Below the pieces are notes generated by a model. It did not search any database and had not been told where the DNA came from. It worked only from the letters and a program-made list of their open reading frames with translations. The translations under genes were made by a program, and so were the position numbers. Below are positions 1-64,000 of a stretch of DNA of 64,000 nt, one piece after another. The stretch is from a virus. Taxonomy: Duplodnaviria > Caudoviricetes. The DNA lies in the IMG/VR virus record IMGVR_UViG_3300011008_002750, positions 56,855 through 120,854 of that record; one strand, 5' to 3'. Numbering within the stretch: the stretch's first letter is position 1; every line of letters starts with the position of its first letter.

Positions 1-2
1 AC

Positions 3-449
3 TTATATGTTCAACAACCAGATTATGACCCAATTAAAGTATTAGTTGAATTTGCAAAACGTGATGATGTTAAAAAAGCTGGTGGAATTTTCAAATATTT
101 AAGTAATAATAGGGTAGAGGTTTCTGTTAATTCTAATCATGAATATGAATATAATTTTAGTGAGCCTATTCGTCCTAGTAGAGAATTATATGCTCATGAG
201 TTAAATGATTTATTAGTATGGTATAATATGTCATGTGCACTTGACAAAGAAAATCATAAAATTGCAGTGACAGACTTTGAAGGAAAGGTTGAAGAGCATG
301 AAGTTTTTGAATATGTAAAAATTCAACAATATATTGATGCTGAAGAAGATTTTGCAATTGATTATGTAGATATTAATGATTATTTGGAAAATCCATTTCT
401 TCATAGGTGGATTGCAAAAGAATATATCAAAAAAATAAAACAAGCATAA
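3..449 (+). CDS. Hypothetical protein, 5'-truncated by the window edge
   Basis: Frame 3 is open from position 3 (LYVQQPDYDPIKVLVEF...) to TAA at 447-449 and includes track ORF 228..449. Confidence 0.75.
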   Translation, partial: LYVQQPDYDPIKVLVEFAKRDDVKKAGGIFKYLSNNRVEVSVNSNHEYEYNFSEPIRPSRELYAHELNDLLVWYNMSCALDKENHKIAVTDFEGKVEEHEVFEYVKIQQYIDAEEDFAIDYVDINDYLENPFLHRWIAKEYIKKIKQA

Positions 450-488
450 ATTTTTGTTATATAATAAAAGAAATTAAAAAGAAATCTA

Positions 489-716
489 ATGGAAAATAAT
501 ACAAATCCAAAACAACAATTATTTACTGAATTATTTCGTCCAAAAACATTAGAACAAGCTGTAATAGTTCCGAGAATTAGAGAAGAATTATCTAAAGGGT
601 TGGTAGACAATATTTTATTTAGTGGAAAACCTGGAAGTGGCAAATGTTTAGGTTATGATGAAAAAATAGATGTATATGTTGATGAAGAAACATATAATAT
701 TCTATTTAAAGAGTAA
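489..716 (+). CDS. Clamp loader ATPase (RFC/T4 gp44-like) N-extein fused to a 23-aa split-intein N-fragment
   Basis: LFTELFRPKTL and NILFSGKPGSGK (Walker A) are followed directly by CLGYDEKIDV (intein block A, Cys at 645), then TAA. Confidence 0.9.
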   Translation: MENNTNPKQQLFTELFRPKTLEQAVIVPRIREELSKGLVDNILFSGKPGSGKCLGYDEKIDVYVDEETYNILFKE

Positions 717-779
717 ATGTGATTTTTTTCTTTCCACATCCAAGATAAATATAATATAAAATATTATTTTATTAAAGAT

Positions 780-2174
780 ATGGAAGAAAAATATATTATT
801 TTTAGAGATTTACCATTATTATATATGCTAAAAAATGAAATAGTATAGTAGTTAGAAAAATATAATATAATTACTATATATGATTTTTCTATTGCAGATT
901 TAGTTAATAATAATGTTAAATCTTTTTATATATCTAATAATAAATTTGAAGAACGTAAATATCCGCATTCAACTTGGTGTAGATATAATAAAAAATGTAA
1001 ATAGTATATAACATTTGATACATATAATTTATTATATAATAATTATTTTTATATAAAAGATAATATTATATAGTTTAGTAATATTAAAGATTATCCAAAT
1101 GAACTTAGAAAGCTTACTGCTATATTAAGTCATGATAATTGCATTAATACAGTTAATAATACATTTCAATATTTAAAAAATAATAATTTATTAAAATTTG
1201 AAAATAATATTATTATATGTGATTGTAAAGAATTTGTAAAAACTTATAGAGCAATTGCAGATCATCCTTTATGGTTTATAGGTAATAATGAAAATATAAA
1301 TTATAATAATAAAGAAAATTTATCAAATATACAAAAATTTTTAATAGATGGTGGAAATATTAGAGATATTACACCTGATTCAATTTTATGTATAAAATGG
1401 TGGTTAGCCCGAGGATGGGATGAAAATTATGCTAAACAAAAAATATCAGAACTTCAAAGTAAAAATTCATTAAAATATTAGAATAAACGAGAACAAAATC
1501 CAGAATAGTATAAAGACATATAGAAAAATCAAATTGGTTATTGGATAAAGTTAGGTTATTCTGAATAGGAAGCTAAAGAAAAAGTTAAAGAAAGACAATA
1601 GACATTTACATTAGAAAAATGTATTCAAAGATATGGTGAAATTGAAGGGCGGAAAAAATTCGAAGAGCGCTAGAAAAAATGGTAGAATACATTATAGTCT
1701 AAAGATGATTATATTGAAGTAATAATAAAAAGGTGTTCTCATTCATTTTATTCAAATATATCTTAGGAATTATTTGATAAATTATATTAGTTATTACAAG
1801 AAAATAATATAAATTGCAATGTTTATTATCATAATTTAAATCATGAATGGGGATTTGGAATTAAAAAGCACGGTGGAGTTTTATATGATTTTGTTATTCC
1901 TGAATTAAAATATGCAATAGAATTTAATGGAAATAGATTTCATCCAAATAAAGAAAAATTATCTAAAGAAGAATTTAAAAATTGGACAAATCCTTGGGGA
2001 GTTACCGCTAAAGAACAATATAAACATGATATGTTTAAAAATAATGCAATAATTAATAAGGGTTTTACTTTAGATATTATTTGGGAAGATGAATATTTAG
2101 AAAACAAAGATAAAATTTTAAATATAATATTAAACAGAATTAAACAAATATATAATGGCACAAAAATTAGTTAA
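780..2174 (+). CDS. Free-standing Vsr/DUF559-like PD-(D/E)XK homing endonuclease, 464 aa (TAG=Gln)
   Basis: Open from ATG 780 to TAA 2172-2174 with about 14 in-frame TAG. C-terminal YDFVIPELKYAIEFNGNRFHP...IIWEDE; repeated YW-x-x-x-GYSE-x-EAK motifs. Overlaps the next start codon. Confidence 0.85.
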
Positions 2175-3384
2175 AGTTAATATTTCTATTGGAGAGTTAT
2201 TTGATAAACTTAATTTAAATAATTCTAAATATGAAGAAACGCAACATTCTAAATATAAAGTTTATATAGAAAATGTTGATGGAGAAATTGTTCCTATTTT
2301 AGGATATGTTAAAAAACGTGTAAATTTATGTAAGTATACATATAAAGCCGTAGCAAATGATAATGTTTATACATTAACATGTAGTGATAAACATATTCTT
2401 ATTGATGAATATGGAAAAAATTGTTTAGCTAAAGATGCAAATTATTGTCAAAATATATATGATGGCAAATTAGAAAAAATTAATGAAGAAGTACTAGGTG
2501 AAGGCGATGCATATGATATTGCTATAAAGGCACCACATTTATATTTTACATCTAATGGAATTATTCATCATAATACTACTTTAACTCGTATCCTTGCATC
2601 TGAATGTGATGACCCACTTTATATTAATGCATCTTTGGAACGCGGCATTGACACTATTCGTGAAAAGATTATTAGTTATGCTTCATCTTCATCATTATGG
2701 GGTGGTGAAGAAAAACTTAAAGTTATTATTCTTGAGGAGTGCGACAATTTGACAAATGACGCTTGGTCAGCTCTTCGTGCAACTATTGAACAATTCCATA
2801 GAACAACTCGATTTATTGGAAACTGCAACTATATTGAAAAAATTCCAGAGCCAATTCAATCACGTTTCAATTGCATCCCAATTGAACCAATTAATCAAGA
2901 GGAAGAAGCATATTTGTTAAATGGTTTTACTGAGAGAGCTAAATTAATTTTGAATGCGTGCCATATCACTTATAAAGACGAGGATGTTGAGAAATTTGTG
3001 AAGGCAGATTTTCCAGATATGCGGTCAATCATTAAAAAGATTCAACAATTATATACAAGAGGCATTACAGAATTAACTCCTGCAACATTAGGGACAACTT
3101 TTGACTGTGGACAATTATTCAATATAATTATGACTCCCGGCAACCCTACAGAGAATTATAAAGCTTTAGTAGCAGATTGGTCAACAAAAGCTGAAGATGG
3201 GTTATTGATGCTTGGACAACAATTCCCAAATTATATTCAGACGGTTTGTCCAGATAGAATAAATAAATTACCAATGGTTATTATAACCATTTGTGAATAT
3301 CAATCTCAACTTCATTATGCAATTGACAAATTTATTGTTTTGTTGGCATTGATATATAAATTACAAAATATTATGAATAGTTAA
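2155..3384 (+). CDS. Split-intein C-fragment (140 aa) fused to clamp loader C-extein
   Basis: Intein blocks B (LTCSDKH), F (AYDIAI) and G (NGIIHHN, ending 2574) are followed by TTLTRILA, then INASLERGID, IILEECD (Walker B) and SRF: RFC/gp44 signatures. Confidence 0.9.
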   Translation: MAQKLVKVNISIGELFDKLNLNNSKYEETQHSKYKVYIENVDGEIVPILGYVKKRVNLCKYTYKAVANDNVYTLTCSDKHILIDEYGKNCLAKDANYCQNIYDGKLEKINEEVLGEGDAYDIAIKAPHLYFTSNGIIHHNTTLTRILASECDDPLYINASLERGIDTIREKIISYASSSSLWGGEEKLKVIILEECDNLTNDAWSALRATIEQFHRTTRFIGNCNYIEKIPEPIQSRFNCIPIEPINQEEEAYLLNGFTERAKLILNACHITYKDEDVEKFVKADFPDMRSIIKKIQQLYTRGITELTPATLGTTFDCGQLFNIIMTPGNPTENYKALVADWSTKAEDGLLMLGQQFPNYIQTVCPDRINKLPMVIITICEYQSQLHYAIDKFIVLLALIYKLQNIMNS

Positions 3385-3386
3385 TT

Positions 3387-3734
3387 ATGTGGTTTATAAA
3401 AGTAGATGATGATTTAACATTAGAAAATGTATGTGATATTACTAATACAGAGCCTAAGGCTTTGTTTAATCCATTACATGAAGATGTTTTGAATATTATT
3501 TTGCGTGATGTAGATGATCATACGCAACATACTAATAATATGATATATACAAATATCACTATTCCATTTGAAAATGTTGATTTGACTATGAAAAATGGAG
3601 TTCCATTTGGAGAAATCGATAAAGATATTACCGGGCTTAGTTTATATATTGATGAAGACAATTATGCACTTGCAGACCAAATTATGAATTCATTTGATGA
3701 ATGGGATGCACGCGCAATGATGGCAAAACTTTAA
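3387..3734 (+). CDS. Hypothetical protein
   Basis: 115-aa ORF immediately after the clamp loader; TAA stop. Confidence 0.75.
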   Translation: MWFIKVDDDLTLENVCDITNTEPKALFNPLHEDVLNIILRDVDDHTQHTNNMIYTNITIPFENVDLTMKNGVPFGEIDKDITGLSLYIDEDNYALADQIMNSFDEWDARAMMAKL

Positions 3735-3756
3735 AAGATTTTAAAATATGATAAGA

Positions 3757-3786
3757 AAAATGAGATTCAAATTTGAATCTCATTTG
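3757..3786. terminator. Bidirectional hairpin terminator between convergent genes
   Basis: aaatgagattcaaa / tttgaatctcattt inverted repeat flanked by A/T tracts. Confidence 0.65.
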
Positions 3787-4679
3787 TTTTGTAATTGTTT
3801 TGGTTTATATTTTTCTTCAATAGGACAATTCATAAACACACTTTCATAATTATAATATGGATAAAATACCCCACTTGTATCAAATATATCTGCATCATTT
3901 TTAAATTTCCAATTTGAAATATCCTAATTGAATGAATCTGCATCTAAAAACATACATTTTAATAATTTGACGTTAGACACATCCCATTTACCAATTGGCT
4001 AATTAAATTTTTTAGCAAATGTAAACATATGTTCCATATTTACAACTTTAGAAACATTCCAATTAGAAATGTTTTGATTAAATTCGGCACAGCCCCAAAA
4101 CATTCCTTCCATAGTTTTAGCATTAGATACATCCCATTTAGAAATATCACAATTAAATGGATATTGCTTCTTAAATTTATCGGCTTGTGGATAATCTAAG
4201 TAATCAGTAAAATTAAATAAGAAACTCATATCTGTTACGCCAGAAACATCTATCCAATTCAAATCACAATTTGGCCCATTTTCTTCAACTGCTTCAATTA
4301 TAATTTTCTACAAATCTCTTTTTGATGTAATTTTTCTAAATTTACTATCAAAAAGTGGTTTATTTTTTTCATAAATTTCATATAAATCTTCATCTAATTC
4401 ATTTGGATTATATCTATTAATCATATATCTAATAATATAAAACTATTCTTCTGTTATACCTAATTCTTTAAGATATAATGGCAAATTTTTAAATACAGCT
4501 TGCCACATTTCATTAGATAATGGTCTATTATGTTGAATATTTTGCGCTATTAGTTTTTCAAATGGCACTGATACCTATTTAGATTTAATATTCTAAACTT
4601 GTTCATCATCGTCAAAATCATCTAGGGCTAGCTAGATACCATTATTTATTGCTTCTAATATTTTATTATAGTTTTTCAT
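3780..4679 (-). CDS. DUF285/BspA-type repeat protein with conserved MKNYNKILEA leader, 299 aa (TAG=Gln)
   Basis: FNxxIxxWDVSNVxxMxxMF repeats (FN-CAA-NI versus FN-TAG-PI and FN-TAG-DI); ATG 4679 to TGA 3780. Confidence 0.85.
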
Positions 4680-4781
4680 AATTAATTTATTATTTCAATA
4701 TATTTATTTTTATAAATAAAAACTAAGTTTCTGTAAAAATATAAAATAAATAATAAAAGAAATTTATATATAACATAAATT

Positions 4782-5648
4782 ATGAAAATGAAGTTTCCAT
4801 ATGAATTATCTGAATAGAGAATAAGTTTATTATCTAAAGAAGATTAGAGAATATATAGATTTGAGCATTCAGATTTTTTCGATTATAATACTAAATAGAG
4901 ATGCATGCAAGAATATCAAAATGCTTTATTAGAGCGTCAAGGATATTATGTGCAAGAAATTAAAAAGGATCCACAATTTAATTATCTTAATGAATCTGAA
5001 GTTTTTGAAACTGCCAATGAATTAACACTATATGAAACTAATTAGTTTATAGATGAATTAGGTGCTATTATAGAAACTGCAATATTAGAAGGAATATATA
5101 CTGAAGGTGAAGCAGCTGAAGTAATAACAGAAATAGTTAATAATATGCAAGATTTTGGAAAAAGGGCCTTAAATGAAAGAGCAGCAGATACTATTGGTCC
5201 TGATATGACATGGTGGGCAGAAGGTTTAGGAGGAATATTTGCTGGGGCATTTAGTATTATTATAGCAATGATAATGCGCGGAAAAACAAAAGGAGCAATT
5301 CGAGCATTAGAAAATTATATGAATGAAATTGTAGAAAAAGTTGATGATGGTGTTAATAAAACTAAAGGACGTGGTTTATGGAATAGAATAAAATCTTTAT
5401 TTGGAAAAAAATTAAAAGAAGGTGAATAGAATACTATATGCCTTAGAATGCTTCAAGAAAATTTTTAGGCTGATATAGCTACAAAATCTATGGTTTTATG
5501 TAAAAAAATTGGTTTACTTCCAGATAATTGGGATACTGCTTTTTCTTATATAATATAGAGTAATTTTACTGCTGGTTCTTATCAAGATTTTATTAATAAT
5601 ATTGCAGAGCCAGTTAATGAATTAGGAAACCTTAAGTCAAATGAATAA
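4782..5648 (+). CDS. Hypothetical protein with a hydrophobic segment, 288 aa (TAG=Gln)
   Basis: Continuous frame through several TAGs to TAA; contains GLGGIFAGAFSIIIAMIM. Confidence 0.75.
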
Positions 5649-5677
5649 AAATGAAAAATAAAATTTTATTTTAATAT

Positions 5678-8600
5678 ATGAAAATTAAAATTAAAAATAA
5701 TAAGAATATAAAAGAATTAAAAGAAAGCCAATTGTTAGAATTGGATAATCCAGCTATACAAGAAAATAATAAATCGACTGCTGCTAATTTATATAAAGCG
5801 CTATGCGCAAAGCAATTTATATAGGATCGCAAAAAGGAGGATGTTCTTATTAATGTTGTAGTTCCAGATAAATTATATACAAATTTAAATATCTTAAAGT
5901 CCCCAATAGATATATAGAATTTAATGACATCTGCTATTACCAATAAATCTGAAAAAACTAGGGATTTTGAAAAATGGGGGATGGTTGATCCAATTGCTAC
6001 ATATAATTCAGCTGAAGATTGTTGTGCAACTGCATTTAAAAATTTTAATTCTAAAATTCAATTAGCCAAATCCAAAGATGAGCAACAACTGAATAAAGAA
6101 AATGTTGCATCAGAAGGCATTTTAATTAAAAATACTAATGTATTAAATGAAATTACCACTGCAGCCGCAACTGCTGCTGGAGTTCAAAGTGGATTAGCTA
6201 TTTCTCATGGAATTAATCTAATTAATTGTTTTGGAGCGGGATTAGTTAGTACTGTTGGTGCAACTGTTACTGTATGGGGTTCTTTATTTGCTGGATTATG
6301 TGTCGGCACACATGAGATATCAAAATATGCCGGCTATAAATTAACAGATGCAACTCCAAATGGAACAAAACAAGATGGAAAAGAAATCACAGATCCAAGT
6401 AAAGATATTTTATCTAATATAACTAAAAGTACTACATTAGATTTTAATAATGTATCTCCAGCAATAGAAACATATATTAATGATATTATGCAATCTATTA
6501 GAGATTTATTATAGGGATTGTCTCCAAATATGTTAGAGGACTTTAATAAAATTTCTAAATATATTACAAATTATATGGCAGTATCATCAGATAAAGCTGA
6601 AAATTTTATAAAGGAAAACTCTGAAGCATTAAAAGAATAGGAAAAGATAAGGCATGATAAAGAAATTATTGATTTAAATAAACAAAAAACTGCATTAGAA
6701 AAACAATCAAATTTTATAACAAAAATGTTAGAAGCAGCTAGTGCTGAATAGCAAATACGAAAAGATGAATTTGTAAAAATTAACGCAATTATTAATTATT
6801 ATAAAACTGCTAATTCAAAAGACTATGAAAAAAAGAGAATGTTGGAAGATGCATTAGAAGAAGGTGGCATTAAAAAAGTTATTGTAACATATACTACAAG
6901 TATCGAGAAATCACCTAAAAAGACGCAAGAAACACCTCAACTTGCATCTGCTGCATATTTAGGAAATAATAGTAATAGTTTAAATGAAGCTGCAGAAGAA
7001 TTAGCAGTAGGAAATAAACCAGATTTACCATTAGATACAATATATAAAGGGCTATACACAGATCTTAAAAGCAATTTTGATGCATTATGCGCTAAATTTG
7101 ATAAAAAGCAAATGACAAATTTGGAAGAAACCAAAGAAAATATGAAGCTCCTTATTGACGAAGCGGATAAAACTATTAAAGATCGAATAGAAAAAATAAC
7201 AAAATCTAATTAGACCTCATCTGGAAATGAATCTGGATTAACTAAAGCTGCTGTACAATTTTTAGCTGGACATCCGTTAGAAGCTGATAATTTATTAGAA
7301 ATTTGGAGTCGTCATTTAGCAGATCTTAAATAGCGAATGAATGCAAGAATTAAAATAATGACTGATACTGGAAATTCAACCAGAACACTTGGATGGACTA
7401 TTTCATTTTTACAAAATGTTATGCCTGATCTTATATCAAGGCTGCTCACATATCGTTATGGGTATTAGGTATTAGCTAAAAAAGGAATGTATACATATAA
7501 TACAGCCAAAATTAAAAAGGATATGGAGTTGTATAATGATACAAGTACTGGCCTTAAAACTATATATGAAGAGAGTCCAAGGGCTAAATTAATTTTCATT
7601 TTAAATAATTATAGTGGAGATTATACTAATACTGGTAAAAGTTGTATATCTCCAGATGAAAATGGTAAATTTACTTTAAATGAAAATTATTTAGCATACG
7701 GTTCATTATTAGCTAAAAAACTTAAACCTAGACTATCTGATGAAAATATTATTAAAATGGGAGTAGACTTAGCAAATATTAATAAAACTATAGAAGGCGC
7801 TGAATATTTATATAATGGCTTATATGGGGCACTTAAAAGATATCCAGCAATGTCGCTTTTTCCACAAAGTGATAATTTTGAAATAGAATTTGATAATTTA
7901 ATTAATACATTTAAAATGAATGATGAAATTAAAGCATTAAAAGATACTATATTAACGGCATATAATAAAATTAAAAATATAGGTAATAATGTATTATCCA
8001 ACTTAAATGTAGAAAATGCTAAAAATATTGCATAGTCATTTTATATTATTGCTAATAATAATCCAATGGTTATTTATAACATATATATGAAAAACGAAGG
8101 TGATATTACAAAATTATTAACAGAATTTAAAGCAGCAGAAAAAAATGATAATAAAACTTTAAATAAAATTAGGCAAGATATACATAAAATATTTTCTAAT
8201 ATTGATTTTTCAAATCTTAATGAAACCGATGAAAACATATATATATCAACAATTAAAAATATGTTTGAATCAAAATATAATAATGACTATTATTCATATA
8301 TTATTTCATTTGCAGATAGAACAAAATTAGGAATACCACATTTATTTTCAAAAAATGGTATTAAACAATCATGTGCAATATTTCCAGTCTTAGTAGAGCT
8401 GGCTTCATCCGGTATATTATCATATGTAGAAGATGAAGATAAATCAGAAAAAGTTGATACCACTAAAATTGATGAATTAATTAAAGAAATTAAAGATATC
8501 CCGTGTGCAAAACTTGCTGCATATAATACATTATCATCTATTGATGCATCAAATAATCCTACTTTTGAAGAATGTAAAAAGATTTTAATATATAATCAAA

Positions 8601-8965
8601 ATGAATATATAAAATCAACTATTAAAGAATATAATAAAATATCTAGTGATGTTGCAGCAAAAGCAGAATCAAATAAATCTAAATATGTATTAGATTTGTA
8701 GGGTGATACTAATAATTTAAGTAATATTATAATTAAAATAGGTGAAAAACAATATGAAAATTATGATAGTAAATCATTAATTACAGATTTAAGTACATAT
8801 TCTATTAAAGATACTAGTATACAATTTAATAAGTTAGATGATAATGATAAACTTATTATTTGTAATAATTTATTAACTGCTATAAAAAATTCAAAAGATA
8901 TTGTTGAATATAAATAGATAGTTAAAAGTATTGATGATGCAATTAAAATTGCTGATGAAGAATAA
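5678..8965 (+). CDS. Large hypothetical protein, probably virion/internal, 1095 aa (TAG=Gln)
   Basis: Track ORFs 5924, 6839, 7487 and 8066 share one frame and are separated only by TAG; Ala/Gly-rich hydrophobic stretch near the N-terminus. Confidence 0.8.
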
Positions 8966-8995
8966 TATATAAAATAAATATATTGAATTAAAATT

Positions 8996-9277
8996 ATGGA
9001 AGAAATATATTTCGGTAATAAAACATATTAGTTTAATAATAATATTTTATTTGAATCTGATATTGTGGATTTAAATGAAGAAAATAAAAAAGAAAAAGTA
9101 GATACATTTAATGGTGCATTAGATGTTATTATGTAGAGTGAAGAAAAAGCAAAAAAGTTTTTATAGGAATTAAATAATACAAAGAATTCAGAACAAAACG
9201 GTAATTAGGAAGATATTAATAAAATAGATTAGACCGCAACTGTATTTGCTACTCCTATGTCACTTCCTAAATTATAA
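8996..9277 (+). CDS. Hypothetical protein, 93 aa (TAG=Gln)
   Basis: ATG 8996 to TAA 9275-9277 with in-frame TAGs. Confidence 0.65.
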
Positions 9278-9289
9278 TAAAATTATATT

Positions 9290-10756
9290 ATGCAATTTGA
9301 TTTTAATAAAAATATTAATGAATCTGAAGAATCTTATAAATCATTATTATAGTTTTATAAGAAAACCCATTAGTTTTCAAAATTGGCAGAATTGATTAAA
9401 TAGCATCAAGCTGAAAAAGCTATGCAAACTGATACTATTTCTAAAGAACCTGACGAAAATATTACTGTAGATAATCATATTGTTAAAGATCCGTCAATAT
9501 ATACTAAATTTGAAAAAACTATTGATAATTCTAATTTTAAATCTTTATTATTAAAAGTTGCTCAAATTCATGAATAGATTCTTGATTTATATGAGTATAC
9601 TTTATATGAAGATAATTGGACTGACACAACTAATGATCAGTTTGAAAATTTGTTATCAGAATATAATAAAAATTTAGATTAGCTTAAATCTGAACTTCCT
9701 TCGGTGGAATGGCATTCAGAAAAACTCAAATCTGAATTTATGAGGATATTTAATGAAGTTTTGATAGAAGATGCTAATTCATGGAATAGAGTTTATGCAC
9801 GTCATACTAATTATTTAAGATATAGAACTAATCGTAAAAATATTATTCTATAGATTGCAGATATTATTGGCAAATTAAAAATATCAAAAGGCAGTGATGA
9901 AAATGCAATATTCAAATATTTTAATAATAGATGCGCAAATATTCAATTATATGATAATTCTAATAAAGCAGGTAAAAAAGACGTTCTTTTAAATTGGTTT
10001 AAACCTAATTTAAATAAAATTATTGATGAACTTCGCGATGATGGTTTATTTGTATCTGGCAGTTCTGTTGATGCAGTAACTATTTCAAGAATATTTCATT
10101 TATATGTTAAATGTCGTAAATTAGCATATGCAATATTTAATTTAATGACATCTAATAGTGACTATAATGGATATGATAAATGGCATAATAGATTTATTGA
10201 TTACTGCGATGCAACATTAGCTGACAAACAATTAGAGTTTTTAATAAATGCAGTTGATGCTGAAAATCAATTTGAAGATGTTGATGACTATCAAAATATA
10301 ATGGACGAAGAGTCGTGGGAAGCTAAAGGAATTTATGAATCGTGGTTTGATGACAGTTTGGAATATTATCAGTCTCATAAAGAAAGATATAATAAATCTA
10401 AAATCAATAAAATAAACATGGTTCCTACTAATGCTAATCAATGCAGAGTCACATGTGATGGTAAAAATGTTTATGCAAATGCAACATTCTATCCTGGTGA
10501 TATTATTGAAATTTGTCCAACTAAAAAAATAGACAAAGCTGCGTTATATTCTAAAGATATGAGGGAATCCGTTTTTGAAGTTGTTCCAAATGAAGAGTGG
10601 GTTCTTCCCTATGGATATTGCAGATTTTACTTAAGTGATCATTTAGGTGATGGAAATTGCAATTATATTTGGGATCCAGTAAATAGAGTTATTGTTATAA
10701 AAGCAATAAATAAAATACCAAAATACAGCAAACTATTATTAAATATATAGTTATAA
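9290..10756 (+). CDS. Hypothetical protein with a degenerate C-terminal SET-like domain, 488 aa (TAG=Gln)
   Basis: GKNVYANATFYPGDIIEICP...LPYGY...IVIKAINKIPK resembles the viral SET fold; the NHS motif is absent. Confidence 0.65.
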
Positions 10757-10849
10757 ATAACGCTTGGAATAATTTTTTCAAAAAATTATAATAAATAATA
10801 AAAGAGATATAAAAAATAGGATATAAGTATCCACAAATATATATTAATT

Positions 10850-11326
10850 ATGAAAAATTTTAATACAGTTTATAATAATAGCAGACAACAAGTTTTAAAA
10901 GAAAGAGCTGCAATGTATGAGTCACAAAAGGTGGCAATTGTAAAAGTTCTTAAAGAGAACTATATGGTTACTGGCAATATTTCTGATCTTCCGGTAGAAG
11001 AGCAAAAACAATTTGCTGCGCGTCTTCTTGAATATTGGTCTCCAAAGACTGGTATTAAGAAAGAGGGTGTAAAGTTATTGAATGAAAATGAATTGACTTT
11101 ATCTCCAGCTTCTAATAAAGAGGACATCAAATTATATATTGAGAAGCAAGTTAAAAAACATTTAGTTGCTATAACAGAATCTTATCGTCAAAATAATGTT
11201 GGGTTAGTAACTGAAGCTATTAAAGCAGATGTTGAACCAAAGATTCATAAAACTCTTAAAGAATCTTTTGTCAATAATATTGTTTGGAATTTAATTTCTG
11301 ATCGTATTAAATTTGGATTAAATTGA
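10850..11326 (+). CDS. Hypothetical protein
   Basis: 158-aa ORF with a TGA stop. Confidence 0.75.
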   Translation: MKNFNTVYNNSRQQVLKERAAMYESQKVAIVKVLKENYMVTGNISDLPVEEQKQFAARLLEYWSPKTGIKKEGVKLLNENELTLSPASNKEDIKLYIEKQVKKHLVAITESYRQNNVGLVTEAIKADVEPKIHKTLKESFVNNIVWNLISDRIKFGLN

Positions 11327-11435
11327 TTTAATTTAAAAACCCTCCTAAATAATTAATATATAGAGAAATGAAATTGACTATTATTTATAATAGTTGATTT
11401 CATTTTATTATTATAGTTAAATAAATATATTAAAT

Positions 11436-12263
11436 ATGAAGAACTATAATAACATATTAGAAGCAGTCAACAGAGGAATTCAACTAGCCCTTGATGACTT
11501 TGATGATGAAGAATAGATTTAGAATGTTAAATCTAAATAGATTAATCATAGAGATTATACTAAAGACTATATAGATTTAATGAAAGATGTTGTTGATTTA
11601 GGTTTACCATCAAGGACTTTATGGTGTAAATATAATTTAGGTGTCAATCCAAACCAATTAACTACGCCAGAAGACTGGTATGGCAGTTATTATGCTTGGG
11701 GTGAATTAGAAGGAAATAAAACTAATAAAGATGGAAAAATTTATTTTAGTTGGGATAATTATAAATTTGGAAAAGATTATGATAAAATAACTAAATATTG
11801 TAATAATTCTAATAATGGTTTAAATGGTTTTACCGATAATTTAACTCAACTATTACCAGAAGATGATACAGCCTATTAGACTAAAAAACTTCATAATTTC
11901 AAATTTCATATACCTACTAAAAAACAGTATGAAGAATTAAAGAATTGTACTCAAAATTATTGTGTTAAAAATTATAATCCAAATAAAACTATTCACGATC
12001 CAGAAGATGATAAAGGAATTCAAGGATTGAATGGCAGGGTATTTGAAGGATAGAATAGAAATTAGTTGTTTATTCCGAGTGCGGGTTTATGTAATGGTTT
12101 TAATAATATTAATAGCGGTATGTTCGGATACTTATGGACTTCAAACCTTCGCTTAGATAATTCTAACTATGCTTACTACTTATTATCATATTCAGACCAT
12201 TTAGGTATTTATAATAATTATCGTTGTCATGGTTATAGCGTTCGTCCAGTAATAAATTTATAA
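11436..12263 (+). CDS. DLGLPSG-type (Fib_succ_major-like) domain protein with MKNYNNILEA leader, 275 aa (TAG=Gln)
   Basis: VDLGLPSRTLWCKYNLG...YYAWGE...IPTKKQYEEL...LFIPSAG...GYSVRPV. Confidence 0.8.
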
Positions 12264-12281
12264 AATGAAAACTAAGTAAAA

Positions 12282-12845
12282 ATGAATGACCAGTATAAAA
12301 GAACACATGCTCCAAGAAAAAGTGAGAATGTAAAATATCATCAAGGGTATTATATTCCTGAACATCCAGAAAAATGGTTAACGTAGGATGTAATATATAG
12401 AAGTTCTTGGGAATTTTTATTTTGTAGATGGTGCGATCAAAATCCATCAGTATTAAAAGTTGCATCAGAACCTATTGGAATTAAATATTTAGATCCAACA
12501 GGAAATATAGAATACTGTATGAAACATAATTTAGATTCAACTAATCCGCAAAATTGGAAGGCCCGAACATATTATACGGATTTTTGGATTGAAATAGCAG
12601 ATGAAACAAAACCAGATGGAAAGAAAAGAATTTTTATAGAAATAAAACCATATGATTAGACATAGTGCCCAAAACCACTAACTGAATCTGCAACATTAAA
12701 AGAACATAAAGCATATAATAGAGCTGCACAAACATATTTAACCAATATTTCTAAATGGACCGCCGCCAGGAAATACTTTGAAGAAAGAGGTGCAGAATTT
12801 ATGGTAATAACAGAAAGAACACTACAACAATTAGGATTATTATGA
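12282..12845 (+). CDS. Head completion nuclease (T4 gp4-like), 187 aa (TAG=Gln)
   Basis: YHQGYYIPEHPEK, IYRSSWE, SEPIGIKY, YYTDF, IEIKP, KW-x-AA and FMVITE motifs. Confidence 0.88.
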
Positions 12846-13660
12846 AAAACTATAATAAAATATTAGAAGCAGTAAACAGAGGTATTCAACTAGCATTAGA
12901 TGACTTTGAAGATGAAGAACAAGTTTAGAATATCAGGTCTAAATAGATTTAGAATAGAGACTATACTAAAGAATATTTGGATTTTATAGAAGATGTCATT
13001 GATCTTGGCCTTCCTTCGGGAACATGTTGGTTTAAATATAATTTTGGTGTTAATTATAAAAAACTAGATAAAACTCCAGAAGATTCTATTCCAGAAGATT
13101 GGTTTGGTGATTATTACGCTTGGGGTGAATTAGAGCCAAAAGATGAATATACTAGAGATAATTATAAATTTTATGTTAAAAATTATCGGTCATATGATAG
13201 ATATGCTGGAGAATATTTGTTAACAAAATACTCACGTGCTGCAGAATATTCCTTTAATAACAAAACTGATAATTTATTTTAGTTATAGAATGAGGATGAT
13301 GTTATATATCAAAAATTTAATAATCCTGCTAGTATTAAATTTGGTATTCCAACTAAAGATCAATTTAAAGAATTAGCAGAATATACAACAAAGAAATTAC
13401 AACATGATTATAATGGGGTAAATGGTCTATATGGATTATTATTTACATCTAAAATAAATGGCAATTCTGTATTTTTTCCGGGAGCAGGTTATTATGATGG
13501 ACAATTATTAGATGATAAAAATTTAGTAATATTATGGACATCAATATCAGATTCTTCACATTATGCAACATATTTTTATGGAAATAATAGTAAACCATTT
13601 TTATCTAATACTAGATTTTGTGGAATGCCAGTTCGCCCAGTAGTTATACTAAAAAACTAA
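12842..13660 (+). CDS. Paralogous DLGLPSG-domain protein with MKNYNKILEA leader, 272 aa (TAG=Gln)
   Basis: IDLGLPSGTCW...YYAWGE...IPTKDQFKEL...FFPGAG...GMPVRPV. Confidence 0.8.
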
Positions 13661-13742
13661 ATATATTGAGAATAATATAATAATTATTAGTTATAGAATT
13701 TACAGATTGTATAACTTTTATATAAAATAATAATTTATAATT

Positions 13743-13970
13743 ATGGACGAAACTACAAGTGCACACCCACACAAATTTGGTATTAATGATTTATCAGCTA
13801 ACGAACAAGTATATGTTAAAGGCCATTTATTGGAATTAATTGGAAAAGCAATGCAAGCGGTATCAGAAGCATGTCATTATGCAAAAGATGTAAATCTTTT
13901 AGATTCACAAGATTATTTGAATTTTGAAGATACATTAAATTAGATATCTATTATGGATCCTAATAAATAA
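13743..13970 (+). CDS. Hypothetical protein, 75 aa
   Basis: Track ORF extended through one TAG to TAA. Confidence 0.65.
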
Positions 13971-13996
13971 TTAAATAAAAAGACTATATTAGCATT

Positions 13997-15850
13997 ATGG
14001 CTAAAAAATATATATTAAGATCATTTAAACCCGGTGAGTAGAATCATAATCATGTTAATCCATTGATTAATCTTTCATCATTCGGTTTGCAAAGTAACCA
14101 AAGTATTATGAAAAATGCTTTGGCTATTAGTGCTTCATAGACTCGTAATGGAATGATGGATGATCAACTCAATCCTAATTATTATGATGCAACCGGAACA
14201 AATAGATTTACAAAATATAAAGATTTAACAAAGAATCAATCATCTAATTATGCGTATTATGACATGACATATGCAACTCGTTGTCAATATTGCAGACAAC
14301 TTGCACGGGATGTTGAAATTAACTTTATATTAGAAACTATTTGTAATGAGGCAATTGTAAATGATGAAAACGGACAATTTGCTCACCTCAACCTTGACAA
14401 ACTTAAATTATATCTCAATAAAGGATACGACAATAAGAAAACAAATACCAACGCAGACAAATTAATCAATGATTGCAAAATTGCATTCAATAGAGTTTAT
14501 TCTGCATTTGGTTGGGAAAACAATAGTGGTGCTTGGAACTATTTCAAAAAATTCTTAGTTGACGGATTCCTTGCATTTGAAATTGTTTTTGATGACAAGC
14601 ATAAAAATATTATTGGTATTTTGAATCTTGATCCAACTACTCTTCAACCAGATATTCAAGTGACAGAAGACGGGCAAGAATTGTTTATTTGGTACCAATT
14701 CAAAGGCGCAGCAAATCAAAGAAAAATTCCAAATTCAAATATAATTTATATTTCATGGGGTGACTTAGGAGATACTAGAAATACTAATATTTCATATGTT
14801 GAAGGTTTGACTCGCCCATTTAATATGTTGAGACAATTAGAAAACTCTCACTTGATTTGGAATATTCAAAATGCTCAAAACCGTGTAAAAATCACTGTTC
14901 CTGTAGGTGAACTTTCAGATGCACGTATCAAACAACGTGTCAGTGAAATTTATGCAGACTATGCAGAAGAAGTAACGATGGACGATATGTCTGGACAAAT
15001 GCTTGTCAATGGTGAACCTAAATTCAATTTCCAAAAAACTTATGTATTTGAGGATCGTGGAGGACAAGCAATTCAAATGGATACTGTTAAAGGTGATGGA
15101 TACAATATGAATACTACAGAAGAACTTCAATATTTCTGGCGTAAATTTATATTGGAATCCCAAGTTCCTGCAAACCGTTTCAATTTGAATATTTCACAAG
15201 CACCTAATAATGCTTTAGTTGGTGATGCTAATGTGACTCGTGAAGAATACGCATTCTCTCGTTTTATTGGACGTGTTCAAAATGCATTCAAAGAAATTCT
15301 TCTCAAACCATTATTGGTTCAAATTTGTTTCATGCATCCGGAATTTTCATATACTGATATTCTTAAACAAGGTTTAGGTATTGAATATAATGAAGAAAAT
15401 GTATTTGCATTAGCTAAAAAGCGTGCAGCTATTACTGAAGGTGCTAATACAGTTTCTACATTACTTGGACTACAAGGCCCTGATGGAAAACCATATTTTG
15501 CACTTGATTTCTTAGTTAAAGAATATTTAGGATTGTCAGATCAAGATATTGAAACTAACCAAAAGTATAAGGAAGCTGAAATTCTTAAACAAATAGAGTT
15601 GGCTAAGTTAATGAAGAAACAACAAGCTGACGCAGCTGCTAATGCTCCACAACAACCAGGAGGTGATATGGGTGGCGGAATGGACATGGGTGGAGGCGGA
15701 ATGAACTTCGGTACCAATGATGTTATGAGCGGTGGAGAATTCGGTGGCCCTGATATGGGTGGCGGAATGGACATGGGAGGCAGTGAAGCACCTGCTCCAG
15801 AAGCCCCGGCTCCAGAAGCACCAGCACCTGAAGGTGGTGAAACAATGTAA
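13997..15850 (+). CDS. Portal protein (T4 gp20-like), 617 aa (TAG=Gln)
   Basis: ICNEAIV, FLVDG, FNMLRQLENS, ELQYF..K, QVPANRF and VTREEYAFSRFI motifs; Gly/Met- and Pro/Ala/Glu-rich tail; two TAGs in the first 50 codons. Confidence 0.92.
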
Positions 15851-16014
15851 TATAGAACATTATAATAAAAGCCTCACTAAGTGCCCTAGATTCATTTCTG
15901 GGACACTTTTATTATTAAAATAATAATTTATATATAGAAACAAAAATAATGCAATAGAAGCAAAATAAACAATTTGTTTAATAAATAATAAAATTATTAA
16001 AGTGTTTAATAAAA

Positions 16015-16728
16015 ATGGCAACAATAAAAGGAACATCTAATGCACTTGGAAATTTAATTAATAAAATTAATGCGGGTTCTGGAACGTCAGCACCAGTTTC
16101 TTCTGGTTTTGGTGGAACACCTATAGACATAGATGATTCTATTCCAACTAATATGCTGAATCCTGAACCAGTTTTCAAAATTAATTATAAATCAACAGAA
16201 AAACAGTGCATTAAAAAGGCAAAAGAACAATTAATGAAAATTGTTAGAGAAGTTGTACCAACTATTTTGCAGAATTCAACAATGATTCTTGATAAAGTAG
16301 AACAAGATGCAGAACAACTTGGACATATGTATTATGAATCTATTAGAACAGACAAAGTGATTCAAGCAAATATGGATGCACTTGGACGAGGTGAAATATC
16401 TCCAAGATTATTTGAAGTTTATGCTAAACTTTCTAAACAACAATCTGATTTAGCACAACAAATAACAATAGTGCAAAACAACATGCGTAAGAATTATATA
16501 GATACATATTTGGATTTGCAACAAAAAGATAATGCAGAAGAAAACTTAGCTATTGGAACATCAAAACGTACAGCAGAAATGCCTGCATTAGAAGAAATTA
16601 AAGAGGAACCACAAAAATTAGAAAATGTAATAATGGGAACTGGAAATGTAGCTAAGATGCTTCAAGAAAAAAAGAAGCAAGCACTAATTGCTAAATTCCA
16701 AGAAGTTAAAGATGATGAAGAAAAATAA
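16015..16728 (+). CDS. Hypothetical coiled-coil protein next to the portal gene
   Basis: 237-aa ORF. Confidence 0.75.
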   Translation: MATIKGTSNALGNLINKINAGSGTSAPVSSGFGGTPIDIDDSIPTNMLNPEPVFKINYKSTEKQCIKKAKEQLMKIVREVVPTILQNSTMILDKVEQDAEQLGHMYYESIRTDKVIQANMDALGRGEISPRLFEVYAKLSKQQSDLAQQITIVQNNMRKNYIDTYLDLQQKDNAEENLAIGTSKRTAEMPALEEIKEEPQKLENVIMGTGNVAKMLQEKKKQALIAKFQEVKDDEEK

Positions 16729-16729
16729 T

Positions 16730-16755
16730 AAATGCTAGGAAATTTCCTAGCATTT
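16730..16755. terminator. Hairpin terminator
   Basis: aatgctagga / tcctagcatt inverted repeat between convergent ORFs. Confidence 0.7.
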
Positions 16756-16762
16756 ATTATAA

Positions 16763-16909
16763 TTAAGATACTGCTTCTTCTTTTAATATTTTGCATTTAC
16801 TTTCAGATGGATTTGTTTTTGGATCTACACCATTCCAAATAACAGCTGGACGGGCAGTTTGTGTATATGTATCAAATTCTGCAGTGATGACTTTCTTAAG
16901 GTATTTCAT
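16763..16909 (-). CDS. Small hypothetical protein, 48 aa
   Basis: MKYLKKVITAEFDTY... to TAA; converges on the terminator. Confidence 0.5.
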   Translation of the reverse strand: MKYLKKVITAEFDTYTQTARPAVIWNGVDPKTNPSESKCKILKEEAVS

Positions 16910-16969
16910 ATCCTTTCTAATTTATTTTTTCTTTTTATATTTATTTTATTTTTATTGAGAAAAATTTAG

Positions 16970-17009
16970 CTTCTATTTTTTTATTTAAGAAAAATGTATT
17001 ATTTTTGCA
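16970..17009 (+). promoter_or_regulatory. Bacteroidota-type (early) promoter, copy 1 of 9
   Basis: CTTCTATTTTTT box starting 30 nt before a TAnnTTTG -7 element. Confidence 0.8.
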
Positions 17010-17054
17010 TTGTAATTAAAAAAGATAATATTAACCCTTTAAACAATATAAGCT

Positions 17055-17387
17055 ATGACAACTGCAAATCTTCGTTCAATTATGAATCTCGCTTGGAAAT
17101 TCGTAAAAGAGAATAATATGTCAATGAGTGAAGCACTTAAAGTTGCATGGAAAAATGCAAAGCTTTACAGAGCAATGTGTAAATCTACCGCAACTTTCAC
17201 TTTCCGCAAAGTTGATGGAACTCTCCGCCATTCTACAGGAACTCTCAGTGTTCAGGTTATTCCATCTCATTGTATTCCTGCAGGTGTTTATCCACATGCA
17301 AAGAACAGCAATCGCCAGACATATTTTGATATAGACAAACAAGAGTGGCGTTCATATAAGCGTGAAAATTTAATTTCAATTTGTTGA
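17055..17387 (+). CDS. DUF2693/WYL_2-like SH3 beta-barrel protein
   Basis: IMNLAW...SEALKVAW...FTFRKVDGTLR..TGTL...YFDIDKQEWRSYK. Confidence 0.8.
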   Translation: MTTANLRSIMNLAWKFVKENNMSMSEALKVAWKNAKLYRAMCKSTATFTFRKVDGTLRHSTGTLSVQVIPSHCIPAGVYPHAKNSNRQTYFDIDKQEWRSYKRENLISIC

Positions 17388-17434
17388 AACAATCTCGCTT
17401 TTTATTCTATAATTATTAACAAAATGGTAATATT

Positions 17435-18100
17435 ATGACAAAACTTACGCAAGAACAAATTCAAGCAAATAAAATAGAGTTTATTAATCTCCTCCGTTCA
17501 ACAGGGCGCGAAGGGATTGAAACTTTGATTAATTGGTTGGAAACTAAATCAGATTTTTTCACCGCACCGAGTTCTACTATATATCATGGAAACTATGATG
17601 GTGGTTTATGTCAACATAGTTTAAATGTATATAAATCAGCTAAAGAGTTTATTAAAAACAGTCAAACAACTGCTCTTAAAGAATATGAGCTTGACAAAAT
17701 TTCTGATACATCTATTATTATTGCTGCACTTTTACATGATTTATGCAAAACAAATTTTTATGTAAAGGAGTATAAGAATTTTAAAGATGAAGCAACTAAT
17801 ACTTGGAAAAAATATCAGACATATAAATGTGTAGATAATTTTCCGCTTGGGCATGGAGAAAAGTCAGTTATTATGATTCAAAATTTCATTAGATTGACAG
17901 CATCTGAGATTATTGCTATTCGTTGGCATATGGGAATTTTTGATCCAGGCGCATTTATGTCTCCATATGAGGGGCCTGCACTGAAACGTGCAACAGACGA
18001 TTGCCCACTATTGAATATTCTTCAAATTGCTGATTATTATGCATCACATTTGATGGAGTATACTATAGACCAAAAAGTTGAAAATATTGTTTTTTATTAA
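17435..18100 (+). CDS. HD-domain phosphohydrolase
   Basis: APSSTIYHGNYDGGLCQHS, LLHDLCK, GHGEKSV, IRWHMG, AD. Confidence 0.88.
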   Translation: MTKLTQEQIQANKIEFINLLRSTGREGIETLINWLETKSDFFTAPSSTIYHGNYDGGLCQHSLNVYKSAKEFIKNSQTTALKEYELDKISDTSIIIAALLHDLCKTNFYVKEYKNFKDEATNTWKKYQTYKCVDNFPLGHGEKSVIMIQNFIRLTASEIIAIRWHMGIFDPGAFMSPYEGPALKRATDDCPLLNILQIADYYASHLMEYTIDQKVENIVFY

Positions 18101-18131
18101 AAATAAAGAGCTCTTTTGGAGCTCTTTTTCA

Positions 18132-19205
18132 TTATGGAAGTAATTTAATATAATCATTTAACTATTCAATACATTTATCTAAATCACAAGAAAATATTTC
18201 TAAATAATTTAAATTATTCTATTTTGCAATATTTCTTTTATTAACATCTCTAATAGTCCATATATTACATGCACAACTATAAAATTTGGTATTTTTTTCT
18301 TTCCAATAATTTAATTTATCTATATCTTCCTAATTATTTTCATCAAATGGATGATTACCATGCATCCATGTCCCTTGAATTTCAATATATAAATCTAAAC
18401 TTTTAATATAAAAATCACAATTAAATGGATATACTTCAGATCTATATTGATATTCAAAATTATTTGGATAATTTTATTCTAAATATTCTTTAAATTCTTG
18501 TTCTATTTTAGATGAATTAATTGTTCCATTTTTAATTTTAGTTTGAAAAGATTTATGTCTTGCATCTAAAGATATTGCTAACTACCGACATTTTGGAGTA
18601 TTAAAATATGTAGAAACTCCATATTTTTCAATACATGTTTGTTTTTGTTTTTCAACAAATTCTGATTTTTGAGATGGATGGTAAACACCATTATTTGCAT
18701 AACATGTATTATACATTTTCTATTTAATTATTTCAGCTTTTGCCGGATTATCTACACCATATTTCTTAATCCATGTTTGTTTTGATTTAATTTTATAATT
18801 TAATGTTTTAAATTGCTATTTATTTCCATATATTTTTAAATTTGTATCTTCTTTTCTTTTCTTGGTTACATCATCATTTGCTGCACATTTAGGTGAACAG
18901 TGCATATAATATCCTTTAGCAAAATTATAATATTTTTGTAATCCTCCACAGACTGGGCAAATTGGATGAATATCAATATGATGATATATTCTATATATTA
19001 TTTCACTATACGAATTACTATCATTATAACGTTCATCTAAATATTTTTTAATATCATTATATTTTTCAAGCCACTAATGAGTAAGTTGATATAAATTTAA
19101 AGTAGTTTCATTTTTAACAAAAATTTCAATAATAGTATTATCATTTATTTCATCATAAAAATATTCATACTACCTAATTTTTTTATTGTAAATTTTTTGT
19201 ACCAT
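18132..19205 (-). CDS. Zn-finger + PD-(D/E)XK (DUF559-like) putative homing endonuclease A, 357 aa (TAG=Gln)
   Basis: CPVCG...HCSPKC, KYGVDNP-type repeats, YPFNCDFYIKSLDLYIEIQGTWMHG. Confidence 0.82.
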
Positions 19206-19335
19206 ATTTGTCAGGGGTTTATTTTTATATAAAATATCCTATATAGATACTTATAGGCCCTGACCCCTACTTTCTCTATATAGGATATTTATAAATTTAT
19301 TAATAAACTATTAATTATAATAATGTCAGGGTTAA
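19206..19335 (-). promoter_or_regulatory. Structured 5' leader (hairpin with pseudoknot potential) of endonuclease A
   Basis: 16-bp stem, GAAA/AAGTA internal loop, terminal loop GGTCAGGG complementary to CCCTGAC, which occurs both next to the ATG and upstream. Confidence 0.7.
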
Positions 19336-19367
19336 TAGTTTATTCTTTTTATTATTTATTTCAAAAA

Positions 19368-20105
19368 TTATGGAAGTGTATACATATTTGGAACTTTATT
19401 CAACTTAGTGAACCATTCTTTACACTACTCAATGTCACGGTTAGCCTCATCAACTATTCCCGACATTTGAATGGTGATGCCACCAACTAGATTTGTTGAA
19501 AATACAGTCATTAGTTTATTTGCCTATAATTTGCAATGTGCAGAAATCCATTTTTGAACCCAGACATTATCAAATAATTCTTGCTCTGGAACTTTAACTT
19601 TTAACCCGCAGAAAACATTAACTCTCGGATCATGACCAAGAACCAATAATTCATGTTGAACATAATTCCATCTATGTTGAATATCTACTAATGTAAATTG
19701 TTTAAGCTGATCCCATGCACTCCAAGATATAGTTCTGAATGCAACAGAATCCATGTTCATTAAAGAACCTAGCCATAAATCAGACATAAATGCTTTATTG
19801 AAACCAAAATCAGGATCCATAATTCCAAACATTGCATTTCTATGTTTCATTTCTTGGAATCTAGTAACAGCAACTACGCAATCAGGGAATGCAATTTTTC
19901 TATTTTTTCTGAATTCTGGAGTCCAAAATAATCCTGCCGGAATGATAAAGAAATCTTCTTCCGTCGCATCCGGATCAAGTTCTAGTAATTGTTTTAACTC
20001 TCTATCTATAATTCTCTCATATGTTGCATCAGGTATATTAATTTGGATAGCCCCATCCATTGTTACATCAGCCTTTAACCAATTTTTAAATTCTTCTCTA
20101 GTCAT
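19368..20105 (-). CDS. Neck protein (T4 gp13-like), 245 aa (TAG=Gln)
   Basis: LFDNVWVQKW...NLVGGITIQMSGIVDEA..DIE matches the gp13 C-terminal pattern; extends through two TAGs to TAA. Confidence 0.72.
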
Positions 20106-20169
20106 TATAAAAAACTAATATTTTTATATTTATTTTTGAAATAAATATAATGTAATAAATTATTATTTT

Positions 20170-20310
20170 CTCCTACAATTAAAACTTAATTTGTTTTAAT
20201 TTATATAATAATTAAAAATATTAAAGTTCTTTTTTATAGAAAGCAGGGTAGGAGCTGTAAGTATATAATTAAGAACTTTATTTTATTATAAAAATAAACT
20301 CCTACAAATT
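20170..20310 (+). promoter_or_regulatory. Structured 5' leader of endonuclease B (same architecture as A)
   Basis: GAAA/AAGTA internal loop; loop GGTAGGAG complementary to CTCCTAC at 20299 and 20170. Confidence 0.7.
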
Positions 20311-21588
20311 ATGAATGAAAAAGAGTATATAGAAGATTATAATTTATTAAACGATGAATATATATTGAGTGTATTTATTAATAATGGTAAATTCCTTATT
20401 AGACGATATGATTCATTTTTAAATAAGCATGATGCTATTAAAAAATATATTGAAAATAGATATTCAGATTCTCAATCTATATAGGAAACATTATATAGAA
20501 TGATTAATAATATTGAAATCCGCCCAATATGTAAAAGTTGTGGTAAACCGGTTAGCTTTAATGGTTATAAAGGGGGTTTCTCTATATTTTGTTGTTCAAA
20601 ATGTGCATCAAATGATCCAGAAGTAAAGCAAAAAGTAATGCAAACGTCTTTAATAAAATATAATACATTATATCCTAGCTAGAATAAAGAAGTTAAACAA
20701 AAATAGTCAAAAACAATAAATAGTAAATCAATTGAATAGAAAAAGTAGGCAAGTAATAAAGTAAAAAAGACTAAATTATTAAAATATGGTGATGAAAATT
20801 ATAATAATCATGAAAAAACATCTTAGACCAAATTATTAAAATATGGTAATGAAAATTATAATAATTCAGAAAAATAGAAATAGACATGCATTGCTAACAA
20901 TGGAGGTATTGGATTTTAGTCAGAAAAAATAAAAGAAAAATATATTAAAACTTGTTAGTAGTTATATGGATGTGACGATGGAAGTAAATCTCAAATAGCT
21001 ATTAATAAATTTAAAACTACATGGAAATCAAAAACAACAGAAGAAGTTGCAAATATAGTTAAAAAACAACAAAATACATGTTTACTATTATATAATGAAA
21101 CAAGCTATACTAAAACACTAGAATATCGTAAATTTGTTTCTAATATGGTATCATCACAAGAATATTAGGAACATCAATTATATATTAAAAAATTAAGAGG
21201 AACAGTTAATTCATCAAAAGTAGAATAGCAATTTAAAGAATATCTAGAACAAAATTATCCAAATGATTTTGAATATCAATATAGATCAGAATTATATCCA
21301 TTTAATTGTGATTTTTACATAAAGTCATTAGATTTATATATTGAAATAAATGGTTCTTGGACACATGGTGGTCATCCATTTGATGAAAATAATTAGGAAG
21401 ATATAGATAAATTAAATTTATGGAAATCTAAAAATACATAGTATTTCAATAATGCTATTAATACATGGACTATTAGAGATGTCAAAAAACGAAATATGTC
21501 AAAAGAAAATAATTTAAATTATTTAGAAATATTTACAAAATATGCAGATGAAGCAATAAAACAATTTAATGAATATATAAAACATTAA
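20311..21588 (+). CDS. Zn-finger + PD-(D/E)XK putative homing endonuclease B (paralog of A), 425 aa (TAG=Gln)
   Basis: CKSCG...CCSKC, KYG.ENYNN repeats, YPFNCDFYIKSLDLYIEINGSWTHG. Confidence 0.82.
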
Positions 21589-21600
21589 ATTGTTTTATTT

Positions 21601-22404
21601 TTATATTTTAGTGAACCAATCTCTTTGAGAAACTTTTCCATTTTTAATATCAATAACTACATTTAAGCAACCATTAGTACTAATAGTTGATTTAAATTTT
21701 TGCCCATTAAAATAAAAACTATTTCCAATTAACTATCCAATATAGGTTCCGTCTCCTAATGATTCTATTGGTTTTCCATTTTCTTCTTCATCTTTGATTC
21801 TTTGAGATTCTTTTTCTTCTAATTCTCTTTTTAATTTCATTTCACCAATATAAACATCTTTGAAGTATTTAGAGGCTTCTTCAAAATCATCAAATAAAAC
21901 GTCACCTTCTTCAGGAGAACAATCCATCATTTTTCCATTTATATTGACAACATATTGTGCAGATTGAGTGTTAGAAACAAATTTCATATCATCATATTTA
22001 GTTAAAAATATCTCATGAGGGCCATCTTCCATTAAAATATAATATATTGTTGCAACTTTATTAATTCCATCTTTCCATTTTCCAATATATCCATCATCTA
22101 AATTAGATTCTCCACCAAAATATTTTACCATCTATAATTTAGCATAATGATTTTTGTCTCTATATTTTTGGACAACTAGAGGATCTGTCATATATAATGG
22201 ATGCTCACCGTATGTTCCTTCACATGGCATAAAACTTCCACCATAACAGAATTCAACATCACCTGACAAATCTTTGTCTTCCTCTTCTATTGGCAAATTA
22301 TTCATTCCATGAAACAAAAGATTAGACATCTTTCTAGCAGATGATTGCATTGGACCACCTGGACCAACTATTTTGTCTTTAACAACTTTATAAATATATC
22401 TCAT
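21601..22404 (-). CDS. Hypothetical protein, 267 aa (TAG=Gln)
   Basis: Track ORFs 22132..22404 and 21733..22131 are joined by TAG and continue to TAA. Confidence 0.72.
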
Positions 22405-22406
22405 AA

Positions 22407-25067
22407 TTAAAATCTCCTTCCACTTAACATATTTCCAAATCCTTGATGGAAACCATTATTGTTATATAAACTTTGATCTATATTTCCTTGCATTACTGCA
22501 CCATAACCATTTTGTTTATGTCGTAGATTTCTGAAATTAGCACCAGCTGTTTTATAGAATGCATCAAACTATTCATCTGTTAACTATGCTTCTTTTTCAA
22601 CTAATATATTCAGCATCTAACCAATTTTATATAGTTTTTCTGTCTATGGGGCTTTTTCTATCCATTCATTTAAGAATTTAATAAATTGACGTGATTCAGG
22701 TGCAATAGAAATAAATAAGCATGTTATTGCAATATCATCATGACATAGTGATCCTTCGTAAGAATTTTTCTTTTTATTCTTTCCAAATTGATTCAACTCA
22801 TTAATAGAACTGAGATTAACATCTTGATCATGTTGTCTGACTAATATTTGTCTATTATGAATCATCTTAGCACCTAATTCACAGTAATAATTCTTTCCAT
22901 GTTCTCCGCCTGTTGTTCTGAATCCATATTGAAGTTTCATTTTTTGAATTGGCTATCCTGGTTTCTAAATCCCTTTAACTGTTTTGAGAATTAATGCATC
23001 ATAATAAGTAGGATGTTGTTTGAATTTATTAATCCAGTTATTTCCATTAAAATTCATTTCTATCAAAATTCTGACATTATCTATTTCACCATAACCAGTT
23101 TTCAATATTTGAAATGCAATATATTTAGCTGCTTCTGCACACTGTGTCTCATCTTTAAAATTATCGATATATAAACCGACTTGTTTATATTGGACACAAT
23201 CTTTAATAGATATAGGGCCTCCATTTCTGTTTACATTAATTCTATTAGGACTAAGTGGTTCTATTTCAAATATATTAATAATATTATAATCTGAATCTTC
23301 TTTTTCAACAGATGCTTGCTCAATTCCCTGTGCAGTGTCAACAACAAACAAGAATGATTTTCTATATAGTGTTTCATAATCCATATATGTTGGATTGAAA
23401 TCTGGTGCCCATAATATATTATTAGATATTTCTAATGGGACATGATTGAATTCTCTATGGACAAAATCTTGTTTAATTCTATTCATTAAGAGAATTGATT
23501 TTGGAGAAATTAATCTTGTACTGTCAGATTCAAATGATAATTTATATTCTCGTTCAAACAAATCATCATCCATCATTTTCTTTCTCTCTCTTTCTAACCA
23601 TTTTTCATCATGTCCTGGAACTTGCCACCAGTCAACACGGTTAAGAACCCAATCACTAGTTTTTTTAATTGCACTATCAACAATTTCATAGAATTTTCCA
23701 GTTGTTCCACGAGGTGTTGACGAAACAATAATCTATGAGTTTACAAGGCTGGACATTGTAGGAATAACAGATGCCCAGTATTCTGAAATAACGCCTTGAG
23801 GAATAAGAGCACACTCATCAATATATAATAAATGAATAGAATCACCAGTTGCAGGAGTTTTAGAAGCTGCTGCACATTTAATGCATGTTCCATTTTCTAA
23901 TTTAATTCTATTAGCAGAAATATTAAGTATACCCGGTTTTAAGAAGAATGGAAGTCCCTCTAAAAATTCTTTAACTTTTTCTACAATTCCAGAAGCAGTA
24001 GATTCTTTATTTGCACAAATAAAAATATTTCTATCATTATGAAATATTGCATACCACATTATAAATGCGCCAATAGTGGTAGTATTATGAGATAAAATAC
24101 CATTAGAATAATAACTATGATCTGATTCTTCAACAGATATATCATACATATATTGAAGTTGATGAGTATTTACTACTGATTTAACTTTTGTCCAGCCATT
24201 TTCAGTTAATATATAATGATTTTCAGTTAAATCTTTAATAAAAATCCACTATTCAATAAAATTAATAGATGCATAAATTCTATGATTATCTGCACCATCT
24301 AGAGTTAATCCATTTTCTAATTCAAGATGGTATATTTCAAAAGGTTTAGTTCTAAAAAGCTGTGTAGCGTGATTATACTAATCTTTTGATTTAATTTCAA
24401 ATTGGACATCTTGTTTTTCTATAAGTTTTTCTTGATGATTTTTACCAAATTTTATAGATTCTAATTTATAAATTATATTTGTTAATTTATTTTTAAATAA
24501 TTTAGTATCATTTAATTTATATGCATTATAAATTATTTTATCTAATAAAGATGGAAATTTAATATTATTAAAATATAATTCATATAATTTAATTTTTCCA
24601 TATTCTTTAGTATCTATAATGGAATTTCCAGATAGGCATTTTGAAGTTTGTCTACTCTAAAGTAAACATACCATTGGGTTGTCTGGCATAATAACCTCTT
24701 CATCTGGGTCCCAATGTTCACTAGATAATGTTTTTAAATTCTCTTTTTGAAAATCATATAATTTAACAGTTGTTCTTCCTTTCTTATTCAAAAATTTTGC
24801 ATAATTTTCAACAAACCATATACAATCATTAGAGCATTTGTCCATTATTTTAAGTTCTTCATCAGTATATTCAAATATAACACCGGCATCACGCCAATCT
24901 GGACTACCGTGAAAGAATGGAGTTGTATCAGCTTTACCACCATTTAGAACATTTGTAGTTATTTCTTTGATTTTTTCTGTAGAATAAACTTTAGATTTCT
25001 TTTCTAATTCGGCTTGCTTGTCTAATACATTACTATGTATGTCAAATTGTTGTCGAACCTTTGGCAT
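22407..25067 (-). CDS. terL: Terminase large subunit (T4 gp17-like) with a mini-intein, 886 aa (TAG=Gln)
   Basis: KLYDFQ, SRQTSK|TTT Walker A, LYIDECA Walker B, SSTPRG, VVDTAQG, IEMN, HDDIA; about 10 in-frame TAG. Confidence 0.93.
24084..24638 (-). mobile_element. Contiguous mini-intein (185 aa) in the terminase P-loop
   Basis: Starts CLSGNS after SRQTSK; GADNH (block B); MYDISV...NGILSHN followed by Thr; no endonuclease domain. Confidence 0.9.
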
Positions 25068-25126
25068 TATTAAATTATATAATTGTTTTCATTTTAATTA
25101 TTTATTATAAAGAAAAAGAAGAACCA

Positions 25127-26680
25127 TTATTTTGGTTCTTCTATTAATTTAATTAAATCATTTTCCAAATCTTTACTCCAACCTTCTACGCTATTGCACA
25201 TAAATTTAATATTTGGATTTTCTAGTGCTCTTTGAAAGTCTCTTTTATAAATGTCATAATTCCATATTCCAAGTCGAATTTCATCATCTCTAACAGGGTT
25301 TTCATGTTCATAATAATTAAAGTAAATATCTTCAAGCACATAACTTTCATTCATTAAATTATATTTTTCAATTATTGATAATAGCTTGTTCATTTCATAC
25401 CAATATGGAAAATGTGTAGTATAGTTCACGTGTGGTATACCCTCTTTGTCAAATAACTGACGTGTTTTCCATTTATCATAGTTCCAATAACTTTTAGGTG
25501 CTTTTGAATTACCTGTAAAGGATTGAGAATGATAGTGTGTCTGTAATATATCAAATAAAGTAAAAGGCTTTATTGCATATTCATCATCGCACATTGCCAC
25601 AAAACCAGTGTATTGATCTTTGTATTTGTTTATTACTGTTACAAATTTATTCAGAATATCAAGATGTGGATTGTATTGTCCATCTATTTTTGGTTTTGTT
25701 GGACACTCAATAAATTCAACCCAAGGAAACTTTTCTTCAAAAGATTTGTCATATTCGCCAATTACTACAAAATGATACTTGAATATACAGTTTTTTCTCC
25801 ACAATGATAGTGTAAGTTCAAGTTCTGTTCCTTGTGCACTACTTTGCTTGTAAGGTAGTATTACTAGTGTTTCATCTTTAAGTGCTTCCATAAGTTCAGA
25901 TTTTACACATTTTAATTCAGGATTAAGATTAAAGAAAAAATCAAAGTTTCGCCTTTTGCCCCACATAAAACCTCGTTCTTTTAGTCGCCAAACATATTCT
26001 TCCCAAGATTTTGTTATGTAGTGTTTCAAATATATTTTATCATATATTTTTGCTGAACGATTTTTAGAAAAATCTGTTCTGCACCAATTGCATTTATCAC
26101 TTGGTTGATGAGGATTCCAAAAAATAGAATCATCGTATTTTTTCAAATTAAAACAAGTTTTGCTAAGTGCATATAGTTGTTCGACTAAATACCCTGTAGA
26201 TTCATATTTATATGCTTCAAGAACTTTTTGATTTGGTTTTTGAATATAATTGCAAGCTCCATAACATTTCCATTGTAAAACTATAGCATCATAATCTTTA
26301 TATAGTGATATAACATTATCTAATTTATAATTATTATCTTCAAGTGTAATAAATTCATCAGCATCTATCATAAAGCACCAATCAAATTCTAAATAATTAC
26401 TTGAAAGATATTGAAGGCATCGTTTTACATAAAAATGATGTGGGCTTTTTACTTTAGTTTGTTTTAATTCTAATAAATATGTTTTTTCTTCTACATTAAA
26501 TAATTCTGAAATGTTTAATAATAAAATACAACTATATTTGTCAGTAATACCTTTATGCGAATCACTATCAAAATCTTCAAAAATGAAAATATAATCAATA
26601 CCTAGATGAAGATGGTATTGAATCCATTCGTCTAGGTATTGATGCTCATTTTTTATTATTGTACAAATACAAGATTTCAT
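25127..26680 (-). CDS. Two-domain glycosyltransferase (GT92/GT2-like N-terminal domain)
   Basis: CTIIKNEHQYLDEWIQYH, IDADEF, HYITKSWEEY; second domain with MCDDEY. Confidence 0.82.
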   Translation of the reverse strand: MKSCICTIIKNEHQYLDEWIQYHLHLGIDYIFIFEDFDSDSHKGITDKYSCILLLNISELFNVEEKTYLLELKQTKVKSPHHFYVKRCLQYLSSNYLEFDWCFMIDADEFITLEDNNYKLDNVISLYKDYDAIVLQWKCYGACNYIQKPNQKVLEAYKYESTGYLVEQLYALSKTCFNLKKYDDSIFWNPHQPSDKCNWCRTDFSKNRSAKIYDKIYLKHYITKSWEEYVWRLKERGFMWGKRRNFDFFFNLNPELKCVKSELMEALKDETLVILPYKQSSAQGTELELTLSLWRKNCIFKYHFVVIGEYDKSFEEKFPWVEFIECPTKPKIDGQYNPHLDILNKFVTVINKYKDQYTGFVAMCDDEYAIKPFTLFDILQTHYHSQSFTGNSKAPKSYWNYDKWKTRQLFDKEGIPHVNYTTHFPYWYEMNKLLSIIEKYNLMNESYVLEDIYFNYYEHENPVRDDEIRLGIWNYDIYKRDFQRALENPNIKFMCNSVEGWSKDLENDLIKLIEEPK

Positions 26681-26683
26681 AAA

Positions 26684-27403
26684 TTATTGGATTGCTTGAA
26701 TTCTAGATTCATAGTTTAACCAATGTTGAGCAGATTTATATGCTTGAACAGAAGCAGATGGTACATAAATTGGACAACTATTTGTATTGTCAAATACTAA
26801 ATCGCCATTTAATGTTGGAGGTGTTGTTGCTTCACATGTTACAGATGTCAAACTGCGGCAATTAGCGAAAACACTATCCCCAATGTTTGTCACACTATTA
26901 GGAATTGTGATAGATGACAAATAATAACAATTTTGGAAAGCACCATTTCCAATGCTTGTGACACTATTACCAATCGTCGTAGAGGTCAAATTTAAGCAAT
27001 TAGCGAAAGCACCACCTCCAATGCTTGTCACACTATTTGGTATAGTCACAGAAACTAGTGATTCTTGTGCGAAAAATCCGTTAATTGGTATTTCTTTTAA
27101 ATCCTCAATAAATTTAATTATACCTTTACCACCTTCATATGTATTTGATATAACTTCTGGCCAACTAGCGCCTGAACCACTTCCTGAACCACTTCCTGAA
27201 CCACTTCCTGAACCTCCACTGCCAAGCTCAATTGGTTTACCATCATTTGTAGTATACCAAATTTCATTATTCTCAGGTCCTACTGGTGGAACTGGTCCAG
27301 GAGTTTTTCCTTCAGCAAATAAATTACCATTAATATCCATCGCAATCAATGGACGAATTTCTGGAAGGTTTTGTAAAACCTCAACTTTAATAATGTGTTT
27401 CAT
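26684..27403 (-). CDS. LRR_5 (BspA/TpLRR-type) protein with a Gly-Ser linker
   Basis: SVTIPNSVTSIG..AF..C repeats; the start is probably MKHIIK at 27403. Confidence 0.85.
   Translation of the reverse strand: MKHIIKVEVLQNLPEIRPLIAMDINGNLFAEGKTPGPVPPVGPENNEIWYTTNDGKPIELGSGGSGSGSGSGSGSGSGASWPEVISNTYEGGKGIIKFIEDLKEIPINGFFAQESLVSVTIPNSVTSIGGGAFANCLNLTSTTIGNSVTSIGNGAFQNCYYLSSITIPNSVTNIGDSVFANCRSLTSVTCEATTPPTLNGDLVFDNTNSCPIYVPSASVQAYKSAQHWLNYESRIQAIQ
27171..27220. repeat. 12-bp tandem repeat (cctgaaccactt) encoding the GSGS linker
   Basis: Three full copies plus a partial copy. Confidence 0.85.
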
Positions 27404-27658
27404 AATTATATTTTTATTAATTTTTATAATTTTATTGTTTAATAATATTAATAACAAAATGTTCTATATTTACTATATTATATTTATTAAATAAATTTGA
27501 ATATATTTGAGTAAAATATATAAAAAACTTTTTTCTCAACCTGCCATAAAATAACTAATTGTTAGTTATTCGGTGAAATAAATTTATTTTTAATATAATA
27601 TATAGCTTCTAAGAAATTCTCCTAATAAATAATAAAATATATTATTTTATTAATATTA

Positions 27659-30600
27659 ATGGAAACTAATTGTCCACTGAAGCTATGGGTTTATACATTC
27701 TGTTATAACGAAGAAAAGATTCTTCCTTATGTTATTGAATACTGGAAATAGTATGCGGCTAAAGTTATTGTTTATGACAATGGATCAACAGATAATTCTC
27801 TGAAAATTCTATCTCAATATTCTTGGATTGAGGTCAGAGAATTTGATACTGAAAATACATTTGATCCAGAAAAAATTTCTCAATATAAAAGTTTCTGTTA
27901 TGCAGATGCAATTGGAAAAGCAGACTATGTTATGGTCTGTGATATTGATGAAGTTCTTCTTCCAACTGAAAATCTTCTTCCAGAATTAGTTCTTGCTAAG
28001 AAAGACAATATACAATTATTCCAAACTAAATATTATGAGATTATCAATAACGAATTAAATCCTAAATATGATTCTCTAATTCACACTGCAGAAGGCTATT
28101 ATGCATATCCAAATGTAAATATTCACAAAGCTATTGTTTTTGATCCACGAATAAAAATAGCATTTGGACATAATTCTTTAACATATTCAACAAATAGAAA
28201 TTATATTACAAAATCTATTATTACTTTACATCTTAAAATGATAAGTAGCAATATTTTGGTTTCTAGATAGAAGCATTTATATTTAAGATTAAATAAAAAA
28301 TATAAATATCAGGATGATGCTTTATATTATGGAAATATAAAAAATATTGGAACGCGGCTATCATATTTTAAGCTATTATTTCCATATAAATATAGGTTTA
28401 ACAAAAATGAAAATTATATAACAATATTTGATGATATATATACAATGATAAAAAATAATATAAAATTTAAAGACTTAACATGGTTGCCAACTGAAATTAA
28501 TCATAATTCTGAAAGTTCAAATAAAGAATGTATATTTGGAATTCCTATTTATAAATCAGATTTATCTACAACAGAAAAAGCATCATTAACGCAATTATGC
28601 AAAATTATTCAAAACAAATTTGAAATATGTTTAATCTGCCCAGAAGATCTTAATCTTAGAGAATATGTTGATATTGCAGATAAGTATAGTGTAAAACTAT
28701 CCACATTATTTTGTGCTAAACAATATTTTATGGGAACAGCTTCATATAGTTATATGTGTGAAACTGCAGATTTTTATAAATGTTTTAGTGAATACAAATA
28801 TCTATTTATATATTAGCTTGATGGATGGATATTTGAAGATGATGTTTAGAAATATTTAGATTTAGATGTTGACTATATTGGAAGTCCTTGGAACGGTGGG
28901 TCATTCAATTTGTCATGCGATACTATTGGAAATGGCGGAGTCAGCTTAAGAAAAGTTCAAAAATTTATAGATGTTTGCAATAGTTTTACTCCTGAAGATT
29001 ATGAAAAGGATTGGGTCAAAACTGAAGATTTGTTTTTCTGCAAAACAATGAAGGCAAAAGCAAATTTCAAATTGCCAACAGTTTAGGCTGGATCTAATTT
29101 TTCATTATGCGGATTATGGGGAAGATTTATGACAAAATACAATGATGGAAAATTGCCAATGTGTCTGCATGGGTGGCATAGAGATTATTCTTCATATTGG
29201 AAAAAATATATTAATTTAGATGAGTTCGAAACAACTGGGGATATTAAGATTGTTTAGCAACCTATATAGCCTATATAGAAATCCGATTATAAAACCAGAT
29301 TAGAATTAATTAAAATGAGATTGAATAAATCTAATAAACCTATAAATATATAGGCCCCTGCTAAAATAGAGAATAATAAAATAGAAAATAAAAACGAAAT
29401 TACGCAAAAAACAACGATGTCATCAGGATATGCAAATTTTTATAAAGATTTAAAATGGGAAACTAACAAGCAGACTACTACACAATATAGTGCTAAACCT
29501 GCTGTGTCAGCTAAGAAAGTAGAAGAGAAAAAAATTGAAGTTAAATAGGAAATACAAAATAATGCACATATTAATAAAGATAATTATTTATATTATATAT
29601 GTGAATCTGATGATATGCAAGTTCATTATAGTAATAATGAAAGAATTATTGTAACTATGACAACTTGGTCAAAACGAATAGGAAATATTCCTACAGTATT
29701 AACAAATATATTAAACAATACATTAAAACCATATAAAATTGTTATTAATCTAGCAGAAGAAGAATTTAAAAATAAAGAAAAAGATTTTCCAAATAATGTT
29801 AACGAGTTTTTAAATAATCATAAAGATATTATTGAAGTATATTGGGTAAAGCATAATACTAAAGTTTGGAAAAAAGTAATTCCAACACTATTGCGATACC
29901 CTAATGATATAATAATTTGTATAGATGATGATTGGATATATCCTAGCGACATGATACAAACATTATATAATGAATATATTAAATATAATAAAAATTATCC
30001 TATAAGTGGAAATAATTGTAGATTTTTTAATATGAATTGTCATTGTGGTTGCGGTTCATTAACAAGCTACAAATTATTAAATTCTTTAAATTAGCTATAT
30101 GCTATAAATGAAGAAACTGTTAAATATGGTAGTGATGACATTGTGTATAGTTATTGTGCTATTATAAATAGCAACGAATATAAATAGAGCCCAGTAAAAT
30201 ATTCTACAAATATGAAATCGTATAATGCAAATAATGCATTTAGTGCCGGTGCTGGCGCGGCGGAAAGAGTTAACATATAGAAAACATATAATAGTTTTAA
30301 AGTAAATTATGAAAAAAATAAAGATGTTGTTTTATATAATGATAATAAAACTGAATTATTTTATAATATATAGAATGGCAAAAAAATATTCGGAAAATCT
30401 AATATTAATTGGATATATACTGCAATAAAATATAATTACGAAAGTGACAATAAAAAAATATGCATAGTTATACCAATATATAAAGAAAAATTAACAGCAG
30501 ACGAAGAATATTCGTTAATTTAGTTATTCAATATAGTACAATATAAATATGATATTATATTAGTAAAACCATTTTCTTTAAATATAGAAAATTATACAAA

Positions 30601-31943
30601 ACTTATACCTTATAAATTTAATATATTAAATTGTAATCCAGCATATTTTAAAAAGAGAAATAATTTATATGAAACCCCATATTCATTTATGTTAGAAACT
30701 GCCGAATTTTATGAATGTTTTGTCAATTATGAATGGATGTTTATTTATTAGTTAGATGGTTGGATTTTTAAAGATAATTTTAATTATTTTATGAATAAAA
30801 ATTATGATTATTATGGATGTGTTCATGAAACAGTGACAACAGCTAAAAAAGGCGAAAATGGAAATGGCGGAGTAAGTCTTAGAAAAATTTCTGCATTTAT
30901 AAATAACTTATAGTCAATTAAAAAGAATCCAATATAGTTAGATAATAAAATACAAGAAGATATTGCATTTTCTAGATATTATAAAAATATATTTAATATT
31001 GCACCAATTGAATTTGCTTTAGAATTTGGTTTTTAGAATAATTGCGATCTTTTATATAAACATAATAAAAATAATTTACCAATGTGTGTTCATAAATATT
31101 TGGTTTATAATCCAACATTTTGGAAAAAATATATTAAATATCCAATTATGCCTATAATTAACAATAAAATTGTTGTCTCAATGACATCATATCCTAAAAG
31201 AATCGGAAATGTTAGCAAATCTATAGAATTATTATTAACAAAACAAACATTACCGCCTAATGAAATACATTTATGGTTAAGTATTGAAGAATTTCCTAAT
31301 AAAGAAAAAGATTTACCAATAGATTTGTTAAATACAATTAAAAATCATAAAAATGTATAGTTACATTGGCTGGAGAAAAATACATTTGTTCATAAACGAC
31401 ATGAAATATTTAAATATGCAGAAGATAATGATTATGTATTTTTATTAGATGATGATGTAGAATATGATAAAAAACTAATAGAAACGGTAATAAATTGTGC
31501 AAAAAATAATGAAAATACTATTATTTTATATCATAATTATTCATCTCATGTTTATTAGGGAAAACATATTATATATACACCAGATTCTAAAAATATAATG
31601 AATAAAAAAGAAATTAATAAATTTAGGTGGTGCGGATAGTCTATGATTCCTGTAAAAATCTATCCTAAAGAAATTTTAAGTGAAGCAAACCAAAATATAC
31701 GAAATAAAGTATCTCCGATAAGTGACGAATGCTGGTTCTAGCCATGGGTTGTATATTATGATATTCCTTTATATGCATGTACATTTAATTGGGGAACTGA
31801 TCTTAATAATACTATGAATACGGGAATAAATTCATGGTCCCATCAAAAAGAAGAAAATGGTTATACTAGACGAGATAATTGGTTAAATGCAGTTTTAAAT
31901 GCATATCCAGAAATATATAAAAAATATAAAAAACTATTTAATT

Positions 31944-31954
<11 letters not shown>
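27659..31954 (+). CDS. Giant multi-domain glycosyltransferase (GT2-like, DUF5672, GT-A, DUF5672, GT-A), 1431 aa (TAG=Gln)
   Basis: Single frame with no TAA/TGA. CYNEEKILP/YDNGSTD/DIDE; two copies of FIYQLDGW...GNGGVSLRK...ED; two copies of IVVSMTS(W/Y).KRI...DDD. Confidence 0.85.
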
Positions 31955-33807
<1,853 letters not shown>

Positions 33808-33820
33808 TTTCTCTTCATTT

Positions 33821-34984
33821 TTATTTCATTCTATATTCTTTAATATCTTGCATTAGCATTTCCCAATAATTATTTAACAAATCTTTTAATGTATTTTTAA
33901 GTAAAGTGACATATGTATGGTTATTAATTTCATTTTCAAATTGGAAATATGCCTATCCGTATTTTTGAACTTCTATACGTTTTTCATATGCACTTAAATA
34001 ATATGGCCTTCCTGCATATTGTATTTGTCGTTGGCGAATAACTATCCATATATTTTTTCCGTCTGCTGTATCTACATTAATATTAAATACATCATCTGTA
34101 TATCTGTCAGGGTTAACAAATTTGAAACTTTTAATATATGGGTCACTATTTAATAATTCTGCAACAGGTTTCGCTTTAGGCGGAATATTTTTCTAAGATT
34201 TATTAATACCTTTATAATCATCTATTAATTCTTGAATATCTTCATCTGGTTCATATCTTTCAGCTGCTCTTTTTGCTGCTTCTTTATATGGATTTGCCTA
34301 TTCATCATTAGCCGTTATCCATCTTCCATCGCCAAAACAAGTATATAGCATACCATTAATCTATTTGACGGCATTACCCCAATTTAATTTATATGCAACA
34401 ATTAAATATTGCATTAGCTAATCCAGATTACCACTATATTTTTTGAATATTATTCTTGGATTTTTGCCATCATAAAATGATTTAAGCATAAATGCCCAAG
34501 CTTCAAAAGACGGTTCGGAAATTTCAATTTTGCTTAGTGCATTATTTAATTTGTCTTCACGATCTTTGATTTGTTTATGAACCAAATTCCATCTATATTC
34601 ATCTTTAGAAATATCATACGTTATTGCTATAGCTTTTCCACCATTATAGTTGTCATCAATAATACGGACGGCATCTCCTAAAATACTTAGTTTATTTTTA
34701 ATATATTCTTTTTGTTCTTTATCTAATGGAATTCTTTTTTCTTCAACTGTATCGTATTCATGAATTTCTAAAACTTTAAAAGGAAGTGCAGGCATATTAG
34801 ATGGCATACTAATAGTATTTACGCTAAACATAAAATGTCTGCGTTCTTCTGGTGTATTAAACTAAGATATATAATTTTCATCCATTAAAACATCATCTAT
34901 CCAAGACTATGCACTTCTAAAAGATAAACCATATAATTTTTTAGCCTCTTCTTCATTATATGTAAAACTTTCAAATAAAAACAT
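33821..34984 (-). CDS. Hypothetical protein (MFLFESFTY family), 387 aa (TAG=Gln)
   Basis: Continuous with TAG=Gln; shares MFLFESFTY and PDEDIQEL..DYK with its neighbour. Confidence 0.75.
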
Positions 34985-34986
34985 AA

Positions 34987-36081
34987 TTAAATTTTAATTT
35001 TTATTTTTCCTAATTCATCTGGATCGTCATAATAAATTGCATTGACAGCCGAAACTATTTCATTATCAATTTCTTTTAATTTAACAGGGTGTGTTCTTTT
35101 TTCATAATGCTGTTTATGTGTAGCTACTGACACTGTATAAAACTCATCTTCATATTTTATCGCTGACGATGTATAATTATCAATATAAATTCTACCAGCT
35201 TGCTCATTAGTCAATAATACATCGATTGCATAATGATAGCCATCAATAACTTCATAATTTTTAACTTTTGAATTATTATCAAGACCTCTGCATATATGCA
35301 TTATTTTTGCAGGAATAGAACTCTTGCTAACATTTTTAGTATAATCTTTATAATCATTTGCTAATTCTTGAATATCCTCATCTGGTTTATACATAAAATT
35401 AGCATATGCATCTAACCATTTTTTGAATGGACCCGGAATTCTATCTCTATATTGTTCTGTTGCTAATATTTCAGAAATAATTTCCATTAAAGTATCTTTT
35501 GCATTTTCCCAGTCCATTTTAACTGCGACAATATATTTGGCACATACATCTTTTAACCCATTCTTTTTAGAGAATAATCTTTTATCAGGGGACTTTCTTT
35601 GTGAATATGCTTTTAACATATATAACCAAGTTTCTAATGTTGGCTGTGAGTCCAGAATTAACCCATATGTCATTCCTGCATTGATATTGTCATGCTCTTC
35701 ATTCCATCTAACTTCGTCTTCTCTAATATTATACACAAATTTAATATTTTTCTAATTATTTCCTCTTGTTTCATCTGTTTTAAAACCATTAGTAATTTCT
35801 ACACCATTATAATTTCGAAGCATTTTAATTGCATACTTATGGGCTTCTAACGGAAATACATCAACATAACCGTCTGAAAATATTTTATAAGTATCGATAA
35901 ATGAAATTTCATAAGTATTATTATGATGATCTTTATCCCAACATCTACGCACTGCAAATTTGCCATTATCTTTATAATCTTTATTTAGATAATTAGCAAA
36001 ATAATTAGAAGCATTATAAAAATCTTCATAATATTTTACTGCCCATTTGTCATCATATGTAAAACTTTCAAATAGAAACAT
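34987..36081 (-). CDS. Hypothetical protein (MFLFESFTY family), 364 aa (TAG=Gln)
   Basis: Track ORFs 35752..36081 and 34987..35736 are joined by one TAG. Confidence 0.75.
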
Positions 36082-36083
36082 AA

Positions 36084-36302
36084 TTAAAAATCATATTGTG
36101 AAAACATTCTATCCCAACATTCTGGACAAGTTCTAGTTATTAATAATTCGCGTTTAGTAGGTGGCAGATATGGAAATGCTTCTTGAACCAATTTTTCTCC
36201 TCGTTGCCATGCTCCTAAATCTTCTAAATCAACAGATATTGGAATTTCTTGACCACAACATTTACAACGAACTTTAAGATTTACAAAATTATCATTATTC
36301 AT
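36084..36302 (-). CDS. Small Zn-ribbon-like protein
   Basis: CKCCG...VQEAFPYL...RELLITRTCPECWD. Confidence 0.75.
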   Translation of the reverse strand: MNNDNFVNLKVRCKCCGQEIPISVDLEDLGAWQRGEKLVQEAFPYLPPTKRELLITRTCPECWDRMFSQYDF

Positions 36303-36387
36303 AATATAAATAATATATTTTACTTCAATATATTTATTAAAACTTTTAATGTGTTTGTTTTATAATAATTAAAAATAAAATAAAATT

Positions 36388-36759
36388 ATGATAACAAAAA
36401 CAGGACAGTTAAAACCATATTTAGAAACAGATAATGAAGAATACAAAGAGCTTATAAGTCTTTATAATGATTGGGAGGCTGATGTTGCATTTAAATCAAA
36501 CGTTAATTGGATAGACACTAATGAAAATTGGAAAAAGATGCATGAATATTGCAATGAACATAAAGATATATTGAAAAAATTCTGGTTGGAAATGTATAAA
36601 ACATTTGGAGAGGTTGGCCATTTCACATTTATGCTTGGTTTAGTTTTTCCAAATATGGTTGAGGTTGTTAGTGGACATTGTCCATTGAAATATATTGAAA
36701 CATCATGGTGGTTAAAATTTCTTAAAGAAAATGGAGAAATAGAAAATGTTAAAAAATAA
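36388..36759 (+). CDS. Hypothetical protein
   Basis: 123-aa ORF. Confidence 0.7.
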   Translation: MITKTGQLKPYLETDNEEYKELISLYNDWEADVAFKSNVNWIDTNENWKKMHEYCNEHKDILKKFWLEMYKTFGEVGHFTFMLGLVFPNMVEVVSGHCPLKYIETSWWLKFLKENGEIENVKK

Positions 36760-36765
36760 AAAGAT

Positions 36766-37017
36766 ATGAAAAAGATATATTGTATAGAAGAATGGTGTAA
36801 ATTTGAAGATGGTCAAAGAGAAATATTTAGAGATGCACTATTATGGGGTAGTCATGAAACTCCTTGGAAAATCGGGTGTGATGACATTCTTCATGAATTT
36901 GATAGCGAAAAAGAATTTACTGAAAAATTATTAAACATAATAAACAAAGGTGGTATAATTGGTAAAGTTTATATTAAAGAAATGCCAGATGATTATAAAC
37001 TAACACTATATTCATAA
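36766..37017 (+). CDS. Hypothetical protein
   Basis: 83-aa ORF. Confidence 0.7.
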   Translation: MKKIYCIEEWCKFEDGQREIFRDALLWGSHETPWKIGCDDILHEFDSEKEFTEKLLNIINKGGIIGKVYIKEMPDDYKLTLYS

Positions 37018-37035
37018 AATAGAAGAAAAATAAAG

Positions 37036-37075
37036 CTTCTATTTTTTCATTTGAATAAAAAGTATTAATTTTGCA
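37036..37075 (+). promoter_or_regulatory. Bacteroidota-type promoter, copy 2
   Basis: CTTCTATTTTTT, TTTG, TAATTTTG at +30. Confidence 0.8.
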
Positions 37076-37099
37076 TCGAAATTAAAAAATATTACAATT

Positions 37100-37228
37100 A
37101 TGAAAAATATAGCAGAATACGAAAAATGGAAAAAACAATTTTTAAACAATCTTATTAATTTTAATATTGAAAGTCTTTTAGAAGCTAATAAACTTTTAAA
37201 TCGTACAAAGAAACAGAAACAAAAATAA
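37100..37228 (+). CDS. Small hypothetical protein, 42 aa
   Basis: First ORF after the promoter; MKNIAEYEKWKK. Confidence 0.5.
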   Translation: MKNIAEYEKWKKQFLNNLINFNIESLLEANKLLNRTKKQKQK

Positions 37229-37232
37229 TAAT

Positions 37233-37472
37233 ATGGATACATTTAAATGGCATAAACAGTCTGAAGATGATATTTTGTTTGCAATTGATGATTGGGCATA
37301 TCATAGATTTGCTTGCTTAATGAAAGACGGTAAACTTGCAGAATTTAGCGGTTTGCATGATGAAACATATGATGGAGAAATAACTACGCATATTGATTGC
37401 ATTAGTGACAAATATGATTATTATACAATAGATGATATTAAAATGTGGATTGAAATTCCAAAATCTAAATAA
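37233..37472 (+). CDS. Hypothetical protein
   Basis: 79-aa ORF. Confidence 0.7.
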   Translation: MDTFKWHKQSEDDILFAIDDWAYHRFACLMKDGKLAEFSGLHDETYDGEITTHIDCISDKYDYYTIDDIKMWIEIPKSK

Positions 37473-37492
37473 TTAAATAAAATATTTAAATT

Positions 37493-37699
37493 ATGAAAAC
37501 AACAATTCCAGAAGAAATTTTTATTGAATGTATAAAAAGTGCAAATAATGGAGACCTGCAAGCTGAAGGTGTTTGTCCTGAATGTGAAAAAATGATAAAA
37601 TTCAAATATTACCCATATGAATGGGATCCACGTGATTCAACAGTAACATATATGGGTATTTGCCCTGAATGTGGAAAACCAATTTATGTGGGTGATTAA
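37493..37699 (+). CDS. Small Zn-ribbon protein
   Basis: Two CPEC motifs. Confidence 0.7.
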   Translation: MKTTIPEEIFIECIKSANNGDLQAEGVCPECEKMIKFKYYPYEWDPRDSTVTYMGICPECGKPIYVGD

Positions 37700-37725
37700 T
37701 AAAATAATTAAAAAATTTAAATATT

Positions 37726-38301
37726 ATGATAGATTATCAAAATGTTAGTGCTAAATCTGGCACAAGTAAAATTGTATGGCTTATTGTAGCTTTGTTTGTT
37801 GTTACTGCTTTGTCAGTTTGTGCAAGTATGTATTTCAGTTATAATAATCAAGAGATTTCATTGCGAAAGCAAGCAGAAGCGCAACGAGGAAAAGTTGAAG
37901 GAGTGTTTGATACTATGTGGAAAACTATTTCATAACAAGCACAAGTTTCTAATAAGTATAAAGATGCATTTAAAGAGATTTATCCAGATTTGATTGCTGG
38001 ACGTTATTCTCAAGGTGGTGGAAGTCTTATGAAATGGATTCAAGAAGCAAATCCAGAATTTGACACATCTTTGTATAAACAATTGATGCAAACTATTGAA
38101 GTTCAGCGATTGCAATTTCAGAAGTCACAAGAGCGAATGTTGGATATTATTCGTGAACATGAAACACTTTGCGAGACATATCCTGGAACATGGTTTGTTA
38201 AAAATAAAGCGCCAATTGAATATACTGTAATTTCTTCAACTAAAACAAAGTTGACAATGGAAACAGGAGTTGACGATGATGTAAATTTGTTTAAAAAATA
38301 A
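37726..38301 (+). pseudogene. Membrane-anchored LemA-like protein interrupted by one in-frame TAA (37933-37935)
   Basis: MWKTIS*QAQVSNKYKDAF continues in frame to TAA at 38301; N-terminal transmembrane helix. Confidence 0.65.
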
Positions 38302-38425
38302 TTATGAAAAGTTTAATATTATTTAAAAGTTTACATATTTTTTGGAGGACTTTAATTTGTAAAGTCCTTTCAAAATTTTCAAATAATAATTATTCATATT
38401 ACTGGCATAAAATTTTTCAATAAGT

Positions 38426-39595
38426 ATGTTAATTTTTTGTTTTCTTATACCTTTTATTGCATGTCTAATTCTATATTTTGGATTTAGACATGCAACTGTA
38501 TGGTGGGAATATATTGTTTTAATATTTCCGAGTATTTTATTGACGCTTGTTTTATATTTTTCTTTAAAATATACAGGAATAACTGATACTGAATATCTTG
38601 GATATTATGTGACAAAGGTTTGTTATTATGAACCTTGGAATGAATATGTTTATAGAACATGTACACGTGAGGTTTATGATGGAACTGACAGTGAAGGACA
38701 TGCAAAATATCATACTGAAACATATGATTGTTCTTATGTAGATTATCATCCAGCAGAATGGACAATGATTAATAATGTTAATCATGAAACATATATTTCA
38801 GAAGATTTATATAATTATATTTGTCAACGATTTGGAACTCCAAAGAGATTTGTAGATATGCATCGCCATTATTATACAATAGATGGTGACAAATATGAAT
38901 GTCATTTTAATGGTGACAGAAATCGAATGTATACATTGACAGATTCGCATTATTATAAAAACAAAATTTTAAAAAGCAAATCTATTTTCAATTATTCTGA
39001 AGTTTCTGAACAAGATAAAAAAGATTATAGATTATTTGATTATCCGGATTTTTCATATAAGAATGATCAGTGTCCGATAATGTCTGAGATTTATGTTCCG
39101 AAATATGTTATTGATTCATTTAAATATGTTAATGCATATTATGGTAGAAAATATCAATTCAGAACATATATAATGATTTGGAAAGACGCACCAATAGAGA
39201 CATCAACTTATCAAGAAGATTATTTTGCCGGTGGAAATAAAAATGAATTATGTATTTGTATTTCGGTAAATAGTGCAAATCAAATTCAATGGGTACGAAC
39301 TTTTTCATGGGAAGACAAGCCGGATCTTGAAGTTGAAATCGATCATCTTTGGGAATATGGAGCAGATTTAGATTTAATGCAATTGAATAGATATTTAATT
39401 CAAAATGTTCCTAAGAAATGGCATCGTAAAGCATTTGCAGATTTTGAATATATTAATGTAATGCTTGATACCTGGCAATGGATTTTAATTTTGATTTTGA
39501 CAATTATTTATAATATTGGAATATCTATTTATATTGTTATTAATGAAAATACCGAAGATAATCCGGATGGGTTGACAAGGAGATATTACCAATAA
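38426..39595 (+). CDS. Multi-pass membrane protein, hypothetical
   Basis: Two N-terminal and one C-terminal hydrophobic helices; GGNKNE motif. Confidence 0.8.
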   Translation: MLIFCFLIPFIACLILYFGFRHATVWWEYIVLIFPSILLTLVLYFSLKYTGITDTEYLGYYVTKVCYYEPWNEYVYRTCTREVYDGTDSEGHAKYHTETYDCSYVDYHPAEWTMINNVNHETYISEDLYNYICQRFGTPKRFVDMHRHYYTIDGDKYECHFNGDRNRMYTLTDSHYYKNKILKSKSIFNYSEVSEQDKKDYRLFDYPDFSYKNDQCPIMSEIYVPKYVIDSFKYVNAYYGRKYQFRTYIMIWKDAPIETSTYQEDYFAGGNKNELCICISVNSANQIQWVRTFSWEDKPDLEVEIDHLWEYGADLDLMQLNRYLIQNVPKKWHRKAFADFEYINVMLDTWQWILILILTIIYNIGISIYIVINENTEDNPDGLTRRYYQ

Positions 39596-39642
39596 ACATT
39601 ATTTTGGTTATAAAATAAAATATAAAAATAAAAATTTTGAAT

Positions 39643-40560
39643 ATGAATATTTTAGTGACGGGTTGCAATGGCCAATTAGGAAATTGTATTAGAGAATATC
39701 ATCGTGTAGAAATGCCAGTTGATTTTGTTGTAAATAATAAGTTTATTTTTACTGATATCAATATTGAAGGCAATGTTAATACAGATACTATACGATTTAC
39801 AAAACTTGATATTACTAATTATGATGATATATTGGTATTATTGAAAGAAGAAAATGTTAATATGATTATTAATTGTGCTGCATATACAAATGTTGACAAA
39901 GCAGAAGATGACACAAATATTGCATATCTAGTTAATGCTGCCGCTGTTGATGATTTGGCTAGAGCTGCAGCAGAAGTAGGTGCTAAAATGATTCATATTT
40001 CAACTGATTATGTTTTTGATGGCAAAGGATATAAACCATACAATGAGAATAATATTACAAATCCTATTAATATATATGGGAAAACAAAATGTGTAGGTGA
40101 AAATAGGTTATTTGAACGATTGGGCGATAATGGACTTGTAATTAGAACTGCATGGTTATATTCTAATTATGGAAAGAATTTTGTCAAAACAATGATTAAA
40201 TTTGGCCAAGAAAAAGAAGAGTTAAAAGTTGTTTTTGATCAAGTTGGAACTCCAACATTTGCAGATGATTTAGCAGAAGTTATTTGTAAAATTATAATGT
40301 CTGATAAGTGGGTTGGAGGCATTTATCATTATACAAATGAAGGAATTTGTTCCTGGTATGATTTTGCTGTTGCGATAATGGATTTATATGGTTTAGATTG
40401 TAAAGTGCATCCTGTGCATTCTAAAGATTATCAAACAAAAGCTGAGAGATTACATTATAGCGTTTTAGACAAAACAAAAATTAAAGAAACATATAATATT
40501 GAAATTCCGTATTGGCGCGATTCGTTAAAGAAATGTTTAAGCACAAATTTTGTTGATTAA
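39643..40560 (+). CDS. rmlD: dTDP-4-dehydrorhamnose reductase
   Basis: TGCNGQLG, NCAAYTNVDKAE, HISTDYVFDG, YGKTK, DQVGTPT. Confidence 0.93.
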   Translation: MNILVTGCNGQLGNCIREYHRVEMPVDFVVNNKFIFTDINIEGNVNTDTIRFTKLDITNYDDILVLLKEENVNMIINCAAYTNVDKAEDDTNIAYLVNAAAVDDLARAAAEVGAKMIHISTDYVFDGKGYKPYNENNITNPINIYGKTKCVGENRLFERLGDNGLVIRTAWLYSNYGKNFVKTMIKFGQEKEELKVVFDQVGTPTFADDLAEVICKIIMSDKWVGGIYHYTNEGICSWYDFAVAIMDLYGLDCKVHPVHSKDYQTKAERLHYSVLDKTKIKETYNIEIPYWRDSLKKCLSTNFVD

Positions 40561-40590
40561 AACTTTAGAAGATTTTCATATACAATATAT

Positions 40591-42573
40591 ATGGAAGATT
40601 TAGATAAAGTATTAAATAAAGAGAATTCTGAAGAACAACTTCAAGAATCTAAAACAGAAATTTCTAAAAGTGAAATTGAATCAAAAGTTGATGAGTGGGT
40701 TATTACTCATTTAAATAATTTCGCATTTAGAAAATATCAAAAGGAATATATAATTGATATTATATATTCCATTTTGTCTGGCAATCATTTAAATATTATT
40801 GAAGCACCAACTGGTTCTGGAAAATCTATTATGGTGATTATCATGGCAGGAGTTTTATTTGATTATTATAAAAAAACTTCATATATTCTTTGTTCTGATT
40901 TATATCTTTGGGAACAATATTCAAGAGCAATTGAAGATTATAGATTAGCTGATTTTGGAAAAATAAAGGGACTCCGCGGAAATTATATTTGTAATGAAAC
41001 CGATGAGGACCTTGATGTTGCACCATGCCGGCTTGCAATGGTTCCATTTGCGAGTTTGTTTAATAAAGATTGGGCAATTAAAAATGGTTGGGATTGTGCA
41101 GTTTATTGCAAATATATGAGAGAACGTAAAAAAGCTATTTATGCTGGAGTGACTTTAATGACATATCAATTATGGTTTAATTATATGTGTGATTCTGAAA
41201 TCAAAGCAGAAGCTCCGTTTAAAGCTCGCGACATTATATTTTGTGATGAGTGCCATAAAGCTCCAGGACTTTGTCAAGAATATAGACAAATAGAAATATT
41301 TGAACATAGCGAATTAGACAGAATGACTGAATTGTTAACATTTTGTAAAGAAACAAATTTCTGTTTAGACCACGTTGAATTTATGAAAGACGTTAATATT
41401 GAAGCATTTGTCGACGATGTTAAAAAAGTTATTGAAAAAATATATTCAATTCCAAAAGAAAATCAAGAAGAACTATTTGAAGCATTGTGTGAATATCAAG
41501 CATATTTACAAATGTATCCATGCCAATGTTATCACGCAATGAAATCACTATATGAAGATTTGGCTAATGAAAGAGGCAGTCAAAAAGCCCACTTGTCTAA
41601 AAAGGAACATAAAATGTATAATATTGCAAAATATTATGATGCTCGTCAATGCAATATTAAGCATTATATTCAAATGGTATTATATGGAACAACTGAACAT
41701 GAAAAATACCAGGAAAATATAGAGCCTCAATTTAAATATATTGTTAAATCTGATAACAGATATAGAGACCCATTAACGGGAAAAATGGTTTGGCCTGATG
41801 ATCCAATGGCAACATATAAATTTGCTAAGGAAGATTTATTGACGTATTTTACTTTATTGTGTCACCAACCATATACAGTTATGTTGTCGGCAACTGTTGG
41901 CGGGCATCATGCATTTGATGACAATATTGGAACTCGACATACAGAAGACAAAAAATCAATAATGTTCAGAATTCCTTCAACATTTGATTTTTCTAAATCG
42001 CCAATATATTATATTCCTGGTAATAAAATGTCTCGTGAACATATTGGTGAAAGTCTTCCAGCTAATGCAGCTATTATAAATAGAATATTAAAATCTCCAA
42101 AACATGCAAATGAAAAGGGAATTATTCATACAGGATCATATAAAAATGCATGGGATTTGAAAAATATGTTAGATCCTGAAGTTCAAAAACGAGTTTTTAT
42201 TTATAGCGAATCTAAAGAAAAACAAGATATTATTAAACGATATGAAAAATCGGACAATGGCGTTTTGATTGGACCAACATTGACTGAAGGAATTGATTTG
42301 CCTGATGATGGCTGCAGATTTATTATTATATTGAAAGTTCCATATCCATATCTCGGCGATGAATTAGTCAAAGCAAAAGTGTCTTTATTCCCTAAGTGGT
42401 ATAATTCAGAAACATCAAATGCAATTATTCAAGGAGTTGGACGCGGAAACAGACATCCAAATGATTGGTCAACCACGTATATATTAGATGGAAGCTTTGC
42501 TAAATTATATGGAGAAACCAGAGAACAATATGCGCCAGAATTTAGAGAACGAATCAAATTATTGAATAGTTAA
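40591..42573 (+). CDS. SF2 DinG/XPD-like helicase
   Basis: EAPTGSGKS, DECH, LSAT, EGIDLPDD.CR, KVPYP, QGVGRG.R. Confidence 0.9.
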   Translation: MEDLDKVLNKENSEEQLQESKTEISKSEIESKVDEWVITHLNNFAFRKYQKEYIIDIIYSILSGNHLNIIEAPTGSGKSIMVIIMAGVLFDYYKKTSYILCSDLYLWEQYSRAIEDYRLADFGKIKGLRGNYICNETDEDLDVAPCRLAMVPFASLFNKDWAIKNGWDCAVYCKYMRERKKAIYAGVTLMTYQLWFNYMCDSEIKAEAPFKARDIIFCDECHKAPGLCQEYRQIEIFEHSELDRMTELLTFCKETNFCLDHVEFMKDVNIEAFVDDVKKVIEKIYSIPKENQEELFEALCEYQAYLQMYPCQCYHAMKSLYEDLANERGSQKAHLSKKEHKMYNIAKYYDARQCNIKHYIQMVLYGTTEHEKYQENIEPQFKYIVKSDNRYRDPLTGKMVWPDDPMATYKFAKEDLLTYFTLLCHQPYTVMLSATVGGHHAFDDNIGTRHTEDKKSIMFRIPSTFDFSKSPIYYIPGNKMSREHIGESLPANAAIINRILKSPKHANEKGIIHTGSYKNAWDLKNMLDPEVQKRVFIYSESKEKQDIIKRYEKSDNGVLIGPTLTEGIDLPDDGCRFIIILKVPYPYLGDELVKAKVSLFPKWYNSETSNAIIQGVGRGNRHPNDWSTTYILDGSFAKLYGETREQYAPEFRERIKLLNS

Positions 42574-42576
42574 AGT

Positions 42577-43092
42577 ATGAAAATATTAAAGGAAGCTAAA
42601 ATAGAGAGATTTGGTCATCAAGATAGAAATAAACGTATATCAACTTATTATCAAATAACATATATTTGGGAATATAAGTTTTTAGGAATGTCATTTCAAA
42701 AGGAAGATAAAGTTCCAATATTATTTGAAAATGAAGCTGACGCAACTGATTTTATTGAATGCGGGTGTAATGTTAAAATAGAGATTGTCAAAAGTTTGTT
42801 ATCTGGAACAACACTTTATACTTTTCATGCATATAAAATAGATGAACCAAATAAAAAACATAAAATATTCGTGAATGGCCCATTAGATGGGTGTGAATCT
42901 TTATTTGTAGTTAAAGGATATGAACAAGAGAGAACATGGGTTTCTTCACGTGGTGGAAAAATAAGTAATTTCTTTGAAAAGTTAAAACAACATGAAGAAT
43001 TTATTGCACAACAAAATGAAAAAGAAAAAAAGGATAAAGAATATGTCAATAGTTTATATGAGGTAAAAACATATAAAATTGAAAAAATTTAA
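42577..43092 (+). CDS. Hypothetical protein
   Basis: 171-aa ORF. Confidence 0.7.
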   Translation: MKILKEAKIERFGHQDRNKRISTYYQITYIWEYKFLGMSFQKEDKVPILFENEADATDFIECGCNVKIEIVKSLLSGTTLYTFHAYKIDEPNKKHKIFVNGPLDGCESLFVVKGYEQERTWVSSRGGKISNFFEKLKQHEEFIAQQNEKEKKDKEYVNSLYEVKTYKIEKI

Positions 43093-43132
43093 CTTCTATT
43101 TTTTAGTTTGAATAAAAAGATGTAATTTTGTA
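43093..43132 (+). promoter_or_regulatory. Bacteroidota-type promoter, copy 3
   Basis: Same motif and 30-nt spacing. Confidence 0.8.
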
Positions 43133-43172
43133 TCGAAATTAAAAATTAGTAAAATTAAAAATTAGTAAAATT

Positions 43173-43532
43173 ATGGAAATTATTGATTTAACTAAAGAAA
43201 ATGCGCAAGGTCATTTTAGACATGATCAAATAGATGGGTTAACACGACCTGGTAATTATCGAATTCCTATTCGTACATATACTGATGATAAAGGCGAACA
43301 ACATCGTTCAATTACAGTAGAAGTTGTATCAGTATTTGTTGATCGAGGAACTCAATTTATTGTAGTTCCAGATGATATGCATGATTATTATTATATCTTT
43401 TATTATAATGGTAATGAAAAATGTTTCAAACCTAATTGGGACCTAGATGAGGATTATCAAAAAGTTCTTAATTGGATCAATATTGAGGTTGAAACTGATG
43501 AAGATGGAAATATTATAGAAGAGATTAAGTAA
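43173..43532 (+). CDS. Hypothetical protein (paralog of 44965..45432)
   Basis: Shares ID.T....QG.F..D...G...PG.Y.I and YYNGN..CFKP. Confidence 0.72.
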   Translation: MEIIDLTKENAQGHFRHDQIDGLTRPGNYRIPIRTYTDDKGEQHRSITVEVVSVFVDRGTQFIVVPDDMHDYYYIFYYNGNEKCFKPNWDLDEDYQKVLNWINIEVETDEDGNIIEEIK

Positions 43533-43571
43533 ACTTTTTTCAAAAATTACTGGATTTTATTAAAAATTTAA

Positions 43572-43611
43572 CTTCTATTTTTTAATTTAAATGAAAAGTA
43601 TTAATTTTACA
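43572..43611 (+). promoter_or_regulatory. Promoter copy 4 (variant -7 element TAATTTTA)
   Basis: Same upstream box and spacing. Confidence 0.65.
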
Positions 43612-43634
43612 ATAAATAATAAAATATTATATAT

Positions 43635-43883
43635 ATGCTAAGAAATTTAGAAGTTGGTGATAAAGTTACTGTTCAACCATTTATTGGAGGAACATATACT
43701 GGAAAGATTACTAAAATTGGTACAGCTATTATTTATGTAGAACTATTAAAAAGAGATTCCAAACCGTTAGTAAGGCCAAGAACAATGAGATTTAGTAAAA
43801 ATACTCTTATGGGATTAGGAAAAGATCATCTATGGGATATAGTAGATGTAATGTTTGGAGAACATGAAAAATATAGTGAATAA
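43635..43883 (+). CDS. Hypothetical small beta-barrel protein
   Basis: LEVGDKVTV...GKITKIG. Confidence 0.68.
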   Translation: MLRNLEVGDKVTVQPFIGGTYTGKITKIGTAIIYVELLKRDSKPLVRPRTMRFSKNTLMGLGKDHLWDIVDVMFGEHEKYSE

Positions 43884-43899
43884 TTGAAATTAGAAAATA

Positions 43900-44850
43900 A
43901 TGATCAAAATATCAGAAGAAAAAATAAAGAAAATTGTATCTAATATTTTAGAAAAAACAAAAGAACTTAATGAATCCCAGACGGATTCATTAATTAATTC
44001 TATTGTTAAAAAAGAAGTATCTTCTGCATTAATAAGTGAAAAAGATTTATTTGAAGGAATTAAGTATGATGTGTATACACGAACAGTAGAGTATTCTCCA
44101 ATAGAAAATAATGTAAATACATCTATACAAGATAATCCAACTGTTGATATTACAGAAATTTACCCAAATGTTCAGGTATGGTCTATTTTTCAAAGAAAAA
44201 ATACTCCAGGACTTATCGGTTATGATAATAAAGATGGTAATCCATTATTATATGCATTTAAAGGGGAAGATGGTTGGAAATTTAAAACGCAAAAAGATAA
44301 AAACAAATTCATATATTTATTTGAACAAATTGTTAAAAAATTTTTAGCAACACATAATTCAGATATAACAGTTGTTATTCCATCTGGAAGTTCGGTTAAT
44401 ACTTTAATTGCTGATACAATTAAACATTACAAAAAAGATACTAGTATAGTCAATGATTTATTAAGAAAATTAACAGTTGAAGAGGTTTGGGAAAATATTG
44501 ATGCGTTAGATTCTCCATTTAGAAAGAAATTTGGAAGAACTCGACACGATTATGAAGATGCAATGAATGATATGAAAAAAGCATTTAATAAAATGAAACG
44601 ATTAAGAAATGGAAAATTTACATATCATTTTTTGCCTATTAATAAACCATATAGAGAATATATTACACAAAGTCTTGCATGCGATGAATTTTCTAGAGGT
44701 AAATATGCTAAAGAAATTTATCAACATAATATTTTGCTATTAGATGATAGTATTTCTCGTGGACAAACAATTAAAAATGCATGCGATATATTAAATACAT
44801 TTCAACCAAAATCTATAACAGTTTTAACAATGTTCTCAAAAAGAAAATAA
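43900..44850 (+). CDS. Phosphoribosyltransferase-fold protein
   Basis: VVIPSGS and ILLLDDSISRGQTI (PRPP-binding loop). Confidence 0.75.
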   Translation: MIKISEEKIKKIVSNILEKTKELNESQTDSLINSIVKKEVSSALISEKDLFEGIKYDVYTRTVEYSPIENNVNTSIQDNPTVDITEIYPNVQVWSIFQRKNTPGLIGYDNKDGNPLLYAFKGEDGWKFKTQKDKNKFIYLFEQIVKKFLATHNSDITVVIPSGSSVNTLIADTIKHYKKDTSIVNDLLRKLTVEEVWENIDALDSPFRKKFGRTRHDYEDAMNDMKKAFNKMKRLRNGKFTYHFLPINKPYREYITQSLACDEFSRGKYAKEIYQHNILLLDDSISRGQTIKNACDILNTFQPKSITVLTMFSKRK

Positions 44851-44882
44851 ACTTTTTTCAAAAAATAATAAAAGAAAATTAG

Positions 44883-44922
44883 CTTCTATTTTTTAATTTA
44901 AGTGAAAAGTATTAATTTTGCA
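44883..44922 (+). promoter_or_regulatory. Promoter copy 5
   Basis: Same motif and spacing. Confidence 0.8.
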
Positions 44923-44964
44923 TTGAAATTAAAAATAATATTAACTTTTAAAATTAACAAAATT

Positions 44965-45432
44965 ATGAAAACAGATTTTATTGATGTAACTGGAATTGAA
45001 TTCCAAGGAAAATTTGGTGATGATACTTGTAAAGGTATTGAGAAACCCGGAAAGTATATTATTCGTGTAATTGATTATAATTGGGTTAATGGAAAAGAAA
45101 ATTGTCTTAAAGATCCAGTATGGGGACCTATTGTTAAAAAGATGGATTCTCTTGAATATGGAACACCAGAATATAAAGAGGTAGAAGCACAATATAACAA
45201 ATTATTTGATGAAAAATTTGGTGTAGACAGTGGTGCATGGCTTCCAAAAGAAGTTGATATTATTGAAATTTATCAAATTGAAGGTGACGCGTCTGCTATT
45301 CATACTGCTGATAGGAAATGGTATTATTATAATGGAAATCATCGGTGCTTCAAGCCAATGTCTGCGGCAGAAGCTAAACAGGAATATGTTGATAAACTTA
45401 AATGGAATGATAATTTAAAACTTATAAAATAA
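44965..45432 (+). CDS. Hypothetical protein (paralog of 43173..43532)
   Basis: Start MKTDFIDVTG lies downstream of the promoter. Confidence 0.72.
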   Translation: MKTDFIDVTGIEFQGKFGDDTCKGIEKPGKYIIRVIDYNWVNGKENCLKDPVWGPIVKKMDSLEYGTPEYKEVEAQYNKLFDEKFGVDSGAWLPKEVDIIEIYQIEGDASAIHTADRKWYYYNGNHRCFKPMSAAEAKQEYVDKLKWNDNLKLIK

Positions 45433-45519
45433 ACTTTTTTCAAAAATAAAATATAATAAATAATAAAAGAAATAAATAATTAAATAAAAAGAATAAATAA
45501 TTAAATTACTATTAAAACA

Positions 45520-45710
45520 ATGATGAAGGGCTTTAAACATATGAGTAGTTTTGCATTTAGCAGCCTTAAAAAGGTGGCTAGCTGTAAATGGTTTGTGCTT
45601 GGAAGAGGAGTGATATAGTGATTTAAAGAACATACATTTTTAAAGATTATACATTTTTAAGGATTAGACATTTTTAAAGTTCTTTAATCACATAGATTAA
45701 GGAACTTTTA
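45520..45710 (+). promoter_or_regulatory. Leader uORF (ending TAG-TGA) plus terminator hairpin before tRNA cluster 1
   Basis: uORF 45520-45621; three acatttttaa repeats; hairpin aaagttctttaatc/gattaaggaacttt followed by a T tract. Confidence 0.5.
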
Positions 45711-45733
45711 ATTTTTTAATATATTGCTAATAT

Positions 45734-45823
45734 ATGTCGGTATGCAAGTTGGTTGAAGCACATAATCTCCAAAATTATTAGAATTTTAATATTCTCACGT
45801 GGGTTCGAATCCTACCCGGCATG
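45734..45823 (+). tRNA. tRNA-Trp(CCA) with a long variable arm
   Basis: ataat-ctccaaa-attat anticodon arm; GGTTCGAATCC T-arm; about 20-nt extra arm. Confidence 0.75.
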
Positions 45824-45848
45824 CAACAAATAAGATCTTTGAAATAAC

Positions 45849-45997
45849 GCGTTCGTAGCTCAGTCGGTTTTAGAGCATCTGACTTTCTAGTGATGAGAAC
45901 ACTAAAAAATCTCAGAGTTCATTATGGATGTATGTAAGTTCGATTCTTACATGAACTCCTAATCAGAGGGTCGTGGATTCGAGTTCCACCGGACGCA
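45849..45997 (+). tRNA. tRNA-Lys(TTT) with a 73-nt anticodon intron (45887-45959)
   Basis: Removing the insert restores tctga-cttttaa-tcaga and a canonical cloverleaf. Confidence 0.82.
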
Positions 45998-46011
45998 CAA
46001 AATATAAAATA

Positions 46012-46084
46012 GTCCCTTAGCTCAGTTGGTTAGAGTGCTTCCCTTACATGGAAAAAGTCGTAGATTCGAATTCTACAGGGACTA
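46012..46084 (+). tRNA. tRNA-Val(TAC)
   Basis: Cloverleaf; loop cttacat. Confidence 0.88.
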
Positions 46085-46122
46085 CAAATAAAAGCGAACA
46101 TTGAAATATTGATTTAATATAT

Positions 46123-46195
46123 GGACCAGTAGCTCAAATAGTAGAGCACATCCCTGAAGAGGATGGTGTAGGCGGGGCAGTACCGTCCTGGTTCG
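46123..46195 (+). tRNA. tRNA-Phe(GAA)
   Basis: catcc-ctgaaga-ggatg; variant T-loop ggcagta. Confidence 0.8.
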
Positions 46196-46275
46196 CAATT
46201 TAAAATTAAAGCGAACATACCATTTTTACCATAATTCCATAAATAAATATAATATAAAAAATAAGTATTATTAAA

Positions 46276-47217
46276 ATGGAAAATTTTAAATGTATTTGTG
46301 GTAAAGAATTTAATAATAAATTATCATTAGGTGGGCATAAAACATCTTGTAAAATATATTAGGAAGAAAAACAAAAATAGTTAAGTATTTTATAGGAAAA
46401 TGAAATTAATTATTAGTATATATGTAATTGCGGTAAACGATTTAAAACATAGAGTAGTTTAAATTCACATGCAAGATGGTGTGAACAATATTAGAAAAAA
46501 GATTTTTCATCAAAATATTTTAATAAAGAATTAAAAATTTTTAGATGTGAATGTGGTTTCGAAACAAATAAAGGTAATTCGATTAATGGTCATTTTTCAC
46601 GATGTAATATACATAGAGCAGCTATTGGTAAAGAATCGGCACCAATATATAAAAATTTAAAAATTAGTTAGTATAATTTTAAAAATCTTGATAAAGAGCA
46701 ATTATTAAAAATTTGTTATAAAGGTATTGAAAGCCAACGAAAAATGTATAAAACTGGAGAATTGGTTGGTTGGTGTAAAGGATTAACAGCTGAAACAGAT
46801 GAAAGAATTGCTAAAATAGTTCAAACTCAAAAAAGAAATGGTATAACTGGAGGTTATAGAGAAAATTCAGGAATATGCAAACATGGAAAATATAATGGAA
46901 TTCATTGCGATAGCACTTGGGAATTAGCTTATATTTTATATTGTAATGATAATAATATTCCAATAAAAAGATGTGATAAAGTATTTGATTATTATGATAA
47001 TGAAGGAAATAAACATCGATATTATCCAGATTTTATAATAAATGAAAATGAAATTATAGAAATTAAAGGTAGAATTACTGACTAGTGGAAATTAAAGCTT
47101 CCGATAGTTGAAAGAGAACATATAAAAGTTTTATATAAAGAAGATATGAAAGATATTTTAAATTATTGTTATGAAAAATATGGTAATGATTTAACATATC
47201 TTTATGATAAAAAATAA
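46276..47217 (+). CDS. Zn-finger + TnsA-like PD-(D/E)XK endonuclease in the tRNA cluster, 313 aa (TAG=Gln)
   Basis: Three CxCG..F...SL..H...C repeats; CDSTWE, RYYPDF, IEIKG. Confidence 0.82.
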
Positions 47218-47220
47218 TAT

Positions 47221-47306
47221 GACCGTATGTCCGAGTGTTCGAAGGTATGGCACTGCAAATGCCATTGGAGAAATCCGCATCGGGAGTTAGAATCTCTCTA
47301 CGGTCA
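47221..47306 (+). tRNA. tRNA-Cys(GCA) with a long variable arm
   Basis: tggca-ctgcaaa-tgcca; acceptor gaccgta/tacggtc. Confidence 0.75.
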
Positions 47307-47320
47307 CATATTAAATTATT

Positions 47321-47404
47321 GGAGATACCAACTGTCGAGGAGACGGGACCGCTTGCTAAGCGGATCGCACCTTCGGGTGTCCGGGTCGGAACCGGGGATC
47401 TCCG
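47321..47404 (+). tRNA. tRNA-Ser(GCT)
   Basis: ccgc-ttgctaa-gcgg, long variable arm, G73. Confidence 0.75.
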
Positions 47405-47416
47405 CAAAATAAATAC

Positions 47417-47497
47417 ACCCCAGTAGGCGAATAGGTATAGCCACATGCCTAAGGCGCATGGTTTAATTACGCGAGGGTTCGAGTCCCTCTTGGGGTA
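47417..47497 (+). tRNA. tRNA-Leu(AAG)
   Basis: catgc-ctaaggc-gcatg; type II body, A73. Confidence 0.8.
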
Positions 47498-47581
47498 CGA
47501 AAATAGTATTTAAGAGAGTAAAAATTTGAAACTTTGCTCTCTTTTTTCATATAATAAATAACAAAATTGTATATATAGACA

Positions 47582-48466
47582 ATGAATAAAAAGAATTTAT
47601 ACAATAAAATAATGAAATCGGTTTCAAAAGAAGTTAAAAAAACTTTAAATGAAGGTTTACCATTAGAACATTATAATGATGATTATGATGAAATTAATTA
47701 TATATTTGATTTAGATGAATTGCTAGATGATGAAAAAGCATTAAAATATTATGATAAATTTCCATTAAGATTTCTTAGTGCTAAGGTATTTGGTGGTCCA
47801 TTTATGCTTAATGAAGGAAAAATTGAATTACTAGAAAAAACTCCATCAAGAACGTATTCTATTGAAGAAGTTACAAAAGTTGGGAGATCATTATTAGGAT
47901 TAGAACCCGGCTGGATTAAAACACTAATTGCTGCAAATAAAATAGAAACATGTGTTTTAATATTAGATAAATTTGATAATGTTAATTTTATTATTGAAGG
48001 AATGAAAGCATTTGGCTGGACATTTTCATATGATGAAACCACAATTATGGATCAACATGTATTCAAATCATTGCATTTTGATCCAATGTTTCAAGATGTA
48101 GTAAATGAAGAAATTAAAAAATGCAGTTTATTGAAACACTGGACGCCATTTTATAATTTTAACAGTATTATGCAAAATGGATTGATACCGAAATCTAATA
48201 ATTTTATATTTTCATATCCACCTAAAATTCATTTAATTAAAGGAACTGCAGATAATTATGAAATAATGAATATTGGTGAGCAATTATGTCTTGCAAATAA
48301 AGACCCTCGAAATAATAGACATTATGTTTTGTTAAACATTAATGCAAAAGACTTATTAGATAAAATTGATTTCTTTTATGATCCTCGATATGAATGGGGA
48401 TATTATACAAAGCAGCCTATAGACAAACAATATATAACTAAAAATATGAATTATCATTTTGAATAA
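47582..48466 (+). CDS. Hypothetical protein with a possible Tpt1/KptA-like (ART-fold) C-terminus
   Basis: LKHWTP....SI...GLIPK...KIHL...VLLNI pattern; N-terminus MNKKNLYNKIMKSVSKEVKKTLNE. Confidence 0.6.
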   Translation: MNKKNLYNKIMKSVSKEVKKTLNEGLPLEHYNDDYDEINYIFDLDELLDDEKALKYYDKFPLRFLSAKVFGGPFMLNEGKIELLEKTPSRTYSIEEVTKVGRSLLGLEPGWIKTLIAANKIETCVLILDKFDNVNFIIEGMKAFGWTFSYDETTIMDQHVFKSLHFDPMFQDVVNEEIKKCSLLKHWTPFYNFNSIMQNGLIPKSNNFIFSYPPKIHLIKGTADNYEIMNIGEQLCLANKDPRNNRHYVLLNINAKDLLDKIDFFYDPRYEWGYYTKQPIDKQYITKNMNYHFE

Positions 48467-48485
48467 TAGAGGCTAAAAAATAAAG

Positions 48486-48525
48486 CTTCTATTTTTTATT
48501 TTGAAATATTTTTATTAATTTTGCA
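48486..48525 (+). promoter_or_regulatory. Promoter copy 6
   Basis: Same motif and spacing. Confidence 0.8.
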
Positions 48526-48548
48526 TTGTAATTAAAAATAATATAGTT

Positions 48549-48767
48549 ATGAGAATCTACACAGTTTCAAACGAACAAGGCTATCATGAAGAATTTTATA
48601 GTCTTCCAGCAGCTAAAAAGGCAATGAAAGAACACAATGCCAAAGGTTTTATTACTGCAGTTAGAAGCAATGGTGATTGGGAACCTATGGGAGAAATAAA
48701 ACTCAAAAGAAACAATGCATCAATGCTTGCAGGAGCAACAAAACAAACAATAAATAATTATAATTAA
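48549..48767 (+). CDS. Hypothetical protein
   Basis: 72-aa ORF after the promoter. Confidence 0.7.
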   Translation: MRIYTVSNEQGYHEEFYSLPAAKKAMKEHNAKGFITAVRSNGDWEPMGEIKLKRNNASMLAGATKQTINNYN

Positions 48768-48778
48768 AAATACTACAA

Positions 48779-49018
48779 TTGACAACAGAAGAAAGACTTG
48801 CTGCACGAGAGCAGCGTCGTAAAGAAGATCAACAATTTCGTGAAAATCTTATTGAAGAGATTGCTAATGAATATGATTTTGGTCGTGCAATAGCTAAAGC
48901 ATGTGTTGATAAAGGTTGGGAAGATGGACATGCATATGGTTATAGTGAAGTTAGAACACAATCTGAAATTGCAGCTGATTTCGCAGAGAAAATTCTTGCA
49001 ATTATTGGACCGGCATAA
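48779..49018 (+). CDS. Hypothetical protein (TTG start)
   Basis: WEDGHAYGYSEV motif. Confidence 0.7.
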   Translation: MTTEERLAAREQRRKEDQQFRENLIEEIANEYDFGRAIAKACVDKGWEDGHAYGYSEVRTQSEIAADFAEKILAIIGPA

Positions 49019-49037
49019 TTATGAAACTAAAAATAAT

Positions 49038-49703
49038 ATGAGTGAAGTTAGTCGATATTTCGAGAAACAAATTTTGCAGTTTGATTCATCTAAGGTGAAG
49101 ATATTCTTTACCTCAGATACTCACTGGAACCATACCAACATAATTAAATACTGTAAGCGCCCATTTGCTAATGTAGAAGAAATGGACGAGGTGTTAATTG
49201 AGAATTGGAATGCTGTTATTGGTTCAGATGATATTGTTTTTCATCTTGGTGATTTTGCATGGGGTGGTTCTGAAGTTTGGAATAATGTTCTTGATAGATT
49301 GAACGGACATATTTATTTGATTCTTGGAAATCATGATATGAAAAATTTGCGTCAAGAATATATTTCAAAATTTGAAGCAGTTGCATTTCAGATGTATATT
49401 TATATTGACGGACGCGCAGTTTATTTGAATCATTACCCATTCCTTTGTTATGGTGGATCATATCGCGGTGAGCAAGCTGTATGGCAATTATTTGGGCATG
49501 TACATTCTCAGCCACAACATTATAATATTGACGATATAAATGACCTAGAAGTGAAAGAAATTCTCGGTAAAGACACTTATAGACTTCAGTATTTGATGCC
49601 CACTCAGTATGATGTAGGTGTAGATAATAATAATTATAAACCTATTAGTTGGGAAGAAGTTAAAGAGAAAATTCAAAAACAAATTGAAGCAAGTGAAGAT
49701 TAA
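49038..49703 (+). CDS. Calcineurin-like metallophosphoesterase
   Basis: TSDTHW.H, HLGDF, LGNHD, NHYP, GHVH, DVGVD. Confidence 0.9.
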   Translation: MSEVSRYFEKQILQFDSSKVKIFFTSDTHWNHTNIIKYCKRPFANVEEMDEVLIENWNAVIGSDDIVFHLGDFAWGGSEVWNNVLDRLNGHIYLILGNHDMKNLRQEYISKFEAVAFQMYIYIDGRAVYLNHYPFLCYGGSYRGEQAVWQLFGHVHSQPQHYNIDDINDLEVKEILGKDTYRLQYLMPTQYDVGVDNNNYKPISWEEVKEKIQKQIEASED

Positions 49704-49743
49704 CTTCTATTTTTTAGTTTAAAGATAAAATATTATTTTTGCA
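49704..49743 (+). promoter_or_regulatory. Promoter copy 7
   Basis: Same motif and spacing. Confidence 0.8.
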
Positions 49744-49771
49744 TCATAATAATAAAAAATAAATACTAATT

Positions 49772-50464
49772 ATGAAAATAAAAAATCAAACTTTGATGTA
49801 TTTATATCGTCAAGAAAAATGTCTTGGCCGTGATAATGATAGTTGCTGTAATGTAGACGAAAATCATAAAATTCGCTATATTCTTTCACCATATGAGTTA
49901 AAACCAGATTATGGAAAGATGTATGCAGATATGAAAGAAAACAAAGAGATGACATATGATGATTGGTTTTCAAAAAATTGGTATCCGGTTTTTTCCAACT
50001 TTAATGCAAAAGATTGCAAAATAATCGAAGAAACATATTGTGATGGTTGGAACGGTTTATTTAATATGTTACCCGTATTAAATAATGATATGTGCGCAGA
50101 AGTTGTATTCACGACTGAATATGCGGCTGATATAGCAGATGATTATGTTGAAGAGATTCTTAAAAAACAAAAAGATGATATTAGAGATTTGTTAGATAAA
50201 ATTAATCATACTGCAACATATGAATGTTATGTTTTGAAACGTAGATTAGATGATGTTATGCTTGGATGGGAAAATGATATACCATTTTATGAGTTGGAGG
50301 ATGGTTATGTAAAATGGGATGTACATGGTAGAGCAAATGTAACACTGTTATTTGATAAAAATCTTTGTGATTTATTTGATGATAATACAGAATATGATGA
50401 AAATGGTGAATATGTTCCATATAAAGCAACGGTAACAATTTCAAGTAATATTAAAAGATTATGA
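49772..50464 (+). CDS. Hypothetical protein
   Basis: 230-aa ORF. Confidence 0.72.
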   Translation: MKIKNQTLMYLYRQEKCLGRDNDSCCNVDENHKIRYILSPYELKPDYGKMYADMKENKEMTYDDWFSKNWYPVFSNFNAKDCKIIEETYCDGWNGLFNMLPVLNNDMCAEVVFTTEYAADIADDYVEEILKKQKDDIRDLLDKINHTATYECYVLKRRLDDVMLGWENDIPFYELEDGYVKWDVHGRANVTLLFDKNLCDLFDDNTEYDENGEYVPYKATVTISSNIKRL

Positions 50465-51249
50465 AAAAGCGAAGTAAAGATAGTCTCGGTGATCGCATGA
50501 AGCGATATGAGGCAGTAAGTAAAACTTCATTAGTTCAAAGAATGCCAGTTATTCTTCGTCTTGATGGATGTCATTTTCATACATTTACTAAAGGATTTGC
50601 AAAACCTTTTGATGATGTAATGATTAAATCTATGCAAGATACAATGAAATATTTGTGTGAAAATATTCAAGGTTGTGTATTTGGATATACGCAATCGGAT
50701 GAAATCACCCTTGTATTGGTTGATTATAAAAATTTGAATTCAAGTCAATGGTTTGATAATGAGGTTCAAAAGATGTGTTCAGTTGCAGCATCAATGGCAA
50801 GTATGCATTTTAACAAATGTTTTGCATATAATGCAATAAATGCAGGAAATGAAGAAGAATTGTTTAAAAAACACTGGGATGCATTTACTAAACATGGAGC
50901 ATATTTTGATTGCCGTGCATTTAATGTTCCTAAAGAGGATGTTTGCAACTGTATACTTTGGCGGCAGCAAGACGCGACAAGAAATTCAATTCAATCACTG
51001 GCACAATCTCAATTTTCTCAAAAACAAATGCACGGTTTAAGTTGTAATATGTTGCAAGATAAATTGATGGTTGAAAAAGGAATTAACTGGAATGATCTAG
51101 ATACTGTTAAAAAACGTGGTTCTGCTTGTATTAAAAATTATTATACAGAAAATGTAAAAACACGTTCTAAATGGGTTATTGATTATAATATGCCTATTTT
51201 GTCACAAGACAGAAATTATGTTGAACAATTTGTAATATTGTCAGATTGA
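50461..51249 (+). CDS. thg1: tRNA(His) guanylyltransferase / Thg1-like 3'-5' polymerase
   Basis: RMKRYE, RLDG.HFH.FT, YTQSDEI, FDCR, WRQQDA.RNSI, GINWN, KRG. Confidence 0.93.
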   Translation: MKKRSKDSLGDRMKRYEAVSKTSLVQRMPVILRLDGCHFHTFTKGFAKPFDDVMIKSMQDTMKYLCENIQGCVFGYTQSDEITLVLVDYKNLNSSQWFDNEVQKMCSVAASMASMHFNKCFAYNAINAGNEEELFKKHWDAFTKHGAYFDCRAFNVPKEDVCNCILWRQQDATRNSIQSLAQSQFSQKQMHGLSCNMLQDKLMVEKGINWNDLDTVKKRGSACIKNYYTENVKTRSKWVIDYNMPILSQDRNYVEQFVILSD

Positions 51250-51364
51250 GGTAATTTTTTAAATATAACTAAATAATTTTTCACAGAAAACAATTTGTTG
51301 TTTTTGGGTTTTTATTTTGGGGTATTGAAATATAGTTTAATAAACATTAAAAATATTAAAAATT

Positions 51365-51592
51365 ATGAAAAAAATTATGGCATTTGTAGTAAGAAATGAA
51401 GATGGAATGCTAAATTTAGTTATGGGTGCTACACCATATAAACTTAATATCCACGGAAATGGATATTGGGCAATTCCTGATAATCAAATCGAAAATTGTT
51501 ATATTGAAGAAATTCAAAATGATAAATTTCCTCAAGTCAAATGGGAAGATGCAGAACCAACTAAAGTTGAATTAACAATTAAAATAAAATAA
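51365..51592 (+). CDS. Hypothetical protein
   Basis: FPQVKWED.EP.KVEL motif. Confidence 0.7.
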   Translation: MKKIMAFVVRNEDGMLNLVMGATPYKLNIHGNGYWAIPDNQIENCYIEEIQNDKFPQVKWEDAEPTKVELTIKIK

Positions 51593-51594
51593 TT

Positions 51595-51873
51595 ATGGAA
51601 AAGAAACTTTTACATTCTGATGAAGAGTATTTTGCTTATTGTGAGCAAGAACAAATTGGTTATATATCTAGACAATATGGGTCTCAATGTTGCGATATTG
51701 AGAATGGCGCTGAATGTCATAATGGTGCTACACTTTATAAAGGAACTAGTTATGAAGAATACTTAAAATTTGATAGTAAACCGTCTCATTATCCATGCAT
51801 ATTAGTGTATTATGATGGACTTGATGATGTAATTCGTGGTATGTTTATTTATCCTGAAGATTTTGAAGATTAA
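51595..51873 (+). CDS. Hypothetical protein
   Basis: 92-aa ORF. Confidence 0.7.
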   Translation: MEKKLLHSDEEYFAYCEQEQIGYISRQYGSQCCDIENGAECHNGATLYKGTSYEEYLKFDSKPSHYPCILVYYDGLDDVIRGMFIYPEDFED

Positions 51874-51875
51874 TT

Positions 51876-52070
51876 ATGACGCAATTTGATAAAGGCTGGT
51901 GGAATTGTTTTAATTCATTTGCCAATAATACAATAAATGACAATGATTCTATTTGTATGGAGGTTCTAAATGGAGCCGGTGTAACAAAGGATGAGGTTGA
52001 AGAAGTATTGCGTAATGGTGATTTATATGGAAATGCATTAAATATTATATATGAATATATAAGAAATTAA
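51876..52070 (+). CDS. Hypothetical protein
   Basis: 64-aa ORF in the operon. Confidence 0.68.
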   Translation: MTQFDKGWWNCFNSFANNTINDNDSICMEVLNGAGVTKDEVEEVLRNGDLYGNALNIIYEYIRN

Positions 52071-52072
52071 TC

Positions 52073-52873
52073 ATGAAACGTTTAGTTATAGGTGACATAT
52101 ATGGACATTGGGATGGATTCAAAAAGATTTATGATCTTGAAAATCCTGATGAGGTTATAATGCTTGGAGATTATTTTGATAATTTTCATGGTTCTGATGA
52201 CAGTATATATGAATGTTATCGGGATATTCTTGATTTGCGTGGTGAACATCTTGCTTTGAAAAAAGGAGATTTTAAGATGTTAATTGGCAATCATGATTTT
52301 CATTATAATCACTGGTTTGAGAAATGTTCAGGGTATCGTTCATCTATGGCACGTAAGAATGCACTTATTTTGAATAATTATTCTCAACATTTACAATTTG
52401 TTTATGTCGATGAAATAAACAATACTATATATTCTCATGCAGGTGTAACAAATACTTGGTTAAAAGAGAATTTAGGAGACAAATATGATAAAGATTCATA
52501 TTTGTTTATTAATGAAATGAATCACCAAGCATTCAAATTTACTTATAAAGGCGGGGGCGATATGTATGGAAACACAATATATGCAAGTCCTATTTGGTGC
52601 CGGTCTCGTTCTTTGAATGAAGATAGTTTAATTAATAAAGATGGTGAGAAGATGGTTCAGATAGTTGGGCATACTCATAGTCAGACACCAATTTGTTATG
52701 ATTTTAATGGTTATGAAATGCCTACACAAGATGAAGATGGAATCAAATTAGTAAATGAACATTTTGAAGATGTTAAAATATATATAATAGATACGATGCC
52801 TAATTATTACATGGTTGAAGAATTAGATGATGATAGGAAATTAGTAAAACGTGAAATTAAACAATTAAAATAA
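52073..52873 (+). CDS. Calcineurin-like metallophosphoesterase (second)
   Basis: IGDIYG, LGDYFD, IGNHD, SHAG, VGHTH. Confidence 0.88.
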   Translation: MKRLVIGDIYGHWDGFKKIYDLENPDEVIMLGDYFDNFHGSDDSIYECYRDILDLRGEHLALKKGDFKMLIGNHDFHYNHWFEKCSGYRSSMARKNALILNNYSQHLQFVYVDEINNTIYSHAGVTNTWLKENLGDKYDKDSYLFINEMNHQAFKFTYKGGGDMYGNTIYASPIWCRSRSLNEDSLINKDGEKMVQIVGHTHSQTPICYDFNGYEMPTQDEDGIKLVNEHFEDVKIYIIDTMPNYYMVEELDDDRKLVKREIKQLK

Positions 52874-52912
52874 TTTTCATTATAATTTATAAAACTTTAA
52901 TTTTTTACAATT

Positions 52913-53536
52913 ATGGGATATGAAGTTCATTTTAAAGGAATGTCCAATGAAGTAATGGACAAATATAATAAGAAAAATAAAGGAATATATGGTTTTTCTT
53001 CTAATGGAGAATATAGGCTTTCTTTGAAAGTTTATACTTTAATGCCTCCAGAAACCCAAGAAAAATTAAGTAGAGTTCCAGATGTTAAGAATGCAGTTTT
53101 TAATATTAAACTTTATCTTGCCGGGCTTGAAAATGAAATTAATCAATCTGAGGAACAATTTGCATATGACAGGTGGAAAGAAGATGGCAAACTCTGGTAT
53201 TGTGGCTGGGAATATTCACATGATTATTGTAATCATACTAAAGAAGAGATTTATGATTATGTTGTTGAAAGATTAACTATTCTTAAATTCTGTGCAGAAA
53301 CTGGAGATTATTTTGATTCTGAAAGTCATTTTGATGATAAGGCCAGGGATATTGACGATATTCTTACATATTTTGAAGATATGATGAGAGAAATCAAGAT
53401 TTATGAAATTATGAATGACCTTAAAGATTATAGAGTTGGAGATGATGAAGATGAAGATAATGCTTATGAAACACATGCCACACAAGAATTATCCGATAAA
53501 AAGAGGGTGGAAATATCAGAAACACCAGAAAAATAA
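52913..53536 (+). CDS. Hypothetical acidic protein
   Basis: 207-aa ORF. Confidence 0.72.
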   Translation: MGYEVHFKGMSNEVMDKYNKKNKGIYGFSSNGEYRLSLKVYTLMPPETQEKLSRVPDVKNAVFNIKLYLAGLENEINQSEEQFAYDRWKEDGKLWYCGWEYSHDYCNHTKEEIYDYVVERLTILKFCAETGDYFDSESHFDDKARDIDDILTYFEDMMREIKIYEIMNDLKDYRVGDDEDEDNAYETHATQELSDKKRVEISETPEK

Positions 53537-53613
53537 ATAAAATAAATAATTAGAAGAAAATAAACTTTTTTCTAAAAATAAATAAAATAAATAATAAAAT
53601 TAAAAAATAATAA

Positions 53614-53797
53614 ATGCAAAATTATAGAGAACATAGTATGATGATTAATACAATTGGTGAACAACGTCCATCAACAGAACAACCATCTGTACTTTATAAT
53701 GATGCCAATTATTAGCTGAAGAGGTAAACCCTAATATCAGGAAACACAATATATAAAAGAAATTCCTTGGGTTTACAATAAACTCAAGGAATTTTTA
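53614..53797 (+). promoter_or_regulatory. Leader uORF (TAG four codons before TAA) plus terminator before tRNA/ncRNA region 2
   Basis: uORF 53614-53727; hairpin aattccttgggttta/taaactcaaggaatt followed by a T tract. Confidence 0.5.
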
Positions 53798-53821
53798 ATT
53801 AAAAAATAAAACAAAATTTAA

Positions 53822-54059
53822 CTTCTATTTTTTAGTTTAAGAAAAAAGTTGTAATTTTGCATTACCAAATTAAAAAAGAGTGTTCTTTAACAAATTGAAA
53901 TAAAGGTTTATTATTCCACTTGAGTTCTGGGAACTTATATGATAAGCGCACAATAAAATCATATTTGGGTGGCAGGTTCGAATCCTGAGTAAACCTCAAA
54001 AAAATAAAGCAAAATTTAACTTCTATTTTTTAGTTTAAGAAAAAAGTTGTAATTTTGCA
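53822..54059 (+). promoter_or_regulatory. Tandem duplicated promoters (copies 8 and 9) driving the RNA region
   Basis: Identical ~50-bp blocks; motif starts at 53822 and 54020. Confidence 0.8.
53903..53997 (+). ncRNA. Degenerate tRNA-like element
   Basis: aggttta/taaacct terminal stem and caggttcgaatcctg T-arm; no clear anticodon arm. Confidence 0.45.
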
Positions 54060-54386
54060 TCGTCATTCAAAAAAATGACAAAGTGATATTTGAAATTTTT
54101 ATTAACTTTTTTGAAAAAGAAAATAAACTTTTTTGAAAACTGTTATATAAAATAATAAATGATAATTGCAAAGAAATTTGCATGAAACATTTAAATGCGA
54201 TCCTTGACGTATTGAGATTAAAATTAAAGAAAGAAATTATTTTTCTATTTAAAGAAATTTAAATGGAAGTCAAATATATTTCGTATCAGTAATTTCTCCT
54301 GTGAAGGTGTTTATACTGATACAAAAGCCGCAACGCTTTGACACAACAAGCGTCACCCTTAAGGGATTAGGAGTTGAGTCGTAATT

Positions 54387-54501
54387 GGATGCGTGAAGCA
54401 GATGGCATGTGCTACTGGAGAAAATCTAAATCGTTTAAACCTCTAATGAGGGAGATAAGGAGAAGTAACAGGCTATGTAGGTTGGAATCCTACTGCATCC
54501 A
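54387..54501 (+). ncRNA. tRNA-like RNA with an expanded central region
   Basis: ggatgcg/tgcatcc acceptor, gtagg-ttggaat-cctac T-arm; no canonical anticodon loop. Confidence 0.5.
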
Positions 54502-54592
54502 CTTTATCAACATAAAACAGAAACATAGATCGAGGTATTAATTGGGAAAAATGACAAAGATCTAAACAGAAATATATTGTTGATATAAAATT

Positions 54593-54749
54593 GTAACCGT
54601 AGTCAAGTGGCCAACGACAGCAGACTGTTTAGTGAATAAAACACTAAAAAATTGAAGATGATATAGTAATGGCTGTAAATAAGTTCGAATCTTATATATC
54701 ATCCTAATCTGCCCCGAAAGGTTCGCAGGTTCGAATCCTGCCGGTTGCG
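54593..54749 (+). tRNA. tRNA-Asn(GTT) with a 76-nt anticodon intron (54629-54704) and a long variable arm
   Basis: Removing the insert gives gcaga-ctgttaa-tctgc; G73 favours Asn over Tyr. Confidence 0.72.
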
Positions 54750-54750
54750 C

Positions 54751-54876
54751 GAGGAAGAATGGTGGTTCAAATCCATCACATATTAGCAGAGTTCAAAACT
54801 CATTAAACTTGGTTAATTGCTAATATTGTAGTTTAGAATTGGTTGTAAAACATCCGTAGTAGGTCCTGGTTTCTTT
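54751..54876 (+). ncRNA. Permuted tRNA-like RNA (T-arm precedes D-arm)
   Basis: ggtgg-ttcaaat-ccatc, then acatattagca/tgctaatattgt stem, then gttt-agaattggttgta-aaac. Confidence 0.45.
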
Positions 54877-55210
54877 AGTGGGGATAAAATTCCATGGCGC
54901 AAACAAAAAGACGAAACTCCACACATTTTCCAGGTAACGCTGGTGGTACATCTATAAGCTTTGAATTGAAAACGCTGAAGCACCAATGTAGGTTGGTAGA
55001 ACCGAGGCCGTAACTCGGATAGATGGCAAAATAGTTAAAAGAAAACAATTTAGAAAGGTCGAGGAATCTCTATTTGTACAAATTGGCATTACGTCACCAG
55101 ACAATATTTGTTGAGGCTCTGAATAGGTCGCTCCTTGGAAGTAGGGGAATTGAGAATACAAATAGCGGGAGAAAGGTAGACTCGTGGGCTGGTTCGCTCT
55201 CCCAATTTTA

Positions 55211-56300
55211 TAGTTGAAGGAAAACAACTTGCCAAATCCTTATTAATTATTTATAAAAACCGCAGGCTCTGGTTGTTGATGATGTAAAATCTAATAAGTC
55301 TGACCTATGGCGCTAATCCTGAAATGATTATTAAGTCAGAGAGTAATCTAAAGTTAGTTTTAAGGTGACTAACATCTTAGTTGAAGGAAAACAACTTAAA
55401 TAAACCTAATTTACTCCTATCGTCTAGTGGTTTAGGACGCTCCCGGGTGGTAACATCAGTTCGAATCTGATTGGGAGTTCTTAGTTGAAGGAAAACAACT
55501 TAAAAAATCTGGCAGAAAACACACAGAGAACTGCATTAGATTAAATTAAATTACTCGTGTTGCGGAGGGAGAAAGCCTCATTAAATAACGAACACTTCAA
55601 AGAGTCTGAGGGCAACCGTGGGCTGTAAGTTTCTTCCTTATAGGGTTCTAGATAATCTATAAGTTTCTTTAACGGGAGCGGAAATAGTTGAAGGAATACA
55701 ACTATAAAAACCATAAGAATCTACCACTTGCACAAGGTAATGAAAAGGAATAGTCGTAATTAATTTAAGAAGTGCGTAAATTAAATTAGGTGGATATATT
55801 TTAACTATAAGAAGGAAAAACTTTATAACCAATTATTAACATACACATAGCGTCGCAACCGCGTCAAGAACGTTAGTTCTGTGTTGAAATAGAGGCATTG
55901 CATGGTAGACAGTAAGTCCTTCGTGTTAATAATTACTATAAGAAGGAGAACTTAATAATCTTCAAAACAACGCCGGTGATTGCTATGATAACCTAGTGGG
56001 TGGTTCCCGCTTCCGGCTCTAATAAGAAGGAAAACTTAAAAACCCAGTTATATGAAGTAGTCAAATTCGTATCGCTTGACCTGAGGTTCTGCCTTGGTAG
56101 TTTAATGAATGATATAAAACATCATATAACCAAAACAATAGTTGAAGGAAAACAACTTAAATAAACCCAGCAACCTTCTATCATTTGATGATACAGTAGG
56201 AGTAATTGTATAGAGTAGTAATAGCACGATGTATCATATGAGAGAGATGGTGCGTGGCTCTCACACTTATAGTTGAAGGAAAACAACTTTAAAAACCCAT
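55211..56300 (+). repeat. Array of 9 hairpin repeats (TAGTTGAAGGAAAACAACT-A-tract-CC and the TAAGAAGGAAAACTT variant) separating unique structured segments
   Basis: Copies start at 55211, 55378, 55482, 55685, 55806, 55937, 56021, 56139 and 56270; an outlying copy at 58377 and a degenerate copy at 55032. Confidence 0.9.
55413..55479 (+). ncRNA. tRNA-Glu-like RNA lacking the anticodon loop
   Basis: actccta/tgggagt acceptor, gtct-agtggttt-aggac D-arm, atcag-ttcgaat-ctgat T-arm; ctccc joins gggtg directly. Confidence 0.7.
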
Positions 56301-56664
56301 TGGCAGTTGAGGGTAATACACTGTACAAAGGACAAGTTGAATGTGAGATGGTCCCAGAAAGTTGACAGACACACAAGACTTTCAAATATACTTATTTTTA
56401 ATTACATAAATTATAGATTGATTGAGTAAAAATTAATCGACTACATTGACGATAGTTTTTCAATAAGGGGGGTAAATTCAAGACAATTTATTTAGGATTG
56501 TCTAAGTAGAATTTATTGCAGTCGGCTGTTGAAAAAACTCGTAGCTTTACCACCGGATTTTTTGTTGTAGAAGACGGGCTTTATAGAATTAGAAAGCGCA
56601 GATTAATTTTTTAAGATTTCTTTTTCAGATTTTCTTTAGCTGATTAAAGTAAAATCTGAAATTT

Positions 56665-56736
56665 GCACCATTAGTATAACGGTTATTATACATGATTTGT
56701 AATCTTGAGATCCTGGTTCGATTCCGGGATGGTGCT
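56665..56736 (+). tRNA. tRNA-Thr(TGT)
   Basis: Loop tttgtaa; cloverleaf. Confidence 0.88.
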
Positions 56737-56952
56737 CAAAATATTTTTCTTCGGGTTTTATATTGTGATTTAAGACGCCATATTGTTAGACGAAACTAAA
56801 ATTATAAAAACTTGGACGTAATAAAAGATTGAACGATAAGCAAAACTTGCCTCAGTGAGTAACCAAATCGAGGAGTAATTAACCACGATTTCTGAGAGCA
56901 CGGATTATTCATACCTGGCCAGGTGGATAATTGAAAGGTTACATTTTTATAT

Positions 56953-57026
56953 TGCCCTGTAGCTCAACTGGCTAGAGCGTCTGATTTTGGTTCAGAAGGT
57001 TGGGGATTCGAACTCCTCCAGGGCAA
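56953..57026 (+). tRNA. tRNA-Gln(TTG)
   Basis: tctga-ttttggt-tcaga; U1 start. Confidence 0.85.
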
Positions 57027-57106
57027 CAAAATTAATTGCATAAAGGAGTTCCTATTTTATTTAATTGCAAATTAAACTTACCATACTTCTCGCGATTAAT
57101 CTAAAT

Positions 57107-57181
57107 TGTCTTGTATATCAGCCTGGTTAGATTGTCATCCTGATAAGATGAAGGTCGTTGGTTCAAATCCAACCAAGACAA
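57107..57181 (+). tRNA. tRNA-Ile(GAT)
   Basis: tcatc-ctgataa-gatga. Confidence 0.88.
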
Positions 57182-57244
57182 CAAAATTGAAAAAATTATT
57201 TTTTAGTTCGAAATAAATATAATATAAAGTAATTCGAACTAATT

Positions 57245-58039
57245 ATGGAAAGCGTTAAAGGAAGTAAAAGAAAATATCATATTTTTTATAAAATAACAAA
57301 TAATATAAATAATCATTTTTATTATGGCGTACATAATACCGATAATATAAATGATAATTATATGGGTTCTGGAAAAAGATTATAGTATGCATATAAAAAA
57401 TATGGTATGGAAAATTTTACAAAGGAGAATTTAAAATTTTTTGATACTGCTAAAGAGGCATTTGAATACGAAGCTGATTATATAACAGAAGAATTAATTA
57501 AAGACCCTAATTGTTATAATATTGAAGGTGGAGGTAAAGGTTGGAATACTATTAATTAGGTATTAGTAAAAGATAAAGATGGAAATACATTTTTAATATC
57601 TAAAAATGATTAGCGATATTTAAATAAAGAATTAGTTAGTGCTTATAAGGGATATATATGTTGTAGAAAAAAAGGTGAAACTGAATTTTGTTGGATACCA
57701 AAAGAATTATACAATAAAAATGAATATGAAACCACATCATCGAATAATGTACCTGTAAAAGATAAATCTGGAAAATTTTATTTAGTATCTAAAGATGATC
57801 CACGATATTTAAATGGTGAATTAGTATCAATTTGGAAAGGTAAACATCATAAAGAAGAATCTAAACAAAAAATGCATAATACATTTTTAAAAATACATCA
57901 TTAGCAAGGCGAAAAAAATTCTCAATTTGGTACATGTTGGATTCATAATGATGAAGAATCTATTAAAATAAAGAAAGAACAATTAGAAGAATATATTTCT
58001 AATGGTTGGGTAAAAGGAAGAAAAATGTTTAAAAAATAA
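57245..58039 (+). CDS. GIY-YIG (Seg-like) homing endonuclease, 264 aa (TAG=Gln)
   Basis: IFYKITNNINNHFYYGVH...YMGSG...KKYG.ENF.KE...YNIEGGG; C-terminal GTCWIHN...GWVKGR. Confidence 0.88.
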
Positions 58040-58043
58040 TTAT

Positions 58044-58117
58044 AGGGTAGTAGTTCAATTGGTTAGAATGCTAGTTTTGGGAACTAGTGGTTGGGGAATC
58101 GTGCTCCCCCTACCCTA
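58044..58117 (+). tRNA. tRNA-Pro(TGG)
   Basis: ctagt-tttggga-actag. Confidence 0.82.
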
Positions 58118-58176
58118 CGAATTAAATAATTAAAAAACAATTAGTTATAAAATTTACATAAACTAACAGATTAAAT

Positions 58177-58291
58177 AAATCATGAGATACCGGTTCGAAT
58201 CCACATCGCGCAGAAGCATTTAGTCAGACTTCCAAGTGATAGTTGGCCTGAAATTGGTCTTAGAACATAAATGGACTAAAACACATGATTT
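58177..58291 (+). ncRNA. Possible permuted tRNA-like RNA
   Basis: aaatcatg/catgattt closing stem; GGTTCGAATCC first, ggcc-tgaaatt-ggtc later. Confidence 0.4.
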
Positions 58292-58554
58292 TAATTTTTA
58301 TTTCCAAAGTACACGGAGATAGTAATGGAGACGATGCGAGTGGTACTCCATGTTAAAAACAAAAGTCACTTACAAATAGTTGAAGGAAAACAACTATAAA
58401 AACCAGTTAATTAACTTTAATCTTGAAGGTGGTAGAGTAACCTTACAAAGCATATCTAGTAGACTCGGTTGAAGTATGCCAGGAGAGATGATAGAAGCCT
58501 AGGCTCTCAAATTTTTTGAAACTTTTTAATAATATAAGATATAATAATTAAAAT

Positions 58555-58625
58555 GGCGGGTTCGTATATCGGTAGTACTCAAGATTTTCATTCTTGCAAG
58601 AGGGGTCCGACTCCCCTACCCGCTA
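58555..58625 (+). tRNA. tRNA-Glu(TTC)
   Basis: caaga-ttttcat-tcttg. Confidence 0.85.
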
Positions 58626-58767
58626 CAACTAATTGATAATCAATCAGTTATAAATTTACAATTCAACGATTACTATATGTAAGTTCGGGATTTGGATGGG
58701 CACTACCAAATGGACGGAGAACCGCGTGCATTCGAGATTGGTGACAATACGGAGAGACGTATAATAA

Positions 58768-58841
58768 TGGAATGTAACTCAGTCGGTCAGAGTTCGAAGC
58801 TTATACCTTCGCGGTCGGGGGTTCAAGTCCCTCCATTCCAA
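58768..58841 (+). tRNA. tRNA-Ile(TAT)
   Basis: cgaag-cttatac-cttcg; canonical D- and T-arms. Confidence 0.85.
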
Positions 58842-58952
58842 CGTGAAAGGCTGTAGTGTTGGTTTTATTAGTTTTTTGTCAAAATGCAGTAACCTCCATA
58901 TCGTGCGAACAAATAATATGGTCAGGACAAAACATGAAAACTAATTTTATAT

Positions 58953-59033
58953 TGCGTGGTGTCAGAAGCTGGTATCTGGGTGGGCTCATAACCCACTGCG
59001 TAAGCCTCGGAGGTTCGAGTCCTCCCCACGCCA
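58953..59033 (+). tRNA. tRNA-Met(CAT), initiator-like
   Basis: gtggg-ctcataa-cccac (three G-C pairs), unpaired first position, extended variable loop. Confidence 0.8.
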
Positions 59034-59125
59034 CAAATTAGCTTAAAAATGGATAGTTCAATTTTTATTTCCACAACTTAAATAAATATAATATATTAAT
59101 ATATAAAAATAATTTATATTTAATT

Positions 59126-60022
59126 ATGGGAAATTGTAAATATTGTAATAAAGAATTTAAAAATGTTAAAAACCACGAAAAACATTGTAAATTAAATCCA
59201 GATTATGATAAAATTGATCATTCATATTTATCTAGAAATGGTGCTAATACATATCGTTATTTAGGTAAATTACGTGCTATAAATACACAAAATAACATAC
59301 ATGAACATCAAATTATTTGTGCAAAATGCGGAAAAGAATTTTCAGTAATAGTAAGCGACAATAATTTCAATAAAGGAAAATATAAACATTTTTGTTCACG
59401 AAGTTGTGCAAATTCTCATGTTGTATCAGATTAGACAAAAGAAAAAATAAGTAAAGGAGTTATACATAAAATATACGGGTCAAAAGAAAAACAAGAGGAA
59501 CATAAATTAAAAACGTGTGCTTGTTGTGGAAAATAGTATAGACCAACGTCATTAAGTAAATTTTGTAGTACAGACTGTAAAAATATTAGTATACATAATA
59601 AAATTATATCAGATGAAACTAGACAAAAATTATCAGAAGCTGGTAAGCATTCTGCAAAAGTTCAATCAGAAATACGACGTTCAAAAAATGAAATGAAATT
59701 TTGTACATTATGCGAGCAATATTTTAATAATGTAGAACATAATAAATCAATATTTAATGGTTGGGATGCAGATGTAATAATACATGATATAAAATATGCA
59801 ATTTTATGGAATGGCCCATGGCATTATAAAAAACTTAATAAAAAACATTCTGTAGAACAAGTACAAAATAGAGATAATATTAAAATTAATGAAATAATAA
59901 AATATGGTTACACGCCATATATTATTAAAGATTTAGGTAAATATAAAGAATCATTTGTACAAGAAAAATTTGATGAATTTTTAGAATTTTTAAAGAAAAA
60001 AGAGATAGAGGCCCATGTCTGA
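59126..60022 (+). CDS. Multi-Zn-finger Vsr-like endonuclease, 298 aa (TAG=Gln)
   Basis: CKYC, CAKCG, FCSRSCANSH; RRSKNE...GWDADVIIHDIKYAILWNGPWHY. Confidence 0.8.
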
Positions 60023-60170
60023 AACGACTTGTAGGTTCGAATCCTACTCATGGTGTTTCACTTTGAATGTTATATTTAATAAATTTATAAATGTTGCAAC
60101 ACTTTCTAATTAATAACATTCTTTAAGAAGTGGATCCTACTGTGATGGCGAAACAGGTAAACGCGTGGGT
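60011..60170 (+). ncRNA. Circularly permuted tRNA-Leu-like RNA
   Basis: The 3' half (variable arm, T-arm, tcatggt) precedes the 5' half (actgtga, D-arm, gtgggt); the halves are complementary in both acceptor and anticodon stems. Confidence 0.68.
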
Positions 60171-60376
60171 AAGATTGTTGTTGGCTATAACAACATTAAA
60201 TAAATATAGTACCTTTAACTAATATATTAGGTCAGACGCTAAATATATTCCTTAAATGAAAAGCAAAGTATTGAGTAATAGAATACATGAGGGTTCGGAC
60301 CCTGGAGTAGAAATCGACCAAAAAATGCATATAGTTATATGGGTGCAACTCCCATAATAATATTTTAGTTAATAAT

Positions 60377-60445
60377 GACATCATCGTATAGTGGTTATTA
60401 TTGGGGACTGTCTCTCCTCGGACCAGAGTTCGAATCTCTTCACTC
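60377..60445 (+). pseudogene. tRNA-Asp(GTC) lacking its 3' acceptor strand
   Basis: D-, anticodon (ctgtctc) and T-arms are present, but gacatca has no partner after the T-arm. Confidence 0.6.
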
Positions 60446-60662
60446 GCTCCAGGATATAGCACAGATACGGGGTTGATGAAAACAATCATTAGTAGTTGCG
60501 GGACGCCAATATGAAACGGTTTGTTGGATTCTAAAACATGAAAGTTATGGAAGCAGAGATGGTTGCAAACATTGAGGTGGAAATGCAGATGTATGTAAAT
60601 AGGGCGCTCTCAGTGGTGGGAGAGGTCGGAGAACAACCCGTAAAAACTTCTATCCTGACCAT

Positions 60663-60734
60663 GCCCTTGTACGCTAACGGACAAACGAGGTGGCTACGAA
60701 CCACCCATTCCCCGTTCGAATCGGGGCGGGGGTA
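60663..60734 (+). tRNA. tRNA-Arg(ACG)
   Basis: ggtgg-ctacgaa-ccacc. Confidence 0.85.
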
Positions 60735-60797
60735 CTAATAAATAAACAATTTCAATTTAATGTAATAAAATAATTGAAATAATAAATTATATTAAAA

Positions 60798-61328
60798 ATG
60801 AAAATTGATTCATTAGAGAGCATTTGGGATAACTTAGGATATGTTATTCAAAAATATGGTGGTTTTAAGAAAACACAATTTCACCCAAGAAAGTTAATTT
60901 ATAATTGTGCACCAAAAAGAATGAAAGATGGATCTGTGAAAAATACTTTTATTGAAGTTGGATATCTTTATTTAACAAGTGCAGTTAAAGATGATTCTCA
61001 ATGTAATATTTGGTTTGATTGTACTGACCATATTAATTATGATAAAGAACATAAAATTATATTTCCGACAATGTCTGAACAGTTTTGGGATAAAATTGTT
61101 AGAAAGCATAATTCAAATATTGCGCAAATTTATAATAATTCAACAAAAGAAGATTTTAATATAACATGGAGTACTATAAAAGGACAAGCATTATTTACGA
61201 CAAGAAAAGAAGCCGAGGATTATATTAAGCAATGTGAAAATGGTAAAGTTGAGCTTTCTGAATTCTTTTTAAAGGTTGAAAAAGTTATAACAAACCCAAC
61301 ACCAGAAGATTATGAAAATATAAAATAA
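60798..61328 (+). CDS. Hypothetical protein
   Basis: 176-aa ORF. Confidence 0.72.
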   Translation: MKIDSLESIWDNLGYVIQKYGGFKKTQFHPRKLIYNCAPKRMKDGSVKNTFIEVGYLYLTSAVKDDSQCNIWFDCTDHINYDKEHKIIFPTMSEQFWDKIVRKHNSNIAQIYNNSTKEDFNITWSTIKGQALFTTRKEAEDYIKQCENGKVELSEFFLKVEKVITNPTPEDYENIK

Positions 61329-61350
61329 AAAATAAAAACTAATTAGAAAC

Positions 61351-61815
61351 ATGAGAAAATTTTTATTTATTGCACTTGCAATTATTAGCAGTATGGTATT
61401 CACTTCATGTGGAACTCAATTTGGTTTGGTTTATGGCGTTCAGCTTACAGGTGATGGAGATGGACAATTTGAAGTAACTTTTCCACAAGGTTCTTATGAA
61501 ATGAATGGTAAAGCAGCTCTTGCATTGAATGTAGGTGATTCTGTATTGTTTAATGATACAACTGCTAAGGTTGCATACAAGAATGATGTTCTTCTTCGTG
61601 GTAATAAGGATGAAATTGAAGCAATGCGTCGTGTAAATGATTCTATTGCAAATCAATTTAATACTTTTGACGGTGAAGGAACATATGATATTTGGCTTAA
61701 AGGTTTTGTCAAAGAAATTGGATCTGGTTTGGTATTCTCAGTTGACAGACATTTTACAAATCGTGTAAAAGGAGTTCGTAAGAACGATAATGATCTTTAT
61801 CCATTTATTCAATGA
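61351..61815 (+). CDS. Putative lipoprotein
   Basis: Signal peptide with an FTSC lipobox. Confidence 0.78.
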   Translation: MRKFLFIALAIISSMVFTSCGTQFGLVYGVQLTGDGDGQFEVTFPQGSYEMNGKAALALNVGDSVLFNDTTAKVAYKNDVLLRGNKDEIEAMRRVNDSIANQFNTFDGEGTYDIWLKGFVKEIGSGLVFSVDRHFTNRVKGVRKNDNDLYPFIQ

Positions 61816-61858
61816 TTTTGAAATTGGTTATATCATTTAAGGTAAACCAATTTGAAAT

Positions 61859-62011
61859 GCCCCGGTAACTCAGTTGGACTTAGAGTAACAGCCTTCCTAG
61901 TGAATAAAACACTAAAAAATTGAAGCTTATAGATTTAAGAAATTTTTAAAGGAGCAAAACCTTTTATAAGCACTAAGCTGTGGGTCCTTGGTTCGAATCC
62001 AAGTCGGGGTA
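61859..62011 (+). tRNA. tRNA-Arg(TCT) with a 77-nt anticodon intron (61897-61973)
   Basis: Removing the insert gives acagc-cttctaa-gctgt; A20 in the D-loop. Confidence 0.8.
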
Positions 62012-62197
62012 CAATAACATTGCTTCATTGCAATCGGTTTATCACTTGACGAAACAAAGTGACGTTCACCAGCTGATTCGACAAATATAGTTGGCTAAAA
62101 GAAAACCGAGCACAGGTGTCCGACATTAGTGACGGTTAAGTTAAGCTGCAGATTACTTAGCAGTATCTAATGAGAAGATTCGTTAATTCTTCACCGT

Positions 62198-62228
62198 TAT
62201 GGGAACTTTAATTAGTTCCCATTTTTTA
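62198..62228 (+). terminator. Intrinsic terminator
   Basis: atgggaact/agttcccat followed by a T tract. Confidence 0.72.
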
Positions 62229-62309
62229 TGGCGAGGTAGCTCAGTTGGTTAGAGCGTAAAAGTTGTTAGATCAATTTATTTTTATGCTACATAAATAAAT
62301 ATTAAAATT

Positions 62310-63320
62310 ATGTTAAATTTTATGTATAAGTGCAAATATTGTGGAAAAGAATATGAAAAAGCAACTCAAGTAGCTGGACATACTGGAAGATGTAAAAATA
62401 ATCCAAATAGAATTAAAAATATTGAAAAAACAAACAAATATTTATAGAATGCTAATAAATAGCGGTTAGAAAATATAAAAGCTAATCCAAAATATCAAAA
62501 GAAAGAATATACATTTAAATGCAAAAAATGTGGAAAAATATATACATTAATATTAAATGAAAATCAATATAATAATGGTAAATATTCAAAATATTGTTCT
62601 AAATCATGTGCAAATAGTCATATAAATGAAAATAATGAAGGAGTTACAAAAAATTTAAAAATTTTTAAAAAATGTAACATTTGTGGAAAAGATACGTTAG
62701 TTTCTGCACAATTATCAAATAATAAAGTAAAATGTGATACATGTAAGCAAAATCAATATAATATTTTACCAACAGAATCATATAAAATTTGTAATATATG
62801 TAATAAACATTATAAATATATTTTAGGAATTAATACTAAAAAATTTTGTTGTAAAGAATGTCAAATGGAATATCATGAAAATAAATTAAAATATTTATCA
62901 ATAGAAACAAGAAATACTTTTTCAGAAACAGCTAGAAAAAATATAGCAAAAATGGAAAATATTAGACGTAGTAAAAATGAAATATATTTTTGTGAATTAT
63001 GCGAAAAATATTTTAAAAATGTTGAACATAATTTACCTTTATTTAATGGTTGGGATGCTGATATTATTATACATGATATAAAATATGCTATTATGTGGAA
63101 TGGAAAATGGCATTATGAAGAAATGAATTTTAAAGGTAGTCATTAGTCTTTAGCACAAATTCAAAATAGGGATAAAATAAAAGAAAAAGAAATTTTAAAT
63201 TATGGATATAAATTATACATTATAAAAGATATGGGCGGATATAATAAGAAATTTGTTGAAAAAGAATTTAACAATTTTATTATTTTTTTACATAATAACA
63301 ATATTATGAAAATGGAATAA
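62310..63320 (+). CDS. Multi-Zn-finger Vsr-like endonuclease (paralog of 59126..60022), 336 aa (TAG=Gln)
   Basis: Multiple CxxC; RRSKNE...GWDADIIIHDIKYAIMWNGKWHY. Confidence 0.8.
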
Positions 63321-63389
63321 AAATAAGTTTAAATATAAAATTAATAATTATAAATGCTAATTTAAATTTATTTTAAATATAAATAACTA

Positions 63390-63535
63390 GGCAGCTCAAT
63401 TGGGTCGAACAATAGTCTTTATAGTGAACAAAACGCACTAAAAATTGATGTTTATAGATTTATGAAATTTTAAAGGAGCAAAATCTTCTATATACATTAA
63501 GACACTGGTTGTGAGTTCAATCCTCACAACTGCCA
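63390..63535 (+). pseudogene. Degenerate tRNA carrying a fourth copy of the anticodon intron (about 63421-63497)
   Basis: Insert closely similar to the Arg intron; T-arm and 3' acceptor retained; D-arm and anticodon stem damaged. Confidence 0.65.
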
Positions 63536-63546
63536 CAATTGTTAAA

Positions 63547-63620
63547 ATCCTATTAGCCCAATCGGTAGAGGCAATAGTTTCAAAAACTATACGGTGTTGG
63601 TTCGAATCCAACATGGGATA
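63547..63620 (+). tRNA. tRNA-Leu(CAA) with a short variable loop
   Basis: atagt-ttcaaaa-actat; gcc/ggc D-stem; 5-nt variable loop. Confidence 0.78.
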
Positions 63621-63670
63621 CAATATGAAACACATTTGTTTCATTTATAAAAATTAAGTAAAAAGTCATT

Positions 63671-64000
63671 ATGAAAAAATTATTTAGTATTGGGCTTATA
63701 AGCCTTATTTTACTATGCGGTTTTTCATCTTGTGCAACATTAAAACAAACTAATTCTAAGTGGGTTAATGATCCGCGTGTAGAAGTTGTTAATGAACAAA
63801 CAGTTATTTTTAATGATGTTGTAAAAATTGAAATTATTACTAACAATGCGGCTCAAGTTACTTATGTTTATGATTTAAAACACAGTAAACTTATGAAAGT
63901 TGCACGAGGTTCTTTTGATATTGATTTGCCTAGAGGTAATTACCTGGTGCAATCTAATAGAAAAATCACAAAAACTGTTTATGATGTTATTATTGAATAA
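63671..64000 (+). CDS. Putative lipoprotein
   Basis: Signal peptide with an FSSC lipobox; TAA at the window end. Confidence 0.75.
   Translation: MKKLFSIGLISLILLCGFSSCATLKQTNSKWVNDPRVEVVNEQTVIFNDVVKIEIITNNAAQVTYVYDLKHSKLMKVARGSFDIDLPRGNYLVQSNRKITKTVYDVIIE

Follow-up and report, generated by a model that had tools for sequence, protein, structure and literature searches.

The window, a 64,000-nucleotide stretch of DNA from an uncultured large phage, contains near its beginning a locus for the sliding-clamp loader. It is well supported that the clamp loader is encoded here by two genes, that its P-loop is cut by a split intein of 23 + 140 aa, and that a nuclease gene lies between them. The features are as follows.

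489..644, + strand: N-extein of a gp44/RFC-like clamp loader, 52 aa, ending GKPGSGK (start of Walker A); PHROG 168 positions 3-55
645..716, + strand: IntN, 23 aa (CLGYDEKIDVYVDEETYNILFKE), plus TAA stop; from the ORF table, the translation and family alignment A5
725..792, + strand: predicted RNA hairpin in the endonuclease leader, UUUUUUUCUUUCCACAUC pairing with GAUAUGGAAGAAAAA; from folding, MFE -17.1 kcal/mol
780..2174, + strand: free-standing homing endonuclease gene, 464 aa, with 14 in-frame TAG and a TAA stop; ORF with TAG as sense, PHROG 22677 at 2e-19
2155..2574, + strand: IntC, 140 aa, with blocks B (LTCSDKH), F (DAYDIAIKAPHLYF) and G (NGIIHHN); from AF2, Foldseek, profile and dN/dS
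2575..3384, + strand: C-extein of the clamp loader, 269 aa plus stop, starting at Thr+1 (TTLTR, end of Walker A); PHROG 168 positions 56-311

ORF1 (489-716, 75 aa) is made up of the 52-aa N-extein and the 23-aa IntN; it ends ...GKPGSGK/CLGYDEKIDVYVDEETYNILFKE and is closed by a TAA at 714-716. ORF2 (2155-3384, 409 aa) has its own ATG at 2155 and consists of the 140-aa IntC and the 269-aa C-extein, joined as ...NGIIHHN/TTLTR. On the profile of PHROG 168 (clamp loader, 314 positions), residues 4-52 of ORF1 fall at positions 3-55 and residues 141-407 of ORF2 at positions 56-311, and the exteins therefore adjoin exactly, without gap or overlap. An earlier reading, made from the sequence only, had the Walker A motif GKPGSGK/TT split over two ORFs, the first of them ending in an acidic 23-aa IntN with a true TAA stop. 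Both claims hold: the coordinates and sequences are as it gave them, the two halves adjoin on PHROG 168, and the IntN has a net charge of -5. The 3' end of the endonuclease gene and the IntC ORF overlap by 20 nt, in different frames. ORF1 and the endonuclease ORF share a frame, and a fusion of the two was ruled out, TAA and TGA both intervening. A sigma-70 promoter scan at the locus performed no better than on shuffled sequences, and no terminators were found there. It is worth adding that the genome record is a fragment and that one relative lies on a 380-kb contig; a second intact clamp-loader gene may therefore exist elsewhere. None of the same type was found in the 121-kb record.

The uninterrupted form of the gene is available for comparison. 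The intein-less IMG/VR allele L002 reads ...GKPGSGKTTLTR...; its residues 1-52 are identical to the N-extein and it is 97% identical to the window C-extein, the range over the intein-less alleles L001-L003 being 96-98%. At the DNA level, the insert relative to L002 is window 645-2574, 1930 nt, falling precisely after the Lys codon and before the Thr codon (GK/TT). This junction, together with the sequence itself, confirms that ORF2 opens with a 140-aa C-fragment ending HHN before Thr, as had been proposed. Contiguous-intein alleles, with which the earlier reading had suggested a comparison, do occur in related phages (P0015, P0016, P0203 and P0182), and their variable linker lies exactly at the point where the window intein is split.

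In the IntN, Cys1 and strand β1 (~12 aa) are followed by an acidic helical tail of 11 aa; the sequence fits the family pattern CLxGxExIxIxI..D..Y.K (alignment A5). Cys1 is Cys53 of ORF1, directly after GKPGSGK, and all 12 family IntN sequences compared open with Cys1-Leu2. For the contiguous relative P0015, AF2 predicts a strand over 61-65 followed by a helix over 67-73, with pLDDT below 50 at 50-59 and 201-216, both splice junctions being poorly defined; in Foldseek the whole model finds clamp loaders only, matching RFC and T4 gp44 structures. In the IntC, blocks F and G are present (DAYDIAIKAPHLYFTSNGIIHHN/T), with the penultimate His, the terminal Asn and Thr+1. The Asn is fixed at the exact extein boundary by the PHROG 168 profile and the empty-site allele. 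Block B (LTCSDKH) has Ser where the TxxH consensus has Thr, the relatives having Ser or Ala. Block B His80, D121, H128 and NGIIHHN are invariant in 14 diverse IntC sequences, the following Thr being so by construction and the invariance of the block F/G motif partly so, in that the locus search pattern required part of it; 22 proteins collected without the search pattern have the same motif. Sequence and models together support an atypically split class-1 intein (Cys1/Thr+1) with a short IntN, the IntC carrying the predicted blocks B, F and G. This agrees with the proposal of a Cys1/Thr+1 short-N intein made earlier, Cys1, the block B His, His-Asn and Thr+1 being in place and the IntN being 23 aa long. 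The pairing of Cys1 with Thr+1 is known from Mxe GyrA (table, PMC11766414).

The AF2 model of the window IntC has a pLDDT of 90.8. Its top matches in Foldseek and VIA are inteins and HINT domains only (Z 10.8-14.6, rmsd 1.9-2.8 over 109-132 residues), and the predicted structure is a HINT fold. The IntC family profile, run against the PDB, finds inteins only down to E 0.003 (gp41-1 3e-8, CatC 4e-8, Npu DnaE 1e-7, VidaL 3e-3), and single-sequence phmmer gives weak intein matches (E 0.03-0.07). Residues 4/5-140 of the model align to Npu DnaE, Mxe GyrA and Ssp DnaB from their residue 11-13, and over the solved inteins overall the alignment starts at their residue 11-17. As modelled, the IntC would be without only about the first 11 residues of an intein, strand β1, and the alignment therefore places the split after β1, at the VidaL/PolB16/engineered "S1" position.

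Only a handful of natural short-N split inteins have been characterised, with an IntN of 15-37 aa (PMC13014065). The sequence-only reading called such inteins rare, naming VidaL, AceL-TerL and Cat. The rarity stands for characterised examples but not in metagenomes, where the family comprises hundreds of clusters; the split position is of the VidaL type but not of the AceL-TerL/Cat type. VidaL is a naturally atypically split intein with an IntN of 16 aa (PDB 6VGV), and window IntC 2-140 aligns on VidaL 17-141 (Z 14.1, rmsd 2.0, 120 residues). PolB16 OarG is also naturally atypically split, with an IntN of 15 aa and an IntC of 168 aa (PDB 8CPN; PMC10189870), and window IntC 1-139 aligns on PolB16 15-182 (Z 11.4); it has Ser1/Ser+1, whereas the window intein has Cys1/Thr+1. 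Both share with the window the split position, the short IntN and the long IntC, but they are only 18-19% identical to the window IntC (profile E 0.003 to VidaL), the window IntN reaches 23 aa owing to its extra 11-aa helical tail, and the host gene and insertion site differ, the site in the window being the P-loop GK/T. GOS-TerL, AceL-TerL and the consensus Cat (IntN 37, 25 and 30 aa, respectively; PDB 6DSL) have a terminase host and a +1 Cys, in contrast to the clamp loader and Thr+1 of the window. Like the window intein, they occur naturally in phages and are split with a short IntN, and CatC is the second-best PDB match of the IntC profile, but Cat is split further into the fold: CatC 11-111 corresponds to IntC profile 27-130, and the window IntC has ~16 more N-terminal residues (strand β2 and helix α1), which in Cat are part of the IntN.

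Related loci were collected by pattern scans of IMG/VR and metagenomes, the pattern being part of the block F/G motif including the following Thr. The same split architecture is found at 17 loci, in phages of 23-45% GC, the host genes being clamp loaders, ClpA/B-like, ABC-like and other P-loop ATPases. Across these loci the endonuclease may be complete, may survive as a remnant of 69 aa (L019), or may be missing, with a spacer of 61-180 nt in its place. The IntC profile identifies 329 protein clusters at E<=1e-10, and among the best 150 of these the IntC starts at residue <=20, that is, in the split state, in 129 (86%). The layout is kept in relatives with IntC down to 24% identity. Judged from the sequence comparisons, the IntC is under purifying selection (dN/dS 0.09 and 0.075), and, with the 17 loci and the 129 of the best 150 clusters, the split state is both selected and recurrent. 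The net charges of IntN and IntC are anticorrelated over 12 pairs that are not phylogenetically independent (rho -0.91); the window pair, at -5 and -2, is overall not charge-complementary.

From these sequences and models we strongly infer that the two halves are joined by trans-splicing. The halves might instead only associate non-covalently, as docking domains, or the locus might be a recently killed pseudogene tolerated via another clamp loader. There is a precedent in the fragmented NrdA of phage Aeh1, which assembles non-covalently via mobile-element remnants (PMC3045599), and the genome record is incomplete. Nevertheless we consider this very unlikely. All the catalytic positions are retained and are invariant across a diverse family, the IntC has a dN/dS of 0.09, and the layout persists across hundreds of clusters and in relatives whose IntC is only 24% identical. 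Furthermore, the break is inside the P-loop GKPGSGK/TT, so that an unspliced insert of 163 aa would disrupt the nucleotide-binding loop, and the 121-kb record holds no clamp-loader paralogue.

Between the two halves, the 464-aa ORF at 780-2174 has a C-terminal Vsr-like domain of the EDxHD type, and upstream of it three tandem ~25-aa repeats (W/Y-W..GY.E.EAK.K..E.Q). The window endonuclease alone matches PF18741 at E 0.0027, below the Pfam cut-off; among its relatives, PF18741 is matched by 15 of 26 and DUF559 by 10 of 26. No NUMOD module was found in the window endonuclease by Pfam. Searches of the PDB with the endonuclease alone and with the narrow profile A1 gave no meaningful sequence match, and an alignment search of IMG/VR with the endonuclease gave no relatives. 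The broad family profile A6 matches 3HRL, Vsr (1VSR/1CW0/1ODG) and I-Bth0305I (3R3P) in the PDB at E 7e-4 to 3e-3, with nothing else below 0.3. Across 26 sequences, no variation is seen at the catalytic D370, E381 and H388 and hardly any at D417; in the HMM alignment all four fall on the Vsr PDF...WH...ERD motifs, corresponding to Vsr D51, a family-specific Glu at Vsr F62, H69 and D97. With I-Bth0305I/EDxHD (Taylor et al. 2011, PMC3239194; 3R3P) the protein shares the catalytic C-terminal domain (E 0.002-0.003 to Vsr and 3R3P) and a bipartite build with an N-terminal putative DNA-binding region. It differs in that I-Bth0305I is of ~31 kDa (PMC3239194) whereas the putative window endonuclease, at 464 aa, is much longer, in its three tandem repeats and lack of a NUMOD by Pfam, and in being associated with a split intein as opposed to an intron. 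The endonuclease AUG (780) is inside the stem of the hairpin at 725-792, which has a z of -3.4, none of 200 shuffles folding as well; comparable leader hairpins are predicted in 2 of 4 other loci (L014, z -3.1; L024, z -5.8).

A 464-aa Vsr-like endonuclease between the halves in the same orientation had been claimed from the sequence alone, and it is upheld by the ORF on the + strand and the Vsr profile match, with the caveat that the ORF is open only with TAG as sense. It has 14 in-frame TAG codons, and under table 11 it is in fragments. TAG accounts for every one of the 14 stops; neither TAA nor TGA occurs across the 464 codons, in DNA of ~20% GC. The 120,854-bp genome has many long ORFs with 5-23 in-frame TAGs, and a tRNA with anticodon CTA is encoded at genome 14467-14541; together these justify reading through TAG in the endonuclease ORF. 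The tRNA(CTA) most closely resembles the tRNA-Gln of the phage itself, and TAG positions mostly align with Gln in homologues. The sequence thus indicates a genome that is TAG-recoded (code-15-like), probably to Gln. The use of TAG is uneven at the locus, with TAG making up 14/25 of the Gln-type codons in the endonuclease versus 0/18 in the clamp-loader pieces (Fisher p 6e-5).

It could be argued that 780-2174 is simply a decayed pseudogene full of stops and the element immobile, given the 14 in-frame stops under the standard code and the remnants seen in relatives, such as the 69 aa of L019. We regard this as even less probable than a failure to splice, because the stops are without exception TAG, which is read through genome-wide in a phage that encodes its own Gln-like tRNA(CTA), because comparison with L021 gives a dN/dS of 0.17, 7 conserved TAG sites and one CAA<->TAG exchange, and because the catalytic residues are retained as described above. 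Least credible of all is the removal of 717-2154 as a group I/II RNA intron carrying the endonuclease ORF, to give a contiguous, cis-splicing intein: Vsr-like endonucleases of the same family do occur in group I introns (I-Bth0305I in recA; PMC2677866, PMC3239194) and the endonuclease leader holds a stable hairpin, but cmscan of window 1-4500 against Rfam 15 found no group I/II core around the endonuclease ORF, nor any other family even at E<=10, ORF1 has its TAA stop and ORF2 its own ATG, kept in relatives (MAQKL/MTQKL/MSKKL), and the endonuclease-less members keep the stop, a spacer of 61-180 nt and a new start, this spacer being far too short for a self-splicing intron.

The sequence-only reading had noted that fractured genes with split inteins and a Vsr-like endonuclease are already known, and the arrangement here matches them. 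Dassa, London, Stoddard, Schueler-Furman and Pietrokovski (2009, PMC2677866) described fractured genes, in which the two halves of a split intein flank a free-standing gene for a GIY-YIG or Vsr-like endonuclease, and the analysis supports the window locus as a new example. The two have in common N-extein-IntN, endonuclease ORF and IntC-C-extein in the same order and orientation, phage origin, a DNA-replication host gene, a Vsr-like endonuclease, a leader hairpin and overlapping ORF ends. They differ in that the eight host enzymes listed in PMC2677866 do not include a clamp loader/gp44, in that all of those inteins but the terminase one are broken at the canonical site, between N4 and C2, whereas the window intein is broken after motif N1, and in that the window endonuclease is written in a TAG-recoded code. 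P-loop inteins are also reported, in the parts of Novikova et al. (2016, PMC4760082) consulted, in the cellular clamp loaders PolIII-gamma and archaeal RFC-S, which share the insertion into the Walker A loop of a clamp-loader ATPase; these are cellular and none is described there as split, in contrast to the phage-borne, split intein with a free-standing endonuclease found here.

We are confident of the following overall reading: a class-1 mini-intein in the clamp-loader P-loop has itself been broken by a Vsr-like endonuclease gene, is trans-spliced and mobile, and probably has an endonuclease that is made late. A mobile element of 1930 nt would sit between the Lys and Thr of the Walker A loop, its intein coding sequence broken in the β1/β2 loop by a free-standing gene for an EDxHD-type endonuclease. 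Two polypeptides would be made, one of 75 aa carrying the N-extein and the IntN and one of 409 aa carrying the IntC and the C-extein, and the IntN would bring strand β1 with Cys1 and insert it into the otherwise complete HINT fold of the IntC. Splicing would begin with an N-S acyl shift at Cys1, go on to trans-esterification onto Thr+1 and end with the cyclisation of Asn140, aided by His139, releasing a clamp loader of 321 aa that has its GKPGSGKTT P-loop intact and the spliced junction ...FSGKPGSGKTTLTR.... The endonuclease would be the mobility engine, cutting intein-less alleles (for example of the L002 type) in co-infection so that the element is copied in. Two locks probably delay its expression to late infection, the hairpin burying its start codon and the 14 TAG codons requiring the phage suppressor tRNA; the clamp-loader pieces, which are without TAG, could be made early.

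A wider reading is more tentative, and as a whole we would sooner doubt it than accept it. It proposes a large P-loop-specific clade (at least 329 clusters) that is mostly split after β1 (86% of the best 150), with an IntN core of maybe ~12 residues and a co-evolving charged helical handle, and an endonuclease made late by the two locks, hairpin and 14 TAG. In the literature consulted, no description of a large P-loop (GK/T) intein clade was found. If true, the two-lock reading would link stop-codon recoding to the control of a mobile element, a link for which we know of no described precedent. Short-N split inteins are sought for protein semisynthesis, and this locus provides a Cys1/Thr+1 example in which the comparisons suggest 12 structural residues, the other 11 being maybe an affinity handle. 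The related phages show all the stages, namely an empty site, a contiguous mini-intein, and a split intein with an endonuclease, with a decayed one or without any. [quoted passage not shown] Finally, the presumably early gene avoids TAG whereas the endonuclease inside it is written in the recoded alphabet, which makes any role of recoding in the timing or containment of selfish elements testable.

The clamp-loader gene is laid out in two pieces, with a third reading frame between them on the same strand.

Features of the locus (window coordinates unless stated)
489-716, + strand: ORF1 (N-extein and IntN), 75 aa, open under the standard code
780-2174, + strand: nuclease ORF, 464 aa, needs TAG to be sense
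2155-3384, + strand: ORF2 (IntC and C-extein), 409 aa, open under the standard code
14467-14541 of the genome, about 42 kb upstream of the window and outside it: tRNA(CTA)

The sequence-only reading had a clamp loader split across two ORFs, and this is borne out both by profile matches and by an uninterrupted allele. PHROG 168 (clamp loader of DNA polymerase, 314 positions) aligns at positions 3-55 with ORF1 residues 4-52 and at positions 56-311 with ORF2 residues 141-407. The uninterrupted gene is found in three IMG/VR contigs, with 96-98% identity to the window C-extein, and in the allele L002 the protein across the site is ...GKPGSGKTTLTR..., with residues 1-52 the same as in ORF1. DNA alignment places the insert at 645-2574 (1930 nt), precisely between the Lys and Thr codons, and its GC content is 21%, against 30-33% for the exteins (33% for the C-extein). 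The predicted model of a contiguous relative resembles RFC small subunits and T4 gp44. Three nucleotides past the clamp-loader stop there begins a 115-aa ORF (3387-3734, + strand), which has no Pfam or PHROG match and is kept at the DNA level in the related loci L001-L003; in T4 this position is that of gene 62 (clamp-loader small subunit). Upstream of the intein-less clamp loader, L002 (3281-3818) and L001 (2641-3817) carry an extra 0.5-1.2 kb after the preceding gene that is absent from the window (compare 443-461).

The insert is an intein. Its IntN is CLGYDEKIDVYVDEETYNILFKE, and its IntC ends ...DAYDIAIKAPHLYFTSNGIIHHN, followed by Thr. Across 14 diverse aligned IntC sequences the block B His (H80), D121, H128 and NGIIHHN are invariant, though part of this motif, with the next Thr, served as the search pattern for loci, which bears on the invariance there; 22 proteins collected without the pattern carry the same motif. 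All 12 IntN sequences share Cys1-Leu2, within the pattern CLxGxExIxIxI..D..Y.K. Searched against the PDB, the IntC family profile finds only inteins down to E 0.003 (gp41-1 3e-8, CatC 4e-8, Npu DnaE 1e-7, VidaL 3e-3), and the top structural matches of the predicted window IntC fold (pLDDT 90.8) are likewise all inteins.

An atypical split with a short N-piece had been claimed, and the 23-aa IntN and the structure predictions agree with it. The modelled IntC aligns from residue 4/5 to 140 with Npu DnaE 11-137, Mxe GyrA 11-198, Ssp DnaB 12-154 and gp41-1 11-125, from 2 to 140 with VidaL 17-141, and from 1 to 139 with PolB16 15-182; starting at residue 11-17 of solved inteins, it is a HINT domain complete except for strand β1. 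In the predicted model of the contiguous relative P0015, a strand (61-65), a helix (67-73) and a short strand (79-82) precede the strand and helix that open the window IntC, which makes the IntN strand β1 plus an 11-aa helical tail. The split position is the same as in VidaL and PolB16, although identity to these is just 18-19%. CatC residues 11-111, in contrast, correspond to IntC profile positions 27-130, and thus the AceL-TerL/Cat split lies about 16 residues deeper in the fold.

A pattern scan with HLYxTxNGIIHHNT yielded 2 loci in IMG/VR and 15 in metagenomes; the phages range from 23 to 45% GC, and every locus with enough upstream sequence has a split intein with an IntN of 21-38 aa. Clamp loaders and ClpA/B-like AAA+ proteins serve as hosts, as do an ABC-type ATPase, another P-loop protein and a RecA/KaiC-like protein, and the site is always between GK and T. 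The ClpA/B-like ATPases, which belong to other phages, are cut at Walker A between GK and TE. Their halves are separated by a full Vsr-like nuclease at L024:207-3791, by 1.18 kb without an ORF at L012:2538-6543 and by only about 100 nt at L007:2-1806. The same family occurs at L022:212-1597, L014/L017 and in the database proteins P0022, P0220 and P0150; its hosts there are the ABC-type ATPase, the other P-loop protein, a RecA/KaiC-like protein, a further AAA protein and a UvsX/RecA-like protein that contains one more intein-like segment. Against 1.84 billion cluster representatives the IntC profile has 1209 matches at E<=0.001, of which 329 reach E<=1e-10; among the best 150, 129 start within the first 20 residues, that is, in the split form, and 21 are internal, the examples being contiguous inteins with a β1/β2 linker of 5 to about 70 residues. 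Comparison with contiguous alleles, which had been suggested as a check, turned up two among the 22 nearest database proteins, P0015 and P0016, in which the linker at the split point varies; the other 20 have the IntC-first form. The net charge of IntC falls as that of IntN rises (rho -0.91 over 12 pairs that are not independent), and for the window pair (-5 and -2) complementarity is not clear.

IntC dN/dS is 0.09 and 0.075 against two relatives. Non-covalent assembly of the halves, or a dead gene, is unlikely given this strong selection, the retention of all the catalytic residues, a break inside the P-loop and the lack of a paralogue in 121 kb, even though the record is a fragment and one relative lies on a 380-kb contig. 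Removal of the segment between the intein halves as an RNA intron, the alternative that the sequence-only reading had set against itself, is not supported: Rfam gives no match at E<=10, stop and start codons are kept, and relatives without the endonuclease have spacers (61-180 nt) too short for an intron.

Between the halves of the intein, the 464-aa same-strand endonuclease that had been proposed is present, but its frame is open solely with 14 TAG codons read as sense (TAA and TGA are both 0); under the standard code no long ORF was found between ORF1 and ORF2. Reading through TAG is justified because long ORFs genome-wide need it and tRNA(CTA) is present. In the virus record, a single 120,854 bp sequence of 27.5% GC containing the window, many long ORFs require read-through of 5-23 TAG codons, and others, both clamp-loader pieces included, have none. 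The closest match to tRNA(CTA) among the phage's tRNAs is tRNA-Gln(UUG), homologues mostly show Gln where the nuclease has TAG, and at one site the window has CAA and a relative TAG. Against the related locus L021, nuclease dN/dS is 0.17, with 7 TAG sites common to both, so the gene is under purifying selection; pseudogenisation is contradicted by this selection, by stops that are TAG only and by the genome-wide recoding. ORF1 and the nuclease ORF share one frame (489-2174). Only TAA-ATG-TGA plus 19 sense codons lie between them, and these two stops are of kinds that still terminate in the recoded code. A cluster of 13 tRNAs (Trp, Val, Cys, 2 Leu, Thr, Gln, 2 Ile, Pro, Glu, Met, Arg) lies at 45734-63621, + strand.

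The nuclease matches PHROG 22677 (2e-19) and, on its own, only PF18741 in Pfam, below threshold; among 26 relatives, 15 have PF18741 and 10 DUF559. With the family profile, Vsr (1VSR/1CW0/1ODG), 3R3P (the catalytic domain of I-Bth0305I) and 3HRL score E 7e-4 to 3e-3, and no other entry scores below 0.3. D370, E381 and H388 are invariant across relatives and D417 nearly so, corresponding to Vsr D51, a family-specific Glu at Vsr F62, H69 and D97 (PMC2677866, PMC3239194). Profile and residues together argue for the Vsr-like character first proposed. Upstream of the catalytic domain (1395-1700, residues ~206-305) are three tandem ~25-aa repeats (WWLARGWDENYAKQKISELQ / YWIKLGYSEQEAKEKVKERQ / RYGEIEGRKKFEERQKKWQ) containing several TAG codons, which may be a DNA-binding array.

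State of the nuclease at related loci
Full-length: L011, L021, L014, L017, L020, L024
Shorter Vsr-like ORF: L023
69-aa remnant: L019
Absent, spacers of 61-180 nt: L007, L015, L025, L018, L022

At L019:6330-7159 (and L008/L010) the halves of the clamp-loader intein flank a mere C-terminal remnant, and at L008 the nuclease C-terminus adjoins IntC at the contig edge. In the homing cycle, the L019 remnant represents a stage of decay. At synonymous sites the element has diverged less from L021 (pS 0.27) than the C-extein has (0.40; p 0.006). This is consistent with the element having been shared more recently, although compositional bias could add to the difference.

A leader hairpin at 725-792 buries the nuclease AUG (MFE -17.1, z -3.4), with comparably strong ones in 2 of 4 other full loci; Dassa et al. 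likewise reported leader hairpins (PMC2677866). Among Gln-type codons, TAG makes up 14/25 in the nuclease and 0/18 in the clamp-loader pieces (p 6e-5). This TAG load might hold back production of the nuclease until the suppressor tRNA becomes active, an idea that draws on the literature about recoded phages.

The locus has the fractured-gene arrangement described by Dassa et al. (2009), whose survey has a single intein broken after motif N1, that of the terminase, and no clamp loader among its hosts (PMC2677866). So far, the natural inteins characterised with a short IntN are the TerL group, VidaL and PolB16 OarG. What makes follow-up worthwhile is the size of the clade and its specificity for P-loops, together with the use of a recoded genetic code by a homing endonuclease gene.

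What the first reader, a model, noticed from the sequence alone, without database searches (positions are those of the whole stretch)
19206..20310. Covarying structured leader upstream of two paralogous endonucleases: a loop pairs with a motif repeated on both sides
Seen on the coding strands. Gene A: long stem-GAAA-gtagg-[GGTCAGGG]-cctat-AAGTA-stem ... aaaaataaac-CCCTGAC-aaat-ATG. Gene B: stem-GAAA-gcag-[GGTAGGAG]-ctgt-AAGTA-stem ... aaaaataaa-CTCCTAC-aaatt-ATG. The 8-nt loop and the 7-mer before the ATG differ between genes but remain complementary. A second copy of the same 7-mer lies 115-130 nt upstream in each case (19325-19331; 20170-20176). Established: GAA/AGUA is the bulged-G (loop E) motif. 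Inference: either a two-state pseudoknot switch that occludes or frees the start codon of a toxic nuclease, or a mobile/guide RNA whose loop encodes the complement of its own flanking direct repeat.
Basis: partly seen in the sequence, partly recalled or inferred. Interest (0 to 1): 0.82.

Follow-up and report, generated by a model that had tools for sequence, protein, structure and literature searches.

The report
Covarying leader RNA on phage endonuclease cassettes
Selfish nuclease genes of a giant Prevotella phage carry a roughly 160-base structured leader RNA in which one hairpin loop can pair either with an upstream copy of a short sequence or with a second copy just before the start codon, which probably switches translation on or off.

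Summary
The window is part of a Lak-like Prevotella megaphage that reads TAG as Gln.

**The leader.** Both endonuclease genes, A (18132-19205, minus strand) and B (20311-21588, plus strand), have the same parts in order:
- a promoter-like AATAAATA motif;
- a GC-rich 7-mer (L1);
- a long hairpin with a GAAA/NAGUA internal loop, whose apical loop (L2) is the exact complement of the 7-mer;
- an A-rich linker;
- a second copy of the 7-mer (#2) at -5 to -12 from the ATG.

**Other copies.** I found three more independent leaders with the same three-way rule and different 7-mers. A sixth keeps L1:L2 through a G·U pair but has no #2. Four TnpB genes of the same phage have a homologous leader with L1:L2 only.

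**Structure support.** The hairpin stems covary: 15 of 17 predicted pairs show compensatory changes. Cognate pairings are -10.6 to -15.6 kcal/mol. Non-cognate ones are about +1.6 to -8.6, except A/E, whose 7-mers differ by one base (-9.4 to -10.9).

**Reading.** This is a cis-acting RNA in which L2 either kisses L1 or forms a pseudoknot over the initiation region. That it gates translation is an inference and was not tested. The guide-RNA and flanking-repeat reading is not supported. The motif has no Rfam match and was found only in this phage lineage. Earlier notes of this scan had already described the TnpB leaders.

The parts
18132..19205 (-). Endonuclease gene A: 357 codons with TAG=Gln and one in-frame TAA at 18474-18476, so possibly a pseudogene
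   Evidence: DUF7487, phrog_3339 'homing endonuclease'. The C-terminal part is 54% identical to gene B.
19210..19216 (-). Leader A, 7-mer copy #2 (CCCUGAC), 4 nt before ATG 19205
   Evidence: Duplex with loop L2 is -13.0 kcal/mol.
19232..19290 (-). Leader A, hairpin 2: 16-bp outer stem, GAAA/AAGUA internal loop, 5-bp inner stem, 8-nt apical loop L2 (19258-19265)
19302..19344 (-). Leader A, hairpin 1, with 7-mer copy L1 (19325-19331) in its loop
   Evidence: Duplex L1:L2 is -13.2 kcal/mol.
19353..19367 (-). Promoter-like TTTTTGAAATAAATA at the start of cassette A, directly after the stop codon of gene X
   Evidence: AATAAATA is the most enriched 8-mer upstream of ORFs.
19368..20105 (-). Gene X, head-tail adaptor-like, lying between the two cassettes. 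It is not part of the element.
   Evidence: phrog_211, C-terminal part only.
20133..20147 (+). Promoter-like TTTTTGAAATAAATA, first bases of cassette B
   Evidence: The empty-site contig joins 20132 to 21601.
20170..20176 (+). Leader B, 7-mer copy L1 (CUCCUAC)
   Evidence: -10.8 kcal/mol with L2.
20222..20280 (+). Leader B, hairpin 2: outer stem, GAAA/AAGUA internal loop, 4-bp inner stem, apical loop L2 (20247-20254)
20299..20305 (+). Leader B, 7-mer copy #2 (CUCCUAC), 5 nt before ATG 20311
   Evidence: -11.2 kcal/mol with L2.
20311..21588 (+). Endonuclease gene B: 425 aa with 15 TAG=Gln, intact. Cassette B runs 20133-21600.
   Evidence: The C-terminal domain model has pLDDT 94.5 and matches Vsr (Z 8.9) and I-Bth0305I (Z 8.8).

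Best explanation
Each endonuclease cassette is transcribed from its own AATAAATA-type promoter into an mRNA with a structured leader of about 150-170 nt.

**Two competing pairings.** Hairpin 2 carries a loop-E-like GAAA/NAGUA internal loop and an apical loop, L2. L2 is complementary to two identical 7-8-nt sequences:
- L1, near the 5' end, usually presented in the loop of hairpin 1;
- #2, at -5 to -12 from the AUG.
The two pairings exclude each other.
- L2:#2 forms a classical H-type pseudoknot (one unpaired loop base, a 7-bp second helix, a 17-20-nt A-rich linker running back along the hairpin). It buries the otherwise A/U-rich initiation region, so the gene is off.
- The L2:L1 loop-loop kiss forms first during transcription. 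It keeps L2 busy and leaves the start site open, so the gene is on.
L1 therefore acts as a built-in decoy for the start-site copy.

**What is shown:** the structure, the three-way complementarity and its covariation.

**What is inferred:** that pairing at -5 to -12 blocks 30S binding, and the order of folding.

**What is unknown:** what shifts the balance. Candidates are loss of the 5' end by decay, a protein on the loop-E hairpin, or time.
For: 1. Five independent leaders keep the three-way rule with different sequences: A CCCUGAC, B CUCCUAC, C GUAACGG, D CCACGAC, E CCUCUGAC.
2. A and E differ by one base, and the change is matched at all three sites.
3. Cognate loop:partner duplexes are -10.6 to -15.6 kcal/mol. 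Non-cognate ones are about +1.6 to -8.6, apart from the near-identical A/E pair (-9.4 to -10.9).
4. Hairpin 2 has 17 predicted pairs, 15 with compensatory double changes across six leaders. GAAA and AGUA are invariant.
5. G·U pairs occur in the inner stems of A and B and in the L1:L2 pairing of F. These pair only in the sense-strand RNA.
6. Initiation regions of this phage are about 90% A+U. SD-like motifs occur in 3 of 82 ORFs. Only 5 of 82 ORFs have 4 or more G/C at -12 to -5, so #2 is an outlier placed where 30S needs single-stranded RNA.
7. ATG lies at a fixed distance after the linker in A, B and C.
8. Leader B is 97% identical between two phages whose flanking genes are 79-92% identical.
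9. Precedent: T4-family homing endonuclease genes are controlled by RNA structures that sequester the ribosome binding site (PMC2988022).
10. Another endonuclease gene in this window (57245-58039) has a hairpin whose 3' arm ends 2 nt before its ATG.
Against: - No expression, probing or 5'-end data. The runs that could be laid were assembled contigs.
- Leader F and four TnpB leaders have L1:L2 but no #2, so the conserved core works without touching the start site. The translational switch may be a secondary elaboration.
- Read-through transcripts and the cassette's own transcripts both contain L1, so no obvious signal chooses between the states.
- Pairing of L1 with all seven loop bases leaves no linker on the 3' side of the loop. 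The inner stem would have to open, or the pairing be partial.
- There are only six independent leaders, all from one phage lineage.
- The direction of the effect could be the reverse. In IncB/IncI-alpha plasmids a loop-to-RBS pseudoknot activates translation.
Confidence: 0.55

Rival explanations
1. The functional unit is the hairpin 1 : hairpin 2 kissing complex itself. It would act on the transcript rather than on initiation, in one of three ways:
- as an attenuator, because hairpin 2 is followed by a U-rich run;
- as an RNase III-type processing site, because it is a long irregular hairpin with an internal loop, like the T7 sites;
- as a 5' stabiliser.
Copy #2 would then be a lineage-specific add-on or incidental.
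For: - Leader F and TnpB leaders T1, T3 and T4 keep L1:L2 with perfect or G·U complementarity but have no #2. Their ATG lies about 10 nt after hairpin 2.
- Hairpin 2 is followed by a U-rich tract in every leader.
- HEG and TnpB leaders share the same start (TTTYTGAAATAAATA) and, in leader C, the same hairpin base.
Against: - #2 covaries with L2 in five of five leaders that have it, which cannot be incidental.
- The simple terminator scan does not call hairpin 2.
- The stems are AU-rich and are interrupted by the internal loop.
- A loop-loop kiss does not by itself prevent or promote formation of the terminator stem.
Confidence: 0.25
2. The 7-8-mers are copy-specific addresses used in trans. 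A short leader RNA carrying L2 (or L1) from one cassette would pair with mRNAs of the same cassette type, as in IS10 RNA-OUT/RNA-IN multicopy inhibition or plasmid copy-control kissing loops. Different addresses would keep the many cassettes in one genome from cross-regulating.
For: - Every cassette in the genome has a different address.
- Non-cognate duplexes are weak.
- In TnpB leaders the two 8-mers differ at 2-5 of 8 positions between copies, while the rest of the leader differs at about 9%.
Against: - All partners are on the same molecule in the same orientation, so cis pairing is kinetically favoured.
- No separate promoter or antisense transcript is evident.
- The TnpB genes themselves differ by about 16-20%, so ordinary compensatory drift can explain the 8-mer differences.
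- Orthologs of B and C keep identical 7-mers.
Confidence: 0.08
3. The repeats act at the DNA level, in one of three ways:
- as three binding sites for the nuclease's own DNA-binding domain (autoregulation, as I-TevI binds an operator);
- as a target-site duplication;
- as a guide for insertion of a mobile hairpin module.
For: - In double-stranded DNA the same 7 bp occurs three times per leader and differs between paralogs, whose DNA-binding regions also differ.
- I-TevI is a known autorepressor (PMC2988022).
Against: - The central copy always sits exactly in the apical loop of a hairpin whose stems covary.
- F keeps the pairing through a G·U that is an A-C mismatch on the other strand and a non-identical site in DNA.
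- The length of complementarity varies from 7 to 10 nt and extends into the stem in leader C.
- L1 is enclosed by its own hairpin stem, so it cannot be an insertion boundary.
- The cassette boundary lies upstream of L1.
Confidence: 0.05

Closest known systems
RBS-sequestering hairpins of T4-family homing endonuclease genes (I-TevI, I-TevII, I-TevIII, segB, mobE)
   Same: Free-standing or intron-borne phage endonuclease genes whose initiation region is occluded by an upstream RNA structure, next to a TATAAATA-like promoter (PMC2988022).
   Different: - Here the start region is contacted by a hairpin loop (a pseudoknot), not by the arm of a simple hairpin.
- A cis decoy copy competes for that loop.
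- No promoter motif lies between the pairing partners, so relief by a shorter late transcript is not evident.
- The host uses no Shine-Dalgarno sequence.
IncB / IncI-alpha plasmid repA/repZ control (from my own knowledge)
   Same: A hairpin loop pairs with a short sequence next to the RBS to form a pseudoknot. A competitor for the same loop decides the outcome. Specificity lies in a few loop bases.
   Different: - There the pseudoknot activates translation.
- The competitor is a separate antisense RNA.
- A leader peptide is involved.
Here the competitor is a sense copy on the same RNA and there is no leader ORF.
Sarcin-ricin / loop E (bulged-G) motif
   Same: GAA opposite AGUA in an internal loop, with the G of GAA next to the 3' A of AGUA. 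The arrangement is invariant in six of six leaders, with one extra A·N pair.
   Different: This is known only at sequence level here. No 3D or probing data exist, and no known protein partner is implied.
Guide RNAs of mobile nucleases and recombinases (IS110 bridge RNA, IscB/TnpB omega RNA)
   Same: A structured non-coding RNA encoded next to a selfish nuclease gene, with short variable segments kept by complementarity. TnpB genes of the same phage carry a homologous leader.
   Different: - The complementary partners are inside the transcript, not in flanking or target DNA.
- The endonuclease is a Vsr-like PD-(D/E)XK enzyme.
- The omega RNA of TnpB is 3' of the gene, whereas this leader is 5'.

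Membership tests
Loop E / bulged-G (sarcin-ricin) motif | 5'-AGUA-3' opposite 5'-GAA-3' in an internal loop between two helices, with the G of GAA adjacent to the last A of AGUA | tested here: met
   All six leaders have GAAA on the 5' side and NAGUA (N = A, A, A, G, U, G) on the 3' side, in that orientation.
Loop E / bulged-G (sarcin-ricin) motif | S-turn backbone with a bulged G and non-canonical pairs | not testable with these tools
   Needs probing or a solved structure.
H-type pseudoknot over a translation initiation region | Hairpin-loop bases complementary to a single-stranded segment within the 30S footprint, with connecting loop lengths that allow the fold | tested here: met
   In A-E there are 7-9 bp between L2 and -5 to -12. 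One unpaired loop base lies 5' of the pairing. The linker from the hairpin base to #2 is 17-20 nt by my count of the sequences. That these lengths allow the fold is inference from known pseudoknot geometry.
H-type pseudoknot over a translation initiation region | Formation changes translation | not testable with these tools
   Needs reporter assays or toeprinting.
T4-type HEG regulatory hairpin | A late promoter lies inside the inhibitory structure, so late transcripts lack its 5' arm | tested here: not met
   No AATAAATA motif lies between L2 and #2. The only copy is upstream of L1. Normal motif-to-ATG distance is 19-34 nt, whereas the leaders run about 139-182 nt from motif to ATG.
RNA-guided mobile element (bridge RNA or omega RNA type) | Variable RNA segment complementary to DNA at or beyond the element's ends | tested here: not met
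   Both 7-mers lie inside cassette B (20133-21600), as defined by an empty-site contig. There are no further copies nearby.
RNA-guided mobile element (bridge RNA or omega RNA type) | Associated protein of the IS110 DEDD, IscB or TnpB RuvC type | tested here: not met
   The HE proteins match DUF7487 and have a Vsr-like C-terminal domain. The TnpB genes are separate loci.
Any Rfam family | Covariance-model match | tested here: not met
   cmscan of 17500-22500 at E up to 5 gave one unrelated sub-threshold hit at 21875-21931, outside the leaders, and nothing over the leaders themselves.
Free-standing homing endonuclease gene (Vsr-like / I-Bth0305I-like PD-(D/E)XK) | Nuclease fold with conserved acidic and His residues | tested here: met
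   AF2 model pLDDT 94.5. Vsr: Z 8.9, rmsd 3.4 over 110 residues. I-Bth0305I: Z 8.8, rmsd 2.7 over 91 residues. D35, E46, H53, D91 and K94 (numbering of the 126-residue C-terminal query) are invariant in 40 sequences. Foldseek E-values alone were weak.
Free-standing homing endonuclease gene (Vsr-like / I-Bth0305I-like PD-(D/E)XK) | Presence/absence polymorphism of the whole cassette at an otherwise conserved locus | tested here: met
   One contig in run X5 joins 20132 to 21601, removing cassette B exactly. This is a single contig, so support is modest.
Intrinsic terminator / attenuator | Stable hairpin immediately followed by a U run | tested here: inconclusive
   U-rich tracts follow hairpin 2 in all leaders. 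The consensus scan does not call them, and the stems are AU-rich with an internal loop.

The most novel reading that the evidence does not exclude
The 7-8-mers are programmable addresses. Each selfish nuclease cassette (homing endonuclease or TnpB) in this megaphage would carry a private key-and-lock pair in a shared leader scaffold. Novelty in the address would be favoured so that cassettes escape each other's control, or that of the phage. This would be a cis/trans riboregulator class specific to mobile nuclease genes, and possibly a designable three-part RNA switch that works without a Shine-Dalgarno sequence.
Probability: 0.12. Interest if true: 0.85.

Novelty: new variant of a known kind. 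Interest (0 to 1): 0.62.

Why it matters
- RNA-structure control of phage homing endonuclease genes is known from T4, but only as simple hairpins over a Shine-Dalgarno site.
- This leader is a different solution in a host group that does not use Shine-Dalgarno pairing. It has a loop-E hairpin whose apical loop chooses between a built-in decoy and the start site.
- Three-way covariation of this kind is rare and gives a ready-made set of natural compensatory mutants.
- Homing endonuclease and TnpB genes are unrelated but both selfish. They share the scaffold, which suggests a portable control module for mobile nucleases in huge phages.
- The scaffold is also a small, modular RNA switch that could be tested directly.

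Tried and rejected
**Searches that found no further leaders**
- Rfam search of the region: no family.
- Strict DNA patterns for the leader in IMG/VR and JGI metagenomes: only near-identical orthologs of B (L088, L097) and C (L098). All other hits were chance matches.
- 80 loci encoding homologous endonucleases from IMG/VR, including Lak-like contigs of 300-550 kb: no leader except B's ortholog.
- Covariance model R1 of hairpin 2 in three other Lak-like records: only false hits inside coding sequence. One record asked for was not held.
- N-terminal fragment search for B: only near-identical proteins.
- Look-ups of nine other family members (P0010, P0068, P0158, P0164, P0182, P0186, P0200, P0217, plus P0143 and P0148, which did give leaders): six had no leader or were cut by a contig end.

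**Readings considered and rejected**
- Group I intron: the cassette is intergenic, on the opposite strand to its neighbours, and has no intron model hit.
- Translational bypass of the T4 gene 60 type: no upstream reading frame enters the leader.
- Target-site duplication: L1 lies inside its own hairpin.
- A second promoter in the A-rich linker: it does not match the AATAAATA motif and lies at an atypical distance.

**Inconclusive**
- Read laying gave only contigs. RNA run X16 laid only a few small pieces, so nothing can be said about expression or transcript ends.
- The simple terminator scan did not call hairpin 2.
- Sequence search of the PDB with the whole protein gave nothing significant.

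Full report
**Where this is.**
- The window is bases 56855-120854 of a 120.8-kb IMG/VR record estimated 24% complete.
- Long reading frames appear only when TAG is read as an amino acid.
- The endonuclease protein finds its relatives in Prevotella phages Lak-A, Lak-B and Lak-C at 36-38% identity, with 7-11 places per genome.
- It is therefore a Lak-like megaphage.
- Its initiation regions are about 90% A+U, with A at -3. SD-like motifs occur in only 3 of 82 ORFs.

**The genes.**
- Gene B (20311-21588, plus strand) is 425 aa with 15 TAG codons.
- Gene A (18132-19205, minus strand) is a paralog with one in-frame TAA where B has CAA.
- Both match DUF7487 and PHROG 3339 'homing endonuclease'.
- The conserved C-terminal 126 residues fold with pLDDT 94.5.
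- That model aligns to Vsr (Z 8.9, rmsd 3.4, 110 residues) and to the catalytic domain of homing endonuclease I-Bth0305I (Z 8.8, rmsd 2.7, 91 residues).
- Gene X between them (19368-20105, minus strand) is a head-tail adaptor-like gene.
- A contig in one public run joins 20132 directly to 21601. Cassette B is therefore 20133-21600, an intergenic insertion that begins exactly at TTTTTGAAATAAATA.

**The observation.**
- The hairpins are much more stable than shuffles (z -4.9 and -4.3).
- The genome holds two more paralogs, C and D.
- C (L006:1298-1479) has the same leader with a third 7-mer, GUAACGG. Its second copy gives 8 nt of complementarity and its first copy 10 nt.
- A genome-wide scan for the three-way pattern returns only A, B and C plus one palindrome. 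Shuffled genomes gave a mean of 0.5.

**More leaders.**
- Pattern scans of IMG/VR and JGI metagenomes gave only near-identical orthologs of B and C.
- Leader B is 97% identical in an ortholog whose flanking genes are 79-92% identical.
- A profile search for the N-terminal domain followed by contig look-ups gave three more leaders:
  - D (L123:1241-1400), 7-mer CCACGAC;
  - E (L121:628-780), CCUCUGAC, upstream of a topoisomerase gene;
  - F (L124:146-284).
- A-E all obey the three-way rule.
- A and E differ by one base in the 7-mer, and the change is matched at all three sites.
- F pairs GCCCUAU with GUAGGGC through a terminal U·G. It has no copy near its ATG, which follows hairpin 2 by 11 nt.
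- Cognate duplexes are -10.6 to -15.6 kcal/mol. Non-cognate ones are about +1.6 to -8.6, except the A/E cross.
- RNAalifold on hairpin 2 of the six leaders predicts 17 pairs, 15 with compensatory double changes.
- The internal loop is GAAA opposite NAGUA in all six. This is the sequence signature and strand arrangement of the bulged-G motif. That identification rests on my own knowledge of the motif.
- In five of six leaders the predicted fold places L1 in the loop of an upstream hairpin.

**A wider module.**
- AATAAATA is the most enriched 8-mer upstream of ORFs (36 of 116 ORFs, 12.8-fold). It normally ends 19-34 nt before the ATG. I read it as the phage's main promoter element, close to the T4 late TATAAATA.
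- In the endonuclease cassettes the same motif opens a leader of about 139-182 nt from motif to ATG.
- Four TnpB genes elsewhere in the genome (OrfB_IS605 plus TNB domains) start with the same motif. They have a homologous leader in which an 8-mer in a hairpin-1 loop is the exact reverse complement of an 8-mer in a hairpin-2 loop:
  - TTGGAAGG, GTGGTATC and TTGAGAGG pair perfectly;
  - a fourth copy is degenerate.
- These have no copy at the ATG.
- Between TnpB copies the 8-mers differ at 2-5 of 8 positions, always compensated. The rest of the leader differs by about 9% and the genes by 16-20%.
I found it independently and confirm it.

**Interpretation.**
- The pairing is RNA-level and sense-strand. 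The evidence is covarying stems, a conserved non-Watson-Crick internal loop, G·U pairs, and complementarity of variable length.
- L2 with #2 has the geometry of a classical H-type pseudoknot. One loop base spans the deep groove of a 7-bp helix, and a 17-20-nt linker runs back along a hairpin of about 23-26 base-pair layers. This is inference from known pseudoknot geometry.
- L2 with L1 leaves no linker on the 3' side, so the inner stem must open or the pairing be partial. In C the complementarity indeed extends into the stem.
- #2 occupies -5 to -12, which is normally A/U-rich in this phage. Pairing there should therefore block 30S binding. This is inference from the established inverse relation between start-site structure and initiation.
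- L1 is made first and so can capture L2 before #2 exists.
- I therefore favour a two-state switch with L1 as a cis decoy.
- The T4 precedent for structure-based control of endonuclease genes is documented.
- A second endonuclease gene in this window (57245-58039) has the classical arrangement. A 10-bp hairpin (57203-57242) encloses the promoter motif, and its 3' arm ends 2 nt before the ATG.

**Limits.**
- Nothing here measures expression.
- F and the TnpB leaders show that the L1:L2 core has a role that does not need #2. Attenuation, processing or stability therefore remain live alternatives.
- The direction of the effect is unproven.
- The motif was not found in other Lak-like genomes, so the comparative set is small.
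- The guide-RNA, target-duplication and DNA-site readings are disfavoured for the reasons given under the rivals.

Noticed in passing
same genome, outside the window: G000:C1 about 6239-6392 (-), 16777-16937 (-), 45965-46121 (-), 36150-36330 (+); loci L118-L120: Four TnpB genes (OrfB_IS605 plus Cas12f-like TNB) carry a leader homologous to the endonuclease leaders. An 8-mer in the hairpin-1 loop is the exact reverse complement of an 8-mer in the hairpin-2 loop, and it differs in each copy. All TnpB frames checked are split after about 118-134 codons.
   Followed up: partly
window 18474-18476; L006:1477-2604: Gene A has an in-frame TAA where gene B has CAA. Paralog C loses frame before the nuclease domain, and the rest matches in other frames. 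Some cassettes look like decaying homing endonuclease genes that keep intact leaders.
   Followed up: partly
window 57203-57245: A 10-bp hairpin (TTAGTTCGAA / TTCGAACTAA) encloses the AATAAATA promoter motif, and its 3' arm ends 2 nt before the ATG of a different homing endonuclease gene (57245-58039, phrog_314). This is the classical T4 I-TevI-type arrangement.
   Followed up: partly
whole genome: AATAAATA is the most enriched 8-mer upstream of ORFs (36 of 116) and ends mostly 19-34 nt before the ATG. This phage uses no Shine-Dalgarno sequence and prefers A at -3 and T at -1.
   Followed up: yes
window 20132 | 21601: A metagenome contig (run X5) lacks cassette B exactly. It joins the start region of gene X to the stop codon of the 267-aa ORF, so it represents an empty site. 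Several other short-sided joints near 19357-19360 were not resolved.
   Followed up: partly
L003:1-2620; L006:1477-3732; L121:778-3455: Endonuclease copies C, D and E sit immediately upstream of, or between, type II topoisomerase subunit genes. This recalls the mobile elements around T4 genes 39, 60 and 52.
   Followed up: no
window 45734-63621: There are 13 tRNA genes but no tRNA with a CUA anticodon, although TAG is read as an amino acid. The suppressor tRNA must lie elsewhere in the genome.
   Followed up: no
window 22407-25067 and 19368-20105: The large terminase ORF is unusually long (886 aa). Gene X matches only positions 727-963 of the 976-position head-tail adaptor profile (phrog_211).
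   Followed up: no

Follow-up and report, generated by a model that had tools for sequence, protein, structure and literature searches.

Among described systems, the inserts analysed here come closest to the unexplained tRNA introns that Devoto et al. reported from Lak megaphages in 2019 (Nat Microbiol; PMC6784885, Fig. 4 and Table S6); the study describes one of them with the words 'encode a possible tRNA'. A 2026 paper on recoded jumbo phages states that such introns 'could encode another tRNA' (PMC13037316). Architecture, boundary rule and mechanism are all absent from the 2019 study, which mentions possible tRNA content for that one intron only (PMC6784885).

Judged by their sequences, our inserts are members of this 'enigmatic' Lak intron family and not a new kind. 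As in the Lak phages, they occur in a TAG-recoded phage of about 26–27% GC with a large tRNA cluster; they are of the same sort (roughly 70–170 nt, inside the anticodon loop, without an Rfam intron match), and their removal leaves a 7-nt loop. An earlier note on this DNA had taken the architecture to be undescribed, which Table S6 of Devoto 2019 (PMC6784885) contradicts: compared by eye, its introns show the same hairpin, linker and minihelix plan, with 1–3 nt (N-T-A) ahead of a short hairpin whose loop is A-rich, then an A/T-rich linker, and an acceptor-like stem with a T-arm followed by N-C directly ahead of exon 2. In both sets, intron presence varies across genomes and a recurring intron is near-identical between copies. 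The two sets differ in the split tRNAs (Lys, Asn and Arg-UCU here; Phe, Gly, Thr and 'Tyr' in Lak phages) and in the hairpin sequence, which is TAGTG/CACTA here and different in Lak introns. What we contribute is a rule for the 3′ boundary, the matching C74 of ordinary tRNA genes, the variable position of the introns within the loop and the covariation of three helices.

Split tRNA genes in a Lak-like phage

The window (the whole 64-kb stretch of DNA analysed) lies in a 121-kb contig, a fragment that is 24% complete, with 27.5% GC and 17 tRNA genes, including a tRNA(CTA); its open reading frames stay open only if TAG is a sense codon. By its TAG recoding, AT-richness and large tRNA cluster, and not by marker proteins, we regard the phage as a Lak-like giant gut phage. 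For comparison we used related contigs from IMG/VR, which reach 413 kb.

The motif TAGTG-N5-9-CACTAAAAA occurs four times in the window (at 45888, 54630, 61898 and 63422) and not once in 100 shuffles. Each occurrence marks an insert, of 73, 76, 77 and 77 nt by sequence reading (Lys, Asn, Arg and a decayed gene, respectively):

45849..45998, + strand: tRNA-Lys(UUU) gene with intron (exon 1 45849-45886, exon 2 45960-45998)
45887..45959, + strand: intron of tRNA-Lys, 73 nt, at positions 35/36; 1 nt, P1 hairpin 45888-45904, A-rich linker 45905-45914, acceptor-like stem 45915-45922 with 45951-45958, T-arm mimic 45934-45950 (loop TTCGATT), last base C at 45959
54593..54750, + strand: tRNA-Asn(GUU) gene with intron (exon 1 54593-54628, exon 2 54705-54750)
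54629..54704, + strand: intron of tRNA-Asn, 76 nt, at 35/36 (or 36/37); P1 54630-54646, linker 54647-54656, acceptor-like stem 54657-54664 with 54696-54703, T-arm mimic 54679-54695 (loop TTCGAAT), last base C at 54704
61859..62012, + strand: tRNA-Arg(UCU) gene with intron (exon 1 61859-61896, exon 2 61974-62012)
61897..61973, + strand: intron of tRNA-Arg, 77 nt, at 35/36 (or 34/35); P1 61898-61914, linker 61915-61924, 7-bp stem 61925-61931 with 61965-61971, distal 5-bp hairpin 61948-61964 (loop AGCAAAA, not T-loop-like), A-C tail 61972-61973
63390..63536, + strand: decayed tRNA gene with 77-nt insert at 63421-63497 (P1 63422-63440)

The four related inserts claimed by the earlier note, three of them in intact tRNA genes, are thus confirmed, while the reading built on them is only partly supported. 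Matches to the Rfam tRNA model bridge the inserts in the three intact genes (45851-45957, 54593-54749 and 61859-62011), and ARAGORN finds canonical tRNA-Lys(ttt), Asn(gtt) and Arg(tct) once the inserts are removed. Exon 2 of tRNA-Lys ends in A73-C74; among the intronless homologues of this tRNA the best is a Lys(ttt) gene with 86% identity over 50 nt spanning the junction. The variable region of tRNA-Asn is unusually long (12 nt). The fourth host gene is indeed decayed: two to three anticodon-loop bases are left, the outer acceptor stem has a C-A mismatch, and the insert has gained 2 nt in its P1 loop, carries an inner-stem mismatch and ends in T instead of C. This gene was missed by ARAGORN, by Rfam and by our custom model R1.

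The phage uses AAA and AAT more than any other codon, and AGA is its main Arg codon; Lys, Asn and Arg-UCU genes without an intron were not found in the 121-kb contig. Codon usage and the lack of intronless copies together indicate that the function of the three split tRNAs is needed.

Insert architecture and covariation

All elements of a common plan are present in the inserts: a hairpin, an A-tract, a 7–8 bp stem and a 5-bp stem with a 7-nt loop. The T-loop that had been ascribed to every copy holds as a 7-nt loop in all four; a T-loop-like sequence is confined to the Lys and Asn copies, and the Arg and fourth copies carry AGCAAAA. The inner module forms a spectrum, from a tRNA called by ARAGORN (two introns, ending exactly on the last intron base) through a minihelix to a plain hairpin, and the portion read by tRNA end-processing enzymes is what survives.

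Drawing on the window and on related contigs, we assembled 11 distinct intron types. All 11 have a 7-bp stem stacked on a 5-bp stem with a 7-nt loop; N-C follows, and the bases after it are not CA. The only sequence kept across types is H-U-A, the A-tract and the terminal C; helix sequences vary freely. The earlier observation that stems change in sequence yet keep pairing extends to all three intron helices, which covary, with double changes in 15 of 18 pairs. Paired cells reach 98.9%, compared with 76% in shuffles and 24–45% when partners are slid, in an alignment that was fitted to the model and contains many inter-related introns. In 9 of 11 types the folding of P1 is superior to that of at least 95% of shuffled sequences, and orthologues of the Lys intron (L091, L137 and L172) form a compensatory T-stem series of U-A, U-G and C-G. 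Such covariation implies that selection acts on the RNA.

The inserts contain no ORF and are below self-splicing size. In Rfam they match tRNA only, at E up to 1, and no intron or ribozyme family. A small RNA that cleaves or splices itself, whether as a new kind of ribozyme or as a group I-like intron in miniature, would suit the conserved structure and the anticodon-loop site, which is that of bacterial group I tRNA introns; with a length of 73–77 nt, no sequence core conserved across types and a terminal C in place of the group I terminal G, we consider it very improbable.

Intron boundaries and the N73-C74 rule

An intronless allele (L141:16682-16763) in G002, a related phage of 184 kb, settles the boundaries of the Asn insert: it equals exon 1 plus exon 2, with the loop CTGTTAA (97.6% identity over 82 nt). 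A second presence/absence pair, a Met(CAT) gene with an intron in G002 and without one in its G001 orthologue, is likewise precise. The placement between anticodon positions 35 and 36 made in the earlier note is borne out, with an ambiguity of one base in two genes: a T in Asn permits 35/36 or 36/37, and a C in Arg permits 34/35 or 35/36.

With the 5′ boundaries of the 11 types fixed by demanding seven loop bases, the 3′ boundary lies 14 nt past the inner T-loop, after N73-C74, in 11/11, and nucleotide 74 is always C. Cutting there yields a 7-nt loop and a canonical tRNA in every type, with an anticodon equal to that of the best intronless homologue in 8 of the 11. The intron position within the anticodon loop differs among tRNAs (35/36 or 36/37), and thus it is the inner tRNA, not the host tRNA, from which the intron 3′ end is set. 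In these phages, ordinary tRNA genes encode no CCA; they carry C74 in 128 of 131 cases and C75 in only 11 of 131, so that 'stem-N-C' marks their genuine 3′ ends too. This match between the insert ends and the phage's own tRNA gene ends suggests removal by ordinary tRNA-trimming enzymes together with an RNA ligase.

The four published Lak A1/A2 introns, as read from Table S6 of Devoto 2019, fit the rule; in that paper's allele alignment, the Thr intron is shifted by one base (PMC6784885). Under it, the Lak 'Tyr-GTA' gene reads better as Asn-GTT, since the tRNA is class I and no other Asn gene is listed for A1, A2 and C1.

Spread of the introns among relatives

Near-identical copies of the Asn intron occur in L125/L152/L173, L131 and L136 with unrelated flanks, and the Arg intron has an orthologue at L138:875-951. 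In another Arg(UCU) gene (L133:6056-6166), the inner tRNA-like element of the intron is longer and reaches cloverleaf size. Free-standing HNH-type endonuclease genes are interspersed among the tRNA genes and probably helped the introns to spread between genes.

These endonuclease genes, the variable presence of introns between relatives and the plainly decayed copy at 63390-63536 would also suit selfish DNA inserts that are never removed from RNA, leaving the genes dead or non-decoding and the phage reliant on host tRNAs. We find this improbable: exons stay intact and show compensatory changes between intron-bearing and intronless alleles, a perfect 7-nt loop is restored at every insertion, the helices are under selection as RNA, and the split genes serve the commonest codons. 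Moreover, reading of the Lys, Asn and Arg copies revealed neither terminal inverted repeats nor target-site duplications at the inserts.

A candidate splicing route

We tentatively favour, at somewhat less than even odds, the view that these are genuine RNA-level introns of the Lak family, removed by proteins: an RNase Z-type 3′ cut, a second nuclease and an Rnl2-type ligase. In each intron, a 5′ hairpin whose loop is A-rich comes first, an A-rich linker second, and last a tRNA-derived module retaining the acceptor/T-arm minihelix. The enzyme that forms tRNA 3′ ends in the Bacteroidota host, an endonuclease of the RNase Z type, would bind this minihelix and cut past N73-C74, that is, at the junction of intron and exon 2, leaving exon 2 with a 5′-phosphate. 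Another nuclease would cut 1–3 nt upstream of the hairpin, ahead of the conserved H-U-A, to give a 3′-OH, and the nicked anticodon loop would be sealed by an ATP-dependent Rnl2-type phage RNA ligase. The splicing, its enzymes and the end chemistry are what we infer from sequence. The earlier proposal that the hairpin marks the 5′ site gains no support from our analysis, and no nuclease could be matched to that site, which weighs against the route.

That the mimic sets the 3′ splice site, as the earlier note proposed, is strengthened by the N73-C74 rule, which supports a 3′ cut by a tRNA 3′-end nuclease. The part of the proposal that does not stand is a cut just past the discriminator: in Asn, cutting after N73 gives the anticodon GCT and not the GTT of the intronless allele, so the cut must follow C74. 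Classical RNase Z cleaves after N73, not N74, and a cut past C74 is therefore an additional assumption. The inserts have the features of an RNase Z-type substrate, an acceptor stem on a T-arm without encoded CCA past the discriminator, except that the Arg-type distal loop is unlike a T-loop, which counts against this route. CCA is not templated in most Bacteroidetes tRNA genes (PMC5143459). Alternatively, C74 could owe its conservation to RNase P binding. The expected RNase P cut, at the 5′ end of the inner minihelix, would keep a hairpin-plus-linker tail on exon 1, and this tail is unaccounted for.

Ligases, which the earlier note had proposed to look for, are found in relatives. An Rnl2-type ligase domain (PF09414) is encoded in G001, about 5 kb past the tRNA cluster, and two are encoded in G005; the Lak A1 annotation includes rnlB and a CCA-adding enzyme. 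RtcB genes occur in the large relatives G005 and G006 but not in G001 and G002, the closest relatives. The present record, at its 24% completeness, has no ligase, RtcB or CCA-adding enzyme. The tRNA_int_endo domain (PF01974) is absent from G000, G001, G002, G003 and G005, in a search that detected archaeal controls.

A dedicated splicing endonuclease of the phage might instead read hairpin and minihelix and make both cuts, the tRNA shape being a platform or relic. It would account for the conserved 5′ end (H-U-A, the hairpin with its A-rich loop, and an A), which no known tRNA enzyme reads, and for the boundaries that the Arg-type intron keeps despite losing the T-loop sequence, and many ORFs in the tRNA cluster belong to no family. 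We nonetheless judge such an enzyme unlikely, as no candidate gene was found, the five records lack the tRNA-intron endonuclease domain, and the N73-C74 end common to ordinary tRNA genes would be left unexplained.

Comparison with other known systems

Beyond the Lak introns, the inserts resemble archaeal and eukaryal tRNA introns (EndA/Sen, with RtcB or Trl1) in being short, ORF-less, located in the anticodon loop and presumably removed by proteins. Those introns have a bulge-helix-bulge, are cut by EndA and sit at position 37/38, none of which applies here, and the 3′ site of our inserts would, unlike theirs, be defined by an internal tRNA mimic. An EndA/Sen-type splicing endonuclease is not known from bacteria. 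A bulge-helix-bulge intron, cut by an EndA-like enzyme and joined by the RtcB that some large relatives encode, is the least probable of the explanations considered: the splice-site flanks are not complementary, making a 4-bp helix between two 3-nt bulges impossible, the acceptor-like stem holds the intron 3′ end, and P1 directly adjoins the 5′ end; the missing tRNA_int_endo domain and the lack of RtcB in G001 and G002 also speak against it.

Group I tRNA introns, such as that of cyanobacterial tRNA-Leu(UAA), are likewise found in bacteria-type systems, in the anticodon loop, and are mobile and patchy. They exceed 200 nt and have a conserved catalytic core (P3–P9) and a terminal G, all absent from our inserts, which match no group I model in Rfam and have C as their last base, or T in the decayed copy.

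In MALAT1/mascRNA and in mitochondrial tRNA punctuation, the ends of neighbouring RNAs are defined by an embedded fold resembling tRNA, which brings in RNase P or RNase Z. The flanking RNAs stay unjoined in those systems, whereas the cut proposed for our inserts would make up half of a splicing reaction. For the other half, the nearest parallel is anticodon-loop repair in phage T4, in which Pnkp and Rnl1 mend host-nuclease breaks with cyclic phosphate and 5′-OH ends, Rnl2 being a nick-sealing enzyme. A phage RNA ligase would reseal the anticodon loop here too, and Rnl2-type genes are present in Lak A1, G001 and G005, but the breaks would be programmed and would probably carry 3′-OH and 5′-phosphate ends.

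Interrupted tRNA genes serve the commonest codons

The window forms the final 64 kb of a 120,854-bp IMG/VR virus record with a GC content of 27.5% and a CheckV completeness of 24%. ORFs of this record are open only when TAG is treated as a sense codon (9 per 1000 codons in the long ORFs of the contig), and a suppressor tRNA outside the window fits translation of TAG as an amino acid:

G000:C1:14467-14541 (G000 being the whole record), suppressor tRNA with anticodon CTA

AAA (82 per 1000) and AAT (79 per 1000) rank first and second among the codons of the contig, and AGA is the chief codon for Arg. For Lys, Asn and Arg-UCU, interrupted copies of the tRNA genes were the only ones found on the contig; a fourth, related insert lies in a decayed tRNA:

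45887-45959, insert in tRNA-Lys(UUU)
54629-54704, insert in tRNA-Asn(GUU)
61897-61973, insert in tRNA-Arg(UCU)
63421-63497, insert in a decayed tRNA (63390-63536)

Because AAA, AAT and AGA are served solely by the interrupted genes found on the contig, splicing of the inserts is to be expected. The family of four described in the earlier note proved real and well described: the pattern TAGTG-N5-9-CACTAAAAA has four matches in the window and had no match in any of 100 shuffles, and these sites coincide with all four inserts. Each insert folds into three parts: a 5' hairpin, P1, of 5 bp whose purine-rich loop measures 7-9 nt; a linker rich in A; and a long stem, topped by a 5-bp stem with a 7-nt loop, that mimics the acceptor stem and T-arm of a tRNA. 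A match to an existing Rfam intron family had been named in the earlier note as one finding that would refute its reading; at E values up to 1, Rfam returned tRNA alone, as three weak matches spanning inserts, and no intron or ribozyme family.

Natural pairs of interrupted and intronless genes were found for two isotypes. The Asn gene is insert-free in G002, a 184-kb relative, in which L141:16682-16763 joins exon 1 directly to exon 2 (loop CTGTTAA) and shows two compensatory changes in the T-stem. Comparison with this allele fixes the Asn intron at 54629-54704 or one base rightward, the ambiguity arising because T is both the first intron base and the first base of exon 2. The second pair is tRNA-Met(CAT), with a 107-nt insert in G002 and an intronless orthologue in the related phage G001 (loop CTCAT/AA; the slash marks the junction). 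For the Lys and Arg genes, no orthologue lacking the intron was found, and the intron is present in all four Lys orthologues. The predicted spliced junctions are CTGACTTT/TAATCAG for Lys, AGACTGT/TAATCTG for Asn and AGCCTTC/TAAGCTG for Arg.

The inner tRNA mimic predicts the 3' splice site

Counted from the inner T-loop across the T-stem (5 nt), the acceptor strand (7 nt), the discriminator N73 and N74, base 14 is a C and is also the last intron base in all 11 intron types compared. With the 5' boundary set by demanding seven loop bases, ARAGORN accepted 11/11 spliced products as canonical tRNAs, and the predicted anticodon matched that of the closest intronless tRNA of related loci in eight of them. 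The apparent 8-9 bp stem of the Lys and Asn copies involves N73 in its extra pairs, and the distance from the T-loop is still 14. ARAGORN also calls the inner tRNA of two long introns, and its 3' end is the last intron base. The decayed fourth copy has a T at the C74 position. Insertion in the host anticodon loop falls between positions 35 and 36 in some genes and between 36 and 37 in others, a variation indicating that the 3' boundary keeps its place relative to the inner tRNA and not the outer.

The idea that a tRNA mimic sets the 3' splice site thus gains real support from the C74 rule, with the correction that the cut must move by one base, to follow C74. Cleavage after the discriminator would give GCT rather than GTT in the Asn gene and CAC rather than CAT in the Met gene, and is contradicted by the intronless alleles. 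The rule provides a motif-independent means of placing splice sites and naming isotypes in such genes, and converts an 'enigmatic' observation into a specific prediction open to enzyme assay.

tRNA precursors lacking an encoded CCA generally acquire their 3' ends through an RNase Z-type endonuclease and a CCA-adding enzyme. Among 131 intronless tRNA genes from the contig and its relatives, C74 is present in 128 (14/14 in this contig) and C75 in just 11, indicating that the genes encode N73-C74 but not CCA. Examples in the window are:

45996-45998, N73-C74 end
54748-54750, N73-C74 end
62010-62012, N73-C74 end

N73-C74 is a conserved 3'-end signature, despite a genome of about 27% GC. A tRNA 3'-end nuclease, if responsible for the cut at the splice site, would cut after C74, and probably does likewise on every tRNA of these phages. 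C74 may be kept either for such 3' processing or for RNase P binding. In Bacteroidetes, the phylum to which the hosts of Lak phages belong, tRNA genes mostly lack templated CCA (PMC5143459).

The intron fold is maintained across a patchily distributed family

In a model-fitted alignment of 11 related sequences from six intron types, which leans towards the model, 98.9% of cells pair, compared with 76% after shuffling and 24-45% with slid partners, and 15 of the 18 pairs show changes on both sides. These values bear out the earlier observation that the stems vary in sequence yet stay paired, and offer supporting evidence, not proof, that the intron structure is under selection. One T-stem pair reads U-A, U-G or C-G across the Lys orthologues, and in 9/11 types P1 exceeds at least 95% of shuffles in stability, though its sequence differs by type. 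Because MAFFT shifted the Arg-type copies by one column, the Lys and Asn copies served to build a covariance model, which detects the Arg, Met and Thr types and misses the Glu, Pro, Ala and Phe types and the decayed copy.

Pattern scans turned up additional contigs with the Lys intron (two), the Asn intron (four) and the Arg intron (one), together with a 111-nt version, containing a cloverleaf-sized inner tRNA-like element, in another Arg(UCU) gene. The loose pattern TAGTG-N-CACTAAAAAWT gave one true locus among the 117 matches listed in IMG/VR; with tighter patterns, true loci numbered two in IMG/VR and seven in metagenomes. A search of the GenBank phage collection yielded no relative of the region, just generic matches to tRNA halves. 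A descriptor scan combining hairpin, minihelix and flanking anticodon stem lacked specificity in AT-rich DNA and was dropped, most of its 248 hits being ordinary tRNAs or chance matches. ARAGORN with introns allowed, which puts boundaries and isotypes wrong (Lys and Asn are called 'Arg-cct', for example), was applied to 30 loci around a Thg1-like gene and to the tRNA clusters of four relatives. This added Thr, Pro, Glu, Met, Ala, Met and Phe genes whose inserts share the plan of those in the window with different hairpin sequences, for a total of eleven distinct intron types. Intron content is patchy, with four in the window, at least five each in the relative G003 and contig L131, and one or two in the larger relatives G001 and G002.

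A Glu-like tRNA with a more degenerate insert of 71-72 nt occurs in G001 (L177:1534-1677) and G003 (L173:4303-4446). This insert has a weak 5' hairpin, a plain 10-bp hairpin replacing the minihelix and the end ...CAC, and the predicted loop of the G003 copy lacks a Glu anticodon.

The 5' splice site and neighbouring genes

The intron starts 1-3 nt, usually 1 nt, ahead of P1. Among 15 types compared, none has G as its first intron base, 13 have T at the second position and 14 have A at the third, and an A with an A-rich tract always directly follows P1. No bulge-helix-bulge motif, splint, repeat or ribozyme-like core was found for the 5' site, and reading of the sequences identified no target-site duplication, terminal inverted repeat, intron splint for the exon junction or hammerhead-type NUH site consistent across copies. 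RNase P was considered for the 5' cut and rejected, because it would be expected to cleave where the inner minihelix begins, about 28 nt beyond the splice site in the 3' direction. An RNase E/G-type single-strand endonuclease and an enzyme encoded by the phage are no more than guesses for this cut.

Several protein-coding genes accompany the tRNA cluster:

46276-47217, plus strand, free-standing HNH/homing-endonuclease-like ORF
48798-49703, plus strand, calcineurin-like metallophosphoesterase
50461-51249, plus strand, Thg1-like tRNA-His guanylyltransferase/3'-5' polymerase (Pfam 4e-32, PHROG 4e-93)
52073-52873, plus strand, calcineurin-like metallophosphoesterase
57245-58039, plus strand, free-standing HNH/homing-endonuclease-like ORF
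58856-60022, plus strand, free-standing HNH/homing-endonuclease-like ORF
62310-63320, plus strand, free-standing HNH/homing-endonuclease-like ORF

The Thg1-like gene, which lies within the cluster and adjoins tRNA clusters in 30 IMG/VR relatives, is flanked by the two metallophosphoesterases; these may act in RNA end healing or have an unrelated role. The HNH-like ORFs, each with 3-8 in-frame TAG codons, are interspersed among the tRNA genes, one of them separating the Arg gene from the decayed tRNA. They are candidate agents of mobility for introns or tRNA genes, and could spread the ORF-less introns by cutting intronless alleles.

The earlier note had envisaged a ligase rejoining the exons. 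This record, 24% complete and ending 380 bp beyond its last tRNA, contains no RNA ligase (PF09414), RtcB or CCA-adding enzyme (PF01743); relatives do encode ligases, with a Rnl2-type domain at G001:83352-83843, about 5 kb past the tRNA cluster of G001, the closest large relative, two Rnl2-type domains and RtcB in G005, and RtcB in G006. The PF09511 (Rnl1) profile gave zero matches, controls included, so its silence carries no weight. The annotation of the Lak genome A1 includes rnlB and cca. Neither RNase Z nor a tRNA-intron endonuclease was found in the phage records searched.

Several tRNA genes of the cluster have uncommon shapes. The tRNA-Asn(GUU) has a 12-nt variable region (exon 2, 54705-54750), and tRNA-Trp (91 nt; 45734-45824) and tRNA-Cys (87 nt; 47221-47307) have long variable arms, class II-like shapes that are unusual for these isotypes; the tRNA list of Lak A1 has a 91-nt Trp gene too (Devoto et al. 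2019, Table S6). On the plus strand, 46123-46195 matches the Rfam tRNA model at 41 bits, was missed by ARAGORN and resembles tRNA-Phe(GAA) apart from an aberrant T-arm. In the related loci L091 and L137, a gene of this kind lies 3' of the Lys gene.

A proposed protein-only splicing route

Bacteria and their viruses are not known to remove tRNA introns by any means other than self-splicing ribozymes. The inserts are far too small for self-splicing and carry no archaeal splicing motif, yet they interrupt tRNAs for the most used codons of the phage. We tentatively propose, as a possibility that we still consider somewhat improbable, a third, protein-only route of tRNA splicing in the bacterial cell. 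The tRNA mimic embedded in the intron would direct a host tRNA 3'-end nuclease to cut the 3' splice site after C74, the same cut that would mature every tRNA of these phages, and a hairpin-guided nuclease would cut the 5' site. A phage Rnl2 ligase would then join the 3'-OH to the 5'-phosphate with no end-healing step. Splicing of the inserts, like the role of the hairpin as the mark of the 5' site, is an unproven reading of the sequence. If confirmed, this would be a new splicing pathway made of housekeeping tRNA enzymes, and could also be a control point for the phage's own translation.

Relation to the introns of Lak megaphages

The inserts are further members of a published but mechanistically unexplained family. 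Lak megaphage tRNAs (Phe, Gly, Thr and 'Tyr') contain 'enigmatic introns' with no Rfam hit; the one in the Thr gene is noted as a sequence that 'may encode a tRNA', and its position was corrected by one base from alleles with and without it (Devoto et al. 2019, PMC6784885). A 2026 survey says of tRNA introns in recoded jumbo phages that they 'could encode another tRNA' (PMC13037316). We found no paper proposing a mechanism for Lak-type tRNA introns. The four published Lak introns (Table S6) also obey the 14-nt/C74 rule, under which the Lak 'Tyr-GTA' gene is probably Asn-GTT, a reading that suits its class I shape and the lack of another Asn gene in the Lak genomes A1, A2 and C1.

The surroundings of the Asn gene also recall these phages: about 3 kb around it (53540-56660) contain no plus-strand ORF of at least 70 aa, a feature reminiscent of the long, strongly expressed intergenic stretches reported from Lak phages (Devoto et al. 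2019, PMC6784885). The Lak introns of Table S6 have the same plan as those described here: they open with N-T-A, continue with a hairpin of 4-5 bp whose loop is rich in A, a linker whose last bases are ...TTAAA, and an acceptor-like stem and T-arm, and close with N-C just before exon 2.

Follow-up and report, generated by a model that had tools for sequence, protein, structure and literature searches.

Lak megaphages carry tRNA introns that have been called 'enigmatic', and their genomes include extensive intergenic stretches with high expression (Devoto et al. 2019, PMC6784885). Theta ribozymes, a minimal HDV-like type, adjoin tRNAs in recoded gut phages and have been proposed to free an RNA end (PMC10879173). 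Here we analysed a 64,000-nt stretch (the window) of a 121-kb record, 24% complete, from a large phage with a 27% GC genome in which the TAG stop codon is read as an amino acid. We know of no explanation given since 2019 for the tRNA introns of Lak-type phages and, to our knowledge, protein-dependent tRNA intron splicing has not been described from bacteria or from the viruses that infect them.

An earlier note on this DNA had suggested that the hairpin opening its tRNA introns and the repeat of a nearby array look like one signal, lying just 3' of a necessary RNA cut, and that one phage endoribonuclease or RNA-binding factor could act on both. We find that the two kinds of hairpin have a rare architecture in common and that each borders a small structured RNA on its upstream side, which suggests one common RNA-boundary signal.

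Table 1. Features of the locus, in window coordinates.
Feature	Position	Strand	Details
tRNA A, probably Lys-UUU	45849-45998	+	73-nt intron 45887-45959; 5' hairpin 45888-45904 and A-run; tRNA-like helix about 45915-45958
Tpt1/KptA- or DarT-like ADP-ribosyltransferase-fold ORF	47582-48466	+	AF2 pLDDT 80; Foldseek
Metallophosphoesterase	48798-49703	+	PF00149 9.6e-11, phrog_547
Thg1-family 3'-5' nucleotidyltransferase	50461-51249	+	PF04446 4.3e-32
Second metallophosphoesterase	52073-52873	+	PF00149 2.6e-11
tRNA B, Asn-GUU	54593-54750	+	76-nt intron 54629-54704 (or 1-nt shift); 5' hairpin 54630-54646 and A6; tRNA-like helix about 54657-54703
Decayed array copy	55031	+	
Main array	55211-56297	+	canonical repeats at 55211, 55378, 55482, 55685, 56139, 56270
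Array cassette with intron layout	55378-55481	+	hairpin 55378-55397, 15-nt A-rich leader, tRNA-like RNA, 2 nt, next hairpin
Isolated seventh canonical repeat and tail	58377-58404	+	
tRNA C, Arg-UCU or Gly-UCC	61859-62012	+	77-nt intron 61897-61973; 5' hairpin 61898-61914 and A6; helix of 7+5 bp that stops 2 nt short of exon 2
tRNA-like gene D, degenerate	63390-63537	+	intron 63421-63497, type as in C; 5' hairpin 63422-63440

Introns in tRNA anticodon loops

What the analysis establishes is the anatomy of the introns, their boundaries, the covariation of the stems and the distribution of these elements. The four introns in the window are 73–77 nt long, interrupt the anticodon loop and open with a hairpin; every one ends in a 12–13 bp tRNA-like helix, 1–2 nt ahead of exon 2. 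In introns A and B this helix resembles an acceptor/T-arm with a TTCGAWT loop, and about five of seven acceptor-like pairs differ between the two on both sides with pairing retained, as judged by direct reading and not by formal pair counting. The introns of C and D are 89% identical over 54 nt. The D-arm of tRNA A matches an intronless tRNA-Lys(TTT) of a relative (G004), and its homologue in another relative (L046) has a compensatory change in the T-stem. For tRNA B, near-identical copies occur in two contigs (L066 and L226), while L002 carries an intronless tRNA-Asn allele whose exons are otherwise near-identical: the two differ by a 76-nt indel, the mature loop reads CTGTTAA, and the 5' edge of the intron falls 0–1 nt before the hairpin. 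Since the exons of intron-bearing tRNAs are conserved, the insert must leave at the RNA level. Homing-endonuclease-like ORFs are also found between the tRNA genes.

Relatives contributed about eight further intron classes (relatives and metagenome contigs together have about nine), with lengths of 71–120 nt across the lineage, and in nearly all of them a hairpin with an A-rich tail comes first. Their stems covary (TAGTG/CACTA, TAATG/CATTA, TAGTGAG/CTCACTA, TAGTGTC/GATACTA, TTCAG/CTGAA); one class, for instance, opens with TAGTGAG-AAGAAAA-CTCACTA. Another class bridges the two hairpin families, reading GTTGG-AAAGAAAA-CCATAC followed by TAYTAAAAAC, which is the loop and tail of the array repeat on a different stem. 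The Thr intron has one and the same 5' module joined to two distinct 3' bodies, and one intron is found, 93% identical, in Glu and Gln tRNAs of different phages. The introns of the lineage mostly follow one plan, a hairpin, an A-rich leader and a 12–13 bp tRNA-like helix flush with exon 2, and a module of the kind that opens them also punctuates an array of conserved small RNAs.

Two hairpin families and one architecture

The window holds the 14 hairpins that had been counted before, all on the + strand: four of intron type and ten of array type, the latter divided into seven canonical and three variant-stem copies. The intron sequence quoted for them, TAGTG-AATAAAA-CACTA followed by A6, is exact at 54630 and 61898 but not at 45888 and 63422, where the loops are ATGAGAA and AACAAAACG. 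Canonical array hairpins read TAGTTG-AAGGAAAA-CAACT; the closing A that had been given for them occurs only at 55685 and 58377, with T in the other five. Variant-stem copies near 55806, 55938 and 56020 have a TAAG...CTTA stem around the canonical loop, and overall the array stems covary (AGTTG/CAACT, CAAG/CTTG, TAAG/CTTA) with loop and tail constant. The canonical repeats of the main array comprise about 20 nt each plus a tail, WAAAAACC, within a strongly conserved sequence of about 32 nt that has CC at a fixed distance; the tail ends in CC in the array and in T in the introns. Individually the hairpins fold weakly (-2.9 to -4.9 kcal/mol, z-scores +0.4 to -3.0).

The main array contains no ORFs and lies above the genome mean in GC. 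Its inter-repeat units, 84–450 nt long, are conserved between phages, and a terminal helix closes 12 of 31. The cassette at 55378–55481 shares the layout of the introns: its tRNA-like RNA (55413–55479) lacks an anticodon arm, and homologues exist in L002 and L242. In the relative G003 a tRNA precedes a unit that elsewhere has the hairpin module before it, suggesting that module and tRNA are interchangeable punctuation. Including relatives, 108 distinct array copies on about 45 contigs all run with the tRNA genes, as do all copies here (seven array repeats on the + strand and none on the - strand of the phage's own genome). Phages 80–94% identical differ in array content, the repeats being the points where blocks were gained or lost; the ends of BLAST blocks are uninformative on which neighbour owns a repeat because the repeat itself is common to both. 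No trans RNA complementary to loop and tail was found in the phage's own record, and GenBank phages gave no match to array, repeat or intron.

Such gains and losses would suit a DNA-level element in which the hairpin is the edge of mobile cassettes (a site of recombination, transposition or homing) and not an RNA signal, as would the near-identical intron in Glu and Gln tRNAs and the homing-endonuclease-like ORFs. Recombination at repeats, however, would produce such rearrangements with no dedicated function, the orientation is strictly that of transcription and the insert has to be removed from RNA, so we consider this very unlikely. It is extremely unlikely that the hairpin before each small RNA is a promoter used by a phage RNA polymerase. 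The strong conservation of the ~32-nt sequence, its fixed-distance CC and its position always upstream of a unit agree with such a promoter, but the element sits within tRNA introns, its stems covary and the start would be CC; sigma-70-like promoters (TTGAAA-N18-TATAAT) are already present ahead of the clusters, and this reading was rejected. An intrinsic terminator, which would need a GC-rich hairpin with a T-run after it on the transcribed strand, was likewise rejected: the run after the hairpin is of A, and no terminator is predicted at any repeat.

Returning to a common RNA-boundary signal, the comparison of the hairpins gave a mixed result, upholding the claimed likeness in structure and not in sequence. 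Trained on 28 array copies, a covariance model (R1) scored the seven array copies at 44–57 bits and a variant at 56019 at E 0.011, whereas none of the four intron hairpins was found at E <= 10, and intron hairpins in relatives were missed likewise; by this measure the intron hairpins are not members of the array repeat family. Nor was any intron hairpin among the 40 best windows when the array consensus was aligned with gaps. A structural descriptor (a stem of 4–6 bp, a purine-rich loop starting with A, and A5 just downstream), tuned after both families had been seen, matched eight places on the + strand of the window, which are the four intron and four array hairpins, against a chance expectation of 0.85 per strand from Markov shuffles; over both strands (128 kb) it matched nothing outside the two families and nothing on the - strand. 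Applied to about 170 kb from relatives, it matched array repeats almost exclusively, and in its strict form it matched 11 of 20 intron tRNAs compared with 5.8% of background windows. The claim that both hairpins lie directly 3' of a needed cut holds for the introns and for the array copy at 55482, which begins 2 nt after the discriminator base at 55479, but not for most array copies, about four of the 108 of which follow a tRNA-like 3' end.

The two families might instead be look-alikes with separate roles, the intron hairpin being structural (perhaps insulating the anticodon loop or holding an RNase P leader single-stranded) and the array repeat a handle or spacer recognised by another factor through its sequence, with the likeness due to general constraints on hairpins in a genome of 27% GC. 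The failure of covariance model and alignment to link them argues for this, as do the thermodynamically unremarkable hairpins and a stem that is almost invariant in about 100 array copies while intron stems vary freely; the near-invariance, across phages of 27–41% GC, points to sequence-specific recognition that intron stems would fail. Against it stand the specificity of the descriptor within the 128 kb, the bridging introns with array loop and tail, and the intron layout of the array cassette. On balance we regard separate roles as possible but somewhat unlikely. That the introns are simply array cassettes was rejected, as a homology search between intron bodies and array units found none.

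We favour, tentatively and with a little less than even confidence, the reading that one architectural boundary module occurs in two sequence versions, as intron hairpin and as array repeat. The descriptor, the intronless L002 allele, the hairpins that open the intron classes, the bridging introns, the covarying stems, the cassette layout, the G003 unit and the co-orientation together suggest it. Counting against it are the negative sequence-level tests, the differing tails, the near-invariant array stem, the tuning of the descriptor after the fact, intron bodies that have no counterparts among array units, the small share of array copies behind a tRNA-like 3' end, the minority of units closed by a terminal helix, the array repeats in two complete genomes free of such introns and the failure to find a candidate nuclease. 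This module would consist of a short hairpin with a 7–9-nt purine- or A-rich loop and a single-stranded A5-6 tract, and would mark the upstream edge of small structured RNAs, often tRNA-shaped, in TAG-recoded large phages. Such RNAs would either follow one another head to tail within a non-coding array or be lodged, as mobile introns of 71–120 nt, in tRNA anticodon loops, where module and A-rich tract would form a 10–19-nt leader before a 12–13 bp acceptor/T-arm-like helix starting with G.

Neighbouring genes and a candidate processing route

Genes for RNA-end-modifying proteins are located between two tRNA/ncRNA clusters. The Thg1 and the two metallophosphoesterases named in the earlier note are real by their Pfam matches; the Thg1 family is common in phages. 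Its 'Tpt1-like ORF' (47582–48466) fared less evenly. The two-lobe Tpt1 fold is supported by Foldseek matches to several Tpt1 structures (E 1.5e-5, probability 1.0), with DarT1 next in rank, and by a weak profile match to the HGT...GL motif; no Pfam family, PF01885 included, was hit. The catalytic tetrad of Tpt1 is Arg-His-Arg-Arg. No arginine is invariant among 23 homologues (R269 alone is nearly so), so the tetrad is not evident. For ORFs 49772–50464 and 52913–53536 no lead emerged from Pfam, PHROG, PDB sequences or the Atlas, and an AF2 model of the former (pLDDT 76) had no Foldseek match.

Could a single phage endoribonuclease or RNA-binding protein serve both hairpins, with Thg1, the metallophosphoesterases and the Tpt1-like protein healing the ends? 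The location of these genes is consistent with this, as is the presence of the Tpt1-like family in two genomes with hairpin-type introns (G000 and G004), while the complete genomes G003 and G005 have neither introns of this type nor a Tpt1-like gene. Searches of the 121-kb record (24% complete), however, returned no endoribonuclease and no RNA ligase, and at Pfam level also no Tpt1, EndA, RtcB, Rnl2-type or T4 Rnl1-type ligase. Matches to Cas6, Csy4 and CasE (PF01881, PF09618, PF08798) in five records did not reach cut-off, with one match of 12.7 bits below it. Furthermore, a close relative (L046) has intron A but no Tpt1-like ORF at the locus, and the lack of an invariant arginine also speaks against such a role. 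The co-occurrence of the two elements proved one-sided: G003 and G005 have array hairpins and no introns, showing that the array signal is independent of a splicing context, and since array repeats persist there without a Tpt1-like gene the proposed healing enzymes cannot serve both contexts. We therefore judge this combination distinctly unlikely, and a single dedicated enzyme is unproven; of the one-signal reading, the common architecture and the bridging intron classes stand, while the nuclease and ligase it calls for were not found in the 121-kb record.

If both contexts use one boundary module, the tRNA-like helix would be flanked by cuts of the host's RNase P and RNase Z (or of a comparable ruler enzyme). 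The remaining cut would fall at the foot of the hairpin, 0–2 nt after exon 1 in the introns and between the A and the first U of AUAGUUG in the array, and could be the work of an endonuclease guided by structure or of 3' exonucleases loading on the A-tract; a ligase would then join the exons. A fuller version is conceivable, if unlikely, in which splicing is neither self-splicing nor archaeal: host RNase P and Z would excise the intron's tRNA-shaped core, a hairpin-guided nuclease trim exon 1 where the hairpin/A-tract module has its foot, a ligase seal the loop, the Tpt1-like protein remove a 2'-phosphate, and the same nuclease dice the neighbouring array into separate small RNAs. Were it true, this would be CRISPR-style repeat processing outside CRISPR. 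The outcome is a testable processing model with defined substrates. Should both contexts be read by a single factor, it would tie the supply of tRNAs in code-switching phages to the making of a set of unknown small RNAs.

Comparison with known systems

The anticodon-loop site is shared with archaeal and eukaryal bulge-helix-bulge introns and with group I introns of tRNAs. In a bulge-helix-bulge, which EndA cuts, a 4-bp helix lies between two 3-nt bulges at the splice sites. Such a motif could not be drawn here: the predicted fold of tRNA B is a three-way junction, the junctions lie at 34/35 to 37/38, and the EndA family PF01974 is absent from the record (24% complete). Group I introns have a conserved catalytic core, P3–P8, and usually exceed 200 nt; at 73–77 nt (71–120 nt in the lineage) the present introns are too short, and they gave no group I match in Rfam at E <= 5.

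CRISPR arrays combine repeats with short unique spacers and a Cas6-family nuclease. Like Cas6-processed CRISPR repeats, the array repeat is about 32 nt long with a small hairpin of conserved stem and an A-rich 3' tail of about 8 nt, in a long precursor. Unlike them, its 'spacers' are structured RNAs of 84–450 nt conserved between phages, cleavage is here only proposed and no Cas6-family match in five records reached cut-off, which sets the array apart from CRISPR. As in tRNA punctuation and MALAT1-mascRNA, which depend on RNase P and Z, embedded tRNA-like helices would define the cuts, and an A-rich tract lies just upstream; here, however, the tRNA-like element sits within a tRNA anticodon loop, so ligation must follow, and the hairpin loop, being A-rich, provides no U-rich triple-helix partner. 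With theta ribozymes (PMC10879173) the module has in common that it is a cis element at a tRNA boundary in TAG-recoded phages, but it is conserved over only about 30 nt and has no HDV-like core. Rfam searches at gathering scores and at E <= 5 returned tRNAs only, with no self-cleaving ribozyme (HDV-like/theta, hammerhead, twister, pistol or hatchet) in 45000–64000 at E <= 5.

The closest parallel is with the Lak introns (PMC6784885). By nucleotide comparison the phage is not a GenBank Lak phage. Both sets of introns are short, occupy the anticodon loop and come from AT-rich phages of large size that recode TAG; each set includes an intron that 'may encode a tRNA', shows near-identity across genomes and has intron-less alleles. 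The present locus has both an anticodon-loop insert with an intron-less allele and an acceptor/T-arm-like helix within the intron. A 5' hairpin, an A-tract, an array repeat and a splicing route do not feature in the Lak account. Altogether, the intron type matches that of the Lak tRNA introns.

Structure of the interrupted tRNA genes

All 14 hairpins on which the earlier note relied proved real. The intron hairpin has the form quoted there at 54630 and 61898, the one at 45888 has the loop ATGAGAA, and the one at 63422 has a 9-nt loop. CT..|..TAA flanks all four introns. As a copy of tRNA B in the related contig L002 lacks the intron and has near-identical exons with the anticodon loop CTGTTAA, B is assigned as tRNA-Asn(GUU), its 76-nt insert lying at 35|36 or 36|37. 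Placing the junction at 35|36 gives the readings Lys-UUU for A and Arg-UCU for C; the D-arm of A matches an intron-less tRNA-Lys of the related record G004.

The four introns follow a common plan: a hairpin 0-1 nt past exon 1, an A5-6 run, an 11-12-nt single-stranded leader and a 12-13-bp helix that starts with G and ends 1-2 nt short of exon 2. In the predicted fold, the anticodon stem, the 5' hairpin and the 3' helix meet in a three-way junction. In introns A and B the 3' helix carries a TTCGAWT loop, which makes it an acceptor/T-arm mimic; between the two, about 5 of 7 pairs of the acceptor-like helix are changed on both sides with pairing kept, and the homologue of A in the close relative L046 shows a compensatory change in the T-stem. 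Group I identity was ruled out, the introns being far too short, and no bulge-helix-bulge is visible in the window introns.

The array and its genomic setting

The 121-kb fragment is estimated to be 24% complete, and the window is its 3' half. The phage is AT-rich (about 27% GC), with in-frame TAG codons in many long ORFs. The 45.7-63.6 kb region holds 13 ordinary tRNA genes, the four interrupted ones and homing-endonuclease-like ORFs with many TAG codons; within it, 54.15-56.65 kb is a 2.5-kb ORF-free stretch of raised GC. Rfam recognised tRNAs and no other family in the tRNA/array region. The tRNA/ncRNA clusters are preceded by sigma-70-like promoters (TTGAAA-N18-TATAAT). Four zinc-finger/endonuclease-like ORFs are wedged among the tRNA genes; since they contain 3-8 in-frame TAG codons each, versus none or one in neighbouring RNA-enzyme genes, their expression may be code-dependent and late.

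Across the whole record the canonical array repeat occurs in seven copies, all on the + strand, and another three combine the loop AAGGARAA and the tail with a TAAG/CTTA stem. Scans of IMG/VR and metagenomes found the repeat on ~45 contigs of up to 498 kb. The consensus from 108 distinct copies is A|TAGTTG-loop-CAACT-T-W-AAAWAA-(C/A)CC; in 96 copies the base at -1 is A. Loops vary (AAGGAAAA, AGGGACAA, AATGCAA, AAATAAA and others); the stem is almost constant, and rare CAAG/CTTG or TAAG/CTTA copies keep the same loop and tail. The units between repeats (84-450 nt) are structured and conserved between phages, and are gained and lost among close relatives. In the complete genome G003 one unit is placed after a tRNA; elsewhere the same unit follows an array repeat. 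One window unit is a tRNA-like RNA without anticodon arm, probably functional because several phages retain it. Its cassette matches the intron plan, running from a hairpin through a 15-nt A-rich leader and the tRNA-like helix to the next hairpin 2 nt further on.

Features of the window and of related phage contigs (L and G handles)
Feature	Location	Sequence or structure	Remark
Thr intron class		TAGTGAG-AAGAAAA-CTCACTA, then AATAATAAA	One 5' module, two different 3' bodies
Pro intron class		TAGTGTC-AGAGAA-GATACTA, then AAAATTAAAC	
Met intron class		TTCAG-ACAGTAA-CTGAA, then AAATAAAAC	
Met intron class of G002		TAATG-TGATAAG-CATTA	G-C to A-T change versus TAGTG/CACTA
Glu and Gln intron class	L004:2279-2422, L199:6533-6676, L248:2013-2154	GTTGG-AAAGAAAA-CCATAC, then TAYTAAAAAC	Loop and tail are the array repeat's
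Conserved array unit	L226:7216, L231:795, L236:3232, six more loci; L004:4925	Starts TAGTGGGTGCAACACTT-ATAAATATGCAAC	TAGTG...CACT start, an intron-type stem at an array boundary
tRNA-Glu-like RNA	55413-55479	Acceptor, D and T arms	Homologues in L002 and L242
Candidate circularly permuted type-II tRNA	60011-60200	3' half ahead of 5' half, 84-nt linker	
Lone tRNA 5' half	62228-62262	Acceptor strand and D-arm	Directly upstream of endonuclease-like ORF; matching 3' half sought, none found
Two further RNAs	53900-53997, 54387-54508	Paired acceptor-like stem and T-arm, ~60-90-nt non-tRNA interior	Unrecognised by ARAGORN and Rfam
Endonuclease-like ORFs	46276-47217, 57245-58039, 59126-60022, 62310-63320		
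77-nt intergenic repeat	48465-48541, 49683-49759, 53801-53877, 53999-54075	AACTTCTATTTTTTAGTTTAAG ... TTTTGCAT	After several genes and small RNAs; probably a terminator/promoter block
Tpt1-like ORF	47582-48466		

Comparison of intron and array hairpins

The proposal that intron hairpin and array repeat are the same signal held for architecture but not for sequence. A covariance model built on 28 array repeats recovers every array copy and some variants but misses the intron hairpins of the window and of relatives alike; in gapped alignment to the array consensus the intron hairpins lay outside the top 40 windows. These results fit the main rival, which we consider unlikely: the two hairpins would resemble each other in architecture by coincidence, and the array repeat would serve another purpose as a sequence-specific handle. 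On the architectural side, a descriptor (Watson-Crick stem of 4-6 bp, two or more of the pairs GC; 6-9-nt loop with first base A, at least four A's and at most two pyrimidines; AAAAA within 9 nt) had eight matches, all on the + strand: each of the four intron hairpins and four of the array repeats. The - strand gave none; chance would give 0.85 per strand. The nominal probability is to be heavily discounted, as the descriptor was tuned with both families already seen.

Further intron classes, found in relatives with ARAGORN, lend the shared signal independent support. A strict version of the descriptor finds a hairpin at the intron start in 11 of 20 intron tRNAs, versus 5.8% of background windows. 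Copies of a ~71-nt intron that are 93% identical sit at 34|35 in unlike tRNAs (Glu-UUC once, Gln-UUG twice) of separate phages, which implies that the introns are mobile, with a putative target like CAGATTT^T. About 6 nt past the 5' half of the permuted-tRNA candidate lies TGTTGT-TGGCTATA-ACAACA, then TTAAATAAAT; this hairpin and A-rich tail resemble the array module and are among the better non-array alignments to its consensus.

The TAGTG form is confined to two close relatives; each of the five more distant records has array repeats. Since the complete genomes G003 and G005 have repeats and no hairpin-type intron tRNA, the array signal does not need introns. That the two hairpins are versions of one boundary module is a tentative reading, plausible if somewhat short of probable.

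Candidate proteins and a proposed processing model

Of the end-healing partners suggested earlier, Thg1 and two metallophosphoesterases were confirmed in the record. The predicted model of the Tpt1-like ORF (pLDDT 80) matches Tpt1/KptA structures first and DarT next, but the ORF has no Pfam match and its family lacks an invariant arginine; the family is present in G000 and G004 and absent from G003 and G005. Neither a nuclease nor an RNA ligase was detected in the 121-kb record, nor a Cas6-like protein in the five records searched for one.

The first A's of the A-tract can pair with U-rich bases directly upstream (anticodon-loop U's in the introns, UUA in the array), so the boundary would fall in the lower stem. 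In the processing model, whose enzymatic steps we infer throughout, removal at the hairpin foot would be the remaining step, at the position that in the array is the cassette edge. It would remain because RNase P/RNase Z-type cutting at the 3' helix would leave hairpin and leader on exon 1; that helix, with its A-rich leader, resembles a substrate of RNase P/RNase Z.

Follow-up and report, generated by a model that had tools for sequence, protein, structure and literature searches.

The locus described here lies in a TAG-recoded, Lak-related megaphage fragment whose terminase is 43% identical to that of Prevotella phage Lak. The contig scanned is 120,854 nt long (G000 in the genome comparisons), and the window refers to the whole 64,000-nt stretch of it that was analysed. 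The annotated ORFs that flank the array of RNAs in the window encode a Thg1-like enzyme and metallophosphoesterases, which adjoin the tRNA island, and zinc-finger proteins; others are unassigned, and neither a cas gene nor an integrase was found in these annotated flanks. One conserved ORF upstream of the island (52913-53536) matched no Pfam family and only unnamed Atlas clusters, and its single-sequence AlphaFold model was unusable (pLDDT 39). The contig, which covers about 24% of the genome, also carries four TnpB-like (PF07282) genes upstream of the window, at least 66 kb from the array. The GC content of the array is 35-40%, compared to 22-30% in the flanking genes and 27.5% in the whole contig, which bears out the enrichment noted when only the sequence had been read (the sequence-only reading).

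The array is built on ten hairpin units, all on the + strand, with unit starts 84-203 nt apart, as the sequence-only reading had it; the whole contig holds no further copy (Table 1). Seven units have the canonical form TAGTTG-AAGGAA(A/T)A-CAACT followed by an A-rich tail, and three (units 5 to 7) are variants of the form TAAG-AAGGARAA-CTT in which both halves of the stem are shortened together. The loop AAGGA is present in all ten copies, the shortened variants included. With at most one mismatch allowed, the core GAAGGARAAC is found 23 times in the window, where 6.05 occurrences would be expected, and none of 100 shuffles reached 23. A covariance model of the unit (R1), searched with filters off over the 64 kb, scored the canonical copies at 42-58 bits and the variants at 25, 15 and 12 bits, and nothing beyond the ten copies rose above noise. 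The predicted fold is weak (-0.4 to -5.8 kcal/mol). A hairpin that is weak yet invariant in sequence points to recognition by a factor. The array opens with a possible degenerate unit and closes without one, the last cargos ending in a stem and a T tract; in cargo 10 these are followed by a strong sigma70-like promoter (58516-58545) ahead of a tRNA-Glu gene.

Table 1. Coordinates of the hairpin units, the cargo RNAs between them and the neighbouring tRNA intron
Feature	Position	Strand	Evidence or remark
tRNA-Asn(GTT) intron	54629..54704	+	look-alike hairpin TAGTG-AATAAAA-CACTA-AAAAAA, then mini tRNA mimic
Possible degenerate hairpin unit (TAGTTAAAAGAAAACAATTTAGAAAGG) before first conserved cargo	55032..55058	+	by eye; not detected by R1
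Cargo 0, conserved structured RNA of ~160 nt	55059..55210	+	homologues and compensatory changes
Hairpin unit 1, canonical stem, atypical tail TGCCAAATCC	55211..55239	+	R1 48.2 bits
Cargo 1	55240..55377	+	no homologue among loci fetched
Hairpin unit 2	55378..55406	+	R1 48.4 bits
Cargo 2, tRNA mimic with acceptor, D and T arms; stub replaces anticodon arm	55413..55479	+	
Hairpin unit 3	55482..55509	+	R1 44 bits
Cargo 3	55510..55684	+	copy 94% identical in L037/L098
Hairpin unit 4, loop AAGGAATA	55685..55712	+	R1 42.5 bits
Cargo 4	55713..55805	+	no homologue among loci fetched
Hairpin unit 5, shortened-stem variant TAAG/CTT	55806..55830	+	R1 15.2 bits
Cargo 5, closed by 11-bp terminal stem	55831..55936	+	fold z-score -2.2
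Hairpin unit 6, variant, loop AAGGAGAA	55937..55960	+	R1 11.7 bits
Cargo 6	55961..56019	+	partial homologue in L037/L098
Hairpin unit 7, variant	56020..56045	+	R1 25.3 bits
Cargo 7, closed by 9-bp terminal stem	56046..56138	+	fold z-score -3.0
Hairpin unit 8	56139..56167	+	R1 51.1 bits
Cargo 8	56168..56269	+	99% copy in L149; RNA-run contig spans hairpin-cargo-hairpin
Hairpin unit 9	56270..56298	+	R1 58.5 bits
Cargo 9, member of three-stem RNA family A	56295..56386	+	R2 66.6 bits
Hairpin unit 10, isolated	58377..58404	+	R1 52.3 bits
Cargo 10, second member of family A	58420..58511	+	R2 55.3 bits

The cargos are real, folded and conserved RNAs. Homologues of cargo 0 that are 78-87% identical were found in three sets of loci (L029/L131, L004/L051 and L037/L098), and 6 of its 41 predicted pairs show compensatory changes. 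The anticodon-less tRNA of the sequence-only reading (cargo 2) is real and conserved; neither ARAGORN nor Rfam calls it, and it is kept in L029/L131 and L135, where changes in the T stem are compensatory. RNA family A, with the pattern ACCCGUUG-P1-ACAAAG-P2-GAGAG(A/U)UGA..CUCUCAAA, comprises 39 distinct sequences with three stems and strong covariation, two of them in the window. The cargos had been taken to be unrelated to one another, which does not hold for cargos 9 and 10, members of this one family. Terminal stems had also been noted for several cargos, and those that close cargos 5 and 7 measure 11 and 9 bp. Single-sequence folding gave significant z-scores for two cargos only (-2.2 and -3.0) and no significance for seven of nine.

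Rfam 15, searched over the window at the gathering score and over 54000-59500 up to E=5, returned tRNA matches only, with no GOLLD, ROOL, HEARO, ribozyme or YrlA match to the array. The initial description of a non-coding, co-oriented small-RNA array is supported; it is not CRISPR and, with tRNA matches only, not one large known RNA. None of 50,697 phage records matched the array in a BLASTN search, and a scan for the hairpin and tail in 185,579 prokaryote species (one genome per species) gave none either, so no host source was found for the hairpin. Metagenomes of marine, soil and other origin gave matches to an 18-mer only (24.6 bits, core alone), which were attributed to chance. No description of arrays of such hairpins and RNAs was found in the literature searched. 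The phage belongs to the same clade as the Lak megaphages and resembles them in its TAG recoding, in non-coding blocks that reach ~1.5 kb and in short tRNA introns with a tRNA mimic inside, and "enigmatic" tRNA introns and highly expressed large intergenic regions have been reported for that group (Devoto et al. 2019, PMC6784885; 10.1101/356790). However, both the hairpin pattern and the cargos are missing from Lak-A1 and Lak-B5, and the published Lak regions have not been dissected. Like a CRISPR array, this one alternates a near-identical, hairpin-forming repeat with unique segments, and processing probably takes place at that repeat, but CRISPR spacers are about 26-72 nt long, hypervariable and derived from foreign DNA, whereas these cargos are 59-175 nt long and structured, and several are 78-99% conserved. 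Several cargos are shared by different phages in conserved form and some are paralogues of one another, so the earlier suggestion that they serve as guides, in an adaptive sense, is unlikely.

Other known elements were compared with the hairpin. An integron attC array was rejected because the unit is about 30 nt long, compared to 57-141 bp for attC, and on inspection the order RYYYAAC...GTTRRRY misfits both strands. By eye, no attC, k-turn (box C/D) or hammerhead motif fits the hairpin or stem 3 of family A. Nothing ties theta (HDV-like) ribozymes to the repeat, and Rfam gave no HDV-family match. On inspection, an RNase P minihelix does not fit either, as the CC lies 7-8 nt past the stem (3 nt with an extended stem) and not after a single discriminator base.

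About 150 full-length copies of the unit, in arrays of up to 13, were found in related IMG/VR and metagenome contigs, always within tRNA islands and co-oriented with the tRNAs. All these relatives keep the stem GTTG/CAAC unchanged, and their loops differ in sequence and in length (6-10 nt). The sequence-only reading had described a conserved loop on a variable stem, which is true within this genome but is reversed across the relatives. Another group of phage-like contigs also carries exact copies of the hairpin and tail, in 31 leaders, and leader copies there show AGGTG/CACC double changes in the stem. Compensated stem changes, a free loop length and an orientation that follows transcription indicate selection on an RNA or single-strand fold. 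Judged by these patterns, the unit behaves as an RNA-level hairpin and not as a duplex-DNA site, and of the functions first proposed for it, a processing or protein-binding mark is the best reading. GGA in a hairpin loop is the motif of CsrA, and Bacillus phage SP82 and cryIIIA offer known examples of polypurine 5' stabilisers, so that the SD-like loops (AAGGAAAA/AAGGAGAA) of the window, with AAGGA in every copy, could be thought to bind 30S subunits or a CsrA-type protein, as a STAB-SD stabiliser or a protein sponge. This is very unlikely, because the loops of many relatives (often AGAAAA, ATGTAAA, AATGAAA or AAAGAAA) lack GGA, and because the hairpins are 84-400 nt apart with conserved structured RNAs between them, unlike in CsrB-type sponges, a likeness that was rejected on both counts.

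Shuffling of cargos between conserved repeats, to which the sequence-only reading had drawn attention, was found among related phages. DNA runs contain cassette-precise joints at the repeat (55407>55483, 56168>56267 and 56166>58424), and the order of the cargos differs between G002 and G004. These observations would also be expected if the unit were mainly a DNA-level recombination linker with little or no RNA function in the array. A close precedent is the PeSL cassettes of T4-type phages, in which a stem-loop unit flanks small cassettes that are exchanged precisely (Arbiol et al. 2010, PMC2839356). The array shares with PeSL a short conserved stem-loop unit and shuffling at that unit, and in the leader copies a promoter, stem-loop, SD and ATG follow one another as they do in PeSL. 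However, the array unit has no promoter, its cargo is non-coding RNA and not ORFan genes, and its stem is weak, AU-rich and A-tailed, unlike the G/C-rich terminator of PeSL; the two units share no sequence similarity. A pure linker also does not account for the compensated stems, the free loop length and the constant orientation. Because the same unit of ~30 nt flanks every cargo, homologous recombination between units would shuffle cassettes among phages, and because homology suffices for this, the exchange can be a by-product. That the unit is mainly such a linker, with little or no RNA function in the array, is quite improbable.

The T4 tRNA gene cluster includes two small stable RNAs, and punctuation by tRNAs is known for mitochondrial transcripts; in such polycistronic precursors of stable RNAs, cleavage at structured elements frees the RNAs that are not tRNAs. 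The array is similar in that co-oriented RNA genes without promoters of their own lie in a tRNA island, but a dedicated 19-nt hairpin with an A-rich tail replaces the tRNA as the mark, and at least ten cargos follow one another. The parallel extends to the placement of the hairpin, which is absent where a cargo is flanked by tRNAs. No canonical tRNA is followed directly by a hairpin (0 of 123), and in G003 a lone hairpin lies between two RNAs whose outer flanks are tRNAs. A few hairpins do sit directly 5' of a real tRNA, where cleavage by RNase P would be enough, and these count against the reading of the hairpin as a boundary.

The leader copies lie 9-10 nt after a near-consensus to perfect TTGACA-17-TATAAT and before an SD and ATG. 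From promoter geometry, this distance would place the hairpin ~1-3 nt from the transcript start. Among 113 distinct array copies, just one is preceded by a sigma70-like promoter at a suitable distance, and a sigma70 promoter before each array hairpin was rejected on this basis. Promoter-like sites in the array region are not in excess (46 vs 40.7 expected). Additionally, a bovine-gut RNA run (X2) was analysed as assembled contigs, in which RNA ends and coverage gaps are both uninterpretable, and it may contain DNA. In these contigs the depth is 37-64 over hairpin and cargo and 3.5-4.3 over a neighbouring ORF, and a near-identical contig of 157 nt (depth 36.8) covers 56141-56286, which includes a hairpin, cargo 8 and the next hairpin. 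Large intergenic regions of Lak phages have been reported to be very highly expressed (10.1101/356790, PMC6784885).

These data bear on two readings in which the unit acts on transcription itself. The unit could be the promoter that a phage-specific RNA polymerase or sigma factor uses, perhaps an N4-like hairpin promoter, with transcripts starting near the CC; a conserved sequence of ~30 nt stands at a fixed distance from each cargo, and many cargos end in a stem and a T-rich sequence. However, the unit lies downstream of complete sigma70-type promoters in the other phage-like contigs, a look-alike lies inside tRNA genes, the RNA-run contigs continue from the hairpin into the cargo, and the rest of the contig lacks the unit, including ahead of tRNAs and protein genes. 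This makes a phage promoter most unlikely. The boxB-like idea of the sequence-only reading gains some support from the promoter-proximal position of the leader copies. In that case a phage factor would load on RNA polymerase at the hairpins, as at boxB/nut or put sites, and the island would be read through; long untranslated arrays with stem and T-rich ends would be prone to termination. The unit resembles a lambda-type nut site as a short, purine-loop hairpin that is 5'-proximal in transcripts and likely protein-bound. It differs in having a loop of 6-10 nt compared to 5, many repeats per array, and no conserved boxA-like motif, with only a T/A-rich TTA upstream and the A tail downstream. Moreover, the T tract of internal family A cargos is interrupted (AAATTTA), so these are not strong terminators, and a terminator scan of 52800-60200 found none. 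A nut site needs no strict placement at the transcript start, and antitermination does not explain why tRNA introns carry look-alike hairpins at their 5' edge. Antitermination is considered unlikely.

The explanation preferred here, which is given about an even chance of being correct, is that the hairpin is a protein-recognised 5' boundary of each RNA module, at which a precursor is cut and/or the 5' end is protected. The region is part of a tRNA and non-coding RNA island and is most likely read out as one long precursor, each module consisting of the weak hairpin (TAGTTG, a purine-rich loop and CAACT), an A-rich, single-stranded tail with CC at its end, and the folded cargo. A sequence-specific factor would bind the hairpin, and the cut would fall in the A/U-rich linker just upstream of it. 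An adjacent tRNA or simple stem-loop can activate cleavage by RNase E (PMC9841416), and the candidate factors are an enzyme of the RNase E/G or Y type guided by the adjacent stem-loop, or a dedicated phage protein. The hairpin would be kept on the released RNA as a 5'-terminal handle or protection, while the 3' stem that many cargos carry would shield the other end; any role of the cargos, like the single precursor, the cut site and the enzyme, is what we infer from these features.

The introns of the tRNA genes may involve the same kind of signal. Introns similar to that of tRNA-Asn begin at 45887, 61897 and 63421, and in all four tRNA introns of the contig a look-alike hairpin that has an A6 tail lies 1 nt downstream of the intron start. 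Only these 8 sites match the joint pattern, compared to 0.075 expected. As the look-alike marks the 5' edge in all four, the 5' edge of a hairpin is again where an RNA end is required. For the tRNA-Asn intron, locus L002 carries an intron-less allele, and the junction 54628>54705 was seen in the RNA run only. When R1 was applied to the intron hairpin, the similarity to the array hairpin was not significant (11.7 bits, E about 6), so the link depends on their shared architecture. The hairpin at mRNA starts and the look-alike at tRNA introns suggest a shared signal that defines RNA ends.

A bolder proposal is that Lak-type megaphages possess a dedicated cut-and-join RNA system which recognises the hairpin and A tail as its handle and serves both release from the array and excision of introns. 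The same factor would cut at the hairpin 5' edge in array RNAs and in the introns that carry tRNA mimics, phage repair enzymes would rejoin the exons, and permuted tRNA-like genes nearby would perhaps be matured by the same factor too. Candidates for this repair are the Thg1-like enzyme and the metallophosphoesterases next to the island and an Rnl2-type ligase, which G004 and G005 encode and G003 shows weakly, but which was not found in the G000 portion (~24% of the genome). RtcB and an archaeal-type tRNA splicing endonuclease are missing from the same ~24% portion and from four relatives. This proposal is regarded as rather unlikely, but if true it would be a protein-dependent route of tRNA splicing of a kind new to both bacteria and the viruses that infect them.

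Megaphages of the Lak type occur widely in the guts of animals and humans, and their large non-coding regions are reported to rank among the most highly expressed parts of the genome. The array gives these regions an anatomy, that of a reusable 5' hairpin module and at least ten conserved RNA families, among them a three-stem covarying RNA and an anticodon-less tRNA mimic, none of which is in Rfam. A shared end signal might account for the removal of the "enigmatic" tRNA introns of Lak phages, and the hairpin module could serve as a portable RNA boundary element.

The window forms the second half of a single viral contig of 120,854 nt (GC 27.5%) that is about 24% complete according to CheckV. 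Open reading frames cover 63% of this contig with the standard code versus 87% if TAG codes for an amino acid, and its genes include those for a portal protein, large terminase, clamp loader and helicase. The best annotated matches of the terminase are those of the Prevotella phages Lak-A1 and Lak-C1 (43% identity). Together, the TAG recoding, gene content and terminase identity mark the contig, as judged from its sequence, as a piece of a megaphage with recoded TAG, a distant relative of Lak. Parts of the region recur in other runs, mostly metagenomes from the gut of cattle, sheep and goats. Four TnpB-like genes with in-frame TAG lie upstream of the window and bear no relation to the array.

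All ten hairpin copies reported by the sequence-only reading were present at their positions (55211 to 58377), all on the plus strand, and no further copies were found elsewhere in the contig. Seven are canonical, with TAGTTG, AAGGAA(A/T)A, CAACT and an A-rich tail, in most cases with CC at its end, and three have the short stem TAAG/CTT. In these three variants both stem halves are shortened together, and such compensated changes contradict the idea that the hairpin is purely a DNA-level linker for recombination. The core motif is about four-fold enriched over shuffles, and a covariance model of the unit (R1), trained on 40 copies from 8 contigs and run on the 64-kb window with filters off, matched at the array sites only. 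The array was indeed non-coding, with no convincing ORF inside, and richer in GC (35-40% versus 22-30% for neighbouring genes); 13 co-oriented tRNA genes and one intron-bearing tRNA surround it. The claim of a conserved loop on a variable stem held inside this genome but not across relatives, because alignment of 40 copies shows an invariant stem (GTTG/CAAC), first loop base and final loop A's, with loops of 6 to 10 nt. The hairpin is of low stability (-0.4 to -5.8 kcal/mol); that a weakly paired element is invariant in sequence speaks for a factor that recognises it and against a passive structural block.

Six IMG/VR contigs (53-381 kb) and at least 120 metagenome stretches contain the exact 19-mer. 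R1 scores split the matches into three classes, namely about 150 full-length array-type units (34-59 bits), copies in mRNA leaders (26-33 bits) and core-only matches at 24.6 bits that are due to chance. Every array lies in a tRNA island on the tRNA strand, and the largest hold up to 13 units (L047, L116, L149, L051). Some relatives have loops without GGA, which contradicts a role of the array as a ribosome or CsrA sponge. Comparison of related phages, which had been proposed earlier, revealed that cargo order is reshuffled with breakpoints at the repeats: for example, recurring family 8 precedes family 1 in G002 and follows it in G004 (both related contigs), and joints in DNA-run contigs (55407>55483, 56168>56267, 56166>58424) coincide with unit boundaries.

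The cargos between the units are real RNAs. Homologues of 7 of the 11 window cargos were found by BLAST in the fetched loci. For an RNA of about 160 nt, 41 pairs are predicted, and 6 of these show compensatory changes in an alignment of four distinct sequences only. The anticodon-less tRNA mimic described earlier was borne out, since its acceptor, D and T arms are kept in three other contigs; its T stem covaries and its central stub is variable. The most frequent cargo, family A, is a three-stem RNA laid out as ACCCGUUG, P1, ACAAAG, P2, CCAAGAGAG(A/U)UGA, a variable part and CUAGACUCUCAAA. Its covariance model (R2) matched 44 members, 39 of them distinct, with pairing in 98.7% of cells and double changes in 10 of 12 pairs; none of 500 shuffles reached any measure of this covariation. 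The alignment was fitted to the model, yet slid controls scored far lower (pairing 32-56%). Family A occurs twice in the window, and thus not all cargos are unrelated, contrary to what had been supposed. The suggested Rfam check of the array placed family A in no Rfam family, and neither the hairpin, family A nor the array is described in Rfam or in the full-text literature searched. CRISPR, attC, GOLLD/ROOL and known ribozymes were excluded as the identity of the array. In locus L030 two hairpin units stand back to back (7485-7548, 10 nt apart), and the second begins CCGTTGA, much as family A RNAs do at their 5' end. The first stem of family A, too, is closed by UUG/CAA, which hints at kinship between the hairpin and that stem. 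Directly 3' of the array lies a conserved non-coding block with no hairpin unit within. A further conserved element, which starts like a T arm (ggttcgaatcc) followed by agtcagacttccaagtgatagttggcctgaaattggtcttag, may be a permuted tRNA-like RNA.

Coordinates of features in the contig and loci carrying the leader hairpin or homologues (window positions unless stated)
Feature	Location	Remarks
TnpB-like genes, PF07282	whole contig (G000) 5119-5352; 15702-15935; 37133-37366; 44906-45139	
Family A members	56295-56386; 58420-58511	R2
RNA of about 160 nt	55059-55210	
Conserved block 3' of array	56396-56664	87-89% identity in L151, L053, L117, L004/L051; 74-79% in L030, L031
T-arm-like element	58170-58300	at least 10 loci, including L117, L151, L120, L051, L135, L047, L004, L031, L033
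tRNA introns	45887-45959; 54629-54704; 61897-61973; 63421-63497	
Zinc-finger ORFs	46276-47217; 58934-60022; 62310-63320	
Thg1-like and two calcineurin-like phosphoesterase genes	48798-49703; 50461-51249; 52073-52873	
ORF between tRNA genes	57245-58039	
Sigma70-like promoter	58516-58545	TTGAAA-18-TATAAT, 11/12
Leader contigs	L036, L045, L050, L056, L057, L059, L062-L065, L067, L069, L071, L078, L079, L081, L083, L084, L087, L091, L097, L100, L102, L104, L107, L115	

The 26-33-bit class comprises 31 mRNA leaders on contigs of 34-41% GC with small phage-like genes, and in the one contig that was read (L087) the ORFs are open in the standard code. These cassettes, several per contig, begin with a near-perfect promoter, TTGAC(A/T), 16-18 nt (mostly 17) and TATA(A/C)T, followed after 7-10 nt (mostly 9-10) by the identical hairpin AGTTGAAGGAAAACAACT, then (C/T)AAA(A)CCAGAAAGG and, 6-10 nt on, ATG. 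Hairpin and tail stand upstream of AGAAAGG and the ATG of small, early-looking genes, and two copies show AGGTG/CACC double changes. From the promoter geometry, the hairpin would lie about 1-3 nt from the transcript start. The promoter-early stem-loop (PeSL) cassettes of T4-type phages have the same build of promoter, stem-loop and ATG (PMC2839356). By contrast with the leaders, just one array hairpin among 113 distinct ones has a promoter-like site at the leader distance. The region's best sigma70-like promoter follows directly on the T tract at the end of cargo 10, with tRNA-Glu 9 nt further on; its sequence suggests that sigma70-type promoters may be in use in this phage, a surprise if the host belongs to the Bacteroidota.

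The second setting is that of the short tRNA introns. All four in the contig interrupt the anticodon between positions 35 and 36, and each starts one base upstream of a hairpin made of TAGTG, an A-rich loop of 7-9 nt, CACTA and A5-6, with a mini tRNA mimic behind it. A single pattern that covers both types of hairpin has eight matches in the contig versus 0.075 expected by chance, all on the plus strand, at four array units and four intron starts. R1 scored the intron hairpins at 11.7 bits, not above noise, and the link is thus a similarity of architecture and no proof of homology. G002 carries a tRNA-Asn allele without the intron, and the spliced junction 54628>54705 was seen only in the RNA run, a bovine-gut dataset of assembled contigs, where an intron-less relative could also give it. 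Other genes share this neighbourhood. Three paralogous ORFs with an N-terminal C2H2-type zinc finger (MYxCKYCGK...H..RCK.NPNR), for which Pfam gave the zinc finger alone or no match, belong to a family that 8 loci have in their tRNA islands; the proteins may bind nucleic acids or act as free-standing homing endonucleases. Between tRNA genes lies an ORF with four in-frame TAG and an internal 83-nt direct repeat, which resembles a GIY-YIG homing endonuclease by eye, but Pfam gave no GIY-YIG match. Just upstream of the RNA island there is a gene for a Thg1-like tRNA 5'-end repair enzyme (PF04446, E 4e-32) and two for calcineurin-like phosphoesterases, and the relatives G004 and G005 carry Rnl2-type RNA ligase genes.

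Two independent settings are expected to put an RNA 5' end at the 5' edge of a hairpin of this kind. In leaders the transcript would start there, and in introns the 5' splice site would lie there. These settings contradict a reading of the hairpin as the promoter of each cassette, and since the array units lack promoters, 5' ends there would need cleavage. The array opens with a possible degenerate unit but has no unit at its close, a stem and T tract form the end of terminal cargos, and a hairpin directly follows a canonical tRNA in 0 of 123 cases. In the related contig G003 one hairpin stands between two RNAs, and tRNAs set the outer end of each. From the 5' ends expected in leaders and introns, the promoterless array and its layout, we take the unit to be the element that marks the 5' boundary of every RNA module, recognised by a factor and acting through cleavage, protection or both, a reading to which we give an even chance. 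A sequence-specific factor would recognise the unit, and the precursor would be cut just upstream and/or the new 5' end protected. RNase E, which an adjacent tRNA or simple stem-loop is known to activate (PMC9841416), is a plausible host route for such cutting, and a phage protein as the hairpin factor is equally possible. The BoxB-like antitermination site raised earlier is possible, but there is no boxA, and it leaves the transcript-start position and the intron hairpins unexplained. Depth in the RNA-run contigs (37-64 for hairpin and cargo versus 3.5-4.3 for the neighbouring ORF) weakly supports expression of the array, and very high expression of large intergenic regions has been reported for Lak phages (PMC6784885; 10.1101/356790). 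In kind, the array is already familiar from polycistronic stable RNAs punctuated by structured marks and from cassette linkers of the PeSL type. It offers a possible and testable link to the unexplained tRNA introns of Lak phages.
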